Positions 1 through 64,000 of a DNA stretch of 64,000 nucleotides are shown here, one piece after another (positions within the stretch are counted from its first letter, which is position 1; every line of letters starts with the position of its first letter). A program made the position numbers and the translations under genes. The notes under the pieces were generated by a model. The model made no database searches. It had not been told where the DNA came from and saw only the letters and a program-made list of their open reading frames with translations. Origin of the DNA: an archaeon (GTDB lineage: Archaea > Nanobdellota > Nanobdellia > SCGC-AAA011-G17 > GW2011-AR17); assembly GCA_018653605.1 (NCBI GenBank), contig JABHYY010000018.1:120413-184412 (forward strand). The letters are read 5' to 3'.

Positions 1-704
1 TGACCTCTATTGTAGCTAACATCAATTTCCATGTCATAGTAACCAGTTGTAAAACCTTCTAAATCTAACAAGAAACTAATAGACTGAGAATCTTCTTCAT
101 CTTCATTACTATCTTCAGGAGAAGCAGCTAACTCATCAATATAAGCACTTGTACTAAAAGCACCAATTGTCAACTCAACTTTAATGTCTTCTTCTTTTCT
201 TTCACCATTGTTTTCAACTCTAATTTCAACAACATCATTGTCTTGCAAAATTGTGTCATAGATAACATCATAGATATCTAAGGAATGTCTTTGTTGTTCA
301 ACATAAACACTAAACCCATACATATCACTGTCTACATCATCATACACTTCTACATACAATGTAAAATCATTGTCATCAACATCCATGTCTTCAGGTATGT
401 TCAAGTACAAAGTTTTAGAATAAGTTACATTCGGTTCAACATCAAAAATATCAGATGTATCTTCAACATCACCATGTTCATAACCACCAATCCAAGCTTT
501 AACTTTCACATCATCAACATAATCAGTCCCAATAAAGTCAACAACAACTTTTGTGTCTTCTCCTAATTCAATTTGTGCAGTAACACCATCACTCATATCA
601 ACACCATTAATATCAATATCTGACACCTCATAACTCTGTGCACTTACTAGACCTGAAAAAACTATCAGCATCACAAATGCTAACAAAATACTTTTCACTC
701 TCAT
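1..704 (-). CDS. Partial CDS (C-terminus lies beyond the window start): secreted, very acidic (D/E-rich) surface protein with an N-terminal signal peptide
   Basis: Manual translation of the minus strand from the ATG at 704..702 gives MRVKSILLAFVMLIVFSGLVSAQSYEVSDIDINGVDM..., i.e. a signal peptide with an A-x-A-like cleavage site. The frame stays open to position 1. It is absent from the supplied ORF track, presumably because no stop codon falls inside the window. Confidence 0.6.
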   Translation of the reverse strand, partial: MRVKSILLAFVMLIVFSGLVSAQSYEVSDIDINGVDMSDGVTAQIELGEDTKVVVDFIGTDYVDDVKVKAWIGGYEHGDVEDTSDIFDVEPNVTYSKTLYLNIPEDMDVDDNDFTLYVEVYDDVDSDMYGFSVYVEQQRHSLDIYDVIYDTILQDNDVVEIRVENNGERKEEDIKVELTIGAFSTSAYIDELAASPEDSNEDEEDSQSISFLLDLEGFTTGYYDMEIDVSYNRG

Positions 705-754
705 TTTTATAAACCCCCTATATACCCCTCTTTTTTGTTTACCTTTTTAATTTC

Positions 755-775
755 AAAAGCAATATATAAACTTTA
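755..775 (-). promoter_or_regulatory. Candidate archaeal TATA box/BRE for the 1..704 gene
   Basis: The AT-rich element aatatataaac (minus strand gtttatatatt) lies about 55-65 nt upstream of the ATG. A second TATATA (717-726) lies too close to the ATG to serve a leaderless transcript. Confidence 0.25.
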
Positions 776-877
776 TTGTAGTAAAGTTTAAGGTGTCCTA
801 TTCGAGAGTAGCACCAAATTATTTTAAGTTTTTATTCACTTAGAATAGTAAAAACTGCAGTCATAACCCAACTGTCC

Positions 878-1537
878 CTACTTAACCAATTTCAAAACTT
901 CACTAATTTCAGTACCAGAAACAGAACAACCTCTTAACTTAACAGCCCACAACAAAGCATCTAATGCATTTTTCTTATCACCATACTTATCCAACAAACC
1001 CAATTCATAAGCAACAATCCCAAGCTCAACACTTCTTAAAACTTTCAAATCACCCAACCATTCTTTAAACTTACCTAATTTTTTAACATCTATAGTAACC
1101 TTAGTATGCATCTTCCTACCAAGAACTTCAGCCAAACTTTCAGGGTTTTCAACCAAAACCCTAGTTGTCCTTTCATCAACAACCAATGCAGCAGACTTAA
1201 CATTCCTTGCTAAAACCAAAGCACCAATCTCACCATCATGCATAATTCTAATAGCTCTTCCTCTAGCCTTAAACATTGTATTAACTAAAGCAGCAATTTC
1301 ATCCATACTAAAATCTGAGTTAACTTTCAAATCACCATCTTCAATAACATTCCTAACTTGCATTGCTTCAAGCTTAAACCTTCTAGATTTCAAAGGATGA
1401 TCAATTATTTCTTTTTTAACAGATTCAGAAACAAAAAACTCACCATCAAACTGTTTTCTTAAAGGCTTCAATATCCACAACAGATTATTCATAGCCAAAC
1501 TAATAATAGTACTTGCATCAAAAACCAGAGATCTCAT
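878..1537 (-). CDS. PIN-like domain protein (hypothetical)
   Basis: The N-terminus VFDASTIISLA followed by acidic residues (D..E..D, GEIGALVLARNV..VVDERTTR) resembles a PIN nuclease fold. The C-terminal half is unassigned. Its start overlaps the stop of the upstream gene by 4 nt (ATGA). Confidence 0.4.
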   Translation of the reverse strand: MRSLVFDASTIISLAMNNLLWILKPLRKQFDGEFFVSESVKKEIIDHPLKSRRFKLEAMQVRNVIEDGDLKVNSDFSMDEIAALVNTMFKARGRAIRIMHDGEIGALVLARNVKSAALVVDERTTRVLVENPESLAEVLGRKMHTKVTIDVKKLGKFKEWLGDLKVLRSVELGIVAYELGLLDKYGDKKNALDALLWAVKLRGCSVSGTEISEVLKLVK

Positions 1538-2103
1538 ACTCCAAATATCCTCCTAACATCCATCAACCTTTGTTTCATATTTTTACTATCAACAACTTTA
1601 ATATCACTCAACTTAGTACCACCAACATAACTCCTTAACTCCCAAGAACTAATCCCCATCAACTGTGAAGCTCTACCAATAGAAATCCCATGCTCATAAA
1701 CCCTACCACCTTTCTTAATCTTAGCTTGTTTCAATACTTCAGTAATATACATCCCAAAACTTTTTTCCAACTTCCCAATCAAATCAAAAATCTTCTTAAT
1801 ACGCTTTTTATATTCCTTACCATTATTTTTTGTAAGAAAACTTTGTGCACCAGAAATCTCATTCAAGATATCTTTTTTAAAATTAACAAACTGTTTAGTT
1901 TTTTGCAACCTTTCCCTAGAAAAAATCTTATACAAAGAATAAGCGATAACTGCAACAGAAGTAGAATCCTCATCTTGATAAATCCCAGCATTATGCAAAG
2001 TTGTATCACTAGACTTTTTTAAAATATCAATATCCCCTTTAGAAACACCATCATGTAACTCAGACAACACTCGAAGAACATCTCTTTTTACCCTCTCTTC
2101 CAT
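1534..2103 (-). CDS. Hypothetical protein with a C-terminal helix-turn-helix-like segment
   Basis: A 189-aa ORF. The C-terminus GISIGRASQLMGISSWELRSYVGG is HTH-like. It is translationally coupled to the downstream PIN-like gene. Confidence 0.4.
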   Translation of the reverse strand: MEERVKRDVLRVLSELHDGVSKGDIDILKKSSDTTLHNAGIYQDEDSTSVAVIAYSLYKIFSRERLQKTKQFVNFKKDILNEISGAQSFLTKNNGKEYKKRIKKIFDLIGKLEKSFGMYITEVLKQAKIKKGGRVYEHGISIGRASQLMGISSWELRSYVGGTKLSDIKVVDSKNMKQRLMDVRRIFGV

Positions 2104-2216
2104 AAAATAATACTAAATCTACAAACTTAATAAGTCTTTCTTTCACCCCCACTTAGCAACAAAAATATATAATTCAATAAAAAACACTTTTATACTTGAT
2201 AATAATTATATAATTT

Positions 2217-2735
2217 ATGCCAGACCTAGAAGAAATGCTTGTTGTAGTAAGTGAAAATAATAATCCACAAACATTCTTAACAAAAGCTAGAACTCATGAG
2301 AAAGAATTTTATCACAGATCAATTCAAGTTTATATAATTCAAGATGGCAAAATTTGGATACAACAAAGACCCTTAGATAAAAAATTTGGAGGGAAGTTTG
2401 AACCAGTTGGTGGCCATGTAAATGAAGATGACTACAATATAGATCAAGAAGGATACTTACAATGTGCAAGAAGAGAAACAATAGAAGAAGTAGGAATTGA
2501 TAGTAGAAGTTATGTACATTTGTTAGACATACCAGCAACAGAACAAACAGGTAAAGAATTCAACAGAGTTTACAAGTTAAGAACAGAATTAGATCCAAAA
2601 CCAAATCCAAAAGAAACAATACCAGAAGGATCATACTTTAGAACACCAGAAGAAATTGAAGAAATTATAGAAAGAGGTGAAGCATCACCAAGCTTAGTAC
2701 ACACTTGGCCATTGATTAAAGACCAATTAAAATGA
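2217..2735 (+). CDS. NUDIX hydrolase
   Basis: Nudix box GGHVNEDDYNIDQEGYLQCARRETIEEVGI (G-x5-E-x7-REUxEExGU). Confidence 0.8.
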   Translation: MPDLEEMLVVVSENNNPQTFLTKARTHEKEFYHRSIQVYIIQDGKIWIQQRPLDKKFGGKFEPVGGHVNEDDYNIDQEGYLQCARRETIEEVGIDSRSYVHLLDIPATEQTGKEFNRVYKLRTELDPKPNPKETIPEGSYFRTPEEIEEIIERGEASPSLVHTWPLIKDQLK

Positions 2736-3655
2736 GAAGAAGAACAATACTAATGGGAGGAAAAACCCATGTAATATCACTTCCATTAAAATGGATTAAA
2801 AAGTATCAAGTGAAAAAGGGCCAAGAATTAGAACTTCTAGAAAACCAAAACACAATTCTAGTCTCAACAGACTCAAAACCAGCATTAAAAGAAATTAATC
2901 TAAACTTAACAAACACAGACACTTCAACACTAGTAAGAAACATAGTAACATGTTACCAAACTGGTTACAATTTTTTAAACATAAAATTAGATAAAAAAAC
3001 TTTAAACATAAAAACAAACAATCAAGTAAAAACAATAGACCTAATTCAAGACACTTGTGACCAATTGATTGGTTTTGAAATAACAGAACAAAAAGAAGGT
3101 TTTTGCCATATTAAAGATATCACAGACAATTCAATAAATGAATTTAATAAAATCCTAAGAAGAACTTTCTTAATGCTTAATTGTTTAAGCACAGAAACAC
3201 TGGACTATGTTAAAGGCAAAGAAACAGAAGACCTTTACAAAAAACATGTTAACATAAGAAGATTTACAAATTACTGTAGAAGATACCTAAACATCTTTGG
3301 GGTTGAAGACAAAACAAACTATTACAATGAATTATTATTAAGCATTGAAGAGATTTCAAGAACTTACAGGTTAATCACAAAAAGACATAACCCTAATGAA
3401 AACAAAGATATTCAAAAGATTCTAAAAAGAACAATAAAATTACAAGAACATTTCCAAAAATTCTTTTACAAATACAAGATTGAAAAATCTACAGACATAA
3501 TAAAAGAAAGGCTAGAAATCTTCCAAGAGATAAACAAGTTTCAGAGTTCAGAAAAAGAAGACATAGTACTTGTACACAGAATCCCTAATATCTTGAATAG
3601 AGTTCTAACTTTAATCAATGTAACAATTGCAATCAATTTTAATCAGAACCAGTAG
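2732..3655 (+). CDS. PhoU-like domain protein with an N-terminal SpoVT/AbrB-type DNA-binding domain (putative phosphate-uptake regulator homolog)
   Basis: The N-terminus GGKTHVISLPLKWIKKY is a swapped-hairpin AbrB-like motif. The remainder is helical with repeated D/E-x3-R-like PhoU features. Its start overlaps the NUDIX stop. Confidence 0.45.
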   Translation: MRRRTILMGGKTHVISLPLKWIKKYQVKKGQELELLENQNTILVSTDSKPALKEINLNLTNTDTSTLVRNIVTCYQTGYNFLNIKLDKKTLNIKTNNQVKTIDLIQDTCDQLIGFEITEQKEGFCHIKDITDNSINEFNKILRRTFLMLNCLSTETLDYVKGKETEDLYKKHVNIRRFTNYCRRYLNIFGVEDKTNYYNELLLSIEEISRTYRLITKRHNPNENKDIQKILKRTIKLQEHFQKFFYKYKIEKSTDIIKERLEIFQEINKFQSSEKEDIVLVHRIPNILNRVLTLINVTIAINFNQNQ

Positions 3656-3959
3656 AATATTTTTTATTCATAGGAATAATTGTAATCCCTTGTAAACCAT
3701 CAATATCACTTGCACCAACTCTAAAATAATCTTCAAAATCTTTAGAATTAAAACCACGCCCATCTTTAGCAGTAGCAACAACAACCCTACTCAACTTATT
3801 ATCTAAAGTAGGCCCATCATTTTGTTCTCTAAGAATAGCAGGATTTGATTCATATTCAGTAAATGTAAACCCTCTTCTTTCTAATTCACTAAAAGCCTCA
3901 ACAGCAGTAGTAAACCCTCCTTCTAAAAGTACAAGATAAGCATTATGATGACTTCCCAT
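3639..3959 (-). CDS. Hypothetical protein (106 aa)
   Basis: A clean ORF with AT-rich third codon positions; no recognisable motif. An upstream TATA (tttatatata) at ~3975-3990 on the minus strand. Confidence 0.4.
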   Translation of the reverse strand: MGSHHNAYLVLLEGGFTTAVEAFSELERRGFTFTEYESNPAILREQNDGPTLDNKLSRVVVATAKDGRGFNSKDFEDYFRVGASDIDGLQGITIIPMNKKYSTGSD

Positions 3960-4000
3960 ATTATAAAAAATATAAAAACTATATATAAAAATATGTATAC

Positions 4001-4759
4001 TTAATCAGAACTAACTCTAGGAGCAAGAATAAAACTCAACCTTAACTTATCCAACAACTTATACTCAGCTCTCAAAGGATAATCAGGACCAAACTCTAAA
4101 CTAACTTGATCAGACAACTTAGAAGCTTTAGAAATTTTCTTCAAATACTCAATTGAATACTTAGAAAACACTTCTTCAGCAGAATCATTAATAATATTCA
4201 CATCCTCAGAACTTGGCATTGTAACTTTTGCATCTCTAAGATTACTTTCACATTTCACAATAAAGTTTTCTTTAGAACTAACCAAAGCAACACTTTCTGC
4301 AACAACACCCATATCTTCAATAGCTTCATCAAAAATAGAAGAAGATAAACTCACTTTTGTTGCAAAACTTAAATCAGGCAACTTATGTTCATTTTCATCA
4401 ATATTAATCAAAGGAATATTAAACTTCTTAGCACTCATTCCAGAAAAATTAACTTGCAACCTATTTTTTTCTTCATCCAACTCTAAAGTCAAAGTATCAA
4501 CAGGTTTAGCTCTTTTCAAAACAACTTTCAAATGTTCTAAATTAATAGCCAACTCTTGAGGCTTTGGAACTGAGTATTCAACAAATGCAGAACTTAATAG
4601 CTTAAAATCAATCATAGCAACATTAGCAGGATCAATAGCAATAATTTCAATCTTATCCTGATCTACCTTCAATGTAACCTCATTAACAAGCTCAGAAATG
4701 ATATTCATACTCTCTTTAAGCAACCTTGGTTCGGCTAAAGTTAATTTCATAACCAGCAA
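4001..4759 (-). CDS. pcn: DNA polymerase sliding clamp PCNA
   Basis: Full-length similarity to archaeal PCNA, including the N-terminal ...LKESMNIISELVNE and the C-terminal ...LSFILAPRVSSD (compare Pyrococcus LAPRVEE). The more likely start is MKLTL at 4750. Confidence 0.85.
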   Translation of the reverse strand: MLVMKLTLAEPRLLKESMNIISELVNEVTLKVDQDKIEIIAIDPANVAMIDFKLLSSAFVEYSVPKPQELAINLEHLKVVLKRAKPVDTLTLELDEEKNRLQVNFSGMSAKKFNIPLINIDENEHKLPDLSFATKVSLSSSIFDEAIEDMGVVAESVALVSSKENFIVKCESNLRDAKVTMPSSEDVNIINDSAEEVFSKYSIEYLKKISKASKLSDQVSLEFGPDYPLRAEYKLLDKLRLSFILAPRVSSD

Positions 4760-4808
4760 AAAGACAAACCTGCTTTTTATAGATTATTATTCTTCATCAC
4801 TCGTTTTA

Positions 4809-5192
4809 CTAAATATCCCATCCAAGCAAATCAAGTGCATTGTTCACAATAACAAACAATCCAAACACAATTACCAACGAACTTAACACATAAGAGTCAA
4901 CAGCCATGTCCATTACAAGAGGCAAAAAATCAAACACACCGAACTCTAAGCCTATTGGAAAAGCACCAAAGAAAAACAAACAAAGTGAAACTAAAAATCT
5001 CACCTTATTCTCTTTAAAGCCAAGAACAATTGCCTCTCTAAACACTACAACAGACAAGAAAATTAAAAACACCTCTAATATCCATGTACTCAAGTGATAA
5101 ACAAGTGCATACACACCAAGCAAAGCTACAAGTACACCTAAACCTAACTTTATACTCTCTCTCACCTTCTTTATTTTTGAAAATTTAATCAT
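4809..5192 (-). CDS. Small integral membrane protein (3-4 TM), hypothetical
   Basis: A hydrophobic ORF. The start is trimmed to MIKFSK at 5192 to avoid a ~110-nt overlap with TFS. Confidence 0.4.
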   Translation of the reverse strand: MIKFSKIKKVRESIKLGLGVLVALLGVYALVYHLSTWILEVFLIFLSVVVFREAIVLGFKENKVRFLVSLCLFFFGAFPIGLEFGVFDFLPLVMDMAVDSYVLSSLVIVFGLFVIVNNALDLLGWDI

Positions 5193-5502
5193 AGCTTCTC
5201 CACCTATGACTACATTTTGCACACTCAAAAAATCGAGTTTCAGCCTCATCAGAAGACCTAGTTTGCTGTGTCCAGAAATAAGCAGTATGGAAACCACACT
5301 CAGGGCACTTTTCTTTTGTTTTAGGCATAACCTCTTTAGTTGCTTTATCTAATATTTCTACCTTCTTAACAGCCTTAACATCTTCTCTCATAAGAATATC
5401 ATCTTTTTCAATAGAGTTATGACCACAAGTACAAATTAAATAAGTCTTCTTCCCCTCTTCTTTGGGACTCATAATACTTCCACATTTTGGACAAAATAAC
5501 AT
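5185..5502 (-). CDS. tfs: Transcription factor S / RNA polymerase subunit M (TFIIS-type zinc ribbon)
   Basis: N-terminal CPKCG...CTCG Zn ribbon and C-terminal CPECGFHTAYFWTQQTRSSDEAETRFFECAKCSHRW TFIIS ribbon with the acidic hairpin SDE. Confidence 0.9.
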   Translation of the reverse strand: MLFCPKCGSIMSPKEEGKKTYLICTCGHNSIEKDDILMREDVKAVKKVEILDKATKEVMPKTKEKCPECGFHTAYFWTQQTRSSDEAETRFFECAKCSHRWRSYD

Positions 5503-5508
5503 TTTTCA

Positions 5509-6063
5509 TTAACCTCCGATTAAGTTTGCAAAGACAAGTTTCACCCATCCAATCCAGGGAATCTTGTACAATGCCATTCCTTCAATTTCATTAATATTAA
5601 CATCAAAGGGATCAGGAGCATCATTATTGTCTCCTTTCACCACAACAGTATTTTCATCTTCATTTATAAATGTTACTCTATGTATGATAGGATAAACATA
5701 ACCACCTTGATAAACCACTATATCACCAACTTCAACATCTTTATTTTTCAAAATAATCACATCACCTTTGTTAAACCCATTTTTCATCCTAAAAGCTTCA
5801 AATTCAGCTTTCTCCACCCCATTTTCTTCATACCAAGCCCCATTCTCATCCCACCATTCATCTAAATCAAGACCCTCATGCTCCATACTACCACTAACAA
5901 CAGCCACCAAAGGATAATCAGTATCCAAAGCCCAACCTAATCCAGGAAAGATAATAAACTTAACAATCACAAAAGCAAGAATAATATTAACAATCCAAGA
6001 CCAAATAGAATTATCATGCACTAAAAAATGATAGAATTTTTTAAGGTCTTTTTTCCAATCCAT
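5509..6063 (-). CDS. Signal peptidase I (archaeal Sec11/S26B type)
   Basis: An N-terminal TM anchor. The catalytic box VVSGSMEH (SGSM), a second box GDIVVY...HRV and GDNN..D. Confidence 0.8.
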   Translation of the reverse strand: MDWKKDLKKFYHFLVHDNSIWSWIVNIILAFVIVKFIIFPGLGWALDTDYPLVAVVSGSMEHEGLDLDEWWDENGAWYEENGVEKAEFEAFRMKNGFNKGDVIILKNKDVEVGDIVVYQGGYVYPIIHRVTFINEDENTVVVKGDNNDAPDPFDVNINEIEGMALYKIPWIGWVKLVFANLIGG

Positions 6064-6105
6064 ACAGAATTACAGCCTTGACAAATTTAAATAGCTTTCG
6101 TAAAT

Positions 6106-6378
6106 TTATTTCAATTTTTTGAAAGCAGAAGCAAACTCTTTTGTACCTTTTTCCAGTCGAGAAATAGCATCTAAAAGTACTTTTTTAGGAACTTTAGTTT
6201 TTGTTTCTAAGATTAAAACAGGATTATCAACTTGAGGATGTTTAAGATTATAACCAGCAATAACAGTTTCCTTATCATTCCATAATTCTTTAACAATAGC
6301 ATTAACCAAAGTATGTGATTTTGCAACAAACTCCAACTTTATTCTATTCTTCTCAGATTCAACTACTTTAATTTCCAT
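6106..6378 (-). CDS. rpoL: DNA-directed RNA polymerase subunit L (Rpb11 homolog)
   Basis: A 90-aa protein: ...KSHTLVNAIVKELWND...AGYNLKHPQVDNPVLIL..., matching the RpoL/Rpb11 signature. Confidence 0.8.
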   Translation of the reverse strand: MEIKVVESEKNRIKLEFVAKSHTLVNAIVKELWNDKETVIAGYNLKHPQVDNPVLILETKTKVPKKVLLDAISRLEKGTKEFASAFKKLK

Positions 6379-6420
6379 CTTAAACTATAAGTTTACAATC
6401 TCTATTTTTAAAGGTTTCTA

Positions 6421-6843
6421 TTAGGCTGTTCTAGCCAGAGTTAACCTTTCCTGCAAATAATCAAATATCCTGGCCTCACCAGGCCCACCAATATCAAAAT
6501 AAGTATGATCCTGTTCCTGAAGTGCCGTTAATGCTTTCCTTCCATTAGGAGAACTCATCACAGGACCCCCATAAAAAACAATTACTGTACCAGAAGGAAC
6601 ATGATCAAAAACAACTTGGGGAGTTTCATAAGGACCAACAACATTTTCAGATTCATCACGCCAACAACCATCATTCAAAAAAGCATTAATAAGAACAGCA
6701 TCATAACCCCCCTTAAACATATCAAGAGCTTGCCGAACATTAGTTGCTCTATTAATTTCACACTGTTCATCAGCAAGTCTATTTTCCAAATTCTTACGAG
6801 CAATAGTGTCCATATCAACAATTAAAATTCTAGACCCTTTCAT
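6421..6843 (-). CDS. CheY-like receiver domain protein (possible pseudo-receiver)
   Basis: RILIVDMD...GGYDAVLINAFLNDG aligns to CheY GGYGFVISDWNMPNMDG, with Asn at the phospho-Asp position. The start is taken as MKGSRIL (6843) rather than the ORF-track Met. Confidence 0.4.
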   Translation of the reverse strand: MKGSRILIVDMDTIARKNLENRLADEQCEINRATNVRQALDMFKGGYDAVLINAFLNDGCWRDESENVVGPYETPQVVFDHVPSGTVIVFYGGPVMSSPNGRKALTALQEQDHTYFDIGGPGEARIFDYLQERLTLARTA

Positions 6844-6891
6844 AAAATAAAGAATAAAAAAAGAATATTTAAGTTTATCTAAGATCAATCC

Positions 6892-7197
6892 CTAAAACCT
6901 AACACTAAATTCAAACAAAGGCAATACAGGTCTCTCATAATCATTCAATCCAGGAAACAGAGTTTCTTCATAAGGCATAACTGTTCTCTCATACTCAAAA
7001 CCTGTATCCAATCTACTCCTATCAAATTCATAATCCAAAACACTCACCTCAGGACAAACTACAGCCTTAGACAAATCAGTTTCTAAACAATTCACAACAC
7101 AAGGTTGCAAAACTAAACTCAAAGCTAAACATGCTAAATTCATAATAACCACCTCCAATACTAAATATGACACACAACAACTTAAACCAAACCCCAA
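6892..7197 (-). CDS. Small Cys-rich protein with a hydrophobic N-terminus (possibly secreted)
   Basis: A 101-aa ORF with 7 Cys in the first 50 residues. It is packed tightly between flanking genes (3-nt and 13-nt spacers). Confidence 0.35.
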   Translation of the reverse strand: MGFGLSCCVSYLVLEVVIMNLACLALSLVLQPCVVNCLETDLSKAVVCPEVSVLDYEFDRSRLDTGFEYERTVMPYEETLFPGLNDYERPVLPLFEFSVRF

Positions 7198-7210
7198 TAA
7201 ATTATATAAA

Positions 7211-7828
7211 TTATGTACTTCTCAAACCCCAACACCCAACATCAATTCTTTTAATCCTTGATGTATGAAACCAAAACTTCTGTCTTAAAGGTAATTTATA
7301 TCTAAAAGTAATGAAAACCTTAAACCCATTCTCTTTAGCAAACTTTTCAACAAAATCTCTAGTATTAAATTTATGAAAAGAATAAATAATTTTAGATATC
7401 TCCATAGCTTTAATTAAAAACAATTTATCAGCATGTGTTTCTTTAACCCCAAATGGAGGATTTTGTATAACAACAGCAACTTTTTTATCAAAATCCTTAA
7501 CATCCATATTAAAAAATTCAGCTTTAAATTTCTTACCAACTAACTTTTCCATTTTTTTAAGATTATCTTTAGCTACCTTTATCGCCTCTTTATCAAACTC
7601 AACAAAATAAACTTTTCTTGCACCAAGAATCAGAGCACCAATACCAAATATTCCAGGACCAGCACCTAAATCAGCAATTGTTTTGCCAGTGATATGTTTA
7701 TTCAAATAAGCATTCCACAAACAGTCAGCAGCAATATCAGAAGAAGTAGAATACTGTTCTAATTTCACATCAGGATCCTGAAACTCCATCAATTGTGACA
7801 ATAACAACTCCAACTCTTTTTTATTCAT
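7211..7828 (-). CDS. Class I SAM-dependent N6-adenine methyltransferase, METTL5-like
   Basis: SAM motif I DLGAGPGIFGIGALILGA, an acidic box VYFVEFD and motif IV VIQNPPFG (NPPF). Confidence 0.7.
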   Translation of the reverse strand: MNKKELELLLSQLMEFQDPDVKLEQYSTSSDIAADCLWNAYLNKHITGKTIADLGAGPGIFGIGALILGARKVYFVEFDKEAIKVAKDNLKKMEKLVGKKFKAEFFNMDVKDFDKKVAVVIQNPPFGVKETHADKLFLIKAMEISKIIYSFHKFNTRDFVEKFAKENGFKVFITFRYKLPLRQKFWFHTSRIKRIDVGCWGLRST

Positions 7829-7851
7829 ACTAAATTACAAAGTAGAGAAAT

Positions 7852-8313
7852 TTATAAAACTATTGGAGTCAAATTTGGTTCAGAACCAGACTCCCTATAA
7901 AGCCCATTATCATCATCACCAGACTGAGTATCATAATAACTTCCATTAACATAAGCCTGACCTAAGGTACTACAAAAATTTCTAAGAGGCTTACAAGTAT
8001 CATCAACACTACCTGTTTTTAAAATATGTTCAATCCTAGCAACATGCCCACTTAGATAAGATAAGATCTCTCCACTTTCAGCTACAAGTATACTATCCAA
8101 TAATTCTGCGTGATTATCTAAAAAACTTTCATAATCTTCAGTAGTACAACCCTCAAGATCACCAGTTCTAAAATATCTGCCAGCTTTACAAACAGAATCC
8201 AAATACTGTCCAACACTTTTCAACCTTCTTTGCTCATCTGGAGAACTAACATCACCAGCTTCCAAAGCTTCACTCAGCCTTAAACATTGCATTCCTCTAG
8301 CTAATCTTTCCAT
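7852..8313 (-). CDS. Hypothetical protein (153 aa, acidic, Lys-poor)
   Basis: A clean ORF with no recognisable motif. Confidence 0.35.
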   Translation of the reverse strand: MERLARGMQCLRLSEALEAGDVSSPDEQRRLKSVGQYLDSVCKAGRYFRTGDLEGCTTEDYESFLDNHAELLDSILVAESGEILSYLSGHVARIEHILKTGSVDDTCKPLRNFCSTLGQAYVNGSYYDTQSGDDDNGLYRESGSEPNLTPIVL

Positions 8314-8367
8314 AAAAACAAAACAACATAAACATCATTTATTAACTTTATGTAATTCAAGAATACA

Positions 8368-8865
8368 CTATCCCTTCTTAAATTTAACCAAGTCACCAAT
8401 AGTAACAGCACTACTTTTAGTATTAAACTCTTTAACAGTATCTTCACTAACTTTCTCTTGCTCTTTGATCAATTTAACACCAAAGAATTGCTCTAATTTT
8501 TTAGCTAATTTCAAAGAAGGCTCTAAACTACCACTCTCAACCTTTTGCAGAACAGAAGATTTTTCAGCAATTGCCTTTGCAGCATCTTCCTGCTTCATTC
8601 CCATCTTAAGCCTAGCATTTTTAACAACAGCACCAAAATTACCAACAAGAGTTTCACCCTCAACAGACCTAACAGGCTTATGAACAGGATTTTTCCAAGA
8701 AGAACCCCTAAACTTCAAAGCTTTATCAACAGCATCCTGAGAAGGCTTCTTCATTTCAATAGCATTACCATACCGAACACACTCCCTACACACACTACGA
8801 ACACCACCCTCAACAATTGCATGCACAGTATTTGCAGTTTTTCCACATAGCTCACAAACTTCCAT
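8368..8865 (-). CDS. mbf1: Archaeal multiprotein-bridging factor 1 (Zn-ribbon plus XRE HTH)
   Basis: The N-terminus CELCGK...CRECVRYG is a Zn ribbon. The C-terminus LKMGMKQEDAAKAIAEKSSVLQKVESG is a cro/C1-type HTH. The start is taken at MEVCELCGK. Confidence 0.7.
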   Translation of the reverse strand: MEVCELCGKTANTVHAIVEGGVRSVCRECVRYGNAIEMKKPSQDAVDKALKFRGSSWKNPVHKPVRSVEGETLVGNFGAVVKNARLKMGMKQEDAAKAIAEKSSVLQKVESGSLEPSLKLAKKLEQFFGVKLIKEQEKVSEDTVKEFNTKSSAVTIGDLVKFKKG

Positions 8866-8951
8866 ATCAACTACAAAACACCCCAAACTTATAAATATTT
8901 ACCATCTACTTCTCCACAAATCTTTTAAACCAAAACTTAAAAATAAACCTA

Positions 8952-9959
8952 ATGGAATACACATTATACCTCTGCTTCATAATTAGTTTTGCAGTAACCT
9001 TCCTAATAGTACCTTTTTGGATAAGAGCATGTCATAGATTCAAGTTGATAAATAGGGATGTTCATAAAAATGACAACAAGAAAATCGCAGAACTTGGAGG
9101 TATAACAGTCCTTGTTGGATTTGTATTAGGTGTTCTTGCATATATTGCAATAAACACATTCATTATTGAAGGTTCAGTAACAGAACTACTAAACAAAAAC
9201 CTAAACATCATGGCATGTTTAGTAACAATTTTAATCGCAACTTTCATTGGAACAGTTGATGATCTGTTTGGCTGGAAAATAGGATTAAAACAATGGCAAA
9301 AACCAATCTTAATGGTAATTGCAGCAATCCCAGTAGCAGTAATCAATGCAGGTGAATCAATTGTAGGTTTACCAATTATAGGAAATTTTGACTTAGGTCT
9401 TTTGTTCCCATTACTAATAATTCCAATTGCAATCTCTGGCGCATCAAATGGCTTTAACATGATAGCAGGTTACAATGGATTAGAAGCAGGCATGGGGATG
9501 ATAATCTTAACAGCACTAGGTTACATTGCATGGCTTAACGATTACAGCTGGGTTACAATGATCGCACTCTGTATGGCAGCAGCACTAGCAGGATTTTACA
9601 TGTACAACAAAATACCAGCCAAGATATTTGGTGGCGACTCTTTAACATACCCAGTAGGAGCTCTGATAGGCTGCATTGCAATCTTAGGTAACATGGAAAA
9701 AGTATCACTAATTATATTCACTCCATACATAATTGAATTCTTTCTAAAAGCAAGAGGCAGGTTCAAAAAAGAAAGTTTTGCAAAACTAAACAAAGATGGT
9801 TCATTAAGCTTAAAATACAAAAAAATCTATGGCTTAGAACATTTGATATTATATCTAAAAACTAAAATGGGCAAAAAAGTTTATGAACAAGATGTAATCC
9901 TAACTTTATTCTTAATTCAACTACTGTTCATCATTCTTGGATTTATTTACATCTATTAA
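8952..9959 (+). CDS. aglH: Polyprenyl-phosphate HexNAc-1-phosphate transferase (MraY/WecA/AglH family)
   Basis: About 10 TM segments. Conserved cytoplasmic loops DDLFGWKIGLKQWQK and GASNGFNMIAGYNGLEAG are typical of GPT/MraY-family enzymes. Confidence 0.7.
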   Translation: MEYTLYLCFIISFAVTFLIVPFWIRACHRFKLINRDVHKNDNKKIAELGGITVLVGFVLGVLAYIAINTFIIEGSVTELLNKNLNIMACLVTILIATFIGTVDDLFGWKIGLKQWQKPILMVIAAIPVAVINAGESIVGLPIIGNFDLGLLFPLLIIPIAISGASNGFNMIAGYNGLEAGMGMIILTALGYIAWLNDYSWVTMIALCMAAALAGFYMYNKIPAKIFGGDSLTYPVGALIGCIAILGNMEKVSLIIFTPYIIEFFLKARGRFKKESFAKLNKDGSLSLKYKKIYGLEHLILYLKTKMGKKVYEQDVILTLFLIQLLFIILGFIYIY

Positions 9960-10760
9960 AGAACTAAACCCTTCTTCAAAAAACACTTTAGGAGACCAAT
10001 CCAACAACTCCTTAGCTTTTGAAACATTCATAACATACCTTTGAACAGCTTCCTCATGCGACAAAACCTTTTCAACTTTCAAACCAGGAAACTTTTTCTT
10101 TGCTATTTCCACAGCTTCATTCAAAGAAACTTCTTCACCAGTCCCTAGATTTATAACTTCACCTTTAACATCACTTTCAATAGCCAAACAAACAGCACCT
10201 AACAAATCATCCATATGCAAAAAGTCTCGAGTTACACCACCAGAACTTTGCATCACAAAAGGTTGATCATTTTCAATTGCATTTTTCAAATCAGAAAGGA
10301 ATCTAGTACCTGAATGCCCAGGACCATAAACAATCGGCAACCTAAAAACAACACCACCCTTTTCCAAACAGATCTTTTCAGCTAACTGTTTAGTTTTTGC
10401 ATAATCATTGGGTTCAGAACCAACCATGCTCTCTTCAAAAGGAGCATCATTGCCAGCATAAACCAAAGCACTACTAAAAAAAATAAATTTTCCATCACAA
10501 GCATCTAACACATTCTTAGTACAACCAAAATTAACAGAGTACAACTTTTCATAAGGCAAAGAAAAATTAGTCAACCCTGCCAAATGAATAACACAATCAG
10601 GTTTAATCGCCCTAACCTTTTCAAAAACTTTATCTTTATCAGTCAAATCCAAATCTTCAAAAGAAAAAGAATAAACATCATAACCTTCATTAACTAATCT
10701 CTCAATTACAAAGGAACCAATAAAGCCCCTTCCTCCAGTAACAAAAACTTTCTTAACCAT
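9921..10760 (-). CDS. NAD(P)-dependent sugar epimerase/reductase (extended SDR)
   Basis: Rossmann motif [14 protein letters not shown]. The catalytic-region spacing is typical of RmlD/GalE-like enzymes. The start is taken at MVKKVFV. Confidence 0.65.
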
Positions 10761-11724
10761 ATTTAGCAAGGAACTCTCTATACCAAGCAATTGTTCCCCT
10801 TAACCCTTCTTCAATTGAATGTTTAGGAACCCATCCAAGAACATTTTTAATTTTTTCACTTGATAAATACTGATCTTTAATTTCACCCTGTACTTCATTC
10901 AAAACAGTTGGTTGAATTACACTTGGATACAAACTTGAAGTTAACCTAACTAAGTCTAAAACATTAATCTTATTCATAGTACTAATGTTAAATGCCTCAC
11001 CCTTACACTTTTCAATGTTTTCAGCAATAGTAAGATAAGCATCAACAGCGTCAGCAAGATATAAATAATCTCTAATAAAAGTTCCATCACTTCTAATGAT
11101 TGGAGACTCATTCATGTACAAACTTCTAATAGTTCCAGGTATAATTCTGTTCCAATTCAAATCACCAGGACCATACAAGTTACCACACCTTGTAACACAA
11201 ACAGGCAACCCATAAGTTTTGTAAAAAGATAATGAAATCAAATCAGTACAAGACTTTGAAACATCATAAGGATGTTCACCTTGCAAAGGAGTTTCCTCAG
11301 TATAAGGCAAAACCTTTTGTGACCCATAAGCTTTATCACTTGAAGCAACAACAACACTTTTCACGAGTTTGCTAACTCTTGCAGCTTCAAGAACATGCCA
11401 AGTACCACGGATATTAGAATCAAAAGTTGACAATGGTGACCGATTAGCAGTTCCAACAATAGCTTGTGCAGCCAAGTGAAACACAGTATCAATTTCATAC
11501 TCATTAATAGTTCTCTCTAATAATAAATAATCTTGCAAAGCACCTCTTACAATGTTAACTCTCTTATCCAAACCTAACATAAAAAAATAAGAGTTATGAA
11601 CACCATCTCTAACAAGCACAGTAACATTAGCACCTTTCTCAACAAGAGCTTTAACTAAGTTGGAACCTAACAACCCAGTTCCACCAGTCACAAAAACATT
11701 TCTGTTCTTCCAAAACTCATTCAT
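10753..11724 (-). CDS. rfbG: CDP-glucose 4,6-dehydratase-like NDP-sugar dehydratase
   Basis: [21 protein letters not shown] mirrors RfbG FWQGKRVFVTGHTGFKG. The catalytic pair is YDVSKSC (YxxxK). It lies immediately downstream of rfbF. Confidence 0.65.
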
Positions 11725-12509
11725 CTCCAAACCCTCCAAGGCACTTGATTTGATTTCCAAATATTATTCAAATGCTGATGATCTCTTGTAGTATCCATAC
11801 ACTGCCAAAATCCTTTATGTTTGTATGACATAAACTGTTGCTCAGAAGCCAACTGTTTCAACGGCTCCCTTTCCAACATACAATCCGGATCTTCAGTCAA
11901 ATAATCAAATATCTTTTTATTAAAAACAAAAAAACCACCATCAATCCACCCTTCATGAATCTTAGTTTTCTTAGTAAAATCTAAAATCTGTCCATGCTCA
12001 TTAATTGTAAGGTTACCAAACCTAGTTGAAGGTCTAACAGTAGTCACAGTACCAACTTTCCCATGAGTTCTATGATAATTTAACAATTCAGGAATATTAA
12101 TGTCAGCAACACCATCACCATAAGTCACCATAAAATTATCACCAGTAATATGCTTTTCAATCTTTTTAATTCTACAACCAGTATTACTATGCAAACCAGT
12201 ATTAGCAAAAGTTATGTTCCAATCAGGAATTTCAGTATCACCATGAAATATTTTATCTCTTGTTCTCAAGTTAAAAGTATAATCTTTCACATGACTATGA
12301 AAATTCCTAAAATAATTCTTAATCATATCACCTTTGTAACCTAAACAAAGAACAAAATCATTAAACCCATAATGAGAATATGTTTTCATTATATGCCAAA
12401 GAATAGGATGAGAACCAACATTAACTAAGGGTTTAGGCATAAACTCGGTCTCTTTATTCATACGAGTACCCATTCCACCACATAATATTACAACCTTAGG
12501 TTTTTCCAT
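11721..12509 (-). CDS. rfbF: Glucose-1-phosphate cytidylyltransferase
   Basis: [56 protein letters not shown] closely matches the RfbF N-terminus (G-G-x-G-T-R signature). Confidence 0.8.
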
Positions 12510-13186
12510 TTTGCAATCCTCCATTGAATCATGTTTGTTAAAAATTCTTTAACAGTATTAAGACGAACATTAGACCTTCCAGCCTTTCTTTCATCGAATT
12601 TAACCAACACCTCATCTACTTTAAAAGGTTTATGAACCAATCCTAACATTATTTCAGCATCAATAAACCAATCCCTAGATCTCAGGTGTAAACTATCATA
12701 AAAGTCCCTAGAAAAAAACTTAGGCTTAGCATTAATATCTCTATATTTTGTTAAAAAGAACAAATGAAACAACCCATTATAAAAAAATGAAGCAAAGATT
12801 CGCTTTAACCCATCACCTCTAGCATACCTAATAGCCTTAGCAAAATCATTTCCTGACTCTTTCATCTTTTTATACACTTTCAACATATCTTCAGGAGAAA
12901 CTTGCCCATCTCCATCAGCATACCCTAAGATATCGCCTCTACAAGCTTTCAATCCATTAATTATACCCCAGCCATAACCTTGATTTACTCTAAGAGTTAC
13001 AACTTTAATTTTGTTAGATTTCAACCTGTCCAAAATCTCCCCAGTCTTATCTTTAGAACCATTATTAACAATAACCAACTCATAATCCAACCCTTCCTTA
13101 TCAAAAGCCTTTTGCATTTTAGTCACAACTGACTCAACAATATCTTGCTCATTATACATGGGCATTACAAAAGACAACTCTACCAT
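12488..13186 (-). CDS. Family-2 glycosyltransferase (GT-A, Dpm1/DPG-synthase-like)
   Basis: LSFVMPMYNEQD...YELVIVNNGSKDKT...YADGDGQ (DxD). Confidence 0.75.
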   Translation of the reverse strand: MVELSFVMPMYNEQDIVESVVTKMQKAFDKEGLDYELVIVNNGSKDKTGEILDRLKSNKIKVVTLRVNQGYGWGIINGLKACRGDILGYADGDGQVSPEDMLKVYKKMKESGNDFAKAIRYARGDGLKRIFASFFYNGLFHLFFLTKYRDINAKPKFFSRDFYDSLHLRSRDWFIDAEIMLGLVHKPFKVDEVLVKFDERKAGRSNVRLNTVKEFLTNMIQWRIAKWKNLRL

Positions 13187-13231
13187 CCAACTTCAAAATA
13201 AAATATCTATTATAAGCTTTTTGGAGCTCAG

Positions 13232-13271
13232 ACACATTCAATAAGAACTAACTTATAGAAAAGACTTCTAA
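13232..13271. repeat. 40-bp direct repeat, copy 1: a duplicated fragment of the 3' end of the 13692-14270 methyltransferase gene
   Basis: acacattcaataagaactaacttatagaaaagacttctaa is identical to 13696-13735. On the minus strand it reads ...SLFYKLVLIECV* followed by a stop. Confidence 0.85.
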
Positions 13272-13403
13272 TGCTGATCAAGAGAATTATTCATTTAGTC
13301 TTTAAAAATTGTGTACAACAATGTTGGGTCGGTGGTTGGTTAGGTGAGTGAGGGATTCTGAAGAATCCAAATATATATAAATAAAATAAACTTTTTTGAT
13401 GAT

Positions 13404-13652
13404 ATGTCATTATACACTGGAAGGCCTAAACAAAATGCTGAAGCTTATGGTGCAGATTTACAAGCTGGAAGGTTAGATCAATTAAAAGATCATTTTGTTG
13501 CTTATAAAAATGGAGAATTACTAGATTCTAATCCAACAATAGAAGGTTTACATGCTAAACTTACAGATGAACCTGAAAGTCTTTTTATCACAAAAGTTGG
13601 TGATGAGAGAGTTATTAAATTTAGAAGACCTAGAAGAGTAATAAAGGTTTAA
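13404..13652 (+). CDS. Small hypothetical protein (82 aa)
   Basis: A clean ORF lying between the two copies of the 40-bp repeat. It is also bracketed by a 13-nt direct repeat gattctgaagaat (13319-13331 and 13662-13674). Confidence 0.4.
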   Translation: MSLYTGRPKQNAEAYGADLQAGRLDQLKDHFVAYKNGELLDSNPTIEGLHAKLTDEPESLFITKVGDERVIKFRRPRRVIKV

Positions 13653-13691
13653 GATTAAATTTAGATTCTGAAGAATTGAACAAAACCAAGA

Positions 13692-14270
13692 TCAAACACA
13701 TTCAATAAGAACTAACTTATAGAAAAGACTTCTAAACATGTGATACCTTTTCACCTTAGAATAATTATTCAACATATCCTTTAACAGAAAAAAATCCCTA
13801 ATATGCTTACCTCTATCCAAACTATACAACACCCTACCAACCAGATTATACTTCTGTGGCACAGGCTCCATAATAAAAACACCTTTTTTTGCAATCCTCT
13901 TACACTCATGCATCACCTTCTCAAACTCATCATCATCCATATGGTGTAGAAAGTTTAGTAAAAGCACTTTATCATAACTCTTATCCTTAAAATCCATATT
14001 CATTGCATCCATCACTGCAAATTTTTTATCAGGAAACTCTCTCTTAGCTTTCACAATGAATTCATCAAAAAAATCAACTCCAGTATAATTTTTCTTAAAC
14101 AATTTTGAAAATATTCCAGTCCCACACCCAATCTCTAAAACAGTCTCATCATCTTTATGATCAACAAACTTTGTCAGATTACTAAACATTGGTTTGTACG
14201 AACCAAGAACACACCATCTAACAACATCAAACAATATTGGCAAATCAAACACTTTATCTTTAATTGACAT
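13692..14270 (-). CDS. Class I SAM-dependent methyltransferase
   Basis: Motif I VLEIGCGTGIFSKLF, an acidic motif II, and LLLNFLHHMDDDE. The start is taken at MSIKDK to avoid overlap with the upstream membrane-protein gene. Confidence 0.7.
   Translation of the reverse strand: MSIKDKVFDLPILFDVVRWCVLGSYKPMFSNLTKFVDHKDDETVLEIGCGTGIFSKLFKKNYTGVDFFDEFIVKAKREFPDKKFAVMDAMNMDFKDKSYDKVLLLNFLHHMDDDEFEKVMHECKRIAKKGVFIMEPVPQKYNLVGRVLYSLDRGKHIRDFFLLKDMLNNYSKVKRYHMFRSLFYKLVLIECV
13696..13735. repeat. 40-bp direct repeat, copy 2: the native 3' end of the methyltransferase gene
   Basis: Identical to 13232-13271. It encodes the last 12 codons plus the stop of the 13692-14270 CDS. Confidence 0.85.
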
Positions 14271-15723
14271 TTTGATAGAGACAAACCTCCTCACTTTTAA
14301 ACTTTTCTTCAAATCCACACATCTTCAAAGTTTCACAATGTTCATCAAATGTAATAATATCAGTAGTTTCTAGTTCAGTTATAACTTCAGTAAAACCTTC
14401 ACAATCTTGTGCTTCTAAAGTTTCCATAGTTTGCACTTCTAAAAGATCAAGATATTCTAAAGAAGGAATCGAATACCACCCAGATGAGGTTGAAAGGTTT
14501 AGGTAAAGTGCAGCATAAGAATAATAAGCCATTTCATAAGACCCTTGTTCCATACCTAAGATAAGAAAAGTTCCTTCAACATGTTCCATTGTTTCTATCA
14601 TAGTTTCATCAAAGGTACTATTTTCAATAAAGAAAGGAGTGTGTAAAGCACTGACAACAACACTAGCCACTGCTATTAGGATCAGTAATACTGGAATAAC
14701 TCTCTTAAGTTTTGTAAACCTTGTCTTCAAGAAGAAAAATAATGTAAAAAATATAAAAAAGTAATTATAAGTGTCTGGGTAAACATACTTCAAACCAGGA
14801 ACAAAAATTATCAACCTTGTTAACACTAAAAAAGCTAAACCTAAAACAGGTAAGAAAAATAAAAATTCTTTTTTAACATTCTTACCTTTCACATAAAAGA
14901 TAAAACAAGTTAGCACAGCTAATGAAGTTATGGTTGTAATCAAAGTTTGCAACAGATACTCAGAGTTGAATAACAATAATGTTTCAGTTAAAACTATTGT
15001 AACACCATGTGAACCAAAGAAATTCATCACATAGGGATACAACCAGAATGAACCTATTACTAAAGATAAAACAAAAATTAAAGCAATGTAAACTTTTTCT
15101 CTTCTAATCACAAAAAACCATAACAGCATCACAGTTCCAAGCATTGCAATAACCTGATGAGACAAGATTGTTAAAGTGTAAACAGGTAAACCAAGTAAAA
15201 AATACTTATCTAACTCCCTATCTTTGTAATAAATAAACAAGAGTAATAAAAAACTAAGCCAGAACAAACCAAAAAATTCATGCAACCTGCCTAAACGAAG
15301 GAAATTGCCAATTGCCATAGCATTCGCAGTGAAAAAAACAAACCAGAGCAAAGATCGCAAGCAAGACATTTTTAATTTCTTTCCAAAAACCAAAAATAAA
15401 ACCAAAAAGGCAACATAAGTACCAACAAGAGATAAGTAAGCAACAACTTGCACATTACCAATTAAAAGATACAAAGGATACATAACTAAAAACCAAGCAG
15501 GTGCAATCAAAAGAAATGAAATAAACCCCCCATACCAATAAGGACAAAACTCATGAAATCCACAAGATTGTAAAAAATGCAACTGAGTCATATAAGATGA
15601 CCAATCATTAACCATGTCAAAAGGGAAAGTAAACATTACTTGTGATTGATCAATTAACCTAATCACTAAATATGCAAATAATATAACTATAGGGGCTAAT
15701 AACCACCAATCTGACTTTTTCAT
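14260..15723 (-). CDS. Polytopic integral membrane protein (≥10 TM), possibly a GT-C-type glycosyltransferase
   Basis: A 487-aa highly hydrophobic protein in glycan-locus context. No catalytic motif could be recognised by eye. Confidence 0.4.
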   Translation of the reverse strand: MKKSDWWLLAPIVILFAYLVIRLIDQSQVMFTFPFDMVNDWSSYMTQLHFLQSCGFHEFCPYWYGGFISFLLIAPAWFLVMYPLYLLIGNVQVVAYLSLVGTYVAFLVLFLVFGKKLKMSCLRSLLWFVFFTANAMAIGNFLRLGRLHEFFGLFWLSFLLLLFIYYKDRELDKYFLLGLPVYTLTILSHQVIAMLGTVMLLWFFVIRREKVYIALIFVLSLVIGSFWLYPYVMNFFGSHGVTIVLTETLLLFNSEYLLQTLITTITSLAVLTCFIFYVKGKNVKKEFLFFLPVLGLAFLVLTRLIIFVPGLKYVYPDTYNYFFIFFTLFFFLKTRFTKLKRVIPVLLILIAVASVVVSALHTPFFIENSTFDETMIETMEHVEGTFLILGMEQGSYEMAYYSYAALYLNLSTSSGWYSIPSLEYLDLLEVQTMETLEAQDCEGFTEVITELETTDIITFDEHCETLKMCGFEEKFKSEEVCLYQNVN

Positions 15724-15775
15724 TCAAGCAGAAACATTCAAAACCTTTTTAAAACTTATCAAACTTTGCTAAATA

Positions 15776-16462
15776 ATGGATAAATCCTATGAACAAGAGT
15801 ATTTCAAGCTAGAAAAGGAATATTGGTGGTTTAAAGCAAGAAGACACCTGATTAAAAAAATAAAAATCAAACCAAACCAAAAAATTTTGGAAGTTGGCTG
15901 TGGCACAGGTTTAAACCTTAACCTATTCCCAAAAAATCAAAGACATGGTATTGACATTTCTAAAGAAGCAATAAAACAAATCAAAGATTTTCCAGCAGAA
16001 GTTGCAGACATACAAAAAGTTAAACTAAAAAAATATGACATTATCCTAGCTTTAGACCTTATTGAACACCTTGACAAAGACAAACAAACACTACAAAAAC
16101 TAACAAACGCTCTAAACCCAAAAGGTAAACTCATAATCACAGTCCCAGCATTCAAATGCCTCTGGTCAAAACATGATGAAGTAAATCATCACAAAAGAAG
16201 ATACAACAGAAAACAATTCAAAACAATCCTACCTAAACAACTAAAGACAAACATCCTAACATACTGGAATTTCAGCCTATTCCCCATAGTATTCATATTA
16301 AACAAACTAAACAAAAAAAAATCAAACCTAAAACCAATCAACCCAGTTCTAAATTTCATATTCTACAATAAACTTAAACTAGAAAATTGGCTAATTACAC
16401 AAGGAATCAACTTCCCTTTTGGAACAAGTATATTCTACATAGGTGAGAAAACAGATAAATAA
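15776..16462 (+). CDS. Class I SAM-dependent methyltransferase
   Basis: Motif I ILEVGCGTGLNLNLF; post-I D-I-S; motif II ILALDLIEHL. Confidence 0.7.
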   Translation: MDKSYEQEYFKLEKEYWWFKARRHLIKKIKIKPNQKILEVGCGTGLNLNLFPKNQRHGIDISKEAIKQIKDFPAEVADIQKVKLKKYDIILALDLIEHLDKDKQTLQKLTNALNPKGKLIITVPAFKCLWSKHDEVNHHKRRYNRKQFKTILPKQLKTNILTYWNFSLFPIVFILNKLNKKKSNLKPINPVLNFIFYNKLKLENWLITQGINFPFGTSIFYIGEKTDK

Positions 16463-16493
16463 AACTTATAAAGGGAAAACTAAACTCAAACCC

Positions 16494-17372
16494 ATGCTTG
16501 TAGTAATATCAATCCCAGCTTTGAATGAAGAGAAAACATTGCCTTTTGTTTTAACTGAAATAAAAACAGTAATGGCCAGAACAAAGTACAAATACAAAAT
16601 TCTAGTAATAAATGATGGTTCTACAGATAAAACAGTACAGGTTGCAAAAAAACATGGTGCAGTAGTCTATTCAAATTCAAGGAATAAAGGTCTAGCAGAA
16701 ACATTCAAGCATGAAATGAAAAGATGTTTAGAACTAAAAGCAGACATCATAGTACACACAGATGCAGATGGACAATATCCTGCTGAATACATCCCAAAAC
16801 TAATCCAAGAAATTGAAAATGGTGCAGAATTAGTTCTAGGAAGCAGATTTGCTGGAGAAATTGAATCAATGTCATTCATGAAAAAGTTTGGCAACATTGC
16901 ATTTGCAAAATTATTCTCAAGACTAACAAAAACTGACTTAACAGATTCAACAACAGGATTCAGAGCATTCACAAGACAAATTGCAGAAGAGATTGAATAC
17001 ACAACAGACTTCACTTACACTCACGAACAACTTATCAAAGCTTCAAGATTAAAATTCAAAATAAAAGAAATTCCAATCTTTGCAAGAAAAACAAGAGAAA
17101 GCAGACTAATGAAAGGTCCACTTGACTATGCAATGAAAGCATGGATTAACATATTCAGAATCCACAGAGATTTTGCACCTTTAGCATTCTTTGGAAAAAT
17201 TGGAATTGCATTCTTAGCATTAGGATCAATCTTAGGACTATGGGTAATCTTCAATGTTGTAGCTTATGGCCAGACAGGTGGAATCCCTAGAGTTATCCTT
17301 ACAGCAATCTTAATTCTAACTGGAATACAAATTATCCTCTTTGGATTCCTAGCAGACATGCAGAAGAAATAA
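16494..17372 (+). CDS. Family-2 glycosyltransferase, dolichyl-phosphate hexose synthase-like, with a C-terminal TM anchor
   Basis: LVVISIPALNEE...KILVINDGSTDKT...HTDADGQ (DxD); two C-terminal TM helices. The start is taken at MLVVIS. Confidence 0.75.
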   Translation: MLVVISIPALNEEKTLPFVLTEIKTVMARTKYKYKILVINDGSTDKTVQVAKKHGAVVYSNSRNKGLAETFKHEMKRCLELKADIIVHTDADGQYPAEYIPKLIQEIENGAELVLGSRFAGEIESMSFMKKFGNIAFAKLFSRLTKTDLTDSTTGFRAFTRQIAEEIEYTTDFTYTHEQLIKASRLKFKIKEIPIFARKTRESRLMKGPLDYAMKAWINIFRIHRDFAPLAFFGKIGIAFLALGSILGLWVIFNVVAYGQTGGIPRVILTAILILTGIQIILFGFLADMQKK

Positions 17373-17396
17373 AAAGGATAAATTTTACTCAACCCT

Positions 17397-18509
17397 ATGA
17401 AAATCACAGTTATTGGACCAACATTTCCATACAAAGGAGGAATTTCACACTATAACACAGTTTTCTGTCAAAAATTAATCAAAAAACACAAAATAGATGC
17501 AATCTCATTCAAAAGACAATACCCAAAATTACTCTTCCCAGGCAAGGACCAAAAAGACAATAAAAGCAAAGACAGAATCAAGTTCAGAGCAACAGAAATC
17601 ATTGACACATTAAACCCATTCACTTGGCTAAAAGCAGTAAAACGAATACACGAGTTCTGTCCAGAAATAGTTCTACTTTACTGGTGGACTCCATACTTCA
17701 CATTCAACTTTTTCACAATCAGCTACTTAGTAAAAAAACTAACAAGATCAAAAGTAGTTTTTCTATGCCACAATGTAGCACCACATGAAGCAAGGTTTGT
17801 TGACAAGTTTCTAACAAAGATTGGTCTATCATACGCAGACTCATTCATTGTACATGGTGAAGAAGAAAAAGAAACACTAAAATCAATGGTACCAAAAGCA
17901 AAAATCACAAAACATGTTCACCCAACTTATGACATTTTCAAAGAAAAGTTCAAAAAGCAAGATATAAATTTAAAACTAAGAAAAAAGGTTATTTTATTCT
18001 TTGGTTATGTGAGGAAGTATAAAGGTTTAGACCATTTGTTAGATGCACTACCAGAACTAGTTAAAAAATATCCTGATTTAGACTTGCTTATTGTTGGAGA
18101 ATTTTGGAAAGACTCTGATGAAACATTAGAAAAGATAAAAAATCATCCAGCAAAGGATCACATTAAACTAGTTGACTCATATGTACCAAATGAAAAAGTA
18201 GGAAATTACTTTGAAGTATGCGACATTTGTGTTCTACCTTACAACACAGCAACAAACTCAGGAATTGTACAAACAGCATTTGCATTTGAAAAACCATGTG
18301 TTGTAACAAGAGTTGGAGCACTACCAGAAGTTGTGACTCACGACAAAACAGGCTTAGTTATCGACAGAAAAAGCCCAAAAGCAATAGTAGAAGCAGTATC
18401 ACACTTTTATGATAAAAACAAAGCAAAAGAATACAAACAAAACATAATTAAAGAAAAAGACAGATTCTCTTGGGATAGACTAGTTGAAGTCTTAGAAAAA
18501 CAAAAATGA
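17397..18509 (+). CDS. GT-B glycosyltransferase, family 4-like
   Basis: GT-B C-terminal domain: GYVRKYKGLDHLLDA...LLIVGEF...E-x7-E-like. Paralogous to 24056-25207. Confidence 0.65.
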   Translation: MKITVIGPTFPYKGGISHYNTVFCQKLIKKHKIDAISFKRQYPKLLFPGKDQKDNKSKDRIKFRATEIIDTLNPFTWLKAVKRIHEFCPEIVLLYWWTPYFTFNFFTISYLVKKLTRSKVVFLCHNVAPHEARFVDKFLTKIGLSYADSFIVHGEEEKETLKSMVPKAKITKHVHPTYDIFKEKFKKQDINLKLRKKVILFFGYVRKYKGLDHLLDALPELVKKYPDLDLLIVGEFWKDSDETLEKIKNHPAKDHIKLVDSYVPNEKVGNYFEVCDICVLPYNTATNSGIVQTAFAFEKPCVVTRVGALPEVVTHDKTGLVIDRKSPKAIVEAVSHFYDKNKAKEYKQNIIKEKDRFSWDRLVEVLEKQK

Positions 18510-19573
18510 AACCTAAAGTCGCAATAATAAACAGCACTTATGAAAGGATAGATATTAAGGAACTACTAACTTCAATAGACTACACTCCAAAGAAAAAGAA
18601 AATTCTACTAAAACCTAACATTGTTGGTCCAAAAGATGAAAACTCACATGTCATCACAAACCCCAAAGTTTTGATAGCACTAATTGAATACTTCAAAGAT
18701 TATGAAATTGTTATTGGAGAAGGGTCAGTTGCAGGCACTGACACCAAATTATGTTTTAAATCAGCAGGTTATGAAGAAATTGCAAAGAAATACAATGTTA
18801 AGCTATTAGATTTCAATGTTTGCGAAAGAAAAAAAGTAAAATGGAAATATGGAGAACTTTCACTTCCAAAGATTCTTGACACACATGAATACATTAATGT
18901 TGCAAAAATGAAAACTCATCTGCAAACCACAGTGACCCTTGCAATGAAAAACCAAAAAGGTTTATTATCACCTTTAGACAAAAAAGAGTTCCACAAGTCA
19001 GGTGAAATTAATGCAAAGATTGCAGCATTGAATGAAGTTATTAAACCTGATTTGAATGTCATTGACGCAATTGACTGTATGGAAGGCAATGGTCCTGGTG
19101 CTGAAGGTACTAAAATAACAATCAACAAATTATTAGCATCAACAGATGTTTATGCAATTGACAATGCAGCACTAAAAATAATGGGCATTCCAATTAACAA
19201 AGTAAAGTATATGAAGAAGCAAGAATACGAAACAATTGGAATTTTATCAGAACACAGATTCAAAATGCCCGACGAGTACTACCACAAACTAGGTTTAAGA
19301 ATGTGGTTCAACAGTTCTTGCTCAGGATGCAACCATAACATCATGACAGCAATCAAAACACTACCTAAGTATCCATTCAAAACAATCAAATTCTTATTTT
19401 TAGTAACATTTGGAAAATTGAACATAATTGCAGGACCAGATTATAGCAAACTACCAAAAAAAGGTAAAATAATTTGTGTAGGCACATGCACAAAAAAACT
19501 AGCAAAAGAAAAGGGTTACTTTCATATAGATGGATGTCCACCAAAAGTTGAAGAGATCATAAAATGGTTGTAG
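18506..19573 (+). CDS. DUF362-family protein with a C-terminal Cys cluster (putative Fe-S protein)
   Basis: N-terminal KVAIINSTYERID...ILLKPNIVGP...VIGEGSVAG is DUF362-like. C-terminal CSGC...CVGTC...GCPP. Paralogous to 19564-20646 and 21767-22891. Confidence 0.5.
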   Translation: MKPKVAIINSTYERIDIKELLTSIDYTPKKKKILLKPNIVGPKDENSHVITNPKVLIALIEYFKDYEIVIGEGSVAGTDTKLCFKSAGYEEIAKKYNVKLLDFNVCERKKVKWKYGELSLPKILDTHEYINVAKMKTHLQTTVTLAMKNQKGLLSPLDKKEFHKSGEINAKIAALNEVIKPDLNVIDAIDCMEGNGPGAEGTKITINKLLASTDVYAIDNAALKIMGIPINKVKYMKKQEYETIGILSEHRFKMPDEYYHKLGLRMWFNSSCSGCNHNIMTAIKTLPKYPFKTIKFLFLVTFGKLNIIAGPDYSKLPKKGKIICVGTCTKKLAKEKGYFHIDGCPPKVEEIIKWL

Positions 19574-20646
19574 TAATAAAAAAAACAAAGTTGAAAAACA
19601 TTGACAAAGATGTAGCACAAGCTCTACAACAGATCAAATACCAACCAAAAAAGAAAAAAGTTATGATAAAACCTAATTTAGTCTATGGTACAGGTGCAAA
19701 ATCAGGAATAATCACACACCCAAAACTTGTTGAAGCACTAATTAAATTCCTACAAAAGTTTGATTGTGAAATAACAATAGCAGAAGGCAGTGGAGTTGGA
19801 CACAACACAAAACAAGTTTTCAAAAAAACTGGCTATGAAAACCTAGCAAACAAATATGGAGTAAAATTATTAGATTTGAATACCTGTGAAAGAAACGAAC
19901 ACAAATGGAAATATGGAAAAATAAAATTACCAAAGATTCTTGATGATCATGAATACATCAATGTTCCGACGCTAAAAACACACACAATCACAACAGTTAC
20001 ATTAGGAACAAAAAACCAAAAGGGATTATTAGATTGGCCAACAAAAAAATCATTCCACACAATTGGAGTTGACAAAAGTGTAAGAGCTTTAGCAGATGTA
20101 GTACAACCTGATTTAACAGTAATAAACGCATTATACTGTTTAGAAGGAAATTCTATTTCATTACTAAAAACAGGAAAGAAAATGAACATGATCATTGCAG
20201 GTCAAGACATGTTTGAAACTGACAACATTGGAATACAAGTTATGCAAACTGATTCTTCACAAATCAAACATTTTCCAATAATTAAAGACATCAAAATTAT
20301 AGGAGAAAAACTAGAAAAAGTACAAACTAAATTTGCAGAACCTCAAAAGATTAGAAAAATCCTAAACATTGAATTCCAAATGAATGGTTGCTCTGGTTGC
20401 AGTGTAAACATGGAAAGAACAATGAAAAAGATTGCAAAACACCCCTTACTACTCTTAAAATTCTTTTACTTAGCACTTTTCAAGAATATAACTTTTGTTT
20501 CTGGACATTCATTAAAGAGAGAATTAAGAAAAGGTACAAAAGTAATCTATGTTGGTATTTGCACACAAAAAATTTCTAACAACAAATACATCCAAGGGTG
20601 TCCACCAGAACCTGATTTGATCATTGAAGCTATTCGGAAAGCTTAA
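19564..20646 (+). CDS. DUF362-family protein with a C-terminal Cys cluster (putative Fe-S protein)
   Basis: VMIKPNLVYG...IAEGSGVG; C-terminal CSGC...GICTQK...GCPP. A tandem paralog of the preceding gene, overlapping it by 10 nt. Confidence 0.5.
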   Translation: MVVVIKKTKLKNIDKDVAQALQQIKYQPKKKKVMIKPNLVYGTGAKSGIITHPKLVEALIKFLQKFDCEITIAEGSGVGHNTKQVFKKTGYENLANKYGVKLLDLNTCERNEHKWKYGKIKLPKILDDHEYINVPTLKTHTITTVTLGTKNQKGLLDWPTKKSFHTIGVDKSVRALADVVQPDLTVINALYCLEGNSISLLKTGKKMNMIIAGQDMFETDNIGIQVMQTDSSQIKHFPIIKDIKIIGEKLEKVQTKFAEPQKIRKILNIEFQMNGCSGCSVNMERTMKKIAKHPLLLLKFFYLALFKNITFVSGHSLKRELRKGTKVIYVGICTQKISNNKYIQGCPPEPDLIIEAIRKA

Positions 20647-21770
20647 GAATTCAACCTTTTCTTCACAGACATAACATCTTTATACAAACCTTGCAAACTA
20701 GAAAGATTTCTAAAAGGACTACATAATGTAGAAAACCTGACATTATTATTAGCTTGATCAAAACAACAATTACAAATTGGATAAAAATCTCTTTTAGCTA
20801 ACTTCCTTCGAACACAATTAGCTTTCTTCCTTTCATCCCTCAAACATCCATCACGAACATTACCTTTTGGCTTCAATAACAAACAAGGCAACAACCCACC
20901 ATCATAATTAATTATCACATAAGAAAAAGGAATAAAACAAAAATAGTTTTTCATAACCCTATCATGGAAAAAACCTTTCTTCAACTTCAAATTCTTAAAA
21001 TATTCAACAATCCATTTCCTATTAAACTCTAAATCACAATCAACATCCAAATCAGAAGCAACAGCAATCCCCTTATCAATATACTCAATAATAGAATCAA
21101 CATCATAATCAGCAAACTCACTTTTATCACCAACAGCACCTAACTGAGGAAAATTACTCTCAATATTAATTGGTCTAAACATCACCTTACGAATACCTTT
21201 CTCCTTAGCCAACTTAACAATCTCAGGAATTTGTTTATAATTTTGACCCATTATAATCGATTCAAAAGAAATATTATCAAAACCTTTAGACTGGAACTTT
21301 TCAATACCTTTCATAATCATTTCATACAACTTAGGAGTTCGCCTACAATGATTATGCTCTTCAGCAACAGAAGAATCCAAAGAAATAATCAAAGAATCTA
21401 AATTCTTTAACAAAACCTCCATCTTATCATCAGACAAAACAGGCAACAATAAACCATTTGTAACAATTCCAACCTTAATTCCAGCCTCTTTCAACTTTTC
21501 AATTATCAAATAAATATCTTTTCTTAAAAAAACCTCACCACCACTCAAAGTCAAGTACTTAATACCCATGTCCTTCATCTCTTTAATCAACACCAAAGCT
21601 CTTTCAGTGCTAACTTCCTCTTCAGGCTTATACATATTCTTTATCCCCAATTCACAAAAGGGACACTTACAATTACACTGTGCTGTAATAATCCAATTAG
21701 CAATAAAAGGAGAATCCTTTTTACCATAATAAATATTCAACAATTTACCCATCTCTTTAACATTACTCAT
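20643..21770 (-). CDS. Radical SAM enzyme with a C-terminal SPASM/twitch-like Cys-rich domain
   Basis: CNCKCPFC (CX3CX2C), SGGEVFL; C-terminal CLLLKPKGNVRDGC...CNCCFD cluster. Confidence 0.75.
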   Translation of the reverse strand: MSNVKEMGKLLNIYYGKKDSPFIANWIITAQCNCKCPFCELGIKNMYKPEEEVSTERALVLIKEMKDMGIKYLTLSGGEVFLRKDIYLIIEKLKEAGIKVGIVTNGLLLPVLSDDKMEVLLKNLDSLIISLDSSVAEEHNHCRRTPKLYEMIMKGIEKFQSKGFDNISFESIIMGQNYKQIPEIVKLAKEKGIRKVMFRPINIESNFPQLGAVGDKSEFADYDVDSIIEYIDKGIAVASDLDVDCDLEFNRKWIVEYFKNLKLKKGFFHDRVMKNYFCFIPFSYVIINYDGGLLPCLLLKPKGNVRDGCLRDERKKANCVRRKLAKRDFYPICNCCFDQANNNVRFSTLCSPFRNLSSLQGLYKDVMSVKKRLNS

Positions 21771-22891
21771 TTCAAACTCCTCTTAACCCTTTTTTCAATA
21801 AATCTCCTCAAATAAGTCTTATGTATTTTAATTGCATCCTCAGGACAAACTTCATGACAACAGAAACATTTGATACACTTACTATAATCAATAACAGGTT
21901 TTTTATCTTTAGGACTAATAGCTTTTGCAGGACAAATCTTTATACAATTAAAACAAGACACACACTTATCAAGAACAATCACAGGTTTTGCATCAAACAA
22001 CCTTTTAGCTAAAGGATAAGATATCTTCTGAACTTTCCCAAAAATAGGAGAGCCAGTAAAAGAATCAGGCATTTTAATTGTCTTTCCAATGTAAACATGA
22101 TCACCAACAACTTCAGCCTCTTCATAAACTCCTCTTTCCTTAGCAATTCTCTGAATAGGAATCTCTGAATCTTTTTGACCAACAATTTTAACAACAGCAC
22201 TATCCAAAGCAAAAGCACTTTTAGAACATGCCATAAAGCCAAACTTCCTAGGAACACCATTTGAAGGACCATTCCCTTCCATCCCAACAACCCCATCCAA
22301 AATTGTCAAATCAGGTTTAACAAAATTAAAAACATCAATCAACATGTGAGCAAAAGCATCCCTATCCCTTCCAGTTTTGAAATGCATTTGATTTCTATTA
22401 TCAGGCTTAACCAACCCAAACATGTTTTTCACACCTAAAGTCAAACCCATCAAAGAATGTGTTTTCAGTTTAGCTAAACTAACAATAAAATCAGCCTTTG
22501 CTGCAACAGGAACTGCCAACTTCTTAAAATGCACATTAGAACTATTTTCAACAAACTCAAATTCTCCCAACTCTTTAATCTCAACATCCAAATCAGAACA
22601 AATTTTATCAACACCACACTTCTTTGCAGCATTCAAAGCAGAACCAATACTAGGAATCTCATAAATAAAAGGTTTACCACCCTTCTCAATAATAACCTTC
22701 AAAACAGCCTCGATAACAACAGGATGAGTGATAACAGCACTAGATGCATCTTTAGCCAAAAGAAAATTAGGCTTAACCAAAACAGACTTACCTTTCAAGT
22801 CCATATCAAAACAATCTTTAACAAAATCATAAACTTTCAAATCATAATTTTCAACATTCCTAATTAGAACTTTTTCCATTTCCTGCTCCAA
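21767..22891 (-). CDS. DUF362 domain fused to a 2x[4Fe-4S] ferredoxin domain
   Basis: VLVKPNFLLAKD...DGVVGMEGNGP is DUF362-like. C-terminal CVSCFNCIKICP and CIKCFCCHEVCP are two CxxCxxCxxxCP motifs. Stop/start overlaps with both flanking radical SAM genes. Confidence 0.65.
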   Translation of the reverse strand: MEQEMEKVLIRNVENYDLKVYDFVKDCFDMDLKGKSVLVKPNFLLAKDASSAVITHPVVIEAVLKVIIEKGGKPFIYEIPSIGSALNAAKKCGVDKICSDLDVEIKELGEFEFVENSSNVHFKKLAVPVAAKADFIVSLAKLKTHSLMGLTLGVKNMFGLVKPDNRNQMHFKTGRDRDAFAHMLIDVFNFVKPDLTILDGVVGMEGNGPSNGVPRKFGFMACSKSAFALDSAVVKIVGQKDSEIPIQRIAKERGVYEEAEVVGDHVYIGKTIKMPDSFTGSPIFGKVQKISYPLAKRLFDAKPVIVLDKCVSCFNCIKICPAKAISPKDKKPVIDYSKCIKCFCCHEVCPEDAIKIHKTYLRRFIEKRVKRSLK

Positions 22892-24059
22892 AAAAATAAT
22901 AGTAAAACACTTTAGTCAACTCTTTTGGACTCAAAACAGTATCCAAGAAAGATTGCCCTACTAAAGGACAATGACACTGGTTAGATTTTACAAACTTTCT
23001 CATCTCATTTGCTCTTTCAGAATGCCACAACTTATCAAAATCAAAAGCAAAGTCTCTAACATTACCCATCTCCTTCTGAAAGGCTTGCACATTACACAAC
23101 CACATTCCACCCCAAGGATTCAAATGAGAATTACTTATTCCAGCATAACAAGGAACAACTCTTTTACCACCAACCATAACTTTTTCAGCTCTTTTGTAAT
23201 ACACCAACCTCAAAGCCTGAACAAACCTACTAAACTTCCTATTAACTTTCATTTGCTCTCTAACATCATCCAACAAAAGACCAATCACTTTTTCATAATC
23301 ATTTCCAGTCGGTGTAACATGCAAATCACCCATCACACCCTCAAACTCATCTTGCAATTCTTTATCAGTATCAACATTAAACAATTCAGCTCTAGTGTCA
23401 GCAATCTCATGCAAAAAATTATCCAACCTAAACTCTTTTTCAACATACTCAGTAATTTCTTTAATATCACCAAGGTTACTCATACTAACAGTAACACCAG
23501 CATCCAAGTACAAGTTAGGATGCAACACTCTAATCTTAGCCAACCTTTTGTAAGTATCAACCAACTTATCAAAATTACCTTCAACACCTCTGATCTTATC
23601 ATGCTTTTCACCAATCCCATCCAAAGACAACTTAATTGTAAATTTAACATCCTTAGGAATCCTTCTCATAATACTCAAAGTCAACTTTTCAACTTTTTCA
23701 GGTGACAAACAATTAGTAGGAGTGTGAATCACTGTAGGCTTAAGATGTTTACAAGCAAGAACACAAATTTTATCCAAATCCTCTCTCAAAAAAGGTTCAC
23801 CACCACAAATACTCAACTGAAAAACAGGATCCATAGTCTTAAACACTTTTTCAATCTCATGCAAATTCAACTCTTTCTTCTCTTTTTCAGGAAACTCTTT
23901 ATACAACTTCCAAATATTACACATTGTACACTTAGATTGGCACTTATTAGTTATACTAAAATTAAAAAACAAAGGATGAGGAGGCCTAGCTAATCCCCAC
24001 ATAGCCAACTTATACTTTACCAATCTTGGAAAAACTTTCAAACCATATTTCAATATCAT
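22860..24059 (-). CDS. Radical SAM enzyme with a C-terminal SPASM/twitch-like Cys-rich domain
   Basis: CQSKCTMC (CX3CX2C), CGGEPFL; C-terminal VPCYAGISNS...WLCN...CHCP. Confidence 0.7.
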   Translation of the reverse strand: MILKYGLKVFPRLVKYKLAMWGLARPPHPLFFNFSITNKCQSKCTMCNIWKLYKEFPEKEKKELNLHEIEKVFKTMDPVFQLSICGGEPFLREDLDKICVLACKHLKPTVIHTPTNCLSPEKVEKLTLSIMRRIPKDVKFTIKLSLDGIGEKHDKIRGVEGNFDKLVDTYKRLAKIRVLHPNLYLDAGVTVSMSNLGDIKEITEYVEKEFRLDNFLHEIADTRAELFNVDTDKELQDEFEGVMGDLHVTPTGNDYEKVIGLLLDDVREQMKVNRKFSRFVQALRLVYYKRAEKVMVGGKRVVPCYAGISNSHLNPWGGMWLCNVQAFQKEMGNVRDFAFDFDKLWHSERANEMRKFVKSNQCHCPLVGQSFLDTVLSPKELTKVFYYYFFGAGNGKSSN

Positions 24060-25207
24060 TCTAAAACCCTCTCATACACTTCTGCAGTCTTTTTTGCAAC
24101 TCTTTCCCACTCAAACTGAGAATCAGCAATTCTTGCACCTAAAGATAACTTAGTTTGTAATTTTTTATCATTTAATAACTTTATCACACTATGAGCCAAC
24201 TTATTAACATTACCACCCTCAACAACCATAGCATTCTCACCATCTTTCAAAACTTCCATTATACCACCAACATCAGAAACAATAATTGGTTTGTTAAATG
24301 CTAACCCAACCAAAAGAGGACCACTTATAGTTTGTTCAGTGTTATGATAAGGCAAAACCATTATATCAGCCAAATCAAAATACTTGTGAACATCTTTATC
24401 TAAAATGTAATCAGGAAACATCCTAACATACTTTTCAATCCCTTCTAAATCATCTTCATACTCTTGCAAATCTTGCCAAAGTTCACCAGCAACAACCAAC
24501 CTAGCCTTAGGAACCTCTTTAATCACTTCTTTCATTGCCCTCAAAAGATATCTCAAACCTTTATACTCTCTAATATAACCAAAGAACAAAACAACTTGAT
24601 CATCATTTGACAATCCCATTTCCTTTCTCAAATCAGCCTTACTCTCTTTCTTCCACTTAGTAAAATATCCAAAAGTACCATGAGGCACAACATGAACATT
24701 AGAATCCTTAATCCCATAATCACCAACCAACCTTTTCCTATTCTGCTCAGCATGCACAATAAAATGATCAATCTTAGAAAAAACAGCTTTAGTAAAAACT
24801 TTATCAACAGCAGTTGACTCATGTGGCTCAATATTATGACAAGTTAAAACAGTTTTCTTCCTAGCAAAGAATTTATTCAAAACAAGAATCACATACTGCA
24901 AAGGTGTAAGCAAAGGTGAAACCCAATGTAAATGAATCACTTGATTATTTTTCAAAAAATTATAAGCCTTAACCCAAGACAAAGGATTGTACCAAGTTAC
25001 AAAATTATAACTTCTCTTGTAAAACCTAATCCCACTTCTATCTTTTGTAGGCAATTTACCTTTGTAAAAAAATGGAGGATACAATTTATCAAACCCAACC
25101 AACCTATGATCAACATACTCTTTCATAGAATTAGCCAAAAGTATACAGTATTGCACAATCCCACCTTGAAAAGGAGGATTATGCACCAACATTCCAACTC
25201 TAATCAT
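24056..25207 (-). CDS. GT-B glycosyltransferase, family 4-like
   Basis: Paralog of 17397-18509 (VGMLVHNPPFQGGIVQY versus ITVIGPTFPYKGGISHY). GT-B C-terminal domain. Confidence 0.65.
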   Translation of the reverse strand: MIRVGMLVHNPPFQGGIVQYCILLANSMKEYVDHRLVGFDKLYPPFFYKGKLPTKDRSGIRFYKRSYNFVTWYNPLSWVKAYNFLKNNQVIHLHWVSPLLTPLQYVILVLNKFFARKKTVLTCHNIEPHESTAVDKVFTKAVFSKIDHFIVHAEQNRKRLVGDYGIKDSNVHVVPHGTFGYFTKWKKESKADLRKEMGLSNDDQVVLFFGYIREYKGLRYLLRAMKEVIKEVPKARLVVAGELWQDLQEYEDDLEGIEKYVRMFPDYILDKDVHKYFDLADIMVLPYHNTEQTISGPLLVGLAFNKPIIVSDVGGIMEVLKDGENAMVVEGGNVNKLAHSVIKLLNDKKLQTKLSLGARIADSQFEWERVAKKTAEVYERVLE

Positions 25208-26645
25208 CTTTCTTAAACAATATCTTTCCCTTTATAATAGATTTTGCCCCCCTAAAAGTATATTTGAAATCTTCATAATTCTTAATCTTTGCAACTTGCG
25301 ACAACACATAAGATGGCCTTAAGAAAAACTTAGCATGTGCATTACTTACAATATCCTTCATCTCTTCACGAGGGATTATAGTTTTCAACACAGGCCCTGA
25401 AGTCATGTCAAACTTTGAACAATCATTCAAAACATCACTATAAAACCAATCATTCTCAATAGCCTGATCATACATCTCAGAACCAGGATGTGGAAACACT
25501 AACGAATACTGCACAGTGTCAGCTTCTAACTTCAAACCAAAATTAATAGTATTATCCATCTCAGCTTTAGTTTCCCAAGGAAACCCAACCATCAAATTCA
25601 CATGACAAATGATTCCAGCCAACTTAGTTAACTTAACTGCCCTTTCAGTCTGACCAACATCAATTTTTTTATTAGTTTTTTCCAAAGTTCTAGGATTCGC
25701 AGACTCAACACCATAACAAATCAATTTACACCCAGCTTGTTTCATTAACTGCAACATTTCCAAATCAACACAATCAACCCTTCCACTACAACTCCACACA
25801 ATATTAACATCTCTTCTTAAAATCTCATCACAAAACTCAACAACTCTTTTCTTAGAAATATTAAATGTCCCTTCATCAAAAAACACCTCTTCCATCCCAT
25901 ACCTCTTAATCAACCACTCCAACTCATCCACAACATTCTTTGCAGACCTAACCCTCACACTATGCCCATAATACACATGAGGCCAAAGACAAAAAGTACA
26001 CTTGTTAGGACACCCTCTTGCAGCCATCACAAAAGTAAAAGGAAAATTTCTAACATGCCCTTCAATATACCATTCATGTGGAATCAAGTCTCTATCAGGA
26101 AAAGGCAAAGTATCCAAATCCTTGATTAATTCAGCAGGTTCATTATTAACTATATCATCACCATCCATAAAACAAATCCCTTTAACTTTCTTTAAAGATC
26201 TTTTTTTCTTAATTGCATTAACAACATTCAAAGTAGTTTGATCCATCTCACCTTTAATCACAACATCAACTTTACTATTTTCAACAGTTTTTTCAGGGAA
26301 TTTGGTCACATGACTACCAGCCATCAAAACTTTAACATCAAACCTATCTTTAATTTTATTAACAACCTTCAAATCATAAGCATAAGTTGGAGTTGCAGTT
26401 TCAATAAAAATAACATCAGGATCAAAAGCACCAACTTCATCCAAAGTTCTTTTCAAATCAAAATCCTGAATCACAGAATCAATATATTTTACATCATAGC
26501 CATTCTCTTTAAGCAAAGTAGCCACATAACACAACAAAATCGGATATCTATTGGTTTTATCCCCTCTTTTCCTAGGCCACCTATTCTGGCTTCTAAGCCC
26601 ATAACCCTCTCCAGGCCATGGTGGATGCAAAAATAAGATTTTCAT
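25200..26645 (-). CDS. B12-binding-domain radical SAM enzyme (class B)
   Basis: An N-terminal B12-binding Rossmann-like domain (KILFLHPPW..., DVIFIE) followed by a radical SAM core AARGCPNKCTFC. Confidence 0.8.
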   Translation of the reverse strand: MKILFLHPPWPGEGYGLRSQNRWPRKRGDKTNRYPILLCYVATLLKENGYDVKYIDSVIQDFDLKRTLDEVGAFDPDVIFIETATPTYAYDLKVVNKIKDRFDVKVLMAGSHVTKFPEKTVENSKVDVVIKGEMDQTTLNVVNAIKKKRSLKKVKGICFMDGDDIVNNEPAELIKDLDTLPFPDRDLIPHEWYIEGHVRNFPFTFVMAARGCPNKCTFCLWPHVYYGHSVRVRSAKNVVDELEWLIKRYGMEEVFFDEGTFNISKKRVVEFCDEILRRDVNIVWSCSGRVDCVDLEMLQLMKQAGCKLICYGVESANPRTLEKTNKKIDVGQTERAVKLTKLAGIICHVNLMVGFPWETKAEMDNTINFGLKLEADTVQYSLVFPHPGSEMYDQAIENDWFYSDVLNDCSKFDMTSGPVLKTIIPREEMKDIVSNAHAKFFLRPSYVLSQVAKIKNYEDFKYTFRGAKSIIKGKILFKKDD

Positions 26646-26693
26646 TATAGAATTTTATTAATTCCTTCTTTTAAATGTTGCTAATCTCTAGTA

Positions 26694-27008
26694 TTAGGTA
26701 CTCGTAGACTTTACTAATTGTAAAGAAATATCATTAGGTTGAACAACAGTCCCATTCTTTCCAACAGGAATACCATCAGCAGTTATTTGTTCTAATTCAG
26801 ACATCAACAGATCTACTACCTCATGAGGATGAGGTTCATCACCAACAAGCCTTACAGGAATAGAATCAAAATGCTTTTGAACACGATAATTATCCAAAAA
26901 ACGAGGATTTAATTCATAATCATAAGTTGTTTGTCTACCAAGTAAACGACCTATTAGAGTAGGTGTTTTTACTTTTGGACCTGTGTAATAACCAATTAAA
27001 ACATGCAT
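26694..27008 (-). CDS. Hypothetical protein (104 aa, Lys-poor)
   Basis: A clean ORF between a B12-rSAM and a SPASM-rSAM; no motif recognised. Confidence 0.35.
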   Translation of the reverse strand: MHVLIGYYTGPKVKTPTLIGRLLGRQTTYDYELNPRFLDNYRVQKHFDSIPVRLVGDEPHPHEVVDLLMSELEQITADGIPVGKNGTVVQPNDISLQLVKSTST

Positions 27009-27095
27009 CTCCCAAAATGTTCATTCTTTATTTAAAAAACTTTCTACTAAGTCCTCAATAATAAAACTTTTATACCCCTTAGATTTCATAACAGG

Positions 27096-28100
27096 ATGCA
27101 AAAGCTAAAATTAATGGCAAAAACAGGAACAACCATCACAAAAGTAGGCCTAGGCTCAAGAATTCCACTAAGAGTAACTCACATTGTAACAAATGCATGC
27201 AACTTAAGATGTAAATATTGTTATGCAGAATCATTCCAAAAACAAAAAGAAATGTCAACCAAACAAATCATGGACATGATGCTTGAATTCAAAGCAATGG
27301 GCACAAAGATTTGGAAAATTGGAGGTGGCGAACCTCTTCTAAGAAAAGACATTGACAAAATAATCACATTTGGCAAAAAACAAGGGTTCACTATAAACAT
27401 GGACACCAATGGAACACTTGTTAAAAAAAACATTGAAACCTTAAAAAAATTAGACCATGTACAAATTAGCCTTGATGGCCCTGAAGAAGTGCATGATAAA
27501 ATCAGAGGAAAAGGTGTTTACAAACAATGCATAGAAGCTTTTGACTTATTAAACAAAGAGAATGTTAAACCGCTAATCAACTGTGTTATTAGCAAACACA
27601 ACATTGACCACATTGAATACATGTGCGACCTTGCAAAAGAAAAAGACACTTTTATCAATTTTCAACCAGTTGTTCCAGTTACAAAAGATGCAGAACAAGA
27701 ATTTTCAAAAGAAATCATAGAAAAAAAAGTGTTTGACAAGATTTTAGAGTTGAAAAAAACCAATAAACACATTGCAGTTTCAGATGCAAGCCTAAAAAGG
27801 TTCAAAGCATTTTATGAAGGAAAGATTACTAAGTTCCAAAAAAACTGTTTAGCAGGAAAAATATACTGCATTGTTTCGCCACAAGGCAAAGTTGGCAGAT
27901 GCATTGACGAACTTGGAACAAAAAATGTTGATGCTTTAGAACTTGGTTTCAAGAACGCATTTAAAGCACTTTCACAAGACTATTCCTGCGACTGCACTTT
28001 CTGTTGCTACTATGACTTATCAAGAGTTTACTCACTCAACCCAAAGCACAACCTAAGAGCTGCCTTTAATGTCCTTTCTGGCAGATGGGTCTACAACTAA
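27096..28100 (+). CDS. Radical SAM enzyme with a C-terminal SPASM/twitch-like domain
   Basis: CNLRCKYC (CX3CX2C), IGGGEPLL; C-terminal CLAGKIYC...GRC...CDCTFCC. Confidence 0.75.
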   Translation: MQKLKLMAKTGTTITKVGLGSRIPLRVTHIVTNACNLRCKYCYAESFQKQKEMSTKQIMDMMLEFKAMGTKIWKIGGGEPLLRKDIDKIITFGKKQGFTINMDTNGTLVKKNIETLKKLDHVQISLDGPEEVHDKIRGKGVYKQCIEAFDLLNKENVKPLINCVISKHNIDHIEYMCDLAKEKDTFINFQPVVPVTKDAEQEFSKEIIEKKVFDKILELKKTNKHIAVSDASLKRFKAFYEGKITKFQKNCLAGKIYCIVSPQGKVGRCIDELGTKNVDALELGFKNAFKALSQDYSCDCTFCCYYDLSRVYSLNPKHNLRAAFNVLSGRWVYN

Positions 28101-28985
28101 CTTCTTGTAAACCAAAGAAGGCAAACCAACCACCAATTCTGAACTTAACATCAAAACCCTATGCATCAAAGAAACAGTGATAGCTAATGCAGGATCAACA
28201 GAGAAAAATACCAAAGCTCCAACCAGAGTAATATCCCTCACACCCAACCCAGCAGGTGAAAGAGTAACAAACACAAAAAACTGTGAAGCATAAAATAGTA
28301 CTACAGGCAATAGTATCCCCAAGTTCACATCAAAAGCAAACAAAATAAAATAAAAAGCAAAGCCATGCAAAATAGCTAAGATCATGTTTAGAAAAAATGA
28401 ATAGTAAAAAGTCTTAGTTTTTCTGATTCTAGAAAACTGTAAGATTAATTTTTTAATAGCTTTTATTGGAACAAAATAAAATATTTTGGGATAGATTAAG
28501 AAACTAACCATTGTAATCAAAGCTACAAATCCTAAAACTTGCACCCAAACACCATAATCAATCAAAAACAATAAAAAGGTAACTGCGAAAAGACAAGCAG
28601 TCAACAACTCAGCAAAACTTTCAGCAAACATTGAAGAAATCTTTCCATCAAGATGTTTATAATAATCACTGCAAAGCTTGTACTTCATAACATAATTCAT
28701 TCCTTTAGGTGGAATATACTTATACATGTTTGAAATGAAATAAATAATGAACAAATCTGAAAAAGAAACCTCTCTGTTAAATATTTTTATCAAAATTGAC
28801 CACTTAAAGGCGCAAATAGTAACTATGATTAGGAATAAACCAAAAGCATAAGCCAAGTAATTCAAGTTAGCATTCTGTAAAGCATAAACAATAGTAGAAT
28901 AATATTTACTAGCATAGAATATCAAAGCTACAAACAGAGCCACATTCAGGAAATAAAAAAAATACTTAGTAAATGCCTTTTTCAT
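28053..28985 (-). CDS. Flippase-like membrane protein (lysylphosphatidylglycerol-synthase TM region / UPF0104 family)
   Basis: An 8-TM protein with the conserved LSPAGLGVRD motif typical of the LPG_synthase_TM/DUF2156 family that often accompanies GT2 enzymes. Its 3' end overlaps the convergent rSAM gene by 48 nt. Confidence 0.45.
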   Translation of the reverse strand: MKKAFTKYFFYFLNVALFVALIFYASKYYSTIVYALQNANLNYLAYAFGLFLIIVTICAFKWSILIKIFNREVSFSDLFIIYFISNMYKYIPPKGMNYVMKYKLCSDYYKHLDGKISSMFAESFAELLTACLFAVTFLLFLIDYGVWVQVLGFVALITMVSFLIYPKIFYFVPIKAIKKLILQFSRIRKTKTFYYSFFLNMILAILHGFAFYFILFAFDVNLGILLPVVLFYASQFFVFVTLSPAGLGVRDITLVGALVFFSVDPALAITVSLMHRVLMLSSELVVGLPSLVYKKLVVDPSARKDIKGSS

Positions 28986-29059
28986 GTCTAAACTTTATTA
29001 TTTTAGGTTTAAAAGATTTGTGCATAATTCTTATAAACAAAAAACTAAAAAACAATCTA

Positions 29060-30628
29060 ATGAAAAAAGCACTAATCTTTATATTTCTAGCATTAATAGT
29101 ACTAAAACTAATTCTATCTATATTCATCCAAGTACCATTAGGATACTCTGACTCCCTTGCTTACATGCAATCAGCAGGTGACTTTTTTGAAGATAAAAGC
29201 CTGCTAGACCAAGCTGAAAACAAATTTCCCTTCCTTTACCCAATAATAATATCCCCAGCATACTTTTTCAATGACATCCACTTTGGAATCATTCTAATCA
29301 ATGCAATCCTTACCTCAGCAATTCTTTTCCCAGCATACCTTTTTAGTAGAGAATTCCTAAACAAGAAAAAAAGTTTAGCAATAGCATCAATAACAGCACT
29401 GATTCCACCAATCTTCATATTCACATTCATTTTCATGAGCGAAAGCTTGTTTTACACTTTATTCCTATTCACAATATACTTCATTTACAAAGCATTCAAA
29501 GATAACACACTCAAATGGAACATCCTAGCAGGAATTGGAATTGCTTTATGTTTTCAAACAAAAATATTAGCACTATTCTTATTCCCAACAATAATAATTC
29601 TAACAATCCTAAACAGAGAAAAAATATACAACAAAGTAATACTATTATTTACAGCACTAATAGCAACCCTACCATGGATAATTGCAAGAGGAACTTTGTA
29701 TGGTTACAAAATATCAAGTGTGATTGGCTACCCAGACTCAATTGAAGTGAGCAGTGGACTTCACCTAACCTCAAAGTTAACCTGGTTCTTCCTACACATT
29801 GATTACCTAATCATTGCAACAGGAATAATTTTCTTAATCCTAACACTACAAGCAGTAATCCAATACAAACAACTAACACAAAACCAAAAATTGTTAACAC
29901 AAGTAACATTGATTTCAACTTTCTTCCTTTTCCTAATCACAGCAAACCACAGTGGATCATACCAACACTACTATGACTACAGAATTGTTGGTAGATACAT
30001 TGCATGCATTTTTCCATTATTCATACTACTAGGTGCAACAACTTTAACAAAATTCAAAAAAATCTCAAAAACAGCAACCCTAACAACAGCAGGATACATT
30101 GCACTAACAACACCATTTTTACTTTATGACACTTTCTTCCCAATCAACAATTCATCCTGGGCACACATTGGAATTTTAAAATACATCCTACCCTCAACAG
30201 CACTAATTACAATACTTTTAGTAATAGCAACTTTAGTTTTCCTAAAAAACATAAAAATACAAAAATTGTTAACACTAGCAATTATATATTTTTTATTAAT
30301 GTCTTTGTTAAGCACAGCAATCATAATTTATGACACAGAGTACAGGTGGAAACCAACAGAACCAGTACAATTAGGTTTATTCTTTGAAGAAAATAAAGGA
30401 ACAGTACTAATTGATGAAACTTTGACAGAGTTTGAATACAACAAAACAGAAGATCTCACAGATCCCAATGAAAGACAGATTGAAGTAATGGCTTATTGGC
30501 TTGAAGAATATACAATAGGTGAAATAGCAAGCTACCAAGAATATGATTATATTGTAACAAAGCAATCACTTTCATTACCAATAGTTTTTGTCACAGAACA
30601 AGCAACTAAAGTGTATTATAATCCATAG
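29060..30628 (+). CDS. Polytopic membrane protein, GT-C (PMT_2/ArnT-like) glycosyltransferase candidate
   Basis: At least 11 TM helices; a first-loop acidic segment YSDSLAYMQSAGDFFED; a large C-terminal soluble domain. The start is taken at MKKALIF. Confidence 0.4.
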   Translation: MKKALIFIFLALIVLKLILSIFIQVPLGYSDSLAYMQSAGDFFEDKSLLDQAENKFPFLYPIIISPAYFFNDIHFGIILINAILTSAILFPAYLFSREFLNKKKSLAIASITALIPPIFIFTFIFMSESLFYTLFLFTIYFIYKAFKDNTLKWNILAGIGIALCFQTKILALFLFPTIIILTILNREKIYNKVILLFTALIATLPWIIARGTLYGYKISSVIGYPDSIEVSSGLHLTSKLTWFFLHIDYLIIATGIIFLILTLQAVIQYKQLTQNQKLLTQVTLISTFFLFLITANHSGSYQHYYDYRIVGRYIACIFPLFILLGATTLTKFKKISKTATLTTAGYIALTTPFLLYDTFFPINNSSWAHIGILKYILPSTALITILLVIATLVFLKNIKIQKLLTLAIIYFLLMSLLSTAIIIYDTEYRWKPTEPVQLGLFFEENKGTVLIDETLTEFEYNKTEDLTDPNERQIEVMAYWLEEYTIGEIASYQEYDYIVTKQSLSLPIVFVTEQATKVYYNP

Positions 30629-30669
30629 GATCAGTAGAAGCTTTGACTACTATGATTTGAATTGATAAA

Positions 30670-31020
30670 TTAATTCTCAACTATACTATCAATACTTACA
30701 AAAGGCAAAGATGGATTTACAGGATTACTTTTACCCCTTCTTCTAAGACTTCTATTACATTGTTCCATATTTTTCCCCCAACCATCCACAGATAACAAAG
30801 GGAAATAACAAACTTGACCTTCAGTTGTTGTACTATGTCCAAAACCAAATCTAACAAATCTCTCACCCTCAAAAATAACTCCTTGTCCCACATCTATTTC
30901 ATCAATACCTTTACCATAAGGAAGATCAACTGTTCTAATAGAAAAAATCCCTGGATTCCCAGGATCATCAGACCATTCATGAATAACTACTCGTGTTCCA
31001 ATATAATCTTGTTCTGTCAT
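30670..31020 (-). CDS. Hypothetical protein (116 aa, Lys-poor, Arg/Gly-rich)
   Basis: A clean ORF whose composition is atypical for this genome. Confidence 0.35.
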   Translation of the reverse strand: MTEQDYIGTRVVIHEWSDDPGNPGIFSIRTVDLPYGKGIDEIDVGQGVIFEGERFVRFGFGHSTTTEGQVCYFPLLSVDGWGKNMEQCNRSLRRRGKSNPVNPSLPFVSIDSIVEN

Positions 31021-31079
31021 ACAATTATATAGTGCAAGATCTTATATAAATTTTATCAAACTACAAACAATCCCTAGAG

Positions 31080-31880
31080 TCAATATAAACTTTGAAAACT
31101 ATGTGTCCTACTTAAAGGAGTTATAATATCTGAAGCCGGAATAAATCTACACCCAAAATAACCCTCTCTTTCTAAAATTTCACAACCTACCTCAATATCT
31201 TCTTCAAAAGACCCCTCATTTTCTATAGCAGTCATTCCTACATCAATATATATCCTTTCAGTCAAAGGCTTAACAACAAAAGGAGACAAATCTTTAAAGT
31301 ATTGATAACCTTCATCAGTTAAAGTTATTTCAACAACACCTAAAGGAGAAACAATTCCACTAACATAATTTCCATCAGGATATTTTTTCCTAAATCCTTT
31401 ATTCCTTTCCACCATTGCAGCAAGATCTGTCCCAGAAGGTAAACCAATTAACTGTAAACCTCCTAATCTTCTTTCCCAATCTTCATCATTGTGATTATGA
31501 TAATCTCCTATAGAATCACACCTATCTACAACATAACTCCAGTAATCAAAATTAATTTTTGTACTATATTCATTTGACACTATCCCAGCTTCATGCCAAG
31601 TTTCTTCACAATGAGAATAAAGCCAACTATCCTCCATATCAGAAGTCCTTGACAATTGAATCAATGTTACTAAACCATCTCTTTCATTTTGATAACTTAT
31701 TGTTCTAAAAGAATCATTAAGATTAATAACAGGTTCTTCCACCACTATTTCTGTTATTGGTTCTTTCCTAAAAACAAAAGGATTTTTAATGATACCATAT
31801 GAATATGCAATTACAACTCCAGCAATAATAGGACCAACAATTGAGGGTATTATTGATTTAAATATAGAACTTCTTCCCAT
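31080..31880 (-). CDS. Hypothetical membrane-anchored protein (266 aa)
   Basis: An N-terminal TM helix (SIIPSIVGPIIAGVVIAY). An HNHNDED...SGTD segment could be a degenerate HxH...SxxD metal site. Confidence 0.35.
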   Translation of the reverse strand: MGRSSIFKSIIPSIVGPIIAGVVIAYSYGIIKNPFVFRKEPITEIVVEEPVINLNDSFRTISYQNERDGLVTLIQLSRTSDMEDSWLYSHCEETWHEAGIVSNEYSTKINFDYWSYVVDRCDSIGDYHNHNDEDWERRLGGLQLIGLPSGTDLAAMVERNKGFRKKYPDGNYVSGIVSPLGVVEITLTDEGYQYFKDLSPFVVKPLTERIYIDVGMTAIENEGSFEEDIEVGCEILEREGYFGCRFIPASDIITPLSRTHSFQSLY

Positions 31881-31948
31881 TTTATAAAAATAATATTTGT
31901 AGTTTATATTTAAAGGTTTAGAACTTCAATTTCTTCAAACCTAATACA

Positions 31949-31971
31949 AACAATCCATAAACCTTAAAAAA
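31949..31971. promoter_or_regulatory. Partial copy of the repeated promoter module (aacaatccataaaccttaaaaaa) upstream of wzx
   Basis: Its 23 nt are identical to 42593-42615. The TATA-like ttaaaaaa lies ~25 nt upstream of the wzx ATG. Confidence 0.5.
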
Positions 31972-31992
31972 CAATCTTCTATTAACTAAATA

Positions 31993-33465
31993 ATGAAACA
32001 CCCTCTTAGAAACATTGCAAAAGGTGCAGGTATTGTACTCTTTGGAATAATCATCTCAAAATTCTTAGGTTATCTTTACAGAATCATCATTGCAAGGCTT
32101 GGACCAGAAGCCTATGGTGAGCTATCCTTAGGCCTTGCAGTTTTCGGAATTCTAAGCATTGTTTCAATATTAGGTCTGGACATGGGAATTCTCAGATACA
32201 TTTCAATATACAAAAGCAAAAACCAGAATGAACAAATCAAAGGCACAATAACCTTTGCAATGAAAACAACAGTAACAATAGCAATAATACTAGGAACATT
32301 ACTATTCATTTTCGCAAACCAAATATCAACATTTTTCTTTCACACTGAAAACATCACAATCTTAATAAAAATAATAGCATTCGCACTACCATTTGAAGCA
32401 ATTCGAGTTATCACAGTAAACACATTCAAAGCATTCTCAAAAATCCAATACGATGTTTACACAAGAATTTTAACAGAAAACACACTAAAAATAATTTTAA
32501 CCCTAATATTCATACAACTAGGACTGAGTGTAACAGGAGCAATACTAGCTTTCACCCTATCAATAATAATCAGCACAATTTTCTCATTAACAGTATTACA
32601 AACAAAAGTATTCAAACTAACAAACAAAATAAAATCAATCTGCAAAAGAAAAGAAGTTCTGCTATACTCAATCCCATTATTATTCAACTCATTAACAATC
32701 ATGATAATAACTTGGATTGACACCTTAATGCTTGGCTTTTTCAGAACAACAGCAGAAGTTGGTATTTACAACGCAGCAATCCCAACAGCAAAACTAATCT
32801 TAATCCTACCAACAGCAATGATTGGACTTTTCATTCCAACAATCTCAGAATACTTAGACAACAAAACCCAACTAAGAAGACTGTTTTACATAACAACAAA
32901 ATGGATTTTAATAATTAACCTGCTATTCCTTTCACTAGCAATAATTTTCAGCCAAGAACTACTAACCATCCTATTCGGCTCACAATACACAGCAGGTTAC
33001 ATAGCACTAACAATCTTAATCACTGGATATTTCATAAATGGCCTTGTTTACACATCAAGAGACATCTTAATGCTACTCAAAAAAAGCAAAATAATCTTAA
33101 TAGCAACTTTAATAGGCGGTACGCTAAACATAATCTTGAACTACATCCTAATTCCAATATACGGCTTCAATGGCGCAGCAATGGCAACAGCAATATCACT
33201 AATAATCCTAAGCTTAATCCTGTTCATAAAAACAAAAATAAAACTAATAAACTTTAAACTAATCAAAGTATTCATAGTTGGAGCACTGTCAGCTCTATTA
33301 ACATACTACATAATAACATTAATAACAATACAAAACCAAATCTTACTAGTATTAACAGGAACCATTATAATGCTAACAATCTATCCAATAGCATTATACA
33401 TAACAAACAGCTTTGAAAAACAAGACATAACAATAATGAAGACAATCAGAAGCAAGCTAAAATGA
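31993..33465 (+). CDS. wzx: Oligosaccharide/polysaccharide flippase (Wzx, MOP superfamily)
   Basis: A 490-aa protein with ~14 TM helices. The N-terminus NIAKGAGIVLFGIIISKFLGYLYRIIIAR is typical of polysaccharide-biosynthesis flippases. Confidence 0.7.
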   Translation: MKHPLRNIAKGAGIVLFGIIISKFLGYLYRIIIARLGPEAYGELSLGLAVFGILSIVSILGLDMGILRYISIYKSKNQNEQIKGTITFAMKTTVTIAIILGTLLFIFANQISTFFFHTENITILIKIIAFALPFEAIRVITVNTFKAFSKIQYDVYTRILTENTLKIILTLIFIQLGLSVTGAILAFTLSIIISTIFSLTVLQTKVFKLTNKIKSICKRKEVLLYSIPLLFNSLTIMIITWIDTLMLGFFRTTAEVGIYNAAIPTAKLILILPTAMIGLFIPTISEYLDNKTQLRRLFYITTKWILIINLLFLSLAIIFSQELLTILFGSQYTAGYIALTILITGYFINGLVYTSRDILMLLKKSKIILIATLIGGTLNIILNYILIPIYGFNGAAMATAISLIILSLILFIKTKIKLINFKLIKVFIVGALSALLTYYIITLITIQNQILLVLTGTIIMLTIYPIALYITNSFEKQDITIMKTIRSKLK

Positions 33466-35339
33466 ACAAATACACCTATGAGATAAAGAAATCACCTAAA
33501 GCAACACCAATCAAAGCTTACAGATTCTTCAGAAAAAAAGTAGTTCTAAACATAAAAAGCCAATACATCAAATTCAAACCAATAAAAGTAAGTGACCAAG
33601 ACTTTTACAAACTTAACAATGTAAAAACAAAAAAGCAACTAATGCGAAAAATAAACCAAAAATTCCTTTTCATAAACACAATCAAGCTAAGAGATAAAGA
33701 ATTAATAGAAAAAGCAAACAACATTTTAAAAAAACAATACACTTACCTAGGAAAAACATACAAACTCAAAACAATAAACTGGCACCAAGATTTCAACTCA
33801 AAAAAAGTTTGGCCACTAGAACATTTCTCAACAATGCAATATGAAAATCTCAAAGACAACTCAGACATTAAAATTGTATGGGACTTTAACAGATTTCACC
33901 ATTTCCCAATCTTAGGTATAGCATACCAACAAACAAAAAACAAAAAATATGTTAAAGAATTTCAAGAACAAGTTATTAACTGGATAAAAAACAACCCAGT
34001 AGAATTCGGACCAAACTGGCTAACTCCAATGGAAGTTTCAATCAGAGCAATCAACTGGATCTACGCCTACCATCTTTTCAAAGATTGCACTGACATTGAT
34101 GAAAGGTTTTGGAAAGAATACTTCAAACAACTCTACTACAAAGGCAAATACATTAGAAACAACCTAGAATGGAGCCCAAAAAAAGAAAACCATTACATTT
34201 CAGACATTGTAGGCTTATTTTTCATAGGAACCACATTCAAAAACACAGACTTTGGAAAAAAATGGATCATATTTGCAAGAAAAGAACTTGAAAAAGAAAT
34301 AACAAAACAAGTTTCAGAAGATGGAGTAGACTATGAAGCTTCAATCAACTACCACAGACTTGTAACAGAACTATTCATGCTTACATACTTACTTGCACAA
34401 AAAAATAAAATAAAATTAAGTGAAAATTACACAAAAAGATTAGAAAACATGCTTGAATTCATCATGTACTACACAAAACCAAATGGCCAAGCATCAAGAA
34501 TTGGAGACACTGACAATGGCAGAGTGATAGACTTATGGACAGAAGACATCAATGACCATAGAGAACTCCTTTCAATAGGAGCTGTACTTTTCAGTAGAAG
34601 AGATTTCAAACACCATAGCAAAGATAACAAAACCTTACCATGGATAATGGGCTATGATACTTATAAGAAATACAAAACCATGAAAAAAGAAAAAAAAGAA
34701 TTACAATCAAAAACATTCAAACACTATCATATCATGCGAGACAAAGACTTTTTCTTAATGATACACTGTGGAGACATTGGAAGAGCTGGTTTTGGAGGCC
34801 ATGGCCATTGCGACCAACTTAGCTTTGAACTTTACTACAAAAAAGACATTGTAATTGACCCTGGAACTTTTTGCTACACTTCAAATGTAAGACAAAGACA
34901 CTTGTTCAGATCAAGTGCATACCATAACACAGTAAAAGTCAATGGAACTGAAATGGACGAAATAGAAATAGGCAAACCATTCTCAATGCTTTGGAAATCA
35001 AAAGCAAAATGCATCAAATGGGAAACAGGAGAAAAAGATGTTTTTGTTGGCAAACACCAGGGTTTTGACCCACACACTCACCTAAGAAGAATCATTTATG
35101 ACAAAAAAAGAAAAGAGGTCTTAATTACAGACAAAGTTACAAAATTCCCCAAAAGATTAGAGATAAACTTTCACATAGACAACAAAGACTTCAAAAAAGC
35201 AATAACAAGTAGTGTCAAACTAAAACCAATCAAAGGCTGGAAATCAGATTCATATGGAGTTAGAAAACCTTCAACAATTCTACAAGCAAAAACAGGTGAA
35301 ATTGAAATAACCACAATTATCAACCTACAAAAAGCTTAA
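33462..35339 (+). CDS. Heparinase II/III-like (alginate-lyase-fold) protein
   Basis: NWHQDF...WDFNRFHHF...GPNWLTPMEVSIRAINWIYAYHLF matches the conserved W/NW...E.SIR..NW core of Hepar_II_III-family proteins found in glycan loci. Its start overlaps the wzx stop. Confidence 0.5.
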   Translation: MNKYTYEIKKSPKATPIKAYRFFRKKVVLNIKSQYIKFKPIKVSDQDFYKLNNVKTKKQLMRKINQKFLFINTIKLRDKELIEKANNILKKQYTYLGKTYKLKTINWHQDFNSKKVWPLEHFSTMQYENLKDNSDIKIVWDFNRFHHFPILGIAYQQTKNKKYVKEFQEQVINWIKNNPVEFGPNWLTPMEVSIRAINWIYAYHLFKDCTDIDERFWKEYFKQLYYKGKYIRNNLEWSPKKENHYISDIVGLFFIGTTFKNTDFGKKWIIFARKELEKEITKQVSEDGVDYEASINYHRLVTELFMLTYLLAQKNKIKLSENYTKRLENMLEFIMYYTKPNGQASRIGDTDNGRVIDLWTEDINDHRELLSIGAVLFSRRDFKHHSKDNKTLPWIMGYDTYKKYKTMKKEKKELQSKTFKHYHIMRDKDFFLMIHCGDIGRAGFGGHGHCDQLSFELYYKKDIVIDPGTFCYTSNVRQRHLFRSSAYHNTVKVNGTEMDEIEIGKPFSMLWKSKAKCIKWETGEKDVFVGKHQGFDPHTHLRRIIYDKKRKEVLITDKVTKFPKRLEINFHIDNKDFKKAITSSVKLKPIKGWKSDSYGVRKPSTILQAKTGEIEITTIINLQKA

Positions 35340-35355
35340 AAATACCACAAAAAAC

Positions 35356-36819
35356 TTGACTACAATGCGAATACTATTCCTTATTCCAGAAATTCGAATT
35401 GCTAGGTACACACTACCCTTCTGGCTAAAAAGGCTAAACCCACCAGAATCACCACACCTAGGTGTAGCACAACTCTGCGAAATCTTGAAACAAAATGGCC
35501 ATCTAGTAAAAGTTATAGATTTGCAACTAAAAAACAAAGCTTATGCTAATAGAATTATCAAAAAGTTCAAACCAAATGTAATAGGCTTCACAATAACAAG
35601 CTACTGCACAGAAAAAGTTTACAATCATATTAGAAAAATAAAAGAACAACACCCAAGAACACCAATAATGGTAGGTGGTGCACACCCTTCTTGTGTTGGA
35701 AAAGATGTTCTAAAACAATGCGAAAAGATAGACTTTGCAGTTGTTGGTGAAGGTGAACAAACAATAATTGAATTGTTAAATGCTATTAAAAAAAATAAAG
35801 GTTTTTCAGATATTGATGGTTTAGGTTGGAGAAAGAATGGGGAGATTATAGCTAACAAACCAAGAAAATTCATTGACAACCTTGATGAAGTACCATTTCC
35901 AAAATACCATGAATTCAATTTACCCAAATATCAAGATTGGAAACAAAATAGTATATCAATGATAACTTCAAGAGGTTGCCCTTTCAGTTGTGTTTACTGT
36001 TCTGTGTTCCAAAGCATGGGGAAAAAGTTTAGAGTTCGTACAGCAGAGAATGTTGTAAAAGAAATTGAATACTGGCACAAAAGAGGGATTAAGAAATTTA
36101 ACTTCAATGACGACTGTTTCACACTAAAACCAAAACGAGTTGAAGAAATCTGTGACTTGATTCTTAAGAAAAAATTGAAAATTGAGTATAGGCTGTACAA
36201 TGGGATTAGAGTTGATTTATTGACCAAAGAATTAGTACACAAAATGAAACTAGCAGGTTGCACATCAACTTCTTTAGGTATAGAGACTGGAAATGAAGAA
36301 ACAATGCGACACATTAAGAAAAATATTAACTTTGACCAAGTTTTTAAGGCTATTAAATGGTTAAAAGAAGAAAAAATTGCTACTGTTGGAAACTTTATCA
36401 TCGGTCACCCATATGAAACTTACGAAAAAGGTTTAGATACAATCAAAATGTCAGAAAAAATAGAAACCGACTATATTAATTTTAATAATGTAATTCCATA
36501 TCCAGGAACAGAATTATTTGACTGGATAAAAACTCATGGTAAATTTACAATCTCTCCTGAAGTTTACCTTAACAATGTTTCAGGCAAAAGAATGAAAATG
36601 CCTCTTTTTGAAACCAAAGATTTTTCAGTTAAAGAAAGAGAAAAGTTATTGAAAAAAGGAGTTTATAATTTCAGGAAAAGGTACATTAGGAGCAAAGTTA
36701 GAAAACCTTTTTCAGAAATTTTAGTATATTTAGCAAAGTCCGATATAGCATTTGGTTTAATCGAAACAGCTAAAAACATGAAGATATTTACTATAATTAA
36801 GAAGAGTTTGATGAAATAA
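35356..36819 (+). CDS. B12-binding-domain radical SAM enzyme (class B)
   Basis: A B12-binding N-terminal domain followed by TSRGCPFSCVYC (CX3CX2C). Confidence 0.8.
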   Translation: MTTMRILFLIPEIRIARYTLPFWLKRLNPPESPHLGVAQLCEILKQNGHLVKVIDLQLKNKAYANRIIKKFKPNVIGFTITSYCTEKVYNHIRKIKEQHPRTPIMVGGAHPSCVGKDVLKQCEKIDFAVVGEGEQTIIELLNAIKKNKGFSDIDGLGWRKNGEIIANKPRKFIDNLDEVPFPKYHEFNLPKYQDWKQNSISMITSRGCPFSCVYCSVFQSMGKKFRVRTAENVVKEIEYWHKRGIKKFNFNDDCFTLKPKRVEEICDLILKKKLKIEYRLYNGIRVDLLTKELVHKMKLAGCTSTSLGIETGNEETMRHIKKNINFDQVFKAIKWLKEEKIATVGNFIIGHPYETYEKGLDTIKMSEKIETDYINFNNVIPYPGTELFDWIKTHGKFTISPEVYLNNVSGKRMKMPLFETKDFSVKEREKLLKKGVYNFRKRYIRSKVRKPFSEILVYLAKSDIAFGLIETAKNMKIFTIIKKSLMK

Positions 36820-36820
36820 A

Positions 36821-37345
36821 ATGGCAAGAGTAATAATACCAAAAACATGGGTTCCAATTGATGGACCCTTTGTATATCTAGCAGGACCTATTAGAGGTGC
36901 ACCAAATTGGCAAGATGAAGCTGTAAAATATCTTGTTTCACAAAAACAAGATATTACTATTATTTCACCAAGAAGAGAGATTAGAGAAGCCATTGAACGA
37001 TATGTTGTAAAAGGAGAAGAAGGTGCATTTGATAGACAAAGAAAATGGGAAAGGCAATACATGGACATGGCTATGATTGGAGGACAAGGGGTAATTATGT
37101 TTTGGCTACCAGGTGAAACTAATCATTTATGTCAAAAACCATATGGTGCAATGACAAGGTTTGAACTTGGATATGTATTAGCAAACCATAGAAATGACAG
37201 ATCAGCAAAATTTTGTATAGGAAGTGATGGAAATTTTCCTGAATTAAGAACTATAGAGGTTGATTTGAGTATAGATTCACCTTTAACAACAGTTTATGAA
37301 ACTTTAGAAGCAACTTGTTATAAAGCATTAAATTTAATGAAATGA
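36821..37345 (+). CDS. Nucleoside 2-deoxyribosyltransferase-like protein (NDT/Rcl/BlsM-type N-glycosidase fold)
   Basis: FVYLAGPIRGAPNW...VIMFWLPGE...GAMTRFELGYVLAN is the hallmark VYLAGP N-terminus with a conserved Glu in the flavodoxin-like fold. Confidence 0.5.
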   Translation: MARVIIPKTWVPIDGPFVYLAGPIRGAPNWQDEAVKYLVSQKQDITIISPRREIREAIERYVVKGEEGAFDRQRKWERQYMDMAMIGGQGVIMFWLPGETNHLCQKPYGAMTRFELGYVLANHRNDRSAKFCIGSDGNFPELRTIEVDLSIDSPLTTVYETLEATCYKALNLMK

Positions 37346-38356
37346 AATTCTATCAACATCCATACTTTCCATATTAGATGGACAATCAGAACACAACTTA
37401 ATTCTCATCTTATCTCTTAAAATCTGTGTTCTAAAAGCAACAAACTTTTCATTATTCCAAACAGACATAAATCCACCATCAGAAACATTACCAAACTTAA
37501 AATGTTCAAAAGCATCAAAACAACAAGGAACAACATTACCATCATAATTAATACTAGCTCCAACCCACAACCCATCACACCCATTAACAATGTTTTTCTT
37601 ATAACTCAACTTCCCATCAACAATCCTATACCTAGAATACTTTTCATTAGGTAAAAACTCTTTAGCTCGATCCTCATTCCCAAAAAGAAAAACAGTTTTC
37701 AAAATCAACTCATTCACACCTAGCTCTTTAGCCAATTTCTTAATATCCTCAATCTGATCCTCATTCTGCTTCATAACAATAAACTGCATTGAAACAAAAG
37801 GAAAATACCTATCACCTTTCTCTTTAGCCAACAACTTCAACCCTTTCAAATTAGCATTAAAATCACAATTCCCTCTATACTTCAAATAAGTTTTCTCATC
37901 AACACCATCAATAGCAACAATCAACTCATCCAACCCAGAATCAATAATTTTTTTAACATTATCCATATCCCTAAAAGCAACTCCATTTGTACTTGTAATG
38001 ACTTTCAACCCTTTTTTCTTAGCCAACTTAATCATTTGAATCAAATTCTTATTCAAAAAAGGCTCACCATAATTCCACAAAGTCACAGAAAATGCAGTAT
38101 CACCCAACTCATCCAACAACTTTTTGTACTCCTTAATTCCCATAACACCTTGCTTCTTAGTTAACTTTCCATTACCTCTAGGACAAAGACAACACTTAGC
38201 ATTACAAATATTAGTAGGCTCAATAAACAAAGAAAGAGGCTTACCCCAAACTTTAGGCCTTTTCAATTTCAAAGACAAATGCACTAAAAAGTAATTCCAC
38301 ATTCTTTTCAAAGTTAAATTCTTTGAATAAATCCTAAATTTCTTGACTAAACTCAT
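37334..38356 (-). CDS. Radical SAM enzyme with a C-terminal SPASM-like domain
   Basis: CNAKCCLC (CX3CX2C); C-terminal CDGLW...GNVVPCCFD...CSDCP cluster. Confidence 0.75.
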   Translation of the reverse strand: MSLVKKFRIYSKNLTLKRMWNYFLVHLSLKLKRPKVWGKPLSLFIEPTNICNAKCCLCPRGNGKLTKKQGVMGIKEYKKLLDELGDTAFSVTLWNYGEPFLNKNLIQMIKLAKKKGLKVITSTNGVAFRDMDNVKKIIDSGLDELIVAIDGVDEKTYLKYRGNCDFNANLKGLKLLAKEKGDRYFPFVSMQFIVMKQNEDQIEDIKKLAKELGVNELILKTVFLFGNEDRAKEFLPNEKYSRYRIVDGKLSYKKNIVNGCDGLWVGASINYDGNVVPCCFDAFEHFKFGNVSDGGFMSVWNNEKFVAFRTQILRDKMRIKLCSDCPSNMESMDVDRISFH

Positions 38357-38397
38357 TCAGAATAAGCAATAAACTACTCTTTAAAAGATTTTCCAAG

Positions 38398-38688
38398 CTA
38401 ATCTCTATATCCACACTTCTTTGCAGCTCTTTGAGAAAAACCTTCTAAACAAAAAAAAGAATACCAAACCCCATATCCAACACAAAGATCACCAGTTTTA
38501 CCACATCTATATTCAGTTCTAGTAGGAACAGTATTTTCAACTACAACAGGAGTAGCTACTGAAATATCTGAATCATCAACACTTAAAGTTACAAAACTAG
38601 TAGCATTTTGTATACCTTTCTCAAAATCACTCAAGGGAACCTTTTCTTTCAAAATATGTGAACAAACATCTTCAACTGCCATAAACAC
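38398..38688 (-). CDS. Small Cys-rich protein (96 aa) immediately upstream of a SPASM radical SAM gene
   Basis: The C-terminal 35 aa carry 4 Cys plus Asp/Glu (RCGKTGDLCVGYGVWYSFFCLEGFSQRAAKKCGYRD). A 41-nt spacer separates it from the rSAM gene. Confidence 0.4.
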   Translation of the reverse strand: MFMAVEDVCSHILKEKVPLSDFEKGIQNATSFVTLSVDDSDISVATPVVVENTVPTRTEYRCGKTGDLCVGYGVWYSFFCLEGFSQRAAKKCGYRD

Positions 38689-38705
38689 TTCAAAAAAATG
38701 TCCTC

Positions 38706-39782
38706 TTATAAAGTTTGTGTATTTAACACATCACTCCACTCTTCACTCAACCTAGAAACATCATACTTCCCCTCAACAAACTCTCTTCCTTTCCTACCCA
38801 TAGCAAACATTTTATCTTGATTCTTAGAACACCAAATAATCCTTTCCTTCAAAGCTTCCTTATCCCTCTGCCCAACCAGAAAACCATAATCCTTTCCAAC
38901 AATCTCCTTAGGACCAACACAATCAGTTGAAATCACAGCAGTACCACAAGCCAAAGATTCCAATAAAACAATCCCATACAACTCTTCCCACCCTTTAATT
39001 TTATAAGAATTCAAAACAAAAACAGAACTTTCACCAAACACCTTAGCTAACTCATCCCTATCATTAATATGACCTAAAAACTTAACATTAGGCAAGGTGC
39101 AATCCTTAAGCTCTGACTCCATTGCCCCAGACCCAGCAAACCTAAAATCTATTTCAGGCAACTCCTTAGCAATCTCTAAAATATCTTTAATCCCTTTCTC
39201 CCTAACCAACCTACCAGTGAACAACACAGTAAACTTCTCTAATTTTTTACAAGGTTTAAACACTTCAAGATCAACAGCATGTGGTATTTGTACAACTTGT
39301 CTAGTATACTTTAACAAACCCTTTCTTGCAGTATCAGAAATGGTTACAGCTTTTACATTTTTTAAGAATCTCTCCCAAAAAAAGAGTTTGATTTTGTTAG
39401 GCTTGAAAACATAATCTCTACCATTCCAAAAAGGCCAAGAAGTCATATACACCAGATCTTTTTTGAACTGTTTCAACAACCACAGATAAACACCCATCCA
39501 ACTATAAGGTGCAAAAAGAACAACCACTTTCTTCTTAGTAAACAACAACTGAAAATAAGAAAAAAATGAATTAAACAAAGTACTAAACTTAACTTTCTTC
39601 ACATTCAAAGGTTTACCTAAAAAATCATGCGCCAAAATCCTCAAAGAGCCAAACCGAGAATAAATAAACAAGAAACATAAGTAAAAAAACCTAGAATCTC
39701 TAAACTCAACATTACCTTTAACCCTTCTAAGAGCTCTATAATAATCCTTTGTTGGACACTCAGTAAACACAATCACTTCCAT
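38706..39782 (-). CDS. GT-B glycosyltransferase, family 4
   Basis: GT4 C-terminal core: FTGRLVREKGI...ESLACGTAVISTDCVGPKEIV. Confidence 0.7.
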   Translation of the reverse strand: MEVIVFTECPTKDYYRALRRVKGNVEFRDSRFFYLCFLFIYSRFGSLRILAHDFLGKPLNVKKVKFSTLFNSFFSYFQLLFTKKKVVVLFAPYSWMGVYLWLLKQFKKDLVYMTSWPFWNGRDYVFKPNKIKLFFWERFLKNVKAVTISDTARKGLLKYTRQVVQIPHAVDLEVFKPCKKLEKFTVLFTGRLVREKGIKDILEIAKELPEIDFRFAGSGAMESELKDCTLPNVKFLGHINDRDELAKVFGESSVFVLNSYKIKGWEELYGIVLLESLACGTAVISTDCVGPKEIVGKDYGFLVGQRDKEALKERIIWCSKNQDKMFAMGRKGREFVEGKYDVSRLSEEWSDVLNTQTL

Positions 39783-39829
39783 AAACCTTAAAAAATAAAC
39801 TCCAATTTATAAAACCTATGGAACAACAA
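39778..39829. promoter_or_regulatory. 52-nt repeated divergent-promoter module, copy A
   Basis: tccataaaccttaaaaaataaactccaatttataaaacctatggaacaacaa is identical to 42601-42652. It carries TATA-like boxes in both orientations and includes a relic ATG GAA CAA CAA start of a methyltransferase gene. Confidence 0.7.
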
Positions 39830-42557
39830 AGAACTCATTATATGAATAAATATAAGGAGAATAAGAAAATTCATAACTAGTACTAAAATTCTTTCTTGTA
39901 TAATTTTTTCCAGTAATAATTGCTTGTATACTCCCTCTATTAGAATGTATTGCAGAATTTACAGGAATCAAAACCCCTTTTAGTTTTAACAACCTAACCA
40001 TAGTTTTACTATATTCAATAATTGTATCATACAAATGAACTGGACTAACCTCATTTAATATTTTATAATTTGGTTGTATACTCAAAACTAAATAATTATT
40101 CACATTTCTAAAAATGACTCCACCACAAGCATTTTTATCTTTATCCCATATAATCATCTGCAAGAAATCAGGCATATTCCACAACCTATCATCAGGAGCA
40201 ACACAAACCCCCATATTAAACATTGCAACAGAATGCAACTTTCTCTTACTTAACATAAAAGTATATTTTATTCCTCCTCTCCCTTGAGCATGATGAGTAT
40301 GCTCAAACTTATCCACCTCTTTATACATTTTGTTATAATCTTCACCAATCAACATAGCAAATATGTTAGTCATTGTTTGCTTGCTCATAGTTCCAGCAGA
40401 ATGGTGTTCTAACCATGATTTAACATCTTCCCATGAAGAAACATGCCAATCAATTCTATCTACTAAAATCCCATTCTTAGAAAGTATTTTTTTTATCTTT
40501 TGCTCTTTATCTGGATTTTTAGACATCCACAAACCATACAATTGCTTAGCTAATCCAGTAAACTTCTTTGGTTTCTCTATTCTAGCAACTAAATCAGTGA
40601 ACTCTTGTCTTCTATTCTCATGAGATATTTTTAAAGCACTATAAATCAAATCATTTTTCAACCTGTCTCCAACAAACTCTTTATATTTCATCAAACTACT
40701 ATGTTCAGTATTAAAATCAGGTAAACCCTCTCCTCTTGTTAAGGAAAATAAATATAATTTCTTCAAATAATACTTCTTTCTCTTCCTTAAATCACTAGAA
40801 GCAAAACCTCTTAATAATTCTAAACCAAGAGTTTCTGTATCAACAGTTTTTGTTTCAGAAGCATTTACCTCTTTAACAACTTCAATCAAATCATTCCATG
40901 CTTCTGTATTAATCTCCTCATTTTCTTTTAATTTATATCCTCCTTTAGATATCTTAACAGTAATTCCAGATAATCTATTCAATATATTGGGTATATCAAC
41001 TTGCCTATCATTTCTTTTACCATAAATTTGTTTGTAACTCTCTCTTGAAACAGTTAGTTCAGGAGAAAATACAGAATACAAAACAGCTGAGAGAATATTT
41101 TCATCATATTTTTTCTTTAAAATACCATTATATATTTCCTTCTTTACTCCTTTTAGATCTTTAAACATCTTTTTTAAATTTTTTTCATCACCCTTTTCTT
41201 TTAAATTTTTATATTTTTTGTAGATTTCTAATTCATCTATAGGAGAATGTTTTAAAAAATAAATTATATGTTCCTTTTCTTCTACCATAGAAAGAATAAC
41301 TTTTTTTTGTATTCCAGGAACTAAAACTTGCTCTAAAAAATCATTTGCTTTAAATCCTCTTCTTTTTAATACTTGTAATATAACTTTAATATCCTCATTT
41401 GTTTGAATAAATTCTTCAATTTTTATATAATTCTTAAAACATAAAAAAGAAGCAATAGTTTGTGACTTTAGTGTTGGAAAAATTAATAAATCAAATAATC
41501 CAATTCCAAATCTATTAAATAAGGGTTTTAATTTTTTTAATGAGTCGATTGTTTCATTCTCTACACCTTTGCAATAGTCTAACACCTTTAGAAGTTTTTT
41601 AACTAAAATTGGCCAAGTATTTTCAGTAATTAAATAATTTACTGCATAAATCCCATAAATATATAAATTAGATGCATTCTCACCAGCAGTTTTTGCTATT
41701 CTGATAAATCCATCTACAAATATTAAAAAATTGTCATTAGTAATCAAATGTTTTACAGAAGGAATTCCAAATTGAAACATACTATGTGCAGATTTACCTG
41801 CAGCCTCAACCATCCTAACAAAACCAGGCCAAGTTTCTTCGTTAATCAAATAAGCTATTTCTGGGAATCCATAGAAAAAAAGATCATTTGAATTTTCACC
41901 AGAAGCCTCAGCCATCCTAACAAAACCAGGCCATCTTTCTTCAGTAATCAAATCCCTCACAGCAGGGATACCAGATCTAAACAGGTACCTAACATTATCA
42001 TTCTCACCAGAAGCCTTAATCATTCTAATAAAACCATCAACAAACATTGGCCAAGTCCTCTCATTAATCAAATCTTTAATAGCTGGAATAGTAGGTTCAA
42101 ATAAATCCATTGAATAAGAACTAGAAGCTTCAACCAGACTAATAAAACCATCAACAAACATTGGCCAAGTCCTCTCATTAATCAAATCTTTAACAGCTGG
42201 AATTGTATATCTAAACAAATAATTGAAATTATTACCAGCCTCAACCATCCTAACAAAATCAGGCCAAGTCCTCTTATTAATTAAATCCTTAACATTATGA
42301 ATATCATATTGAAACAAATAATGTGAATACTCACCAGCAGCCTCAACCATCCTAATAAAACCAGGCCATCTTTCTTCAGTAATAAAATCCCCCACAGTAG
42401 GAATACCATCTCTAAACAATTCTGTTGAATACTGGCCAGTAGCCTTAATAATCTTAACCAAATCATCAGAATGTTGAGCAAGAAAATCAGCTAACTCAGG
42501 ATATTCATTTATAGGAAATTCATACTTACGCAAAATTTCATAACCTTCATCAACCAT
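39816..42557 (-). CDS. Large hypothetical protein (913 aa) with ~8 tandem ~38-aa alpha-helical repeats
   Basis: The unit IPAVKDLINERTWPMFVDGFIRMVEASGEN...LF recurs 8 times in the N-terminal 330 aa. The C-terminal 550 aa are unassigned. Confidence 0.55.
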   Translation of the reverse strand: MVDEGYEILRKYEFPINEYPELADFLAQHSDDLVKIIKATGQYSTELFRDGIPTVGDFITEERWPGFIRMVEAAGEYSHYLFQYDIHNVKDLINKRTWPDFVRMVEAGNNFNYLFRYTIPAVKDLINERTWPMFVDGFISLVEASSSYSMDLFEPTIPAIKDLINERTWPMFVDGFIRMIKASGENDNVRYLFRSGIPAVRDLITEERWPGFVRMAEASGENSNDLFFYGFPEIAYLINEETWPGFVRMVEAAGKSAHSMFQFGIPSVKHLITNDNFLIFVDGFIRIAKTAGENASNLYIYGIYAVNYLITENTWPILVKKLLKVLDYCKGVENETIDSLKKLKPLFNRFGIGLFDLLIFPTLKSQTIASFLCFKNYIKIEEFIQTNEDIKVILQVLKRRGFKANDFLEQVLVPGIQKKVILSMVEEKEHIIYFLKHSPIDELEIYKKYKNLKEKGDEKNLKKMFKDLKGVKKEIYNGILKKKYDENILSAVLYSVFSPELTVSRESYKQIYGKRNDRQVDIPNILNRLSGITVKISKGGYKLKENEEINTEAWNDLIEVVKEVNASETKTVDTETLGLELLRGFASSDLRKRKKYYLKKLYLFSLTRGEGLPDFNTEHSSLMKYKEFVGDRLKNDLIYSALKISHENRRQEFTDLVARIEKPKKFTGLAKQLYGLWMSKNPDKEQKIKKILSKNGILVDRIDWHVSSWEDVKSWLEHHSAGTMSKQTMTNIFAMLIGEDYNKMYKEVDKFEHTHHAQGRGGIKYTFMLSKRKLHSVAMFNMGVCVAPDDRLWNMPDFLQMIIWDKDKNACGGVIFRNVNNYLVLSIQPNYKILNEVSPVHLYDTIIEYSKTMVRLLKLKGVLIPVNSAIHSNRGSIQAIITGKNYTRKNFSTSYEFSYSPYIYSYNEFFVVP

Positions 42558-42600
42558 ATAAATAATAACACATACAACCCTTAAATACTTTACTCAACAA

Positions 42601-42652
42601 TCCATAAACCTTAAAAAATAAACTCCAATTTATAAAACCTATGGAACAACAA
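42601..42652. promoter_or_regulatory. 52-nt repeated divergent-promoter module, copy B
   Basis: Identical to 39778-39829. The TATA-like ttaaaaaataaa lies ~25 nt upstream of the methyltransferase ATG at 42641. Confidence 0.7.
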
Positions 42653-43306
42653 GATTTCGAAGAAAATTACTTCACAAACTACAAAGAACAAACTTTCAGA
42701 TGGAAATTTTGGAGCAATTACATAAAAAATAATTTTCAAGGTCCAATCCTAGAAATTGGTTGCTCTTATGGTTTTCTGTACAAATACCTAAAAGATTACA
42801 CAGGTATAGACATTTCAAAACATGCAATAAAGATAGCACAAAAACAAAACAAAGACAAATTCTCAGTAATGGACGCAGAAAAACTTGATTTCAAAGACAA
42901 CCAATTCAACTTAATCCTAACCTTAGACTTACTAGAACACCTAAACAACCCAGAAGAGTGTATCAAAGAATGTGCAAGAGTACTAAAAAATAAAGGATCA
43001 ATAATAATTAGCACTCCAAACCCAGAATCAAAAAGTAAAAGAGTAAAAGGAAAAAACTGGTTTGCAAACAAAGACAAAACACATGTTTCAATTCACAATG
43101 CAAACTACTGGATAAAACTTCTAAGAAAACACAATTTTGTAGTCACAGTCAACAAAACAATAGATCTGTTTGACTTCCCCTACTTCAACAAACTATTCAT
43201 ACTAATCAACCTAATCCTATACAAGATAAACAAACCTTTTTTAAAAAAATCAGGTGACAACTTAGTAATAATTGCTAAGATCGATAAAACTTCTCAAACT
43301 CAGTAA
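42641..43306 (+). CDS. Class I SAM-dependent methyltransferase
   Basis: Motif I ILEIGCSYGFLYKYL; D-I-S; LILTLDLLEHL. Confidence 0.7.
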   Translation: MEQQDFEENYFTNYKEQTFRWKFWSNYIKNNFQGPILEIGCSYGFLYKYLKDYTGIDISKHAIKIAQKQNKDKFSVMDAEKLDFKDNQFNLILTLDLLEHLNNPEECIKECARVLKNKGSIIISTPNPESKSKRVKGKNWFANKDKTHVSIHNANYWIKLLRKHNFVVTVNKTIDLFDFPYFNKLFILINLILYKINKPFLKKSGDNLVIIAKIDKTSQTQ

Positions 43307-44408
43307 CAACATTACTAACCAAATACTCCTTAGCCTTAACAGAATTATGCTCCTTCATCTTATCAACTAACTTCTTATCATTAATCAACCTTAACATAAC
43401 TTTTCCCAACTCATCCAAATTCCTATAATCAAAAAGAAAACCTTCATCAGCACCAACAACAAAACTTCCACCCTCAGTTCGAGTACTAACCAAAGCACAA
43501 CCTCGAGCCATAGCTTCAATCAAAACAATACCAAAAGCCTCCCACTCAGATGGCAAAACAAAAATATCAGTCGCATCCAACCCAGCCAACTTTTCAGAAT
43601 CAGAAACCCGACCAGCAAGAATTAAATGCTTCTCAACCTTTAACTCCTTAGCCAAGCTTCTAAGCTTAGCATATTCACCATCAACCTCACCCCCCATTAC
43701 CAAAAAAACAATAGAAGGATCCACTTTGACCAAAAAAGGCAAAACTTCAACAATTTGCCTCAACCCCTTATACTTCTGAACCCTACCAATATAACCAATA
43801 ACCAATTTCCTTTTCAAATTAAAAAATCTTTTCTCATTAACATCAGAAAAAATACTTTCAGGAATAGAATTAGGTATAAACTTAATTCCTTGCTTGCAAA
43901 ACCCGTACTTCTCCATCCATCTATACTGAGAAGGATTTACTTGCACAGAACCATGATACAACATGTTAACTGGATACTCAATTGTAACATATAAAAACCT
44001 CAACAAAGCTTGCCACCAAGGATACTTTTCAAGCGCCATAAAAGGACCATGTGGAGTGTTAACCAATTTCGTTTTAGTAAACAACCTTCTAAGCAAAACA
44101 CCAAGATCTTGAAAAATAAAACCAATACTTTGCACATGCAAAACATCTAGCTTATACCCCAAATGTTTGAAAGCAATTCCAGGATTAAAATTCAAATAAT
44201 ATTTATAATTTAAAAAAGACCTACTTCTATGGATTTGTACACCATCAACAGTTTCATCTTTAGAAAACACTTTACCACCCTTCCGATCAGAGGTAAACAC
44301 ATGCACTTCATGACCCTTTTTAGCCAACTCTTTAGCAATTCCAAAAGTCAACTCTTCCATCCCACCAGTTGCAGGATAAAAATAATTTGCCATAAACCCA
44401 ATTTTCAT
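43275..44408 (-). CDS. GT-B glycosyltransferase, family 4
   Basis: N-terminus MANYFYPATGGMEE; C-terminal E-x7-E region PSEWEAFGIVLIEAMARGCALVST. Confidence 0.7.
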   Translation of the reverse strand: MKIGFMANYFYPATGGMEELTFGIAKELAKKGHEVHVFTSDRKGGKVFSKDETVDGVQIHRSRSFLNYKYYLNFNPGIAFKHLGYKLDVLHVQSIGFIFQDLGVLLRRLFTKTKLVNTPHGPFMALEKYPWWQALLRFLYVTIEYPVNMLYHGSVQVNPSQYRWMEKYGFCKQGIKFIPNSIPESIFSDVNEKRFFNLKRKLVIGYIGRVQKYKGLRQIVEVLPFLVKVDPSIVFLVMGGEVDGEYAKLRSLAKELKVEKHLILAGRVSDSEKLAGLDATDIFVLPSEWEAFGIVLIEAMARGCALVSTRTEGGSFVVGADEGFLFDYRNLDELGKVMLRLINDKKLVDKMKEHNSVKAKEYLVSNVVTEFEKFYRS

Positions 44409-44506
44409 AAAAATGAGTTAAAATAACTATTCTTATACCTTTTGGTTACCAAATAATTATTTAACATACATAATTCTTATAAACCCTCTTCCAAGATTTC
44501 AAAGGG

Positions 44507-45649
44507 ATGAGAATAGCTATAGTTAGTCAGTTCTTCCTACCAACAATTGGTGGAGTAGAAAAGGTAATTGAAGTTCTAGCAAAAGAATACATTAAACAAG
44601 GCCACACAGTAGATGTTTTCACTTCAGACACTGACAAATACAAAAGAATAAAGAAAAAGTTTGAAATAATTGATGGTATAAGAATTCACAGATCAAGATA
44701 CATAGCAAAACTATCATTCAACACATACATATTCCCAGGAGTGTTTCTAAAACTACTAAAACATGACTTTGATGTAATCCACACACATGTTGGAGCAAGA
44801 GATTATGTTTTATACGCAGGTTTGATTGCAAAATATAAGAAAAAACCACACATTCACACAACACACTGCCCATGGACAGACAAGTTCAGACCACTAGCAG
44901 TAAGAATACCATTATTTTTCACAGACAAAATATTCAACTACATCTCATTCAACCTTTGCAACAAAATAATTGCAATCACACCCTGGGAAGTTCCAATCCT
45001 AAAAAAATGGGTTAAAGAAGAAAAAATAAAAGTTCTACACAATGGAATGGAAGGTTCTTTATTCAAAAAAATAAAAAATAATCCTTTCAGAAAACAAATC
45101 ATGAATGATCCAAAGAAAAAATTAGTTCTATTCTTTGGAAGACTACACCCAACAAAATCACCTCACCACTTTGCACAAGTTGCAAAAGAAATACTTGATG
45201 AAAGATGTGATATTGAATTTGCAATGATCGGTCCTGATGAAGGTATGATGGGCCAAGTTAAAGAAGTTGCAAACAATCACCCAGACATTCATATTATAGG
45301 CCCTTGGCCATATGAAAAAATTGGACAAATGTACCAAGGTTCAGACCTTTATGTTTTAACTTCATACAGAGAAGGTCTGCCACTAACTCTATTCGAAGCA
45401 ATGGCATCAGAACTACCAGTTGTTTCAACCCCAGTGAATGGAATTTCATATGAAATGGAAGATGGTGTCAATGGCTACCTTTATCCACATGGTGACTTAA
45501 AACAACTCAAAGAAAAAATATTGAAAGTTATAGAAAATCCAGACTTAGCAAAAAAATTCTCACAAAACAACATCAAAAAAGTTAAAGAATACACCTGGGA
45601 AAACATTGCAAACGAAACACTCAAAATATACAGGGAAGAAATGAAATGA
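44507..45649 (+). CDS. GT-B glycosyltransferase, family 4
   Basis: N-terminus IVSQFFLPTIGGVE; C-terminal SYREGLPLTLFEAMASELPVVSTPVNG. Confidence 0.75.
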   Translation: MRIAIVSQFFLPTIGGVEKVIEVLAKEYIKQGHTVDVFTSDTDKYKRIKKKFEIIDGIRIHRSRYIAKLSFNTYIFPGVFLKLLKHDFDVIHTHVGARDYVLYAGLIAKYKKKPHIHTTHCPWTDKFRPLAVRIPLFFTDKIFNYISFNLCNKIIAITPWEVPILKKWVKEEKIKVLHNGMEGSLFKKIKNNPFRKQIMNDPKKKLVLFFGRLHPTKSPHHFAQVAKEILDERCDIEFAMIGPDEGMMGQVKEVANNHPDIHIIGPWPYEKIGQMYQGSDLYVLTSYREGLPLTLFEAMASELPVVSTPVNGISYEMEDGVNGYLYPHGDLKQLKEKILKVIENPDLAKKFSQNNIKKVKEYTWENIANETLKIYREEMK

Positions 45650-47022
45650 AAGTATTACTAGTCTACCCAAACATTGTAGAATCACCTAAAGACATGTCTA
45701 TTGGACTAGGTATCATATCAGCTATGTTAAAAGAAAAAGGACACAAAGTTGAACTAATTGACACAACTTTCAAAGTTTCAGATGACGAAATCATAGACAA
45801 AGTTGACCAATTCAACCCAGACCTAGTTGCAGTCACTGCAGCAACCAATGACCTTCAAAACGCAATAAGAATCTCACAGATAATCAAAGAAACTAAAGAA
45901 GTACCAATCATCTGTGGTGGTTACCATGCAACTGTTGCACCAAAAGACATCATAGACCAAGATTGCTTTGACATGGTTGCAATTGGAGAATCAGAACAAT
46001 CACTAATCAAACTAACAAAAGATCTAAACAACACTAAAATTCCAAACATCTGGTTCAAAAAAGGTAAAAAGATAACAAAAAATGAAATAGGAAAACTAAC
46101 TGAAGATCTAGACAAACTCCCTTTCCCAGACAGAGAAATATTCAACTACCAAAAATACATTGACTCAAACAGAGGCTTAGCAACTTTCATGTCAAGCAAA
46201 GGTTGCCCTTTCTTATGTTCATATTGTATAAACAAAGTTTTGATTGACAAATACAAAGGAAAAGGAAAATTCCTAAGATTCAGATCAATTGACAATTTAA
46301 TGAAAGAAATGAAAGAAGTCATAACAAAATACAAAGTTAAAGAAATTGAATTCTACGACGACACTTTCACTATAAACAAACAAAGACTAAGAGATTTCGC
46401 AAAAAGATATCCAAAAGAAATTGGACTACCATTCTACATTAATGCAAGAGTAAACGCAGTAACAAAAGAAGATTTCAAACTATTGAAAGAAGCAGGATGT
46501 GTAAGAGTATCAATTGGAATCGAAGCAGGCGACCCATACATAAGAAATGACATTCTAAAAAGGTTTCAAAGCAACAAACAAATCATTGACACTTTTCAAT
46601 GGGCAAAAGAAGAAGGACTAAGAACATACTCATTCAACATGATAGGAGTTCCATTTGAAACACAAGAAAGCATAAAAAAAACAATTGAACTCAACAGAAA
46701 AGTTCAACCTGACTATGTAGGAATTTCCATTTTCAATGCATTCAAAGGAACAGAACTGTACGACATATGCAAAAAGAACAAATGGCTAAAGGACAAAGCA
46801 TCAGCATCATACTTCCAATCAAGTAATGTTAACCATCCAAACTTCACAATAAAAGAACTAAAGAAAATAAGAGACAGTTTCGGATTCGAAGTTTACAAAA
46901 ATGCAGACAAAAAAAGAGCATACATTGACTTGATAGACAAAAAACTAACAAAAGTCCCTTTATACACAAAAACAAGATCTTTACTAATAGAAAAAGGGAT
47001 TAAAAAACTCATAGAAAAATGA
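45646..47022 (+). CDS. B12-binding-domain radical SAM enzyme (class B)
   Basis: A B12-binding N-terminal domain followed by SSKGCPFLCSYC. Confidence 0.8.
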   Translation: MKVLLVYPNIVESPKDMSIGLGIISAMLKEKGHKVELIDTTFKVSDDEIIDKVDQFNPDLVAVTAATNDLQNAIRISQIIKETKEVPIICGGYHATVAPKDIIDQDCFDMVAIGESEQSLIKLTKDLNNTKIPNIWFKKGKKITKNEIGKLTEDLDKLPFPDREIFNYQKYIDSNRGLATFMSSKGCPFLCSYCINKVLIDKYKGKGKFLRFRSIDNLMKEMKEVITKYKVKEIEFYDDTFTINKQRLRDFAKRYPKEIGLPFYINARVNAVTKEDFKLLKEAGCVRVSIGIEAGDPYIRNDILKRFQSNKQIIDTFQWAKEEGLRTYSFNMIGVPFETQESIKKTIELNRKVQPDYVGISIFNAFKGTELYDICKKNKWLKDKASASYFQSSNVNHPNFTIKELKKIRDSFGFEVYKNADKKRAYIDLIDKKLTKVPLYTKTRSLLIEKGIKKLIEK

Positions 47023-47906
47023 TCACAGTAATTATAACTGCATACAAAGAGGAAAGAACAGTTGGCAAAGCAATCCAAGCTTTCCTTAACCAAGATTATC
47101 CAGAAGAGATAGAAATTCTAGTAGCTTGCCCTGACAAAGAAACAAAAGCAGTGATAGACCAGTACACAAAGAAACACAAAAATGTAAAATATGTTAAAGA
47201 CCCTGGAAAAGGTAAACCAATAGCACTTAACATCTGTTTCAAAAAAGCAAAAGGTGAGAAATTAATTCTAACTGATGGAGATGTATATGTCAGCAATAAC
47301 AGCATAAAAGAATTAATGAAACAACTAAACAAAGAAAACATTGGAGCAGTCACTTCAAGGCCAAGATCAGTAAACCCAAGGACAACAATGTTAGGCTATT
47401 TCTCGCACCTTTTAACAGACATTGGAGCTCATCACACAAGACTAAAATATGTCAAAAAAAACCAATTTATCGTCTGCTCAGGCTACTTATTTGCAATGAA
47501 AAAACTATTTACAGAAATTCCAGAAGATGCTCTGTCAGATGACGCTGTGATGTCGTATATGATAGCAAACAAAGGCTACAAAATTGGATACGCACCAAAA
47601 GCACAAGTTTATGTTAAATTCCCTACACACCTCAAAGACTGGATTAAACAAAAAAGAAGGTCAGCTGGAGGTTACAACCAAATTGAAACTTACTTCCCAA
47701 AACACAAAAGAATGCGATCATTCTGGGAAGAAATAAAAGAAGGTTGGTACAAACCATTCACATACCCAGAAAACTTTCAAGAATACACCTGGACAGTTTA
47801 CCTATACTTCATAAGACTATACCTTTGGTTCTTAATTTACAAAGATATTAACATAAAAAAGAAAGACTTCAATGAAATTTGGGTTAGAATAGAATCAACA
47901 AAATAA
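47019..47906 (+). CDS. Family-2 glycosyltransferase
   Basis: ITVIITAYKEERTVGKAIQAFLNQDYPEEIEILV...TDGD (DxD). Confidence 0.7.
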   Translation: MITVIITAYKEERTVGKAIQAFLNQDYPEEIEILVACPDKETKAVIDQYTKKHKNVKYVKDPGKGKPIALNICFKKAKGEKLILTDGDVYVSNNSIKELMKQLNKENIGAVTSRPRSVNPRTTMLGYFSHLLTDIGAHHTRLKYVKKNQFIVCSGYLFAMKKLFTEIPEDALSDDAVMSYMIANKGYKIGYAPKAQVYVKFPTHLKDWIKQKRRSAGGYNQIETYFPKHKRMRSFWEEIKEGWYKPFTYPENFQEYTWTVYLYFIRLYLWFLIYKDINIKKKDFNEIWVRIESTK

Positions 47907-47948
47907 AAAATCCTGATTTTTTATCCTTAATTTTCAATTAAGATATAA

Positions 47949-50900
47949 TTATTTCTTAAAAAATCTTAACTTTTTCTTAATCTCATTAATCTCACTATCT
48001 TCTTTAGAAATTTTAGACTTCAAACCATCTTGCCTAACTGCAAACTTCTTCTTAATATCACCTTGCTTTTGCTCAAACTTCCTTTTATTACTATAATTTT
48101 CAAAATTCTTTTTAACATTACTAAACACATTTCTCTTAGATCCACCCATCATACTCTCTCTTTCAAATTCAATTTTGTTTACAAACTTTCTTTTTTCAGT
48201 ATCCATTTTTAATTTCAAAGATGTTAACCTTTCAATATCTCTTCTTTTCTCATCCTCAAACTTATTTTCAAGTTCTTCCAACCTACCTTTTTGATCAATA
48301 ATCATATTTTGTAATCTTCTCTCATCCTCTTCCTTTTGCTTCTGTATAACCAACCTTCTCTTCTCTTCTTCTTCCTTCCTTCTTTGAATTTTAGCTTCCT
48401 TCTCTTTTCTCTCTTTTTCTCTTTGCATCTCCCTATACTTTTTCCCAATACCAACATAAGCACCAATAATAGAATTCCTGACATCCCTTCTAAACTTCTT
48501 AACTGCCTTTTTCCTTCTTTCTTTTCTCTTAAGAGCATCAAACCTTGCCTTCTTCTTCTCTTCTTCTCTTTTTTTAGCAGCTTCCATATCCAACCTAACC
48601 TTCTCCTTCTTCTCTTCTTTCTCTTTCCTCTCTTTCTCTTTTTCTTCTCTCTCCTTCTCTCTCTCTTCCTTTATTTCTCTTTTCTCTTCAGCTTTCTCTT
48701 CTTTTAATTTTATTATTTCTTTTTCTTTCTCTTCCTTTATTTCTTTAATCTCCTCAACTTTCTCTTCTCTTAACTTTCTTTGTTCTTCCTCTTTCTTCTC
48801 TTTCAACTCTCTTCTTTCCTTATCCTTTTCCTCTCTCATCTCCTTTTTTGCTATCTTAATTCTTTCCTTCTCAGCTTTTCTCCTTGCCTTCTCTTCAATT
48901 CTCCTTCTCTTTCTCTCCTCTTTCCTTCTCCTTCTCTCTTCTCTAATAGCAAACCTTTCTTGTTTTAATTTTTCAAGTCTTTCTTGCCTCTCATTCTCTT
49001 TTTTCTCTTTTTTTACTTTCTTTTCTTCAAGAAGTTCAGCCTTTTTCTTATCACTCTCTTCCCTACTTTTCTCTCTCTCTTCTAACATTTTTTGCTTAAG
49101 AACAATTTCCTTCTCTTCAACACCTTTTAATTCTTTCAACCTTTTTCTTTCTAACAATTCTTTCTTTCTTTCAAAACTAGCTTTTGCCATTCTTTTCTTC
49201 CAACCAACATACCATCTTCTTACAGGAGCATAGGCTTTGGATAAAAAAGAACGCATAGCTTTCTTCCTTTTTGCTTCCAACATCTTTTTCTTAAGAGCAT
49301 CTTCTTTTTCTTCAACATGTTTTAATTGTTTTAACTTTTTACTCTCTAATTGATCTTTTTTCTTTTCAGCTTCAGCTTTTGCTTTTCTTTTCTTACTATG
49401 AGCACGCCATTTTTTTATTGGATTAAAAACTTTAACAATATGCATAAACAAGGCATGATTAACACTCTTACAATCTTTCTTAAAACCTTTAATTCTCAAT
49501 CTTAAACTCTTTTTCTTAGACTCAATCTTCTTAGAATGCCTTCTTGGAATAATAACTCTCAAATAAGCCTGGATAAAGAATATGAAATAAGTTAACACAA
49601 ACAAGAATAATAATATTACAATCAAACCAACTAACCAACAAGTAGGATTTGTCCATGAACAGAAAGCAAAGCTAGACTGTAAACCTGGAGAAGCTTCAAC
49701 AACATCAAACACATAAGATGAAGTTCCAGTTGATCCAACATAAGAAGCTATAGCACCAAAAACATAAGTACCAGTTCTAAAATCAGCAGGGAAATCAATA
49801 GTTTTAATAAAAGAAACTTGAGAATCAACAACAACAGTTTCAGTTTCACTATATAAACTGTTTCCATTTAAATCTTTAACAAAATATTCAACATCAATAC
49901 TTAAAGCATCTTCATCCATTAAATTGTACATCCTAACTGTTGGATTAATTTCCATTCCAGGAACAACATCAACAGTAGGAAAGTTAATATTCATATCAAA
50001 CAACACTTCACTACTTTCAACCTCAACAACAACAGGAAGCAGATCAGTAGAATCAACAGTATCAACATCAACACTACCAATATAAATTCCAGGCAAATAC
50101 TCAATATCATCAATAGCACTATTAAATTGCATTGTAACAACTTTAGTCTGGCCAGGAGTTAACTCAAAATCAGTATCAGACAAACTAAGTATTTCACCAA
50201 AGTTAGAACCAAGATTAACACTTTCAGTCGTATCACCTGTGTTCATCACCCTAAACTCACTCTCAAGCGATTCTTGCTCATTCAATAAAACTTTAATCAT
50301 GATCTGATCAATCTCTAAATCACTAGTAGAAACATCAGAACCAGGAGATAACCCTATATTAGAAACAAACAACACCCCAACAAGAGTTAAAATTAAAGCA
50401 AGCAATACAAAGAATAAAGGAACAATCCTAAAGGCAGTCTTGTGCTTCTTAGCTTCTTTTGCCTCTTTCTTTTCTTTCCACCTTTGTTTTAACTTTCTCT
50501 TTTTTCTCCAAGCAACAAAAGGATTTCTAATAGCATTATAAATTTTCTTGTAAACTCCAAAAATACTAAACAATGATTTAAAATAATTTTTAATATTCTT
50601 TCTCTTTTGCCTTTTCCTAGACATAATTAATTTTCTTTTATCTTTCAAATATTTTTCTTTATCAGATAACTTTCTCAATCTAGCCTTCTCTTTTTTACTT
50701 TCCTCAACAGCCTCTCTTCTAAGATCAGCAGGAGTCTTAAACAAACCAAATATTCTAAAAATAGACTTAAATCCATCAATTCTAGCTCTTCTACGAACTT
50801 CTTTTAATTTTTTCTCCTCTCTTAAGAATTTTAATTTAACAGAAATATCCTTCAATTCGTTTTGATGCCTTCTTTTATCAGCAGTTGCCTCTTTCCTAAT

Positions 50901-52304
50901 CTCATCTTTAGTTTTGAAAAACCCTAAGAAATGGAAAAATCCCTTTACCAAAGAATCTCTTTTCCTCTTCTTCAACCTATGCTTTAACTCCCTTTTCCTT
51001 TCAAGTAAATGCTTCAACTCTTTTTCTTTTTTCAATTTAAGAATCTGTGACTTAACTCTTTTTTCTCTCATATTAGCTAAAACTTTCTTAAAAGAAGAGA
51101 TAGCTTTTGAAGAATAATGTGCAATTATAGACAATACTAAAATAATTACAATACCCAAAATAAGGAAATAAATCTGTACAGGAACAGAAGAAAACAATGC
51201 AGTTAAATTAATAGAAACATCAGCTCTAAATATATAAACAATCAAAGCAATAACCAAAACAAACAAAACAAGAATCAAATAATGAATAAGTTTAAACCTT
51301 TCTTTACTCTTAACTTTATCAACAGTTCTTCTATAAACTTCCTTAGGCTTCAAAACAACAAGCTCATGTAAGTAAGCTCTGAAGTACAACACAACATAAC
51401 TCAACACAAATAAGAATAATAAAGCTAAAATGAAAAATATCAACCAACAAGAAGGATTACCTGAAGAACAAAAACCAGCACTAGCCTGAACAACCTCTTC
51501 TTCTTCCTCACCAACAACATCAAACACATAAGATGAAGTACCAGTTGATCCAGCATAAGATGCAACAGCACCAAAAACATAAGTTCCAACCCTAAAAGTT
51601 TCAGGAATTTCTATTGTTTTAGTGAAGGACACTTGATTATCAACTACAACAGTTTCAGTTTCAGAAAAAAATGTATTTCCATCCAAATCTTTTACAAAAT
51701 AATCCATTGTAATACTCATAGCAGTTTGATCCATCAGATTATATAATCTTACAGTTGGATTAATTTCATCACCAGGATCAACTGTAGTATCAGGAAAATT
51801 AATATTCATATCAAAAAGAACTTCAGTACTCTCAACTTCAATAACAACAGGAATTGTTTCTACATCACCTTCACTTTCAATTTCAACACTTCCAATATAG
51901 ATTCCAGGAATATATTCTATATTGTTTTCTTCAATAATACTATCAAATATAATGCTCACAACTTTAGTTTGCCCAGAAGACAACTCAAAACTACTTTCAG
52001 AAAAAGTTAAAATCCCTCCCAACCCAGAACTCAAAGAAATACTCTTAACACCATCACCAGTGTTCATAACTCTTAATTCTCTAGTTAAACTTTCACCATC
52101 ATTTAATAAAAGTTTGAATATTGCTTGATCAACTTCAACCTCATGAGCAACAACCTCAGGCTCACTAGTTAAATTCATATTAAACACAAAAAATACACCA
52201 ATCAAGATTAGAACAAGTACTAGGATTACAAAGAATAATGGGACTAATTTATTTATATGACTATTTCTATTACTGCTTTGCCTCTTTTGGGTCACCAATT
52301 CCAC
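47949..52304 (-). CDS. Surface protein built from two tandem copies of a signal-anchor + two-beta-domain + TM module, with a ~500-aa E/K/R-rich C-terminal tail
   Basis: Residues ~20-330 and ~620-910 are paralogous (for example DQAIFKLLLNDGESL...FDMNINFPD and DQIMIKVLLNEQESL...FDMNINFPT). Each is followed by a TM helix and a KR-rich stretch. The last ~500 aa are almost pure E/K/R. Confidence 0.55.
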   Translation of the reverse strand: MELVTQKRQSSNRNSHINKLVPLFFVILVLVLILIGVFFVFNMNLTSEPEVVAHEVEVDQAIFKLLLNDGESLTRELRVMNTGDGVKSISLSSGLGGILTFSESSFELSSGQTKVVSIIFDSIIEENNIEYIPGIYIGSVEIESEGDVETIPVVIEVESTEVLFDMNINFPDTTVDPGDEINPTVRLYNLMDQTAMSITMDYFVKDLDGNTFFSETETVVVDNQVSFTKTIEIPETFRVGTYVFGAVASYAGSTGTSSYVFDVVGEEEEEVVQASAGFCSSGNPSCWLIFFILALLFLFVLSYVVLYFRAYLHELVVLKPKEVYRRTVDKVKSKERFKLIHYLILVLFVLVIALIVYIFRADVSINLTALFSSVPVQIYFLILGIVIILVLSIIAHYSSKAISSFKKVLANMREKRVKSQILKLKKEKELKHLLERKRELKHRLKKRKRDSLVKGFFHFLGFFKTKDEIRKEATADKRRHQNELKDISVKLKFLREEKKLKEVRRRARIDGFKSIFRIFGLFKTPADLRREAVEESKKEKARLRKLSDKEKYLKDKRKLIMSRKRQKRKNIKNYFKSLFSIFGVYKKIYNAIRNPFVAWRKKRKLKQRWKEKKEAKEAKKHKTAFRIVPLFFVLLALILTLVGVLFVSNIGLSPGSDVSTSDLEIDQIMIKVLLNEQESLESEFRVMNTGDTTESVNLGSNFGEILSLSDTDFELTPGQTKVVTMQFNSAIDDIEYLPGIYIGSVDVDTVDSTDLLPVVVEVESSEVLFDMNINFPTVDVVPGMEINPTVRMYNLMDEDALSIDVEYFVKDLNGNSLYSETETVVVDSQVSFIKTIDFPADFRTGTYVFGAIASYVGSTGTSSYVFDVVEASPGLQSSFAFCSWTNPTCWLVGLIVILLFLFVLTYFIFFIQAYLRVIIPRRHSKKIESKKKSLRLRIKGFKKDCKSVNHALFMHIVKVFNPIKKWRAHSKKRKAKAEAEKKKDQLESKKLKQLKHVEEKEDALKKKMLEAKRKKAMRSFLSKAYAPVRRWYVGWKKRMAKASFERKKELLERKRLKELKGVEEKEIVLKQKMLEEREKSREESDKKKAELLEEKKVKKEKKENERQERLEKLKQERFAIREERRRRKEERKRRRIEEKARRKAEKERIKIAKKEMREEKDKERRELKEKKEEEQRKLREEKVEEIKEIKEEKEKEIIKLKEEKAEEKREIKEEREKEREEKEKERKEKEEKKEKVRLDMEAAKKREEEKKKARFDALKRKERRKKAVKKFRRDVRNSIIGAYVGIGKKYREMQREKERKEKEAKIQRRKEEEEKRRLVIQKQKEEDERRLQNMIIDQKGRLEELENKFEDEKRRDIERLTSLKLKMDTEKRKFVNKIEFERESMMGGSKRNVFSNVKKNFENYSNKRKFEQKQGDIKKKFAVRQDGLKSKISKEDSEINEIKKKLRFFKK
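48300..49160. repeat. About 0.9 kb polypyrimidine (plus-strand CT-rich) low-complexity tract
   Basis: The plus strand here is almost exclusively c/t (ctcttcttccttcc...), because it is the reverse complement of GAA/AAG/AGA codons encoding the ER/K tail. Confidence 0.8.
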
Positions 52305-52387
52305 CTCTTTTAATTAATTATAAACCAAATACAAGCATTCTATGTTTATAAAACTTATCTTCCAACTATATCTTCCAATTAATTAGT

Positions 52388-53527
52388 TTAGAATAACTTA
52401 TTTTTTCTAAATTTTGCTTTTAATTCCTTTTCTAGCTCTGATCTAACCTCTTTCTGTGTTTTACTTTGCCAGAAATCTAACTTTTTTTCCATTTCTTTAA
52501 CAGATTTCAACCCTTTCAAAGCCTTAGTTTGCTTAAACTGCCTTCTCTTCAACTTCTGCAACTCTTTCTTAATCATCAATTCATAGTCTTTTTTAACCTT
52601 CTTTGAACCTCTTGCTTTCTTCAAAGCTACTTTCTCTTCTTTCTCTAAATCCTTCAAAGAAAATTTATACTCCAAAGAATGTTGTCTAGACAACTCAGCT
52701 AACAACCTATTCCTTTCACCAACAGTTCTCAAAAATAAAATCAAAATTACAACCAAAAAAAGAAGAATTGCAACAGAAATAATCCCTGTATAAACCATAT
52801 TATTTTCTGAATAAGAAACTTTTTTATCAACTACACTAAAGAAATCACTAGCAGTTCCAAAAGACTCTTCATTCTCAACAAGAACAATAAAAACATAATC
52901 ACCTAAATTAACATCACTAGGCAAATTAAAACTTTTTGTAATAGAAATATCAGTTCCAACAACAATACTTTCACTCTCGGTAAACAACACTTCAGAATCT
53001 AAATTTTGAATCTGATAAGTCACATCCAAAGTATGATCTTTAGTATCTTTAACATTAACAATTCTAACAGAAGAAACAAAATCATTACCAGGAACAACTT
53101 CCTTATAATTATGTGAAACATCTAAGTTAGGAACAAAATAAACATTTTGTGTTTGAACCTCAATAACAATAGGAACCATCTCAGAAGTAACCCCAGTAGA
53201 GACAGATAAATAACCAACATAAACTCCAGCTTCAACATCAACAGCATTAAAACTTAGTTCCACAACCCTCTCTTCACCCTTACTCAAACTAAACTCACTC
53301 TCACTTAAAGCAAAAAAATCAAACCCTACAACATCAACACTATAACTAGTATCAGTAAAACTTTCTATAGTAATATCCTGACTAATTTCCTCACCCTGCT
53401 TAACAACTGACTTCAAAAGAAAAATATCAACCTCAAATTCTTCATTACAAACTAAACATAAACTTAGAACAATCAACAAAATAAACAAAACTACTCCAAT
53501 CAAACCAAGAATATACCTCTTTTTCAT
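52388..53527 (-). CDS. Surface protein with signal-anchor + two-beta-domain module + TM + KR-rich tail
   Basis: A single copy of the module shared with 47949-52304 and with the C-terminus of the giant protein (FNAVDVEAGVYVGYLSV...; FVPNLDVSHNY...). Confidence 0.55.
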   Translation of the reverse strand: MKKRYILGLIGVVLFILLIVLSLCLVCNEEFEVDIFLLKSVVKQGEEISQDITIESFTDTSYSVDVVGFDFFALSESEFSLSKGEERVVELSFNAVDVEAGVYVGYLSVSTGVTSEMVPIVIEVQTQNVYFVPNLDVSHNYKEVVPGNDFVSSVRIVNVKDTKDHTLDVTYQIQNLDSEVLFTESESIVVGTDISITKSFNLPSDVNLGDYVFIVLVENEESFGTASDFFSVVDKKVSYSENNMVYTGIISVAILLFLVVILILFLRTVGERNRLLAELSRQHSLEYKFSLKDLEKEEKVALKKARGSKKVKKDYELMIKKELQKLKRRQFKQTKALKGLKSVKEMEKKLDFWQSKTQKEVRSELEKELKAKFRKNKLF

Positions 53528-53531
53528 TTAT

Positions 53532-56500
53532 TTATCTAAAGGGTAAGAGCTTTTTATACTTTACGATTACTATAATCAAGAATATAAGTACAACAACACT
53601 CAAAGTTAAAGTTAAAATCCACTGTGATTCTGATAACTCTGTATCTACAACAGCAAACTGTTCACTCGCAGTTGCAACACCACCAGAGTAAACAACCTCA
53701 GCACCATACACATAATCACCAACAGGTAAACCACTAATATCCAACTCTTTGTTAAACAATGCTTGTTCAAACACAGCAATTGTATCACTTTCTGTTAACA
53801 AAGTGTTACCATAAAAATCCTTAACAACATAATTCAAAGTAACATCCTCTTTCTGTTGGAACCCTGCTTGTAATAAGAAAATTTGGCCAGTAATTTTATC
53901 ACCAGGTGCAATCCTTTTATCAAACAAGTTTACATTAATATCAAACAAACTTTTTTCAGACTGAACATTAATTGAAACAGGAATATTAAACACTTCATTA
54001 CCATAATACAACTTAATAGTACCAGCAAACACACCAGTTTCAGTCGGCACTAAATTAAAACTAATGCTTCTTGATTCACCTGGCTGTAAAGTTATTACAC
54101 TGCCTTCAATGTCCAGAATATCCAAGCCAATTAATTCAATAGTAACTTCAATAGGGACTAACAAATTATTATTTATTTCAAATGAATCACTTGTTATAAA
54201 TCCTTTAACAGCACTAAAATCAAATGAATATTCATCAACTGAAAAAGATTGAACAGGGATTTCTGGTGCCCTAATTATACTTTCATTTTCATCATCATCT
54301 TTACTGGATCCTCCACCGCCTCCACCACCACCGCCACCAACAGCAGCAGCCTCTTCCTCTTCAGCAGCAACAGCAACAATAGTAACACTCAAATTATCAC
54401 TCCAAGAACTCCAACCATTACCATCATAAATTCTTACAGACAAACTCCAAACATCTCCACCAGTCAAATTAGCAGAAGCAACAGTTGTAGAATTTAACAA
54501 CCCACTCTGTAAAGCATCATCTTTTGACCACCTAGTTTCATTCAAAACCTGACTATCTCCATCAATATCACTAAAAGTCCAAGAACTTTGTAAATTTCCA
54601 CTAGTTAAATTCTCATCAGAACTGGAGTTCATTGTAACAACAAAACTTGGCAAACTATTCAAAACAGTTAAAGAGTTAGTCCAAACAGTAGCACCATCAA
54701 CAAACCCATCATTAGGTGTAACAGAAGCATTCCAAACATCACCACCACCAATCTCTTCAGCAACAATAACATTATCACTAGCATATATAGCTCTAACTTG
54801 TTCAACACTTAAACTTTGATTAAAAATCATAACTTCATCAAGAGACCCATTAAACTCAAACCTAGAATAACCATAAATATAAGAACCAATACAAAGTTCT
54901 TCACCAGTAGCATTAAACCCATCCATAACACCAGAAAGAGTTATTGATAAAGCATCACCATCAAAATAAAGACTATAATTATATCCTTCAGTATAAACAG
55001 CAGCAACATGATGCCAACCACCATCACTAAACCCTACACTATTAACATAACCAGCACCACCAACATCACCAAAATAAAGCCTATCATTACTAGCCTGATA
55101 ACCAACATAATACCCTTTATTATTACCAACTCTACCATTTGAAACCATTTTCCTTTCTTCAGTATCACTCACAGGAGCTAAATTTTTCATCCAAAAAACA
55201 ATTGAAAAATTTTCATCCTCAAAATCATACCTTCCATCATTTGGAACAGCTATATAATCTTCATAAAACACATAAGCACCTGACCCATCATAACCACCAC
55301 TTTGATTCCAAACAGGTTTAAATTCAAAAGTAGCATTACCTAAAGTACCATTATTACTATACTCAGAATAATCCTTAACACCACTAGAATTATCTTCACT
55401 TCCATTAATATCAAAAGGCATATTTAGCACAGTAAGAGAAGCACCATCTTTGTACCAATTAACAATATTTTTAACACTATCACTATCAACATCAGAAGAA
55501 TAATTATACAAAGTAATATTATCAGTTGTAATATTGGTTCCACTAAAATTCAAACTAGGCACACCTTGGTAAGGAGGAGCATTCAAAGTTGTAACACTTA
55601 AATTGTCAATCCAACCACCCCAAGAAGTCCCATCAAAAACTCTAACAGAAAAATTCCAAACTTCTTCTTTACTAACATTACCTTCAGTAACACTTGTAGA
55701 ATTTAACAAACTACTCTGCAAAGCACTATCCTTAAACCACCTAGTCTCATTCAAAACTTCACTATCACTATCTAAATCACTAAAAGTCCAAGAAGTTTGT
55801 AAAGTGGAATTACTATAATTAGTAGAACTAGTTGCATTCATAGCAAAGTTAGTAACATAAGGAGCAGGATTATCCAAAGTAACACTAACATTAGAACTCC
55901 AACCACTCCAAGAAGTACCATCATAAACTCTTATACTAAGATTCCAAACTTCACCACCAGTTAAATTGCCTGCAACAACATTTGTTGAATTAATAATCTG
56001 TAAAGCACCATCTTTAAACCAACGAGTCTCATTCAAAACCTGACTATCACTATCCAAATCATTGAAAGTCCAAGAACTTTGTAAAGTGGAATTACTATAA
56101 TTGTTAACACTTGTAGAATTCATTACTAAATTAGTAACATAAGGAGCAGGATTACTCAAAGTAACACTAACATTACTACTCCAACCACTCCAAGAAGTAC
56201 CATCATAAACTCTAATACTTAAATTCCAAACCTCACCACCAGTTAAATTTCCTGCAACAATAGTAGTAAAATTTAACAAACCACTCTGTAAAGAACCATC
56301 CTTAAACCAACGAGTCTCATTCAAAACTTGGCTATCACTATCCAAATCATTGAAAGTCCAAGAACTTTGTAAAGTTCCATTACTATAATTATTAACACTT
56401 GTTGAATTCATAACCAAATTAGTAATATAAGGAGCAGGATTACCCAAGGTAACACTAACATTACTACTCCAAGAACTCCAAACAGTACCATCATAAACTC

Positions 56501-59500
56501 TAATAGACAAGTTCCAAACTTCACCGCCAGTTAAATTCCCTAAAGCAACATCAGTAGAATTTAACAAACCACTCTGTAAAGCACCATCCTTAAACCAACG
56601 AGTCTCATTCAAAACTTGGCTATCAGCATCAGCATCTCCAAAATCCCAAGAACTTTGCAAAGTACCATTACTGTAATTATTAACACTAGTTGAATTCATT
56701 GTAATGTTACCAACAGTAGGAGCAGAATTTGAAATAGTTAAAGAATTAGACCAAACAGAAGCACCATCAATTAAACCATCATTAGGTGTAATTGTAACAT
56801 TCCAAACATCATCAGAAGAAATTTCTTGTGAAACAATCTTGTTAGTTTGATTCATATAAAGAGCTTCAACTTGTTCAGCTGACAAACTTCTATTCCAAAC
56901 CATAACTTCATCTATTGTTCCATTAAACTCATAAGTATAATCTCTAGTCCCAACATGAAATTTACTTGTACTCCCTTCAATAGAAGAAATAGTTGAAGTT
57001 GTTTCTGTACTTAAATTACCATTTCTATACATTTTCATTCCATTAGTATTAGTAGTTCCATCCCATGTTGCAACAATATGAACCCATGTATTCAAAGGAA
57101 CATCTGTAGTATCTGTTGCTTGAGTTCCAGTAGAAGAATCTGCAATTATAAAAATTGGATCTCTACTAAACAACCCAATATAATAATCAACATCAGAATA
57201 AGGCCCTAAATCTTCATCTAATTTCCCAGCAATATGTGAATGATCAGAAGGTCCATAACCTTTTATATAAATCCAAGAAGAAATACTAATAGGACCAGTA
57301 ATATTCAAACTAGAAGACCAACTAACATTTATTGAATCTGCATTTCCATCAAACTCATAAGCACCAAAACCATCATAGCCACCAGTGCTATTCCAAGTAG
57401 CACCTATATTAGTTCCATTATTACCATACCCAGAATAATCTTTTCCACCCTCATCACTACCATTATTTTCAAAAGGAATATTCAACACAGTAGTACTATT
57501 CCCATTTAGATACCAATTATAAACATTCTTAACATTATCACTATCAGCGTCAGCAGTACTTACATTATACACAGTTAAATTATCACTAGTAGTATTACTA
57601 CTAGTTGTAGCATTCAAAATAGGTGTTCCTTGTGTAGGAGCACTATTCAAAATAGTAACAGAGTTAGACCAAACAGTAGCACCATCAATCAAACCATCGT
57701 TAGGTGTAACAGTAGCATTCCAAACATCACCTTTAGAAGTTTCTTGAGAAACCATTTTATTACTCTGATTCATATAAAGAGCTCTAACTTGCTCAGCAGA
57801 GAGACTATGATTAAAAACCATTACCTCATCAATACTTCCATTATAATCTCTAGCACCATTCCCATTTAAACCAATAAGTAATTCTTTGGTAGTATTTATG
57901 TCACCAATACTTGATATATCAGAACTTACATCAAATGCTCCATCAACATATATACTCATATCTGCATCTCTATCAAAAGTAACAGAAACATGATGCCAAG
58001 TACCATCAGCTACTGTTACAGTTCCAACCTTAAAAACTTCATCAAATTCAGTATCAGAAATCTCACAATAAACTTTATCAGTTCCTGCATTACTACAAAA
58101 AAATCCAGGAGCACTACTCAAACCATTCCTTTTAGAGATTACATCTTCACCAACACCATCATCATCATTTATCCAATAAGATAAAGAAAAGTCAGTAAAA
58201 TTCCCAAAATCAAATTTATTATTATCAGATACAACAATCTTATCATTCACTCCATCAAACTCATAAGCACCAAAACCATCATAACCACCAGTGCTATTCC
58301 AAGTAGCACCTGCTTTAGTACCATTATTCTCATAACCGGAATAATCTTTTCCACCTTCATCACTACCATTATTTTCAAAAGGCATGTTCAACACAGTAAT
58401 ACTTGTTCCATTCTTATACCAATTAATAATATTCTTCACAGCACCACCATCAGCGTCAGCAGTACTTACATTATATACAGTCAAATTAGCACTAGTTAAA
58501 TTTGCACTTGTGGTAGCATTCAAAACAGGAGTTCCTTGATGAGGTGCAGAATTTAAAATACTAATACTAACATTATAACTCCAACCACTCCAAGAAGTAC
58601 CATCATAAAGACGAACAGACAAATTCCAAACCTCAGCACCAGATAAATTCCCTGCAACAACAGTTGTAGAATTTAATAACCCACTTTGTAAAGCACCATC
58701 CTTAAACCATTTTGTTTCATTCAAAACTTGTGAATCACTATCCAAGTCACTAAAGGTCCAAGAACTTTGTAAAGTCCCATTACTATAATTGTTAGCATTA
58801 GTTGAATTCATAACTAAATTAGTAACATAAGGAGGTGGATTTCCAAGACTAATACTTACATTAGAACTCCAAGCACTCCAAACAGTTCCATCATAAACCC
58901 TAATACTAAGATTCCAAACTTCACCACCAGTTAAATTCCCTAAATCAACAGTTGTAGAATTTAAAACTTGCAAAATGCCATCTCTAAACCACCTAGTTTC
59001 ATTCAAAACTTGTGAATCAACATCAGCATCACCCATATCCCAAGAACTTTGCAAAGTACCATTACTATAATTGTTAGAACTAGTTGAATTCATTGTAATG
59101 TTTCCAACAGTTGGAGCAAAATTTGCAGCAACAACAGTAACTGAATTAGACCAAACAGTAGCACCATCAATAGTACCATCATTAGGTGTAATTGTAGCAT
59201 TCCAAACATCAGCTGCAGAAATTTCTTGTGAAACAATTACATTAGTTTGATTCATATAAATAGCTCTTACTTGTTCAGCAGATAAAGATCTATTCCAAAT
59301 CATAACTTCATCTATATTTCCACTAAATCTATGGGATGAATCTCCATCTCTAGAGCCAATATACAAGTCATTGTTAGTATCAGAAGTAGCAGATTGAATA
59401 GTACCAGTTACTGTTCCTCCTTCTTCAACACCATTTATATACATAGTTATGTTAGGTACTGATGTATCATATACCGCAGCCAAATGATACCAAGTATCTA

Positions 59501-62500
59501 CTTGTAAAGAAGTTACTCCAGTTTTATAAAAAGAATTAGAACCATCATTCATATAAAATCTCATAACATCCCCACCATTAAGAACAGCCACATACCAATT
59601 TCTAGGACTACTTTGATCTTTAGATATCACATAAGCATCTTGAGTATCTGATGGAAGTGAATAAAAATAAACCCATGTTGATATTGTCCTATCTTTGGTC
59701 AAACTTAATGAAGTAGAATCTAGAACTTTAAAATAAGTTTGGGAGGCACCAGAAAAAGTATAAGCACCAAAACCATCATAACCACCAGTAAGATTCCAAG
59801 TTGCAGCAGCATTAGTTCCATTATTTTCATAACCAGAATAATCTTTTCCACCTTCATCACTACCATTATTTTCAAAAGGCATGTTCAACACAATAGTACT
59901 ATTTCCATTAAGATACCAATTATAAATATTCTTCACAGCACCACCATCAGCGTCGGCAGTACTTACATTCCAAACAGTCAAGTTAGCACTAGTTAAATTT
60001 GCACTAGTTGTAGCATTCAAAGTAGGAGTATTTTGTATTGGTGCAGCATTAACAATACTAATACTTACATTTGCACTCCAAGAACTCCAAACAGTGCCAT
60101 CATAAACTCTAATAGACAAGTTCCAAACTTCATCCTTACTAATATTACCACCAGCAACAGTTGTAGAATTTAATAACCCACTCTGTAAAGCACCATCCTT
60201 AAACCACCTAGTTTCATTCAAAACTTGACTATCAGCATCAGCATCACCCATGTCCCAAGAACTTTGTAAAGTACCATTACTATAATTATTAACACTAGTT
60301 GAATTCATTGTAATATTACCAACAGTAGGAGCACTATTCAAAACAGTTAAAGTATTAGACCAAATTGTAGCACCATCAATCAAACCATCATTAGGTGTTA
60401 CAGTAGCATTCCAAACATCACCAGTAGAAGTCTCTTGTGAAACTATTTTATCAGTTTGATTCATATAAAGAGCTCTAATTTGTTCTGGAGATAAGGTTGA
60501 ATTAAATACTAAAATATCATCTACACTCCCTTCAAAATAATTACTCTTCCCACCATTATTAATCTCTCCTGTCCCTATAAATCCATTGTCTAACCCAGTT
60601 AAATCATTAAACCATTTAGTTTTGTCATTTGAACTAATAAATGTTTGAGCAACCTCTACTCCATTAACATATACTACTGGACTAACCCCATCTTGAACTA
60701 AAGCTACATGTGTCCAAACGCCATTAGAAAAGGCTGCAGAATTAGTGTCAATTTGCCATTGGAGTGAACCAGCATCATATACAATTGCCCTGAATTTTGC
60801 ATCTGTTGATACTTGTATAAGTACAAATTCATTTGCATTAGTATCTGCAAAACCAAAAACTCTATCATTAGATGCTGGTGTAGCATCGACAGGTTTCCAC
60901 CACATTGACCATGTTCCTTGTGTTGTACTCGATAAAGAGTTTGTTAAAGAATTTGTAATTTCAATATAACTACTACTACCATCAAACTCATAAGCACCAA
61001 AGCCATCAAAACCACCAGAACTACTCCAAGTTGCACCAACATTAGTTCCATTATTATCAGAACCAGAATAATCTTTAGCATTTGTTGAATTTGTATCTCC
61101 TTCAAAAGGCATATTAAGAACTGTCAAACTATTCCCATTTAGGTACCAATTATAAACATTCTTAACAGCACCACCATCAGCGTCGGCAGTACTTACATTC
61201 CAAACAGTCAAATTAGCACTAGTTAAATTTGCAGTAGTTGTAGCATTCAAAGTAGGAGTACCTTGTGTAGGAGCACTATTCAAAACAGTTAAACTATTAG
61301 ACCAAGTTGTAGCACCATCAACAGTTCCATCATTAGGTGTAATTGTAGCATTCCAAACATCACCAGTAGAAGTTTCTTGTGAAACAATTACATTGGTTTG
61401 ATTCATATACAAAGCTCTTACTTGTTCTGCAGATAAAGAACTATTAAAAATCATAACATCATCAATTGAACCATTAAAATAACTTGTAGCTGAAGAACCA
61501 AACCTACCAATAGCCAAAATACCAGAAGTATCTAAATTCCCAACTGAAGATATGCTATCTCTATCTTCTTCAATACCATTAACATAAATTACTTGATCAC
61601 CATCTCTATCTAATGTCCAAGCAACATGATACCAATCATTATTACTAACATTTGTAGTTCCTATTGAAGGGATATTATTTGAACCATCATTAACTCTTGC
61701 AAGAATTGCTCCAGTTGTTGTTACTTGTAATCGATATAATGGGGTTGAACCAGCACTCTTAGCTATAATCTCCTGAGTATTTTTCAAAGTTTTTATCCAT
61801 AAAGAAATACTCAAGTCAGTTGCAGTCCCAATGTCAATTTTATCACCCAAATCAATATAGTCACCACTTCCATCAAACTCATAAGCACCAAAGCCATCAT
61901 AACCACCAGTTCCATTCCAAACAGCATTATACCTTGTACCATTATAACTCAATTCAGAATAATCTTTAGTATTAGAAGAGTTTGAATCACCTTCAAAAGG
62001 CATATTCAAAACAGAAATACTTGTACTATTCTTATACCAGTTAATAATATTCTTCACAGCACCACCATCAGCATCGGCAGTACTTACATTGTATACAGTT
62101 AAATTACCACTAGTTAAATTTGCAGTAGTGGTAGCATTCAAAATAGGAGTATCATGTATTGGTATAGCATTAACAATACTAATACTAACATTAGAACTCC
62201 ATGCACTCCAAGAAGTACCATCATAAACTCTAATACTTAAATTCCAAACTTCACTCTGACTAATATTACCACCATCAACAGTTGTAGAATTTAACAAACC
62301 ACTCTGTAAAGCATCATCCTTAAACCAACGAGTCTCATTCAAAGACTGAGAATCACCATCAGCATCACCCATGTCCCAGTAACTTTGCAAAGTACCATTA
62401 CTATAATTGTTAGAACTAGTTGAATTCATTGTAATGTTACCAACAGTAGGAGCAGAATTTGCAGCAACAACAGTAACAGAGTTAGACCAAGTTGTAGCAC

Positions 62501-64000
62501 CATCAATCAAACCATCATTAGGTGTTACTGTAGCATTCCAAACCTCACCAACAGAAGTTTCATTTGAATGTATAAAATTAGTTTGATTTTCATATATAGC
62601 AAGTATTTGATTTGCACTCAAACTCCTATTAATAATCATTACTTCATCTATAGTTCCATTAAAAAAACCAGCACCTGCAACATTATATTTTCCAATAAAT
62701 ACATCATTACCATTAACTATTGAACCTGGAACAGAAGTTTGAGTCCTATCAAAAGCCCCATTAACATAAAAACTAAGATCAGTACCATTTTTTGTAACGG
62801 CCAAATGATACCAAGTCCCATCATCAATTCCACTTATTGCACCAGAACTAGTAGTTAAGGAAGTACCATTATGTATTAACAGAAGTTGCGCTCCACCAAC
62901 CCCTATTCTCCAATGCCAGTAAGGAGATGAATTTCTTTTTGATACTATTGCAAATGAATCTCCTCCAGGAACTTCGCTATCAGCTTTTACCCATGCTGCC
63001 ATTGTAAAAGTATCACTCACACCTAATGTTGTAGGATTACCTACATCAATATAATCATCAACACCATCAAACTCAAAAGCACCAAAGCCATCATAACCAC
63101 CAGTTAGATTATGATAAGCACCAGGATTAACTGCGCCCCAAACTAAAGTACCATTATTTCCATAACCAGAATAATCTTTAATAACAGAAGTATTACTATT
63201 ATGTCCTTCCATAGGCATATTCAACACAGCTAAACTAATACCATCCTTAAACCAATTAATAACATTCTTCACAGGGTTACCATCAGCGTCGGCAGTACTA
63301 ACATTATACACAGTTAAATTTGCACTAGTTAAATTTGCAGTAGTGGTAGCATTCAAAATAGGAGTGCTTTGTGTAGGAGCACTATTCAAAATAGTTAAAC
63401 TATTAGACCAAGCAGTCGCACCATTAATATAACCATCATTAGGTGTCATTGTTGCATTCCAAACTTGACCTGTAACAGTTTCTTGTGAAACTAAAACTTC
63501 AGTTTGATTCATATACAATGCTCTAATTTGTTCAGCTGACAAATCCCTATTATAGATAACAATCTCATCCAACCAACCTGTAAAATAATCACTAACAGCC
63601 TCACAAGCCACATAAATCATTTCATTATTAACAATGCTACCACTATCAGCTTCACTAACTTCAAAAGCACCATCAATATAAATACTCTTTGTTGTTTTAT
63701 TCTTAACTAAAGCAACTTGATGCCACTGTGAATCACTCACATCAGTTGTTGAAACTAAACCATCATCAACAGCAACAAACTTAATTTTTCCATTTCCATT
63801 ATCTAAAGCTACAGCCCAACCTGCATTTCCACCACCAGCCTGGTCCCTTTCAAATAAAACTTTACTAGAATACCAATCACCACTATCTCCAGTATCAGAA
63901 GTGTTAACCCAAAAAACAATAGTCATAGCTTCAGAATCTAAAGAAGCAGAATTAGCAATTGTAAAATAATCTCCACTTCCATCAAAATAATAAGCACCCC
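53532..64000 (-). CDS. Partial CDS (N-terminus beyond the window end): giant surface protein longer than 3,464 aa, with ≥11 laminin-G/ConA-like lectin domains, interleaved Ig-like repeats, dense N-glycosylation sequons and a C-terminal two-domain module + TM anchor
   Basis: The recurrent LamG_3 end motif is G(S/T)IDEVM(I/V)(F/W)N(R/S)SLSAEQ(V/I)RALYMNQT. The ~95-aa repeats read ITMNSTSxNNYSNGTLQSSWD...RWFKDGALQSGLLNSTTV...EVWNLSIRVYDGTxWSxWSSNVSI. A Gly10 linker precedes the C-terminal module and TM helix. Reading upstream of the Met at 63926 stays open (…GAYYFDGSGDYFTIANSASLDSEA-M…) to the window edge. Confidence 0.7.
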   Translation of the reverse strand, partial: GAYYFDGSGDYFTIANSASLDSEAMTIVFWVNTSDTGDSGDWYSSKVLFERDQAGGGNAGWAVALDNGNGKIKFVAVDDGLVSTTDVSDSQWHQVALVKNKTTKSIYIDGAFEVSEADSGSIVNNEMIYVACEAVSDYFTGWLDEIVIYNRDLSAEQIRALYMNQTEVLVSQETVTGQVWNATMTPNDGYINGATAWSNSLTILNSAPTQSTPILNATTTANLTSANLTVYNVSTADADGNPVKNVINWFKDGISLAVLNMPMEGHNSNTSVIKDYSGYGNNGTLVWGAVNPGAYHNLTGGYDGFGAFEFDGVDDYIDVGNPTTLGVSDTFTMAAWVKADSEVPGGDSFAIVSKRNSSPYWHWRIGVGGAQLLLIHNGTSLTTSSGAISGIDDGTWYHLAVTKNGTDLSFYVNGAFDRTQTSVPGSIVNGNDVFIGKYNVAGAGFFNGTIDEVMIINRSLSANQILAIYENQTNFIHSNETSVGEVWNATVTPNDGLIDGATTWSNSVTVVAANSAPTVGNITMNSTSSNNYSNGTLQSYWDMGDADGDSQSLNETRWFKDDALQSGLLNSTTVDGGNISQSEVWNLSIRVYDGTSWSAWSSNVSISIVNAIPIHDTPILNATTTANLTSGNLTVYNVSTADADGGAVKNIINWYKNSTSISVLNMPFEGDSNSSNTKDYSELSYNGTRYNAVWNGTGGYDGFGAYEFDGSGDYIDLGDKIDIGTATDLSISLWIKTLKNTQEIIAKSAGSTPLYRLQVTTTGAILARVNDGSNNIPSIGTTNVSNNDWYHVAWTLDRDGDQVIYVNGIEEDRDSISSVGNLDTSGILAIGRFGSSATSYFNGSIDDVMIFNSSLSAEQVRALYMNQTNVIVSQETSTGDVWNATITPNDGTVDGATTWSNSLTVLNSAPTQGTPTLNATTTANLTSANLTVWNVSTADADGGAVKNVYNWYLNGNSLTVLNMPFEGDTNSTNAKDYSGSDNNGTNVGATWSSSGGFDGFGAYEFDGSSSYIEITNSLTNSLSSTTQGTWSMWWKPVDATPASNDRVFGFADTNANEFVLIQVSTDAKFRAIVYDAGSLQWQIDTNSAAFSNGVWTHVALVQDGVSPVVYVNGVEVAQTFISSNDKTKWFNDLTGLDNGFIGTGEINNGGKSNYFEGSVDDILVFNSTLSPEQIRALYMNQTDKIVSQETSTGDVWNATVTPNDGLIDGATIWSNTLTVLNSAPTVGNITMNSTSVNNYSNGTLQSSWDMGDADADSQVLNETRWFKDGALQSGLLNSTTVAGGNISKDEVWNLSIRVYDGTVWSSWSANVSISIVNAAPIQNTPTLNATTSANLTSANLTVWNVSTADADGGAVKNIYNWYLNGNSTIVLNMPFENNGSDEGGKDYSGYENNGTNAAATWNLTGGYDGFGAYTFSGASQTYFKVLDSTSLSLTKDRTISTWVYFYSLPSDTQDAYVISKDQSSPRNWYVAVLNGGDVMRFYMNDGSNSFYKTGVTSLQVDTWYHLAAVYDTSVPNITMYINGVEEGGTVTGTIQSATSDTNNDLYIGSRDGDSSHRFSGNIDEVMIWNRSLSAEQVRAIYMNQTNVIVSQEISAADVWNATITPNDGTIDGATVWSNSVTVVAANFAPTVGNITMNSTSSNNYSNGTLQSSWDMGDADVDSQVLNETRWFRDGILQVLNSTTVDLGNLTGGEVWNLSIRVYDGTVWSAWSSNVSISLGNPPPYVTNLVMNSTNANNYSNGTLQSSWTFSDLDSDSQVLNETKWFKDGALQSGLLNSTTVVAGNLSGAEVWNLSVRLYDGTSWSGWSYNVSISILNSAPHQGTPVLNATTSANLTSANLTVYNVSTADADGGAVKNIINWYKNGTSITVLNMPFENNGSDEGGKDYSGYENNGTKAGATWNSTGGYDGFGAYEFDGVNDKIVVSDNNKFDFGNFTDFSLSYWINDDDGVGEDVISKRNGLSSAPGFFCSNAGTDKVYCEISDTEFDEVFKVGTVTVADGTWHHVSVTFDRDADMSIYVDGAFDVSSDISSIGDINTTKELLIGLNGNGARDYNGSIDEVMVFNHSLSAEQVRALYMNQSNKMVSQETSKGDVWNATVTPNDGLIDGATVWSNSVTILNSAPTQGTPILNATTSSNTTSDNLTVYNVSTADADSDNVKNVYNWYLNGNSTTVLNIPFENNGSDEGGKDYSGYGNNGTNIGATWNSTGGYDGFGAYEFDGNADSINVSWSSSLNITGPISISSWIYIKGYGPSDHSHIAGKLDEDLGPYSDVDYYIGLFSRDPIFIIADSSTGTQATDTTDVPLNTWVHIVATWDGTTNTNGMKMYRNGNLSTETTSTISSIEGSTSKFHVGTRDYTYEFNGTIDEVMVWNRSLSAEQVEALYMNQTNKIVSQEISSDDVWNVTITPNDGLIDGASVWSNSLTISNSAPTVGNITMNSTSVNNYSNGTLQSSWDFGDADADSQVLNETRWFKDGALQSGLLNSTDVALGNLTGGEVWNLSIRVYDGTVWSSWSSNVSVTLGNPAPYITNLVMNSTSVNNYSNGTLQSSWTFNDLDSDSQVLNETRWFKDGSLQSGLLNFTTIVAGNLTGGEVWNLSIRVYDGTSWSGWSSNVSVTLSNPAPYVTNLVMNSTSVNNYSNSTLQSSWTFNDLDSDSQVLNETRWFKDGALQIINSTNVVAGNLTGGEVWNLSIRVYDGTSWSGWSSNVSVTLDNPAPYVTNFAMNATSSTNYSNSTLQTSWTFSDLDSDSEVLNETRWFKDSALQSSLLNSTSVTEGNVSKEEVWNFSVRVFDGTSWGGWIDNLSVTTLNAPPYQGVPSLNFSGTNITTDNITLYNYSSDVDSDSVKNIVNWYKDGASLTVLNMPFDINGSEDNSSGVKDYSEYSNNGTLGNATFEFKPVWNQSGGYDGSGAYVFYEDYIAVPNDGRYDFEDENFSIVFWMKNLAPVSDTEERKMVSNGRVGNNKGYYVGYQASNDRLYFGDVGGAGYVNSVGFSDGGWHHVAAVYTEGYNYSLYFDGDALSITLSGVMDGFNATGEELCIGSYIYGYSRFEFNGSLDEVMIFNQSLSVEQVRAIYASDNVIVAEEIGGGDVWNASVTPNDGFVDGATVWTNSLTVLNSLPSFVVTMNSSSDENLTSGNLQSSWTFSDIDGDSQVLNETRWSKDDALQSGLLNSTTVASANLTGGDVWSLSVRIYDGNGWSSWSDNLSVTIVAVAAEEEEAAAVGGGGGGGGGGSSKDDDENESIIRAPEIPVQSFSVDEYSFDFSAVKGFITSDSFEINNNLLVPIEVTIELIGLDILDIEGSVITLQPGESRSISFNLVPTETGVFAGTIKLYYGNEVFNIPVSINVQSEKSLFDINVNLFDKRIAPGDKITGQIFLLQAGFQQKEDVTLNYVVKDFYGNTLLTESDTIAVFEQALFNKELDISGLPVGDYVYGAEVVYSGGVATASEQFAVVDTELSESQWILTLTLSVVVLIFLIIVIVKYKKLLPFR
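54400..63900. repeat. Intragenic tandem repeats (~0.9-1.2 kb units and ~285-bp subunits) within the giant surface protein gene
   Basis: Near-identical DNA blocks recur, for example ccaaacagtagcaccatcaatcaaaccatcattaggtgtaacagtagcattccaaacatcacc and aaaggcatgttcaacac.... Confidence 0.75.

Follow-up and report, generated by a model that had tools for sequence, protein, structure and literature searches.

The window, a 64,000-nucleotide stretch of an archaeal contig, contains a contiguous glycan-biosynthesis island of about 39 kb (8952-47906) that is probably a surface-glycan locus of a DPANN-type archaeon, in which radical SAM and DUF362 enzymes would tailor the sugars of the glycan. The host, a tiny uncultivated archaeon of low GC content, has Woesearchaeota/Nanoarchaeota as its nearest named relatives. 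Profile assignments supported the 39 kb island proposed in a preliminary description of this DNA, from a PF00953 initiator at the left border (8952-9959, +) to a GT2 glycosyltransferase at the right border (47019-47906, +), with housekeeping genes flanking the left side. The 35 genes include a standard set (an AglH/WecA-type initiator, RfbF, two SDRs, three GT2, five GT4, Wzx, an LPG-synthase-type flippase-like protein, two GT-C enzymes and three methyltransferases) and an unusual set (four SPASM/twitch-type and three B12-domain radical SAM enzymes, and three DUF362 proteins). Radical SAM genes make up about 1-2 % of a prokaryotic genome by our own rough estimate, a share exceeded by the seven of 35 found here. 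Genes of the glycan toolkit were assigned as follows.

8952..9959 (+), polyprenyl-phosphate sugar-1-phosphate transferase, AglH/WecA/MraY family (PF00953, 112.8 bits)
9921..10790 (-), SDR epimerase/reductase (PF01370, 121 bits)
10753..11760 (-), NDP-hexose 4,6-dehydratase-like SDR, RfbG-like (TIGR02622, 185.6 bits; TIGR01181, 184.8 bits; both below cut-off)
11721..12524 (-), glucose-1-phosphate cytidylyltransferase, RfbF (TIGR02623, 318.9 bits; cut-off 300.25)
12488..13186 (-), soluble GT2, 232 aa (PF00535, 98 bits)
13692..14318 (-), class I SAM methyltransferase (PF08241, 70 bits)
14260..15723 (-), membrane glycosyltransferase of the GT-C fold whose C-terminus is a small globular domain
15776..16462 (+), class I SAM methyltransferase (PF13489, PF08242)
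16443..17372 (+), AglJ/DPM-synthase-type GT2, polyprenyl-phosphate hexose synthase type, two C-terminal TM, core module
17397..18509 (+), GT4, core module (PF00534)
24056..25207 (-), GT4, core module (PF13692, PF00534)
28053..28985 (-), LPG_synthase_TM 'flippase-like' membrane protein, core module (PF03706, 74.6 bits; TIGR00374, 61.2 bits, above 43.2)
28973..30628 (+), GT-C glycosyltransferase, PMT_2/ArnT/AglS type, 11 TM (PF13231, 46.4 bits, above 26.1)
31993..33465 (+), Wzx/AglR-type flippase (PF01943, 107.5 bits)
33462..35339 (+), heparinase II/III-like protein, no TM (PF16889, PF07940)
36821..37345 (+), nucleoside 2-deoxyribosyltransferase-like protein (PF15891, 34.9 bits, above 30)
38706..39782 (-), GT4 (PF00534, 105 bits)
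42641..43306 (+), class I SAM methyltransferase (PF08241, 78 bits)
43275..44408 (-), GT4 (PF00534, 109 bits)
44507..45649 (+), GT4 (PF00534, 113 bits)
47019..47906 (+), GT2, Glyco_tranf_2_3/GT21-like (PF13641, 83 bits; PF13506, 38.6 bits)

The initiator has eight TM and scores under the MraY and WecA cut-offs. Of the rfbF/rfbG pair named earlier, RfbF exceeds its curated cut-off but its 4,6-dehydratase-like partner does not, and the epimerase/reductase corresponds to the second SDR, at 9921, which reached no NCBIfam cut-off. The three GT2 (12488, 16443, 47019), Wzx (31993), the LPG-synthase-type domain (28053) and the GT-C-like proteins (PMT_2 type at 28973, GT-C fold at 14260) were all recovered, while GT4 enzymes and class I SAM methyltransferases are present in lower numbers than claimed (five, not six, and three, not four, respectively). 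The GT-C fold protein at 14260 (487 aa) belongs to a family restricted to DPANN-like metagenomic contigs, and the GT-C at 28973 is kept in loci L007, L022 and L092. The GT2 at 16443 aligned over its full length with its nearest structures, Pyrococcus Dol-P-Man synthase (5mlz, 7e-21), GtrB and ArnC. Six same-strand ATGA overlaps couple glycosyltransferase, radical SAM and DUF362 genes, and further overlaps of 8 and 10 nt occur; the coupling described previously is thus present, but in place of long operons there are at least six same-strand runs, each of three to six genes. The island also contains short ORFs without annotation, of 104 aa and 116 aa.

Three giant sequon-dense surface proteins had been described beside the island, of which only one qualifies.

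53532..63926 (-), giant Laminin_G_3-repeat surface protein with a C-terminal TM anchor (PF13385, eight stretches)

This protein, whose N-terminus is cut off by the window end, is 4110 aa long on the source contig and contains 172 sequons, where composition shuffles give 71 +/- 7. The other two adjacent proteins (1451 aa and 379 aa) contain three and no sequons, respectively; a membrane-proximal domain is common to all three. By these sequon counts, the 4110-aa protein is the only plausible sequon-rich glycosylation substrate among the neighbours, and it is treated here as a candidate. A protein N-glycan is a putative destination; neither AglB nor a WWDxG motif was found across the window and the adjoining 10 kb on the left.

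The seven radical SAM proteins all carry CxxxCxxC and share 27-31 % mutual identity.

20643..21770 (-), radical SAM with a multi-Cys SPASM-like C-terminus, core module (PF04055, 88.5 bits; nearest PDB BlsE, 1.6e-14)
22860..24059 (-), twitch-type radical SAM with four C-terminal Cys, core module (PF04055, 47.5 bits; N_Twi_rSAM, 66.6 bits, below 170; nearest solved relatives SkfB and MoaA)
25200..26645 (-), B12-binding-domain radical SAM, HpnJ-like, core module (PF02310, PF04055; HpnJ TIGR03471, 290.4 bits, below 577.6; nearest PDB AprD4)
27096..28100 (+), radical SAM with a 7-Cys C-terminal region, core module (PF04055, 99.3 bits; nearest PDB SkfB and MoaA)
35356..36819 (+), B12-binding-domain radical SAM (PF02310, 67.6 bits; PF04055, 92.7 bits)
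37334..38356 (-), radical SAM with a SPASM/twitch domain, BtrN-like (PF04055, 65.3 bits; PF13186, 61.1 bits; nearest PDB BtrN, 6e-13, then BlsE)
45646..47022 (+), B12-binding-domain radical SAM (PF02310, 75 bits; PF04055, 88.8 bits)

An N-terminal B12-binding domain is found in three of them (25200, 35356, 45646), as had been proposed, and the last is coupled by ATGA at both ends to the GT4 and GT2 on either side. The other four (20643, 22860, 27096, 37334) carry C-terminal Cys clusters of the twitch/SPASM type, in line with the earlier assignment, but the Pfam SPASM gathering score was passed by 37334 only (19.8 against 21.5 for 22860; no match for 20643 and 27096). None of the seven reached the cut-off of any curated NCBIfam model, cofactor and peptide maturases included. 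The nearest solved relatives of three of them, AprD4, BtrN and BlsE, act on sugars. DPANN archaea are unlikely to synthesise cobalamin, so the B12 domains here may be cofactor-free, as that of AprD4 reportedly is.

A core module consisting of the AglJ-like GT2, two GT4, four radical SAMs and the flippase-like protein was found again in three other archaeal contigs (L006, L007 and L092) at 55-75 % identity, with the interleaved, translationally coupled order with glycosyltransferases retained. Orthologues in L006 (Ca. Woesearchaeota B3_Woes) scored 162-717 bits and correspond to the GT2 at 16443 (390 bits), the GT4 at 17397 (401 bits) and 24056 (532 bits), the radical SAMs at 20643 (554 bits), 22860 (536 bits), 25200 and 27096 (455 bits), and the LPG_synthase_TM protein at 28053. 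The core layout of L007, where the heparinase-like protein is also conserved, is almost syntenic with the island, and L092 contains six radical SAMs within 16 kb. The linkage of radical SAMs to glycosylation genes is therefore kept in these relatives and, in the case of the HpnJ-like B12 enzyme, also in bacteria, where it directly follows a GT2 in eight loci; glycosyltransferases, SDRs and flippases are conserved neighbours of every radical SAM. Such density had been implied to be rare. However, among 80 GTDB loci fetched via one B12 radical SAM family, 23 contained at least four radical SAMs, and glycosyltransferases were nearby in 55 (at least one) or 37 (at least two). Comparable arrays beside glycosyltransferases are spread across many uncultivated lineages, and the island is one case among them.

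This linkage bears on whether the radical SAM and Fe-S genes could be housekeeping cofactor maturases, or a viperin-like anti-virus system, within a variable glycan region. Generic likeness to MoaA, NirJ/Ahb, PqqE and a tungsten-cofactor maturase was seen, as were prokaryotic viperin matches of up to 90 bits (PADLOC), but all NCBIfam scores are far under cut-off (MoaA, 92 against 325; AhbD, 88-102 against 500; viperin, 78 against 180), and seven such divergent enzymes are ill-suited to a single maturase role. These scores and the conserved, coupled glycosyltransferase linkage largely refute this explanation, which we regard as extremely improbable.

Peptide maturation is the role for which SPASM/twitch radical SAMs are best known, and those of the island could cross-link or epimerise a small precursor or the surface protein, with the glycosyltransferases decorating the peptide as in Bacteroidetes glycosyltransferase/radical-SAM peptide systems. 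Top NCBIfam matches include the sactipeptide/ranthipeptide maturases StsB (122 bits), WgkB and PapB; 27096 and 22860 lie closest, among solved structures, to SkfB; the GT4 at 24056 best matches TIGR04157 'glyco_rSAM_CFB' (97 bits); and the 104-aa and 116-aa ORFs are present in the island. However, these scores are far under cut-off (122 against 625; 97 against 400), and the small ORFs are not conserved, a beta-helix gene replacing the 104-aa ORF in L007 and neither being present in L006. The island lacks a RiPP recognition element, a protease and an exporter, and glycan genes are conserved around every radical SAM. Peptide maturation seems a poor prospect.

A modified glycolipid is a more credible product, though still an unlikely one. 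Here a GT2 would glycosylate a membrane or carrier lipid, HpnJ-like B12 radical SAM(s) would remodel the head group, perhaps contracting its sugar ring to a cyclitol, a reaction proposed for HpnJ (hopanoids) and Cds (archaeal tetraethers), and the LPG-synthase-type protein would flip the lipid. Among NCBIfam models, two of the three B12 enzymes score highest against HpnJ (290 and 156 bits, nearly full length), the LPG_synthase_TM protein matches HpnL weakly, and the GT2 at 47019 matches Glyco_transf_21, a lipid-glycosylating family. GT2s of this type also adjoin B12 radical SAM genes in bacterial loci: a GT2 directly precedes the HpnJ-like gene in eight of ten of the closest, and the GT2-(LPG_TM)-B12 radical SAM adjacency of these eight and of L006 resembles hpnI-hpnJ-hpnL. 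HpnJ has been assigned to ring contraction of lipid-linked glucosamine, and HpnJ and Cds ring contraction together offer a precedent (PMC13459092). However, the HpnJ scores reach half of the 577.6 cut-off, the GT2 at 47019 matches HpnI at only 31 bits and an HpnK-like deacetylase was not detected in the island. Moreover, ten glycosyltransferases, two GT-C enzymes and Wzx far exceed the needs of a head-group pathway, and a giant sequon-enriched surface protein adjoins the island.

The three proposed DUF362 Fe-S proteins were all found, but only one has a bona fide ferredoxin domain.

18506..19573 (+), DUF362 (LarA-fold) with a C-terminal 4-Cys tail (PF04015, 159 bits)
19564..20646 (+), DUF362 paralogue, 41 % identical to the preceding protein (PF04015, 125 bits)
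21767..22891 (-), DUF362 fused to a 2x[4Fe-4S] ferredoxin domain

Catalytic-looking invariant residues are kept in all three copies (K/N/T/K-T-H/K-N/H/E-G/D in 18506), and the two copies without a ferredoxin domain end in a four-Cys tail (CxxC...C...GCPP). In L006 the radical SAMs are present and DUF362 is absent, two extra SDRs occupying the corresponding positions, so DUF362 is not an obligatory partner. Distant DUF362-ferredoxin homologues in Deltaproteobacteria (~40 % identity) adjoin Tol-Pal, DUF3047 and AsmA and no glycan genes; the family is therefore not glycan-specific.

Given the gene content, family membership, folds and conserved synteny, the most likely function of the surface-glycan locus is to tailor dolichol-linked sugars by radical and hydride chemistry, with predicted substrates and reaction types. 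The phosphotransferase at 8952 and the Dol-P-hexose-synthase-type GT2 at 16443 would charge lipid-phosphate carriers according to the agl plan, soluble GT4/GT2 enzymes would lengthen the glycan, and RfbF with the two SDRs would supply CDP-6-deoxyhexose. Wzx and the flippase-like protein may carry lipid-linked sugars outward, where the GT-C enzymes (14260, 28973) would pass them to an acceptor, most likely the 4110-aa Laminin-G protein. The seven radical SAMs may perform H-atom-abstraction chemistry on nucleotide- or dolichol-linked sugars, candidate reactions being C-methylation, deoxygenation (diol dehydration), oxidation/decarboxylation, epimerisation and HpnJ/Cds-like ring contraction. The DUF362 proteins may catalyse hydride-transfer epimerisation or oxidoreduction at sugar hydroxyl carbons, the job of the SDR epimerases that hold their positions in L006; alternatively, the ferredoxin-fused copy could supply electrons to the flanking radical SAMs. 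The preliminary reading of a surface-glycan locus with radical SAMs outside the housekeeping maturases stands, neither a housekeeping placement of these enzymes nor a loss of their linkage in relatives having been seen, but without its rarity or three substrates; its specific chemistries (C-methylation, epimerisation, deoxygenation) we infer. The conserved arrangement in relatives points to uncharacterised oxygen-independent sugar chemistry.

Known systems resemble the island in part. LarA/DUF2088 proteins are nickel-pincer-nucleotide 2-hydroxyacid racemases/epimerases that act by hydride transfer, and DUF362 has the LarA fold. Its conserved His-x9-Lys-x14-His may parallel the catalytic His, cofactor-tethering Lys and Ni-binding His of LarA. 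Unlike LarA (~420 aa), the DUF362 domain has ~270 residues, is fused to a ferredoxin or 4-Cys tail and gave no sequence-level match to it. AprD4, BtrN, BlsE and GenK-type class B methylases, from aminoglycoside/nucleoside antibiotic pathways, include the nearest structures for three island radical SAMs and share a B12-like N-domain with a radical SAM core, or a twitch/SPASM auxiliary cluster. However, they share little sequence identity with the island proteins (E 1e-13 to 1e-25, partial coverage) and serve secondary-metabolite pathways of Actinobacteria/Bacillus rather than a cell-surface glycan locus.

In the hopanoid module HpnI (GT2)-HpnK-HpnJ-HpnL (LPG_synthase_TM), and with archaeal Cds, a GT2, an HpnJ-like B12 radical SAM and LPG_synthase_TM are clustered as here, which suggests, by analogy, that a lipid-linked sugar may undergo radical remodelling. 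The island differs in its archaeal host without hopanoid genes, its lack of HpnK, its half-cut-off HpnJ score and its far larger multi-glycosyltransferase setting. The closest standard plan is that of the agl clusters (Haloferax volcanii AglJ/AglD-AglR-AglS, AglG/I/E, AglP and AglF; methanogen and Sulfolobus AglH), which share the PF00953 lipid-phosphate initiator, an AglJ/Dol-P-hexose-synthase-type GT2, soluble GT2/GT4, SAM methyltransferases, a sugar nucleotidyltransferase, a Wzx/AglR-type flippase, a PMT_2-type GT-C like AglS (the outer-face transferase) and an adjoining sequon-rich surface protein. In contrast to these clusters, AglB is absent from the window and the GT2 at 16443 scores 149.6 bits against the AglJ model (TIGR04182; cut-off 325). 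No description of radical SAM or DUF362 genes in characterised agl clusters was found in the literature searched, whereas the island has seven radical SAM and three DUF362 genes interspersed among its glycan genes.

Pfam and NCBIfam scans covered every ORF in 8952-47906 and bore out the contiguous glycan-biosynthesis island that the preliminary description had placed there. Genes assigned by the scans are listed by their start coordinates in the window.

Genes of the island 8952-47906
8952, initiating phosphotransferase (PF00953)
9921, second SDR
10753, 4,6-dehydratase-like SDR
11721, RfbF (exceeds the curated cut-off)
12488, 16443 and 47019, three GT2 enzymes
13692, 15776 and 42641, three class-I methyltransferases
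17397, 24056, 38706, 43275 and 44507, five GT4-type enzymes
28053, LPG_synthase_TM flippase-like protein
28973, PMT_2 GT-C
31993, Wzx (PF01943, 107.5 bits)
33462, heparinase II/III-like protein
36821, nucleoside-deoxyribosyltransferase-like protein

The initiating transferase, RfbF, three GT2 enzymes, Wzx and LPG-synthase-type flippase first recognized by inspection were all present, and two counts were lowered, from six GT4 enzymes to five and from four SAM methyltransferases to three of class I. Translational coupling was also seen, with six same-strand ATGA overlaps and additional overlaps of 8 nt and 10 nt joining glycosyltransferase (GT), radical SAM (rSAM) and DUF362 genes; the genes form not a few long operons, as proposed, but at least six same-strand runs of three to six genes each.

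Archaeal housekeeping genes (PCNA, a TFIIS-type zinc ribbon, RNA polymerase subunit L and an MBF1-type HTH protein) lie to the left of the island. GC content over the 64 kb was approximately 32 %, and no RNA genes were found by Rfam and tRNA scans of the whole window. More than 20 metagenomic contigs, drawn from several samples and with the longest measuring 130-190 kb, encode exact copies of window proteins, which are present in JGI 3300072015, SRR7618778, ERZ27250154 and ERZ4200980. Candidatus Woesearchaeota and Nanoarchaeota MAGs supply the closest named homologues, and Tara Oceans data the closest overall; on these best hits the organism is treated here as a DPANN-type archaeon. GC skew was negative in 31 of 32 2-kb bins (cumulative -9.6) and AT skew mostly positive across positions 1-64000 regardless of gene strand, with values of approximately 0 (GC) and +0.27 (AT) for + strand gene runs and -0.4 and +0.1 for - strand runs. 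This strong, monotonic asymmetry of the strands suggests a marked replication-strand bias atop the coding bias, with the whole window within one replichore. The largest non-coding gaps within the island are 13187-13691 (505 bp), where public gene calls put an 82-aa ORF, and 38357-38705 (349 bp). An ORF of 913 aa inside the island (39816-42557, -) has no TM helix and no Pfam, NCBIfam or PADLOC match, and its N-terminal third consists of repeats of approximately 34 aa (period 102 nt) with the motif ...ERTWPGFVRMVEA.G....LF..GIP.VKDLI.... This ORF and those of 266, 116, 104, 1451 and 379 aa gave nothing credible in Pfam at E values up to 5.

The island is very probably a surface-glycan locus, in which the glycan would be built on lipid-phosphate carriers in the manner of archaeal agl loci. 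Parts shared with such loci are the PF00953 lipid-phosphate initiator, an AglJ/DPM-synthase-type GT2, eight further GTs and Wzx. The GT2 at 16443 can be aligned from end to end, its two C-terminal TM helices included, with Pyrococcus Dol-P-Man synthase, GtrB and ArnC, and its best NCBIfam matches are AglJ and a haloarchaeal dolichyl-phosphate hexose transferase; it is of the polyprenyl-phosphate hexose synthase type. Together with the flippase-like protein or Wzx and the PMT_2 GT-C, it matches the scheme of AglJ/AglD-AglR-AglS in Haloferax and of GtrB/ArnC-ArnT in bacteria. For AglB, neither the motif WWD[YWFN]G in any frame nor an STT3 Pfam match was found in the window, and none in the 10 kb leftward; AglB could be encoded elsewhere in the genome. 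The 487-aa protein of 14260-15723 has a GT-C membrane fold with nine TM helices, acidic residues are conserved in its first outer loop, and its 26 detectable homologues are all from similar metagenomic archaea. Its likeness to AglB is in fold only and, as it lacks WWDxG, it is not a canonical oligosaccharyltransferase. Pfam gave no match to Wzy_C/O-antigen-ligase or to the chain-length regulator Wzz in any island protein, and the only unassigned polytopic protein of the island has a GT-C fold. With neither a Wzy polymerase nor a chain-length regulator, the product is more likely to be a defined oligosaccharide than a long polymer.

Seven rSAM proteins are encoded in the island, all with the CxxxCxxC motif and with PF04055 scores of 47.5-99.3 bits (cut-off 29.5). 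The N-terminal B12-binding domain (PF02310) expected in three of them, which marks class B (cobalamin-binding) rSAM proteins, was above the cut-off of 32.1 bits in each (25200, 35356 and 45646, with 55.6, 67.6 and 75.1 bits, respectively). The other four had been described as SPASM/twitch-type, a subfamily defined by a C-terminal auxiliary Fe-S domain (Cx9-17GxxxC with further cysteines). C-terminal cysteine clusters were present in all four, as a C(x17)C element followed by two to six more cysteines, but the Pfam SPASM domain (PF13186, cut-off 21.5) was above threshold only for 37334 (61.1), with 19.8 for 22860 and no match for 20643 and 27096. Pairwise identity among the seven proteins was only 27-31 %, indicating seven different enzymes and not recent duplicates.

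Membership of well-characterized non-glycan families was examined by HMM scan, in which none of the seven rSAM proteins reached any curated NCBIfam cut-off. The housekeeping set consisted of MoaA, NirJ/AhbC/AhbD, PqqE, anSME, the tungsten-cofactor maturase and mycofactocin MftC, each judged by its NCBIfam equivalog cut-off. Best scores against cut-offs were 103/325 for MoaA, 102/500 for AhbD, 87/381 for PqqE, 127/380 for W_rSAM_matur (tungsten-cofactor maturase) and 110/265 for MftC, and these maturases were rejected; StsB (122/625) was likewise below cut-off. The defence enzyme prokaryotic viperin was rejected at no more than 77.7 bits against 180 for NF038283, the PADLOC pVip matches of up to 90 bits being generic core similarity. 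The idea that these are housekeeping or defence genes located here by chance is contradicted by the NCBIfam cut-offs and by synteny in relatives, and is hardly credible.

The nearest solved structures were AprD4 for 25200, BtrN and BlsE for 37334, BlsE for 20643, and SkfB or MoaA for 27096 and 22860. Thus, for three of the seven, the closest structurally characterized relatives are, at low identity, carbohydrate-acting rSAM enzymes. AprD4, the nearest solved relative of 25200, has been reported to need no cobalamin. The nucleoside 2-deoxyribosyltransferase-like gene (36821-37345, +) converges on the SPASM rSAM gene (37334-38356, -) with a 12-nt overlap, a pair reminiscent of BlsM (CMP hydrolase) and BlsE in the pathways of blasticidin-type nucleosides. 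The similarity is weak, so the pairing may be coincidental.

HpnJ (TIGR03471) was the best family match of the B12-domain rSAM 25200, over its full length, and scored 290.4, 170.9 and 155.9 bits on the three B12-domain enzymes against a curated cut-off of 577.6. The GT2 at 47019 was considered as HpnI and rejected at only 31 bits. No shc or hpn genes were found in the archaeal window, and the neighbours of the HpnJ-like genes are GTs. A glycolipid head-group pathway in the style of HpnI/J/L or Cds would account for the HpnJ and HpnL similarities and for the adjacency of GT2 genes but agrees poorly with a GT complement of this size and with scores below threshold, and we consider it unlikely.

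Linkage between rSAM and glycosylation genes is kept in three archaeal relatives. One locus (L007), with 74 % identity on the B12-domain rSAM 25200, is nearly syntenic with the window; the three DUF362 genes are all there, as are Wzx, PMT_2, LPG_TM and the heparinase-like gene. A second, from a separate MAG (L092; 56 % on the ferredoxin-fused DUF362 protein), contains within 16 kb four B12 and two other rSAM genes, two DUF362 genes, one GT2, two GT4, a methyltransferase and PMT_2. The third (L006, Ca. Woesearchaeota B3_Woes) contains, in a single cluster, orthologues (162-717 bits) of eight window genes, here termed the conserved core module: the GT2 at 16443, LPG_TM at 28053, the B12-domain rSAM at 25200, the GT4 enzymes at 17397 and 24056, and the rSAMs at 20643, 22860 and 27096. 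Small ORFs of the island were not conserved in L006 or L007 and no conserved precursors were detected, which, with the sub-threshold family scores, makes peptide or RiPP maturation coupled to glycosylation very unlikely. Bacterial homologues of the rSAM at 25200, from Syntrophobacter, Desulfobacterales, Anaerolineales and other groups, are approximately 40-44 % identical. In eight bacterial loci (L008, L012, L014, L016, L017, L019, L020 and L021), the gene directly upstream of the B12-domain rSAM gene, often overlapping it, encodes a GT2, with more GT2, GT4, Wzx or methyltransferase genes around these pairs. Interleaving of rSAM genes with GTs is conserved and translationally coupled, and the adjacency of GT2 and B12-domain rSAM genes extends across domains.

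A census was made of 80 GTDB loci among the matches listed for the family of the rSAM at 25200, classified with HMMs made from proteins of the window and from hits of the first round. At least one GT was present within approximately 10 kb in 55 of these loci, at least two in 37, and at least four rSAMs in 23, in a selection that is biased because each locus was picked for containing one such rSAM gene, with no random-gene background, and that leans toward bacterial homologues, the closest (>50 % identity) archaeal relatives lying outside the set. Arrays of five to six B12-domain rSAMs beside GTs were found in CPR (Portnoybacteria and Saccharibacteria), LCP-89, WOR-1, Omnitrophota, Nanoarchaeota and Asgard archaea. 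Tandem arrays of five to six such genes were also noted in LCP-89, Portnoybacteria (CPR), Elusimicrobia, Omnitrophota and a deltaproteobacterium (L028, L030, L065, L046, L057 and L064), some with GT2 and methyltransferase neighbours and others with no detectable GT. The relatives and the census indicate that the island is not a unique oddity but one of a recurring class of loci that is apparently undescribed. Full-text literature searches found no rSAM-rich archaeal or DPANN glycan cluster and no rSAM O-antigen or capsule locus of this kind, an absence that is not proof.

The proposed three DUF362 Fe-S proteins were partly upheld: three DUF362 genes are present (18506, 19564 and 21767), and the 2x[4Fe-4S] ferredoxin domain is found only on the product of 21767-22891, the other two having a CxxC...C...GCPP tail. 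DUF362 has a LarA-type fold, and the structure model of the ferredoxin-fused protein has a pLDDT of 91.8. This relationship is already known, since a 2024 study of the LarA superfamily treated DUF362 as an outgroup, with both in Pfam clan CL0471 (PMC11770544). A profile search against PDB sequences found no sequence bridge from DUF362 to LarA. Over 15 DUF362 sequences, including the three window paralogues, 18 positions are invariant, among them H141-x9-K151-x14-H166, a spacing that resembles that of the catalytic His, cofactor-tethering Lys and nickel-binding His of LarA.

DUF362-ferredoxin proteins are very widespread (>5000 hits), and deltaproteobacterial homologues with approximately 40 % identity adjoin Tol-Pal, DUF3047 and AsmA genes, on which ground DUF362 was rejected as a generally glycan-linked family. 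A tie to glycan genes is not inherent in DUF362 but applies to the archaeal subgroup. In three deltaproteobacterial loci (L010 8001-9122, L011 8001-9176 and L093 7852-8988), the gene lies in conserved synteny directly after tol-pal genes (ExbB/ExbD/TonB-like, TolB, OmpA/Pal and YfiO-like) and a GGDEF response regulator, and in two of the three it precedes DUF3047 and an AsmA/YhdP-like protein; in L093 a polysaccharide cluster with a B12-like rSAM follows. The arrangement hints at an envelope-related role for this branch. Among the archaeal loci, DUF362 is present at corresponding positions in the window, L007 and L092 and is lacking from L006, in which two SDR epimerase/dehydratase genes take its place (L006 11480-16963 versus window 18506-22891) within a core module that is otherwise orthologous. 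This is possibly a non-orthologous displacement, and the swap suggests that DUF362 carries out hydride-transfer epimerization or oxidoreduction. An obligatory role of DUF362-ferredoxin as rSAM reductase is weakened, as L006 keeps its rSAMs without DUF362; electron donation is a possible alternative role for the ferredoxin-fused copy. Full-text searches found no association of DUF362 with rSAM enzymes in the literature, which is again not proof of absence.

Three giant sequon-dense surface proteins had been described beside the island, and this description holds for one. The protein of 53532-63926 (-) carries eight Laminin_G_3 stretches and 172 N-x-S/T sequons, where composition-preserving shuffles give 71 +/- 7, and is a candidate for the sequon-bearing substrate of an agl locus; the 1451-aa neighbour (47949-52304, -) has three sequons and the 379-aa neighbour (52388-53527, -) none, and the mean over the rest of the window is 0.36 per 100 aa. 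On the 135-kb source contig the giant protein is 4110 aa long; as cut by the window edge (53532-64000, -) it lacks its true N-terminus, and the listed 3464-aa ORF begins at an internal ATG. All three proteins have in common a membrane-proximal domain (approximately 230-280 aa) with a TM helix after it, the identity being 25-29 % and the E values 1e-21 to 1e-31. This shared unit, a beta-rich ecto-domain of approximately 250 aa that is present twice in the 1451-aa protein, could be assigned to no family. In the 1451-aa and 379-aa proteins the TM helix leads into a very long cytoplasmic tail that is Lys/Glu-rich and coiled-coil-like.

Tailoring of the locus's own sugars is the likely function of the rSAM and DUF362 proteins. 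The seven rSAMs and three LarA-fold DUF362 proteins would act on nucleotide- or dolichol-linked sugars, by reactions that the nearest characterized relatives suggest may include C-methylation, diol dehydration/deoxygenation, oxidation/decarboxylation, epimerization and HpnJ/Cds-type ring contraction. A bolder extension, which we put forward as speculation and think improbable as a whole, is that DPANN archaea, and to judge from the census many CPR members and other uncultivated anaerobes too, have a dedicated oxygen-independent toolkit in which several rSAMs and LarA-fold DUF362 proteins act on dolichol-linked sugars to give sugar types new to surface glycans, such as carbocyclic (cyclitol), C-branched or radical-deoxygenated residues. 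DUF362 would then extend the nickel-pincer superfamily, or a related one of hydride-transfer enzymes, by a branch that acts on sugars, and the 487-aa GT-C, restricted to DPANN and AglB-like in its C-terminal domain, would be a minimal non-canonical transferase for such a glycan.

DPANN cells live attached to hosts, and contact with the host is likely to run through their surface glycans and giant adhesin-like proteins. For a reduced genome, so large an outlay on tailoring that depends on B12 and Fe-S would imply reliance on scavenged cobalamin. As related rSAM/GT arrays occur in CPR, Omnitrophota, Elusimicrobia and Asgard archaea, chemistry solved here would probably apply broadly. The island is a good lead for enzymology and DPANN surface biology, although related arrays are common in uncultivated lineages. 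We know of no member of the large DUF362 family with a known function, and the island would give it a first functional setting. From genome mining, the island appears to combine an agl-type glycan locus with an unprecedented module for radical and hydride tailoring. To our knowledge, nearly all characterized rSAM chemistry on sugars is from antibiotic pathways and two lipid head-group cases (HpnJ and Cds); if the rSAMs of the island do tailor sugars, cell-surface glycans would add seven uncharacterized rSAM families to this chemistry.

What the first reader, a model, noticed from the sequence alone, without database searches (positions are those of the whole stretch)
13232..13735. A 40-bp perfect direct repeat duplicates the 3' end of a methyltransferase gene and brackets an 82-aa ORF, with nested 13-nt repeats: an integration scar or mini-element
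The 40-bp sequence acacattcaataagaactaacttatagaaaagacttctaa occurs at 13232-13271 and 13696-13735. The second copy encodes the last 12 codons (FYKLVLIECV*) of the methyltransferase at 13692-14270. The first copy is an orphan gene-end fragment lying 424 bp away, in the divergent promoter region. The inner 13-mer gattctgaagaat occurs at 13319-13331 and 13662-13674, flanking the small ORF at 13404-13652. Copy 1 sits in a hairpin context, GGATTCTgaAGAATCC. Duplication of a gene's 3' end at the far junction is the classic footprint of site-specific integration into a protein-coding gene, where the element carries a replacement 3' end. At ~460 bp with no integrase, this is either a decayed remnant or a small non-autonomous element. 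A G-rich patch at 13296-13320, which stands out in this AT-rich genome, also lies inside the segment.
Basis: seen in the sequence. Interest (0 to 1): 0.55.

Follow-up and report, generated by a model that had tools for sequence, protein, structure and literature searches.

The report
Small one-gene insertion duplicating a gene end
A marine archaeon recently gained about 420 bp of foreign DNA carrying one small gene of unknown function, inserted at the stop codon of a methyltransferase gene with a 40-bp copy of that gene's end on each side; the event is real and cleanly dated by empty sites in relatives, but it looks like an ordinary integration scar.

Summary
The 40-bp perfect direct repeat is real (13232-13271 and 13696-13735) and extends to 47 nt with two mismatches. 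The correct ones are 13354-13366 and 13664-13676 for the 13-mer, and about 13326-13355 for the patch.

It is not an assembly artefact. At least 18 independent metagenome contigs carry the same arrangement.

Comparison with relatives settles the event. A sister species (about 88% nucleotide identity, four contigs) and two more distant relatives have the methyltransferase followed directly by the glycosyltransferase. The sister's alignment to the window breaks into two blocks that overlap by exactly the 40 nt. The window lineage therefore gained a 464-bp duplicative insertion: 417-424 bp unique plus the duplicated gene end.

The cargo is a self-contained gene: a palindrome, a TATA-like promoter and an 82-aa ORF. 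The ORF belongs to a very rare archaeal family found in a different context in each lineage, with no fold or function match.

No integrase, transposase, terminal inverted repeats, attC hairpin, tRNA or Rfam RNA is present.

The best reading is an attL/attR-type (Campbell) recombination footprint of a decayed or non-autonomous element. A repair or template-switch duplication is the main rival. Interest is modest.

The parts
12488..13186 (-). Family-2 glycosyltransferase gene. It lies downstream of the methyltransferase on the same strand, and in relatives it follows that gene directly.
   Evidence: Pfam Glycos_transf_2, E 6.5e-28. The start region aligns with L113 and L019.
13187..13224 (-). 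Ancestral methyltransferase-glycosyltransferase spacer, still in place. Together with 13225-13227 it makes up the 41-nt gap seen in the sister. It contains a relic of an older methyltransferase tail (gct cca aaa agc tta taa = APKSL*, 13210-13227) and a TATA-like CTTATAATAG upstream of the glycosyltransferase.
   Evidence: Collinear with the sister's 41-nt spacer (34 of 41 identical). The tail is homologous to the L019 methyltransferase C-terminus APDAKSL*.
13225..13271 (-). Direct-repeat copy 1: the orphan methyltransferase 3' end (perfect 40-mer at 13232-13271), including a TGA at 13228-13230. It is contiguous with the ancestral downstream flank.
13272..13688 (+). Unique inserted DNA (417 nt), absent from the sister and from the two outgroups. 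It has no second copy in the window or in any fetched locus.
13326..13355 (+). G-rich patch with 17 G in 30 nt and a GG-N-GG-NN-GG-NNN-GG run. Function unknown.
   Evidence: No significant fold. No Rfam or tRNA match.
13353..13368 (+). Palindrome GGATTCT-GA-AGAATCC, containing 13-mer copy 1 (13354-13366) and sitting immediately upstream of the TATA-like box. Read as an operator-like site.
   Evidence: A palindrome of the same layout (GTACT-GT-AGTAT) sits at the same place upstream of the homologue in L027.
13369..13403 (+). TATA-like promoter region and short leader of ORF82 (AAATATATATAAAT...CTTTTTTGATGAT).
   Evidence: Aligns with the region upstream of P0007 in L027. The promoter role is inferred from archaeal promoter layout.
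13404..13652 (+). ORF82: an 82-aa protein of a very rare archaeal family with a conserved C-terminal FRRPRRVI motif. Function unknown.
13664..13676 (+). 13-mer copy 2 (GATTCTGAAGAAT), 11 nt after the ORF82 stop codon.
13689..13735 (-). Direct-repeat copy 2 (perfect 40-mer at 13696-13735). It is the working 3' end of the methyltransferase, with the stop TGA at 13692-13694. The 7 nt next to the insert differ from copy 1 at two positions.
13692..14270 (-). Class I SAM-dependent methyltransferase, the target gene, left intact by the insertion.
   Evidence: Pfam. The C-terminus aligns with homologues.

Best explanation
Shown:
- In this lineage of an AT-rich marine archaeon, 417-424 bp of foreign DNA was inserted at the stop codon of a methyltransferase gene. 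The gene lies inside a methyltransferase-to-glycosyltransferase gene row of a glycosylation island.
- The last 40-47 bp of the methyltransferase are now present on both sides of the insert.
- Copy 2 keeps the methyltransferase complete, stop codon included.
- Copy 1 stays attached to the old downstream spacer and the glycosyltransferase.
- The cargo is one self-contained gene unit on the opposite strand: palindrome, TATA-like box, then an 82-aa ORF of a rare family that sits in a different context in every lineage.
- The event is younger than the split from an 88%-identical sister species.

Inferred mechanism: reciprocal (Campbell-type) recombination between the chromosomal gene end and a matching 40-47-bp segment on a circular DNA. 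That is an attL/attR footprint of an integrative element that carried a replacement gene end with its own stop codon. What remains today has no recombinase. It is therefore either the remnant of a larger element after internal deletion, or a passenger that needs a recombinase supplied in trans.
For: Insertion and polarity:
- Empty sites in L113-L116 (41-nt gap), L019 (23-nt gap) and L020-L022 (overlapping stop and start).
- The blastn blocks of L113 against the window overlap by exactly 40 nt.
- Copy 1 plus its flank is collinear with the sister sequence and with the L019 tail.

Not an artefact: at least 18 contigs from megahit, SPAdes and JGI assemblies are identical in this region.

Recent: there are no differences in the 40 nt, against a third-codon-position distance of 0.29 to the sister. 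P(0 differences) is below 0.03 if the event were older than half the split time.

Fits an att-type origin:
- The repeat length lies in the range reported for archaeal att sites (29-69 bp, median 45), and 14 of 68 thaumarchaeal elements sit in 3'-distal parts of protein genes, some supplying a new stop codon (PMC6563490).
- Identity decays on the insert side of copy 2 only: 40 of 40, then 5 of 7 including an in-frame TGA and a synonymous GTC-to-GTT change, then none. Both variant bases are contiguous with insert DNA, as expected if that stretch came in with the element.

Foreign cargo:
- ORF82 has no relative above 44% identity among about 15 billion proteins.
- Its four homologous lineages lie in four unrelated contexts.
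Against: - No integrase, transposase or reverse transcriptase was found. The insert has none, and neither do the window ORFs of 120 aa or more that were scanned. Three giant ORFs (47949-63926) were not scanned, and eight scanned ORFs had no Pfam hit.
- At 417 nt the insert is far below any known autonomous element.
- Both repeat copies share lineage-specific states absent from the sister (GAA versus GAG, TGA versus TAA). An incoming att segment would have had to come from this same lineage. A duplication made in place explains this more simply.
- No circular form, no second copy and no unoccupied variant was seen within the species.
- ORF82 homologues in L027 and L028 have no flanking repeats.
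- Nothing similar was found in IMG/VR, phage or plasmid collections.
Confidence: 0.5

Rival explanations
1. The duplication was made in place by repair or replication. Either foreign DNA was captured at a break with long staggered ends, or a replication template switch (microhomology-mediated, MMBIR/FoSTeS-like) copied 417 nt from co-resident DNA. Synthesis then resumed 40-47 nt upstream on the original template, so the target ended up duplicated on both sides. No recombinase or mobile element would be needed.
For: - Both copies are identical over 40 nt and share this lineage's own substitutions relative to the sister.
- No recombinase, terminal inverted repeats or other element features are present.
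- The insert is a single event in the window, with no other copies.
- The 5-of-7 stretch at one junction could be imperfect junction microhomology.
- The locus lies in a glycosylation island, where gene content differs even between sister species. One example is a 1.08-kb indel with no repeats, at L113 883-1964 against window 15724-15775.
Against: - No donor copy of the 417 nt exists in the window or in any database searched.
- An in-frame TGA directly after the 40-mer has about a 5% chance if that DNA were unrelated to the gene end (my estimate).
- Alternatively, two later substitutions both falling in the last 7 of 47 nt has about a 2% chance (my estimate).
- Such events are poorly documented in archaea.
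Confidence: 0.3
2. ORF82-type genes ride on a distinct kind of miniature single-gene cassette (about 0.45 kb). A recombinase encoded elsewhere would move the cassette and leave direct repeats of about 45 nt. The window would hold a single cassette, and L031/L032/L117 a tandem array at one site.
For: - The homologue in L031 is bracketed by a 44-nt repeat (43 of 44 identical) with 446-nt spacing, against 47 nt and 464 nt here.
- L032 has six copies of that roughly 50-nt motif delimiting five same-strand single-gene units, including GNAT acetyltransferases. One copy follows the last unit, where no gene follows.
- L031 and L032 place the homologue next to different neighbours.
- In L032 the homologue's C-terminus reads into the motif.
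Against: - Only two lineages show repeats. L027 and L028 show none.
- In L032 the motif sits 30-45 nt upstream of each start codon and contains TTTAAA, so it may simply be a duplicated promoter.
- The motif has no hairpin, so it is not attC-like.
- The window repeat is target-gene sequence, unrelated to that motif.
- No recombinase has been linked to either locus.
Confidence: 0.12
3. Assembly or chimera artefact, or a chance repeat.
For: Two low-coverage contigs (L012, L015) end inside the insert.
Against: At least 18 contigs from different samples and assemblers agree base for base. No shuffle out of 100 gave a 40-mer match. The 40-nt overlap with the sister genome is exact.
Confidence: 0.01

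Closest known systems
attL/attR footprints of archaeal integrated mobile elements that target the 3'-distal part of protein-coding genes (surveyed for Thaumarchaeota in PMC6563490; crenarchaeal att sites 29-69 bp)
   Same: Direct repeats of about 40-47 bp, one of which is the end of the target gene. The gene stays intact, with a stop codon next to the inserted DNA. Related genomes show an empty site.
   Different: There is no integrase and no other element gene. The insert is 417 nt rather than kilobases. Both repeat copies carry the host lineage's own substitutions. No excision product is known.
Integron gene cassettes, including archaeal integrons (PMC9668308)
   Same: A unit of about 0.45 kb carrying one small ORF of unknown function, inserted into a gene row. 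A homologue sits in a cassette-like array with GNAT genes in L032.
   Different: There is no attC hairpin, no R'/R'' core pair at a suitable spacing, and no integron integrase or attI. The unit carries its own promoter-like region. The flanking repeats are target-gene sequence.
Target-site duplications of DDE transposons, MITEs and casposons
   Same: An insert flanked by a duplication of target sequence.
   Different: The duplication is 40-47 bp, against 2-15 bp for those elements (my background knowledge). There are no terminal inverted repeats at the insert ends and no transposase or Cas1.
DUF5678 (PF18929) small archaeal proteins
   Same: Similar size and predicted strand-helix layout. One of the five family members gives a weak hit (E 0.042).
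   Different: The hit is below any threshold. The window protein itself does not match.

Membership tests
Integrated mobile element with attL/attR (recombinase-mediated) | Direct repeats flank the insert, and one repeat is part of the target gene | tested here: met
Integrated mobile element with attL/attR (recombinase-mediated) | Empty site in related genomes, with a single copy of the repeat | tested here: met
   L113-L116, L019 and L020-L022.
Integrated mobile element with attL/attR (recombinase-mediated) | Element encodes a tyrosine or serine recombinase, or a recognisable fragment of one | tested here: not met
   The only ORF is the 82-aa protein, which has no Pfam, NCBIfam or PHROG family and no fold match. 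All frames through the repeats are closed except the methyltransferase frame (read).
Integrated mobile element with attL/attR (recombinase-mediated) | Excision to a circle, or presence/absence polymorphism within the population | not testable with these tools
   No reads are available. All contigs of the species carry the insert.
DDE transposon / MITE | Terminal inverted repeats at the insert ends and a short (2-15 bp) target duplication | tested here: not met
   No inverted repeat pairs the insert ends. The duplication is 40-47 bp.
Integron gene cassette | attC site: an imperfect inverted repeat that folds as single-stranded DNA, with R''/R' core sites | tested here: not met
   No significant fold on either strand at 13272-13403 or 13645-13700. 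No long inverted repeat.
Integron gene cassette | Integron integrase and attI nearby | tested here: not met
   None among the scanned ORFs of the 64-kb window. The three giant ORFs were not scanned.
Casposon | Cas1 and family B polymerase genes, terminal inverted repeats, 14-15 bp target duplication | tested here: not met
   The insert has a single 82-aa ORF and a 40-47 bp duplication.
tRNA or other known RNA gene within the insert (G-rich patch, CTGAAGA loop) | Match to a tRNA or Rfam covariance model | tested here: not met
   ARAGORN found no gene. Rfam gave no match at gathering thresholds and only one chance-level hit at E up to 10.
DUF5678 (PF18929) | Score above the Pfam gathering threshold | tested here: not met
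   No hit for the window protein. One homologue scores E 0.042.

The most novel reading that the evidence does not exclude
ORF82-family genes may mark an undescribed class of miniature single-gene cassettes (about 0.45 kb) in small-genome archaea. A recombinase supplied in trans would insert them at sites of about 45 bp that lack hairpins. Each insertion would leave long direct repeats, and repeated insertion at one site would build tandem arrays, as in L032. This would be an integron-like gene-capture system without attC.
Probability: 0.1. Interest if true: 0.75.

Novelty: new member of a known kind. Interest (0 to 1): 0.33.

Why it matters
This is a cleanly documented, recent gene gain in an uncultivated marine archaeon. 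The occupied site, three levels of empty site, exact junctions and polarity are all established. It shows how an orphan gene with its own promoter can enter a tight operon without damaging either neighbour.

If the long repeat turns out to be the signature of a recombinase acting in trans on tiny cassettes, it would point to a new gene-capture route in small-genome archaea. As it stands, it is most simply a decayed integration scar inside a variable glycosylation island.

Tried and rejected
1. tRNA, split-tRNA or small-RNA reading of the G-rich patch and the CTGAAGA loop: rejected. ARAGORN and Rfam were negative, and the hairpin loop has 6 nt rather than 7.
2. A longer, decayed duplication of the methyltransferase 3' region beyond the 47 nt: rejected. 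Local and anchored alignments score no better than shuffles.
3. Structured RNA or DNA in the insert: rejected. Fold z-scores lie between -1.9 and +1.1.
4. G-quadruplex uniqueness: not supported. The two-tetrad motif is present, but 18 other such motifs exist in the window.
5. GATTCTGAAG as a genome-wide regulatory motif: rejected. The other two copies are coding sequence for LDSE.
6. Viral or plasmid origin: no evidence. The 40-mer, the G-rich patch and ORF82 are all absent from IMG/VR, INPHARED and PLSDB.
8. The L031 44-nt repeat as an independent target duplication: downgraded. The same motif occurs six times in L032, and it has no hairpin.
9. Conserved synteny of ORF82 homologues with a phosphodiesterase-type gene: rejected. 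The two neighbouring genes are barely related, and the small neighbouring ORFs are unrelated.
10. GTDB genome scan with the methyltransferase profile: uninformative. It was swamped by generic methyltransferases. The scan with the ORF82 profile found nothing.
11. A second indel between the sister and the window (L113 883-1964) was checked for flanking repeats: none found.

Full report
**Observation.** The 40-mer ACACATTCAATAAGAACTAACTTATAGAAAAGACTTCTAA occurs exactly twice in the window, at 13232-13271 and 13696-13735. None of 100 shuffles gave any match. Extended without gaps, the repeat is 47 nt (13225-13271 / 13689-13735) with two mismatches, both in the 7 nt at the low-coordinate end. The G-rich patch is at about 13326-13355, with 17 G in 30 nt. 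The ORF is at 13404-13652.

**Gene layout.** On the minus strand the order is as follows:
- a 487-aa membrane protein (14260-15723);
- a class I SAM methyltransferase (13692-14270);
- the segment in question, with ORF82 on the plus strand;
- a family-2 glycosyltransferase (12488-13186);
- a nucleotidyltransferase and two epimerases.

The methyltransferase and the glycosyltransferase are therefore consecutive genes on one strand. ORF82 runs against them. The wider window is a glycosylation and cell-surface island: many glycosyltransferases, radical SAM/B12 and DUF362 genes, a flippase, and giant repetitive proteins. PCNA and, in relatives, RNA polymerase subunit L and TFIIS mark it as archaeal. 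NCBI labels the proteins only as '[archaeon]'.

**Not an artefact.** At least 18 contigs from different samples and assemblers (megahit, SPAdes, JGI) carry both 40-mers and both 13-mers at the same spacing. They show zero to three differences over 12488-14270, none in the repeats.

**Empty sites.** Cluster look-up revealed a methyltransferase about 92% identical (P0014) and a glycosyltransferase (P0021) on the same Tara contig, 41 nt apart. Four independent contigs of this sister species (L113-L116) show the methyltransferase stop, then 41 nt, then the glycosyltransferase ATG. More distant relatives also have the two genes adjacent:
- L019 (methyltransferase 70% identical) has a 23-nt gap.
- L020-L022 (64% identical) have overlapping stop and start codons.

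A blastn comparison of L113 with the window gives two collinear blocks, L113 1965-3992 = window 15723-13696 and L113 3953-9996 = window 13271-7228. These overlap in L113 by exactly the 40 nt. The window lineage therefore acquired a 464-bp duplicative insertion. ORF82 is absent from all these relatives.

**Polarity.** On the minus strand, copy 1 continues GTC TGA GCT CCA AAA AGC TTA TAA and then runs on to the glycosyltransferase. This is collinear with the sister sequence (GTC TAA CCT CCA AAA AGC TTA TAA). It also matches the C-terminal tail of the L019 methyltransferase, APDAKSL*. Copy 1 is thus the old gene end, still in place.

Copy 2 continues GTT TGA TCT and then passes into unrelated DNA. 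No similarity beyond the 47 nt exists on either side. Inside the repeat both window copies share states that the sister lacks: GAA rather than GAG, with L019 also GAG, and TGA rather than TAA.

**Age.** Third-codon-position distance to the sister is 0.29. Zero differences in 40 nt gives P below 0.03 if the duplication were older than half the time since the split. The insertion is therefore recent, yet fixed in every sampled population.

**Cargo.**
- ORF82 matches only itself in the word-indexed search of 5.8 billion protein clusters.
- A full HMMER pass finds three real relatives at 40-44% identity (P0007, P0008, P0009) sharing a C-terminal FRRPRR(V/I)I motif. A profile search adds P0011.
- The relatives lie in unrelated contexts: between an alkaline-phosphatase-superfamily gene and a NUDIX gene (L027); beside GAPDH and PGK (L028); and in a cassette-like array (L031, L032, L117).
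- No Pfam, NCBIfam or PHROG family is assigned. One homologue gives a weak DUF5678 hit.
- The AlphaFold model (mean pLDDT 72) has no convincing structural neighbour.
- Phage, plasmid and IMG/VR collections hold no relative.
- The region upstream of ORF82 aligns with that of P0007 in L027. The alignment covers the TATA-like box and a palindrome of the same layout immediately upstream (GGATTCT-GA-AGAATCC against GTACT-GT-AGTAT). Palindrome 1 therefore belongs to the gene's own promoter and arrived with the gene.

**What the insert lacks.** It has no recombinase, transposase or reverse transcriptase, and none is found among the window ORFs scanned. It has no inverted repeats at its ends. It has no attC-like or other significant fold. 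It has no tRNA or Rfam RNA. There is no other copy in the window or in any locus.

**Mechanism.** Two models fit.

- **(a) Campbell-type recombination.** The chromosomal gene end recombined with a matching segment on a circular DNA, giving attL and attR.
  - In favour: the repeat length is typical of archaeal att sites, and 3'-distal parts of protein genes are known targets, sometimes with an element-supplied stop codon (PMC6563490).
  - In favour: the two mismatches lie precisely in the part of copy 2 that adjoins insert DNA, and that part still supplies Val plus TGA in frame. This is what a carried replacement gene end would look like.
  - Against: there is no recombinase, the insert is tiny, and the incoming segment would have had to carry this lineage's own substitutions.
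- **(b) A duplication made in place.** This could be capture of foreign DNA at a staggered break, or a template switch.
  - In favour: it explains the shared lineage-specific substitutions and the lack of element features.
  - Against: it needs either a lucky in-frame stop (about 5%) or two later substitutions clustered in 7 of 47 nt (about 2%) (my estimates). No donor copy is known.

I put (a) at about 0.5 and (b) at about 0.3.

**A more novel reading.** The homologue in L031 is bracketed by a 44-nt repeat at 446-nt spacing. This looked like an independent parallel. In L032, however, the same roughly 50-nt motif occurs six times and delimits five single-gene units. It lacks any hairpin. It may be a recombination site of a cassette array, or merely a duplicated promoter. 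It is not a target duplication comparable to the one in the window. I keep the idea of a trans-mobilised mini-cassette at about 0.1.

**Verdict.** The finding is a real, recent and well-delimited single-gene insertion with a long duplication of the target gene's end. It is best filed as an integration scar or non-autonomous remnant.

Noticed in passing
L032 114-2712 (also L031 90-579 and L117): There are six copies of a roughly 50-nt motif (..CATTTATCCCCA..AAAATAACGTAAT..TTG.CTTTAAACGGGG) at intervals of 380-570 bp. They delimit five same-strand single-gene units: two unknowns, two GNAT-like acetyltransferases and the ORF82 homologue. One copy follows the last unit. L031 and L032 place the homologue next to different neighbours, and in L032 its C-terminus reads into the motif. 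The layout is cassette-array-like, but the motif has no hairpin.
   Followed up: partly
window 13210-13230: After the methyltransferase stop in copy 1, the reading frame continues as APKSL*, homologous to the APDAKSL* tail of the L019 methyltransferase. The stop codon therefore moved upstream in this clade, leaving a relic tail that overlaps the promoter-like region of the glycosyltransferase.
   Followed up: partly
L113 883-1964 versus window 15724-15775: The sister species has an extra 309-aa gene with no Pfam hit, between the 226-aa methyltransferase and the 487-aa membrane protein. The window has only a 52-nt spacer there. This indel has no flanking repeats.
   Followed up: partly
window 31949-31990, 39773-39814, 42596-42637: A 42-nt motif (AACAATCCATAAACCTTAAAAAA.AA.CT...) occurs three times (71-83% identical). 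Two copies end just before plus-strand gene starts (31993 and 42641). The third lies between two minus-strand genes. It is possibly a shared promoter.
   Followed up: no
window 39816-42557, 47949-52304, 53532-63926: Three very large minus-strand ORFs (913, 1451 and at least 3464 aa) have internal repeats: 102-nt tandem units at 41585-42439, a C/T-rich low-complexity stretch at 48596-49033, and 0.9-1.5-kb repeat units across 54339-63584. The largest probably runs off the end of the window.
   Followed up: no
window 13276-13281 and 13690-13695: The hexamer GATCAA occurs at both inner ends of the inserted DNA, 4 nt after copy 1 and overlapping the stop codon in copy 2. It may be chance or junction microhomology.
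   Followed up: no
L030 1-177: A perfect 75-nt inverted repeat lies at the start of this contig, next to the P0009 gene. It is most likely an assembly artefact.
   Followed up: no
window 17397-27000 and 35356-47022: There is an unusual concentration of radical SAM/B12-binding and DUF362 (4Fe-4S) genes interleaved with glycosyltransferases. This suggests heavily modified surface glycans.
   Followed up: no

Follow-up and report, generated by a model that had tools for sequence, protein, structure and literature searches.

The 64,000-nucleotide stretch of archaeal DNA analysed here (the window) contains an approximately 39 kb glycan (sugar-coat) island from a Woesearchaeota-like archaeon, with seven radical SAM genes. 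At 18506–24059 within this island, three genes of the DUF362 family (PF04015) and two radical SAM genes lie side by side, with neighboring genes overlapping. What do the DUF362 proteins do at this locus? A sequence-only reading described the family as having no established function, and this agrees with the literature searched, in which no function is reported. It proposed that the proteins serve as electron donors or partner subunits of the radical SAM enzymes or, as an alternative, that they carry out a distinct redox step on the glycan.

Organization of the locus

All ORFs were found at the coordinates given by that reading, and the Pfam assignments (Table 1) match its gene order for both operons, including the flanking methyltransferase, GT2, GT4, GT4, and B12-rSAM genes. 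The overlaps were read from the sequence. In the plus-strand operon, the stop of GT4a and the start of DUF362-A share 4 nt (ATGA), and DUF362-A overlaps DUF362-B by 10 nt. In the minus-strand operon, the overlaps are 8 nt (B12-rSAM/GT4b), 4 nt (GT4b/rSAM2, which are translationally coupled), and 4 nt (DUF362-Fd/rSAM1). rSAM2 and DUF362-Fd overlap by 20 nt if translation of DUF362-Fd begins with the ATG at 22879, and by 32 nt if it begins with the TTG at 22891. The ATG is likely the true start, giving a protein of 370 aa, so the range of 4–32 nt noted earlier narrows to 4–20 nt, with 32 nt obtained only from the TTG. The two operons converge and share 4 nt across their stop codons (TTAA, 20643–20646).

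Table 1. Genes of the two convergent operons, with positions in the window.
Gene	Position	Strand	Domain evidence	Remark
SAM-dependent methyltransferase	15776–16462	+	Pfam Methyltransf_23/12/11, E=4.5e-14	first gene of plus-strand operon
GT2 glycosyltransferase	16443–17372	+	PF00535, E=7.7e-24	
GT4a (GT4 glycosyltransferase)	17397–18509	+	PF00534, E=2.9e-27	
DUF362-A	18506–19573	+	PF04015, E=1.7e-46, 159.3 bits	355 aa
DUF362-B	19564–20646	+	PF04015, E=5.4e-36, 125.0 bits	360 aa
rSAM1	20643–21770	-	PF04055, E=7e-25	last gene of minus-strand operon
DUF362-Fd	21767–22891	-	PF04015, E=1.5e-51, 175.8 bits; several Fer4 models	
rSAM2	22860–24059	-	PF04055, E=3e-12	
GT4b (GT4 glycosyltransferase)	24056–25207	-	PF13692/PF00534	
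B12-rSAM (B12-binding radical SAM protein)	25200–26645	-	PF02310 + PF04055	first gene of minus-strand operon; HpnJ-like at 290 bits, under the cut-off of 578

Domain architecture of the DUF362 proteins

The HMM search confirmed family membership for all three proteins, which score above the PF04015 gathering cut-off of 24 bits. Each consists of a LarA-fold domain joined to an Fe–S electron-transfer domain. The core of 250 residues adopts the fold of the LarA N-domain, an enzyme fold, and contains an invariant polar pocket. The invariant motifs are KPN, GEG, KTH, KNxxG with a His following approximately 15 residues later, and (M)EGxGP; their residues are placed at the C-terminal ends of parallel strands. 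Each of the two DUF362 subfamilies shows these polar motifs as invariant, and the pocket residues are retained across thousands of sequences.

In DUF362-A, the LarA-fold domain comprises about residues 1–255 (18506–19270), and residues 262–355 (19289–19570) form a [4Fe–4S] domain that resembles NuoB and the small subunit of hydrogenases, with C272, C275, C328, and C344 as candidate ligands. DUF362-B is 41% identical to DUF362-A and has the same two-domain build (C276, C279, C333, and C346); its orthologues in L047 and L054 match at E of about 1e-165. It lacks the EGxGP motif and has EGNSIS instead, and it may be non-catalytic. In DUF362-Fd, the second domain (residues 302–357; 21821–21988) is a 2×[4Fe–4S] ferredoxin, with two CxxCxxCxxxCP motifs (C310/313/316/320 and C339/342/345/349) and Fer4-family matches above cut-off. 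The Cys sets of all three proteins fit Fe–S ligation, as the sequence-only reading had supposed, and are invariant among 47 homologues of the A/B type (alignment A1) and 50 of the ferredoxin type.

The N-terminal domain of NuoB and the [NiFe]-hydrogenase small subunit (Oxidored_q6, PF01058) holds the proximal or N2 [4Fe–4S] cluster. The A/B type shares with it a flavodoxin-like fold and the four invariant Cys, arranged CxxC…GxC…GCPP with the GCPP at the C-terminus. Against the PF01058 cut-off of 27 bits, DUF362-B reached 17.2 bits, at its GCPP end, and DUF362-A gave no match. The domain resembles the NuoB family but would not be assigned to it by sequence. It also differs in being fused to a LarA fold, whereas the NuoB/hydrogenase type pairs with a large subunit or NuoD, and in having no medial or distal clusters.

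Relation to LarA

DUF362 and DUF2088 are both placed in Pfam clan CL0471 (PMC11770544), and homology of DUF362 to the LarA superfamily (Lar_N/DUF2088; PDB IDs: 5HUQ, 7S91, 9EIA, 9Q3J, 4NAR) is detectable by sequence. The Pfam DUF362 model matches true LarA proteins at 25.8 bits (cut-off 24), pairing LarA residues 82–245 with model positions 18–171. In the reverse direction, Lar_N (PF09861) and LarA_C (PF21113) gave no match to the three DUF362 proteins at E≤0.01. Members of the superfamily are 2-hydroxyacid racemases and epimerases that depend on the nickel-pincer nucleotide (NPN). Among their differences from the DUF362 proteins, LarA enzymes are redox-neutral, whereas DUF362 proteins carry electron-transfer clusters, and the LarA_C domain that closes the NPN site is replaced in DUF362 by the Fe–S domain.

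In LarA, Lys184 (which tethers NPN), His200, and Arg75 bind the cofactor, and His108 and His174 are the catalytic pair (PMC11770544). H138 of DUF362 falls on His174 in three independent weak alignments (hhalign, a custom HMM, and the range of the Pfam-model match), none of them significant alone (E=0.06–0.4), and it is probably the counterpart of that residue. By the equal +10 spacing, K148 would then fall on Lys184. An invariant His (H163) follows K148 after 15 residues, and His200 follows Lys184 after 16, a likeness of spacing.

These equivalences raise the possibility that DUF362 proteins use NPN or a related pyridinium hydride carrier. In the LarA-like pocket, the cofactor would be held by the conserved Lys and His, as in LarA. 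The Fe–S clusters would couple hydride transfer to or from a sugar carbon to ferredoxin, yielding a net dehydrogenase or reductase rather than a racemase. Hundreds of prokaryotes make NPN without having LarA (PMC13524815), which is in keeping with such a role, as is the fold itself. However, the residue equivalences come from the weak alignments above, in which no counterpart of His108 was found and Arg75 did not map, and the domain that closes the LarA site is absent. LarB, LarC, and LarE are missing from the window and from the recurrent neighbors of DUF362 genes. NPN production is unlikely in a DPANN-type archaeon with a reduced genome, and direct coupling of a two-electron hydride carrier to Fe–S clusters without a flavin would be unusual. 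We regard NPN use as improbable.

The radical SAM proteins

Both rSAM1 (C32/C36/C39; 88.5 bits) and rSAM2 (C40/C44/C47; 47.5 bits) carry the CxxxCxxC motif and score above the PF04055 cut-off of 29.5 bits. A SPASM domain was defined by a seven-Cys motif, two auxiliary clusters, and a PF13186 score of at least 21.5 bits. Neither protein reached that score (17.3 bits for rSAM1 and 19.8 bits for rSAM2). The C-terminus of rSAM1 is Cys-rich (8 Cys) and compatible with SPASM. That of rSAM2 has only four invariant Cys (C304, C322, C362, and C364; alignment A3), a pattern that is Twitch-like, fits a single auxiliary cluster, and falls short of a complete SPASM domain. The score of rSAM2 against NF033640, a twitch-domain radical SAM family, is 66.6 bits, below cut-off, and all NCBIfam scores of both proteins are far under their cut-offs. 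The earlier description of two SPASM radical SAM proteins therefore stands as regards radical SAM; the SPASM label is tenable for rSAM1 and does not suit rSAM2.

The BtrN-type Twitch domain is one comparison among sugar-modifying radical SAM enzymes. The nearest solved relative of rSAM1 is the cytosylglucuronate decarboxylase BlsE (PDB ID: 7VOB; E=1.6e-14, core only). Sugar-modifying Twitch/SPASM enzymes of this kind share with rSAM1 and rSAM2 the CxxxCxxC motif, C-terminal auxiliary-cluster Cys, and a genomic context of glycan biosynthesis, but the resemblance is confined to the radical SAM core. None of the characterized enzymes is known to require a DUF362 partner.

Conservation of the gene neighborhood

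The whole module is kept in the same gene order in orthologous loci of relatives at 56–61% identity, and the arrangement is therefore not due to chance. The rSAM2/DUF362-Fd/rSAM1 overlaps are also present in P0003's contig and L001. Further afield, an rSAM2 orthologue lies within four genes of a GCPP-type DUF362 gene at 13 of 72 loci (E=1e-53 to 2e-72 at 12 of them) and is absent from the other 59. The 13 loci span at least seven phyla (taxa: Altiarchaeota, Omnitrophota, Planctomycetia, Methanoperedens, Dehalococcoidia, Methanomassiliicoccales, and Chloroflexota), and their usual cassette is GT2, radical SAM, methyltransferase, and DUF362. Such co-localization with one radical SAM family is far above chance, so within this sub-clade the two proteins may be physical partners.

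Viewed from the radical SAM side, DUF362 is found at 7 of 80 rSAM2-family loci, or 5 of 19 when at least 4 kb is available on both sides, a share of only about 10–25%. A GT2 or GT4 gene is present within four genes at 49 of 71 such loci, in 30 of these at position −1. The constant partner of the rSAM2 family is thus a glycosyltransferase, typically directly upstream (here GT4b).

Generic DUF362–ferredoxin fusions (PF04015 + Fer4) of anaerobic bacteria and archaea have the same architecture and invariant residues as DUF362-Fd. At ≤41% identity, their genes stand alone, with no radical SAM neighbor in any of five contexts, whereas DUF362-Fd sits between two radical SAM genes. Adjacency of DUF362 and radical SAM genes thus holds for close relatives and a minority of GCPP-type loci and fails as a general rule. 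The ferredoxin fusion had been taken as a sign of an electron donor or partner subunit; such proteins number more than 5000 at E≤1e-10, so it is not special to this locus.

DUF362 genes without a radical SAM neighbor occur in type II PKS clusters of Clostridium, in Anaerolineae operons with an aminotransferase, a thioesterase, and an AMP-ligase, and beside three GT4 genes in Helarchaeota. Recurrent neighbors of the family are GT2, GT4, NDP-sugar epimerase/dehydratase, methyltransferase, UbiA, and PMT genes. Fusions of DUF362 with CBM9 and dockerin have also been reported (PMC5742341).

Role of the DUF362 proteins

We tentatively favor the view that the three proteins are Fe–S-wired oxidoreductases of the LarA fold that perform a redox tailoring step of their own on a sugar. 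The LarA enzyme fold with its invariant polar pocket leads us to prefer a distinct catalytic step, the second proposal of the sequence-only reading, over a simple electron donor. We also count in its favor the sequence link to LarA, the contexts free of radical SAM genes, the carbohydrate-related neighbors, and the rSAM2-family loci, most of which have no DUF362 gene. Against it stand the translational coupling of DUF362-Fd to radical SAM genes on both sides, which is typical of stoichiometric partners and is kept at 56–61% identity, and the co-localization at 13 of 72 loci across phyla. The missing EGxGP motif of DUF362-B and the demand for one more redox-active group in the pocket also count against it.

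The same observations speak for a dedicated redox partner that binds the radical SAM enzymes, above all DUF362-Fd, wedged between rSAM2 and rSAM1. It would deliver a low-potential electron to the SAM-binding [4Fe–4S] cluster or take electrons from the auxiliary clusters, and the LarA-like domain would be a docking module or an electron-source dehydrogenase. The Fe–S domains of both types are classical electron-transfer modules, and the conserved overlaps of 4–20 nt fit as well. This main proposal of the sequence-only reading accordingly retains its Fe–S Cys sets and its adjacency in relatives, but we consider it rather unlikely. The window holds seven radical SAM genes and only three DUF362 genes, no DUF362 gene lies near about 75–90% of rSAM2-family loci, and the radical SAM gene is missing at 59 of 72 GCPP-type and all five distant ferredoxin-type loci. 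Radical SAM enzymes are absent from the PKS clusters in which DUF362 is found, and likewise from its extracellular CBM/dockerin contexts described in the literature. Electron shuttling needs no enzyme fold of 250 residues with an invariant polar pocket.

A non-catalytic accessory role, in which the proteins would, for example, carry or scaffold Fe–S clusters or form a regulatory or sensor subunit of the island's oxygen-sensitive enzymes, would suit three paralogs of which one (DUF362-B) has a degenerate motif, in a family confined to anaerobe-rich lineages, but it is very improbable given the invariance of the pocket, the buried, all-Cys-ligated electron-transfer folds, which are atypical of cluster carriers, and the diverse biosynthetic contexts of the family.

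If the DUF362 proteins do catalyze their own step, the LarA-fold domain would provide the catalytic or cofactor pocket, and the C-terminal domain of LarA would have been exchanged for an electron-transfer module, NuoB-like [4Fe–4S] in DUF362-A and DUF362-B or 2×[4Fe–4S] ferredoxin in DUF362-Fd. Clusters with four Cys ligands do not bind substrate, and the pocket would therefore need a further redox-active group. The substrate would be a sugar or sugar-acid intermediate of the glycan-modification island; LarA relatives have sugar acids among their substrates (PMC11770544). The reaction could oxidize or reduce a carbon that bears a hydroxyl, resulting in ketoreduction, dehydrogenation, or net epimerization. 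In whichever direction electrons flow, the partner in their exchange would be the ferredoxin pool or, possibly, auxiliary clusters in the adjacent radical SAM enzymes. The DUF362 proteins would thus act in the same pathway as the glycosyltransferase-coupled radical SAM enzymes, as accessories to them rather than as obligatory subunits.

Architecture of the DUF362/radical SAM module

The ORF list places all ten genes of the two operons where the sequence-only reading had put them, and the plus- and minus-strand operons converge on each other. Together with the Pfam matches and our reading of the junctions, it confirmed the gene arrangement at 18506-24059. The three DUF362 proteins, namely the two GCPP-type paralogs DUF362-A and DUF362-B and the ferredoxin-type paralog DUF362-Fd, all pass the PF04015 model and are ordinary members of this family. 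The ferredoxin fusion claimed for the third protein is borne out by matches to Fer4 models. DUF362-Fd is flanked by two radical SAM proteins, rSAM1 with a SPASM-like C-terminus and the Twitch-like rSAM2, both of which pass PF04055 and score just under the cut-off for SPASM.

Genes and other features of the window discussed in the text (window positions)
Feature	Position	Strand	Evidence or remark
PCNA	4001-4759
Glycan island	8952-47906
Methyltransferase	15776-16462	+	ORF list
GT2	16443-17372	+	ORF list
GT4	17397-18509	+	ORF list
DUF362-A	18506-19573	+	PF04015, 159 bits (cut-off 24)
DUF362-B	19564-20646	+	PF04015, 125 bits (cut-off 24)
rSAM1 (Twitch/SPASM type)	20643-21770	-	PF04055; SPASM 17.3 bits (cut-off 21.5)
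DUF362-Fd	21767-22891	-	PF04015, 176 bits (cut-off 24); Fer4 models
rSAM2 (Twitch/SPASM type)	22860-24059	-	PF04055; SPASM 19.8 bits (cut-off 21.5)
GT4	24056-25207	-	ORF list
B12-binding radical SAM	25200-26645	-	ORF list
Twitch/SPASM radical SAM	27096-28100
Heparinase II/III-like	33462-35339		polysaccharide lyase fold
B12 radical SAM	35356-36819
Twitch/SPASM radical SAM	37334-38356
GT4	44507-45649
B12 radical SAM	45646-47022
GT2	47019-47906
Giant ORF, 1451 aa	47949-52304	-	no Pfam match
Giant ORF, 3464 aa	53532-63926	-	eight LamG_3 repeats

The genes overlap by 4, 10, 4, 20 (or 32), 4 and 8 nt. A single TTAA at 20643-20646 ends both operons, and in it the DUF362-B and rSAM1 stop codons overlap. 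This leaves no intergenic room for terminators, and the transcripts should thus overlap as antisense. The mechanical ORF of DUF362-Fd begins at TTG 22891, and an ATG lies four codons further downstream at 22879. The latter is the likelier start because a GGAG is found 7 nt upstream and because P0001, a database protein 100% identical to DUF362-Fd, measures 370 aa, which fits the ATG.

The arrangement is conserved in close relatives. On the contig of database protein P0003 (61% identity) and in locus L001 of a Woesearchaeota MAG (56%), the order B12-rSAM, GT4, rSAM2, DUF362-Fd, rSAM1 is kept, followed convergently by one or two copies of DUF362 and then GT4. The gene overlaps are likewise present in both.

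Fold, motifs and relationship to LarA

A structure model of DUF362-A was built from a 47-sequence alignment (pLDDT 94.9). In this model, residues 1 to ~255 are predicted to form a LarA-like domain and residues ~262-355 a NuoB-like domain. Residues C272, C275, C328 and C344 of the latter are invariant in the alignment (pattern CSxC…GxC…GCPP) and would fit one [4Fe-4S] cluster. DUF362-A and the ferredoxin type share 29% identity over 260 residues, and the motifs KPN, K(x)KTH, KNxxG, a later His and (M)EGxGP are invariant in both subfamilies. The near-invariant EGxGP is replaced by EGNSIS or EGNSVS in DUF362-B and its Woesearchaeota-like orthologues (loci L047 and L054), and the sole GCPP-type copy kept in L001 and L054 is of the B type. 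DUF362-B may have diverged or may not be catalytic. Searches of PDB sequences with DUF362-Fd and with A1, the GCPP-type profile, matched ferredoxin domains only and found no solved DUF362 structure.

DUF362 and DUF2088 share one Pfam clan (PMC11770544). On the Pfam model of DUF362, bona fide lactate racemases (P0245-P0247 and P0241) reach 25.8 bits, above the gathering cut-off, with LarA residues 82-245 matching model positions 18-171; the two families are thus linked by sequence as well as by fold. Aligning A1 or A2 with one LarA sequence by hhalign gave only spurious local matches. HMMs made from 97 and ~240 DUF362 sequences scored near zero against LarA, and we took their alignments as no more than weak hints that agree with one another. 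Our LarA homologue search returned only close orthologues from lactic acid bacteria (77-99% identity), a diversity too low for a good LarA profile. The three proteins here combine a LarA fold with Fe-S domains, and their genes lie in a radical SAM-rich glycan island.

Genomic neighbourhoods of DUF362 and radical SAM genes

We examined the adjacency of DUF362 and radical SAM genes from both sides. We scanned 185,579 species genomes and found 405 GCPP-type relatives, from which 80 loci were kept. Greedy ORF calling did not recover the focal gene in eight of them, and the denominators are therefore 72. A Twitch/SPASM radical SAM gene lies at most four genes from the GCPP-type DUF362 in 18 of the 72 loci, and in 12 of these 18 it is the specific rSAM2 orthologue (E 1e-53 to 2e-72). 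A separate count at a looser threshold (E<1e-40, within four genes) found the orthologue in 13/72 loci. The lineages represented are Altiarchaeota, Omnitrophota, Planctomycetia, Methanoperedens, Dehalococcoidia, Methanomassiliicoccales and Chloroflexota. The recurring cassette reads (SDR epimerase), GT2, rSAM2-like, 379-aa methyltransferase, DUF362, with the methyltransferase at position -1 to DUF362 every time and GT4, UbiA and PMT genes frequently nearby. In the Altiarchaeota locus L035, the cassette has five genes in the order SDR epimerase/dehydratase, GT2, radical SAM, methyltransferase, DUF362.

The remaining GCPP-type loci are unrelated operons. The neighbours in Anaerolineae are an MBL hydrolase, an aminotransferase, a thioesterase and an AMP-ligase. 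In Clostridium beijerinckii (L008), the gene sits in a type II PKS cluster (ketosynthases, cyclase, ACPS, CMD, DUF169), and neither a radical SAM nor a glycosyltransferase gene is nearby. The C. puniceum gene is also placed in a type II PKS cluster, and the called neighbours at its locus L090 include neither gene type. The closest match to our clostrubin literature search, a paper on the dendrubin type II PKS, makes no mention of a DUF362-like gene in its main text. The L008 cluster could be a tractable place to find the DUF362 reaction.

In the reverse direction, we searched with a profile built on rSAM2 orthologues and obtained 80 metagenome loci. DUF362 is present in seven of these, and in 5/19 where both sides extend for at least 4 kb. 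The constant neighbour of the rSAM2 family is a glycosyltransferase, GT2 in 29/71 loci or GT4 in 20/71, mostly at position -1. Ferredoxin-type DUF362 genes at ≤41% identity were stand-alone in all five contexts examined. The co-occurrence that the sequence-only reading suggested looking for holds among close relatives and in 13 of the 72 GCPP-type loci, but not across most rSAM2 loci or the distant ferredoxin-type genes. The pairing is real and far above chance, yet the scans from both directions show it to be facultative on either side. DUF362 as an obligate subunit of the rSAM2 family is not supported by the reciprocal scan and was rejected. Nor is the ferredoxin fusion peculiar to this locus, an idea we also rejected: no other architecture is as common in the family (>5000 matches).

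Stand-alone ferredoxin-type DUF362 genes were seen on two different bacterial contigs (L002-L004 and L091), at most 2 kb upstream of a convergent transketolase gene and a VTT-domain membrane protein gene, with one or two genes between. In L002-L004, the DUF362 gene also follows a 377-aa polyferredoxin and NifU.

The surrounding glycan island

The encoded PCNA marks the window as archaeal, and the closest loci are Candidatus Woesearchaeota MAGs. A single glycan island encodes an initiating Glycos_transf_4, NDP-sugar epimerases/dehydratases, a nucleotidyltransferase, several GT2 and GT4 enzymes, several methyltransferases, a Wzx-like flippase, a PMT_2 GT-C enzyme and a heparinase II/III-like protein. 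It contains seven radical SAM genes, four of the Twitch/SPASM type and three of the B12 type.

Most of these directly adjoin a glycosyltransferase gene with overlapping stop and start codons, as in the GT4, B12-rSAM and GT2 genes at the end of the island. The heparinase II/III-like gene lies between the flippase gene and a B12 radical SAM gene. Past the island are two giant ORFs, the longer of which also has segments like neurotoxin receptor-binding and sialidase N-terminal domains. Their products are probably surface proteins and possibly targets of the glycan machinery.

Proposed function

We lean tentatively towards the most economical reading, in which DUF362 proteins are independent enzymes that act in redox tailoring of a sugar or sugar-acid intermediate. 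Invariant Lys, His, Asn and Glu residues at strand ends would line the LarA-like pocket. It would be fed by one or two [4Fe-4S] clusters with all-Cys ligation, which replace the C-terminal domain of LarA. In this island, the tailoring would share a pathway with the GT-coupled radical SAM enzymes. The report of DUF362-CBM9-dockerin proteins (PMC5742341) and the activity of LarA relatives on sugar acids (PMC11770544) fit a carbohydrate-acting domain. From the fold and conserved pocket, we infer catalysis on a sugar.

The sequence-only reading had DUF362 supplying electrons to the radical SAM enzymes. This interpretation is partly supported, since the translational coupling is conserved and the pairing with rSAM2 recurs across phyla, but it is weakened by the reciprocal scan of the rSAM2 family, by the presence of seven radical SAM genes against three DUF362 genes, and by the many DUF362 contexts that have no radical SAM gene. 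We consider it unlikely.

Less probable still, and quite doubtful taken as a whole, is a reading of DUF362 proteins as a missing class of LarA-independent users of the nickel-pincer nucleotide (NPN), the LarA cofactor. A LarA-fold pocket with a His-x9-Lys-x14-His triad would hold the pincer or a pyridinium hydride carrier, wired through Fe-S clusters to ferredoxin or radical SAM auxiliary clusters. Such proteins would be dehydrogenases, reductases or epimerases of sugars, linked to ferredoxin, and would work together with GT-coupled radical SAM enzymes when glycans are tailored in archaea and bacteria. LarA binds NPN via Lys184, His200 and Arg75, and its catalytic bases are His108 and His174 (PMC11770544). 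The LarA sequence we used matches 5HUQ exactly. The KTH histidine of DUF362 (H138 in DUF362-A) aligns with His174 in three weak alignments, none significant alone. The invariant K148 follows H138 by 10 residues, the same spacing as His174 to Lys184, and the invariant H163 lies 15 residues past K148, resembling His200 at 16 past Lys184. Against this, no counterpart of His108 was found in the alignments, the 64-kb window encodes none of the NPN biosynthesis enzymes LarB, LarC and LarE, and no NPN biosynthesis gene was found linked to DUF362. If true, NPN use would matter because many organisms make NPN yet have no LarA (PMC13524815); that paper asks which enzymes use it there, a question on which DUF362 bears through a link that is weak at present.

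Conclusion

DUF362 is a large family that occurs mainly in anaerobes and archaea, and our literature searches for DUF362, PF04015 and COG2006 turned up no study of its function. The GCPP profile alone matches 11,598 cluster representatives (50% identity, E≤1e-3); of the best 150, nearly all span both domains. That DUF362 and LarA are linked at clan level had been recorded before. Three points were not found in the searchable literature: that the GCPP tail is a domain like NuoB and the hydrogenase small subunit, the conserved His/Lys/His spacing common to DUF362 and LarA, and the cassette in which DUF362 recurs with a specific Twitch radical SAM, GT2 and methyltransferase. The result is a well-defined, testable lead, with the function still inferred and the most exciting reading weakly supported. 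A LarA fold with a conserved pocket, and tails that are both recognisable electron-transfer modules, help turn "DUF362 is an Fe-S protein" into testable enzymology. One subfamily travels with its specific Twitch-type radical SAM, GT2 and methyltransferase through many phyla, and this portable five-gene cassette could serve heterologous reconstitution.
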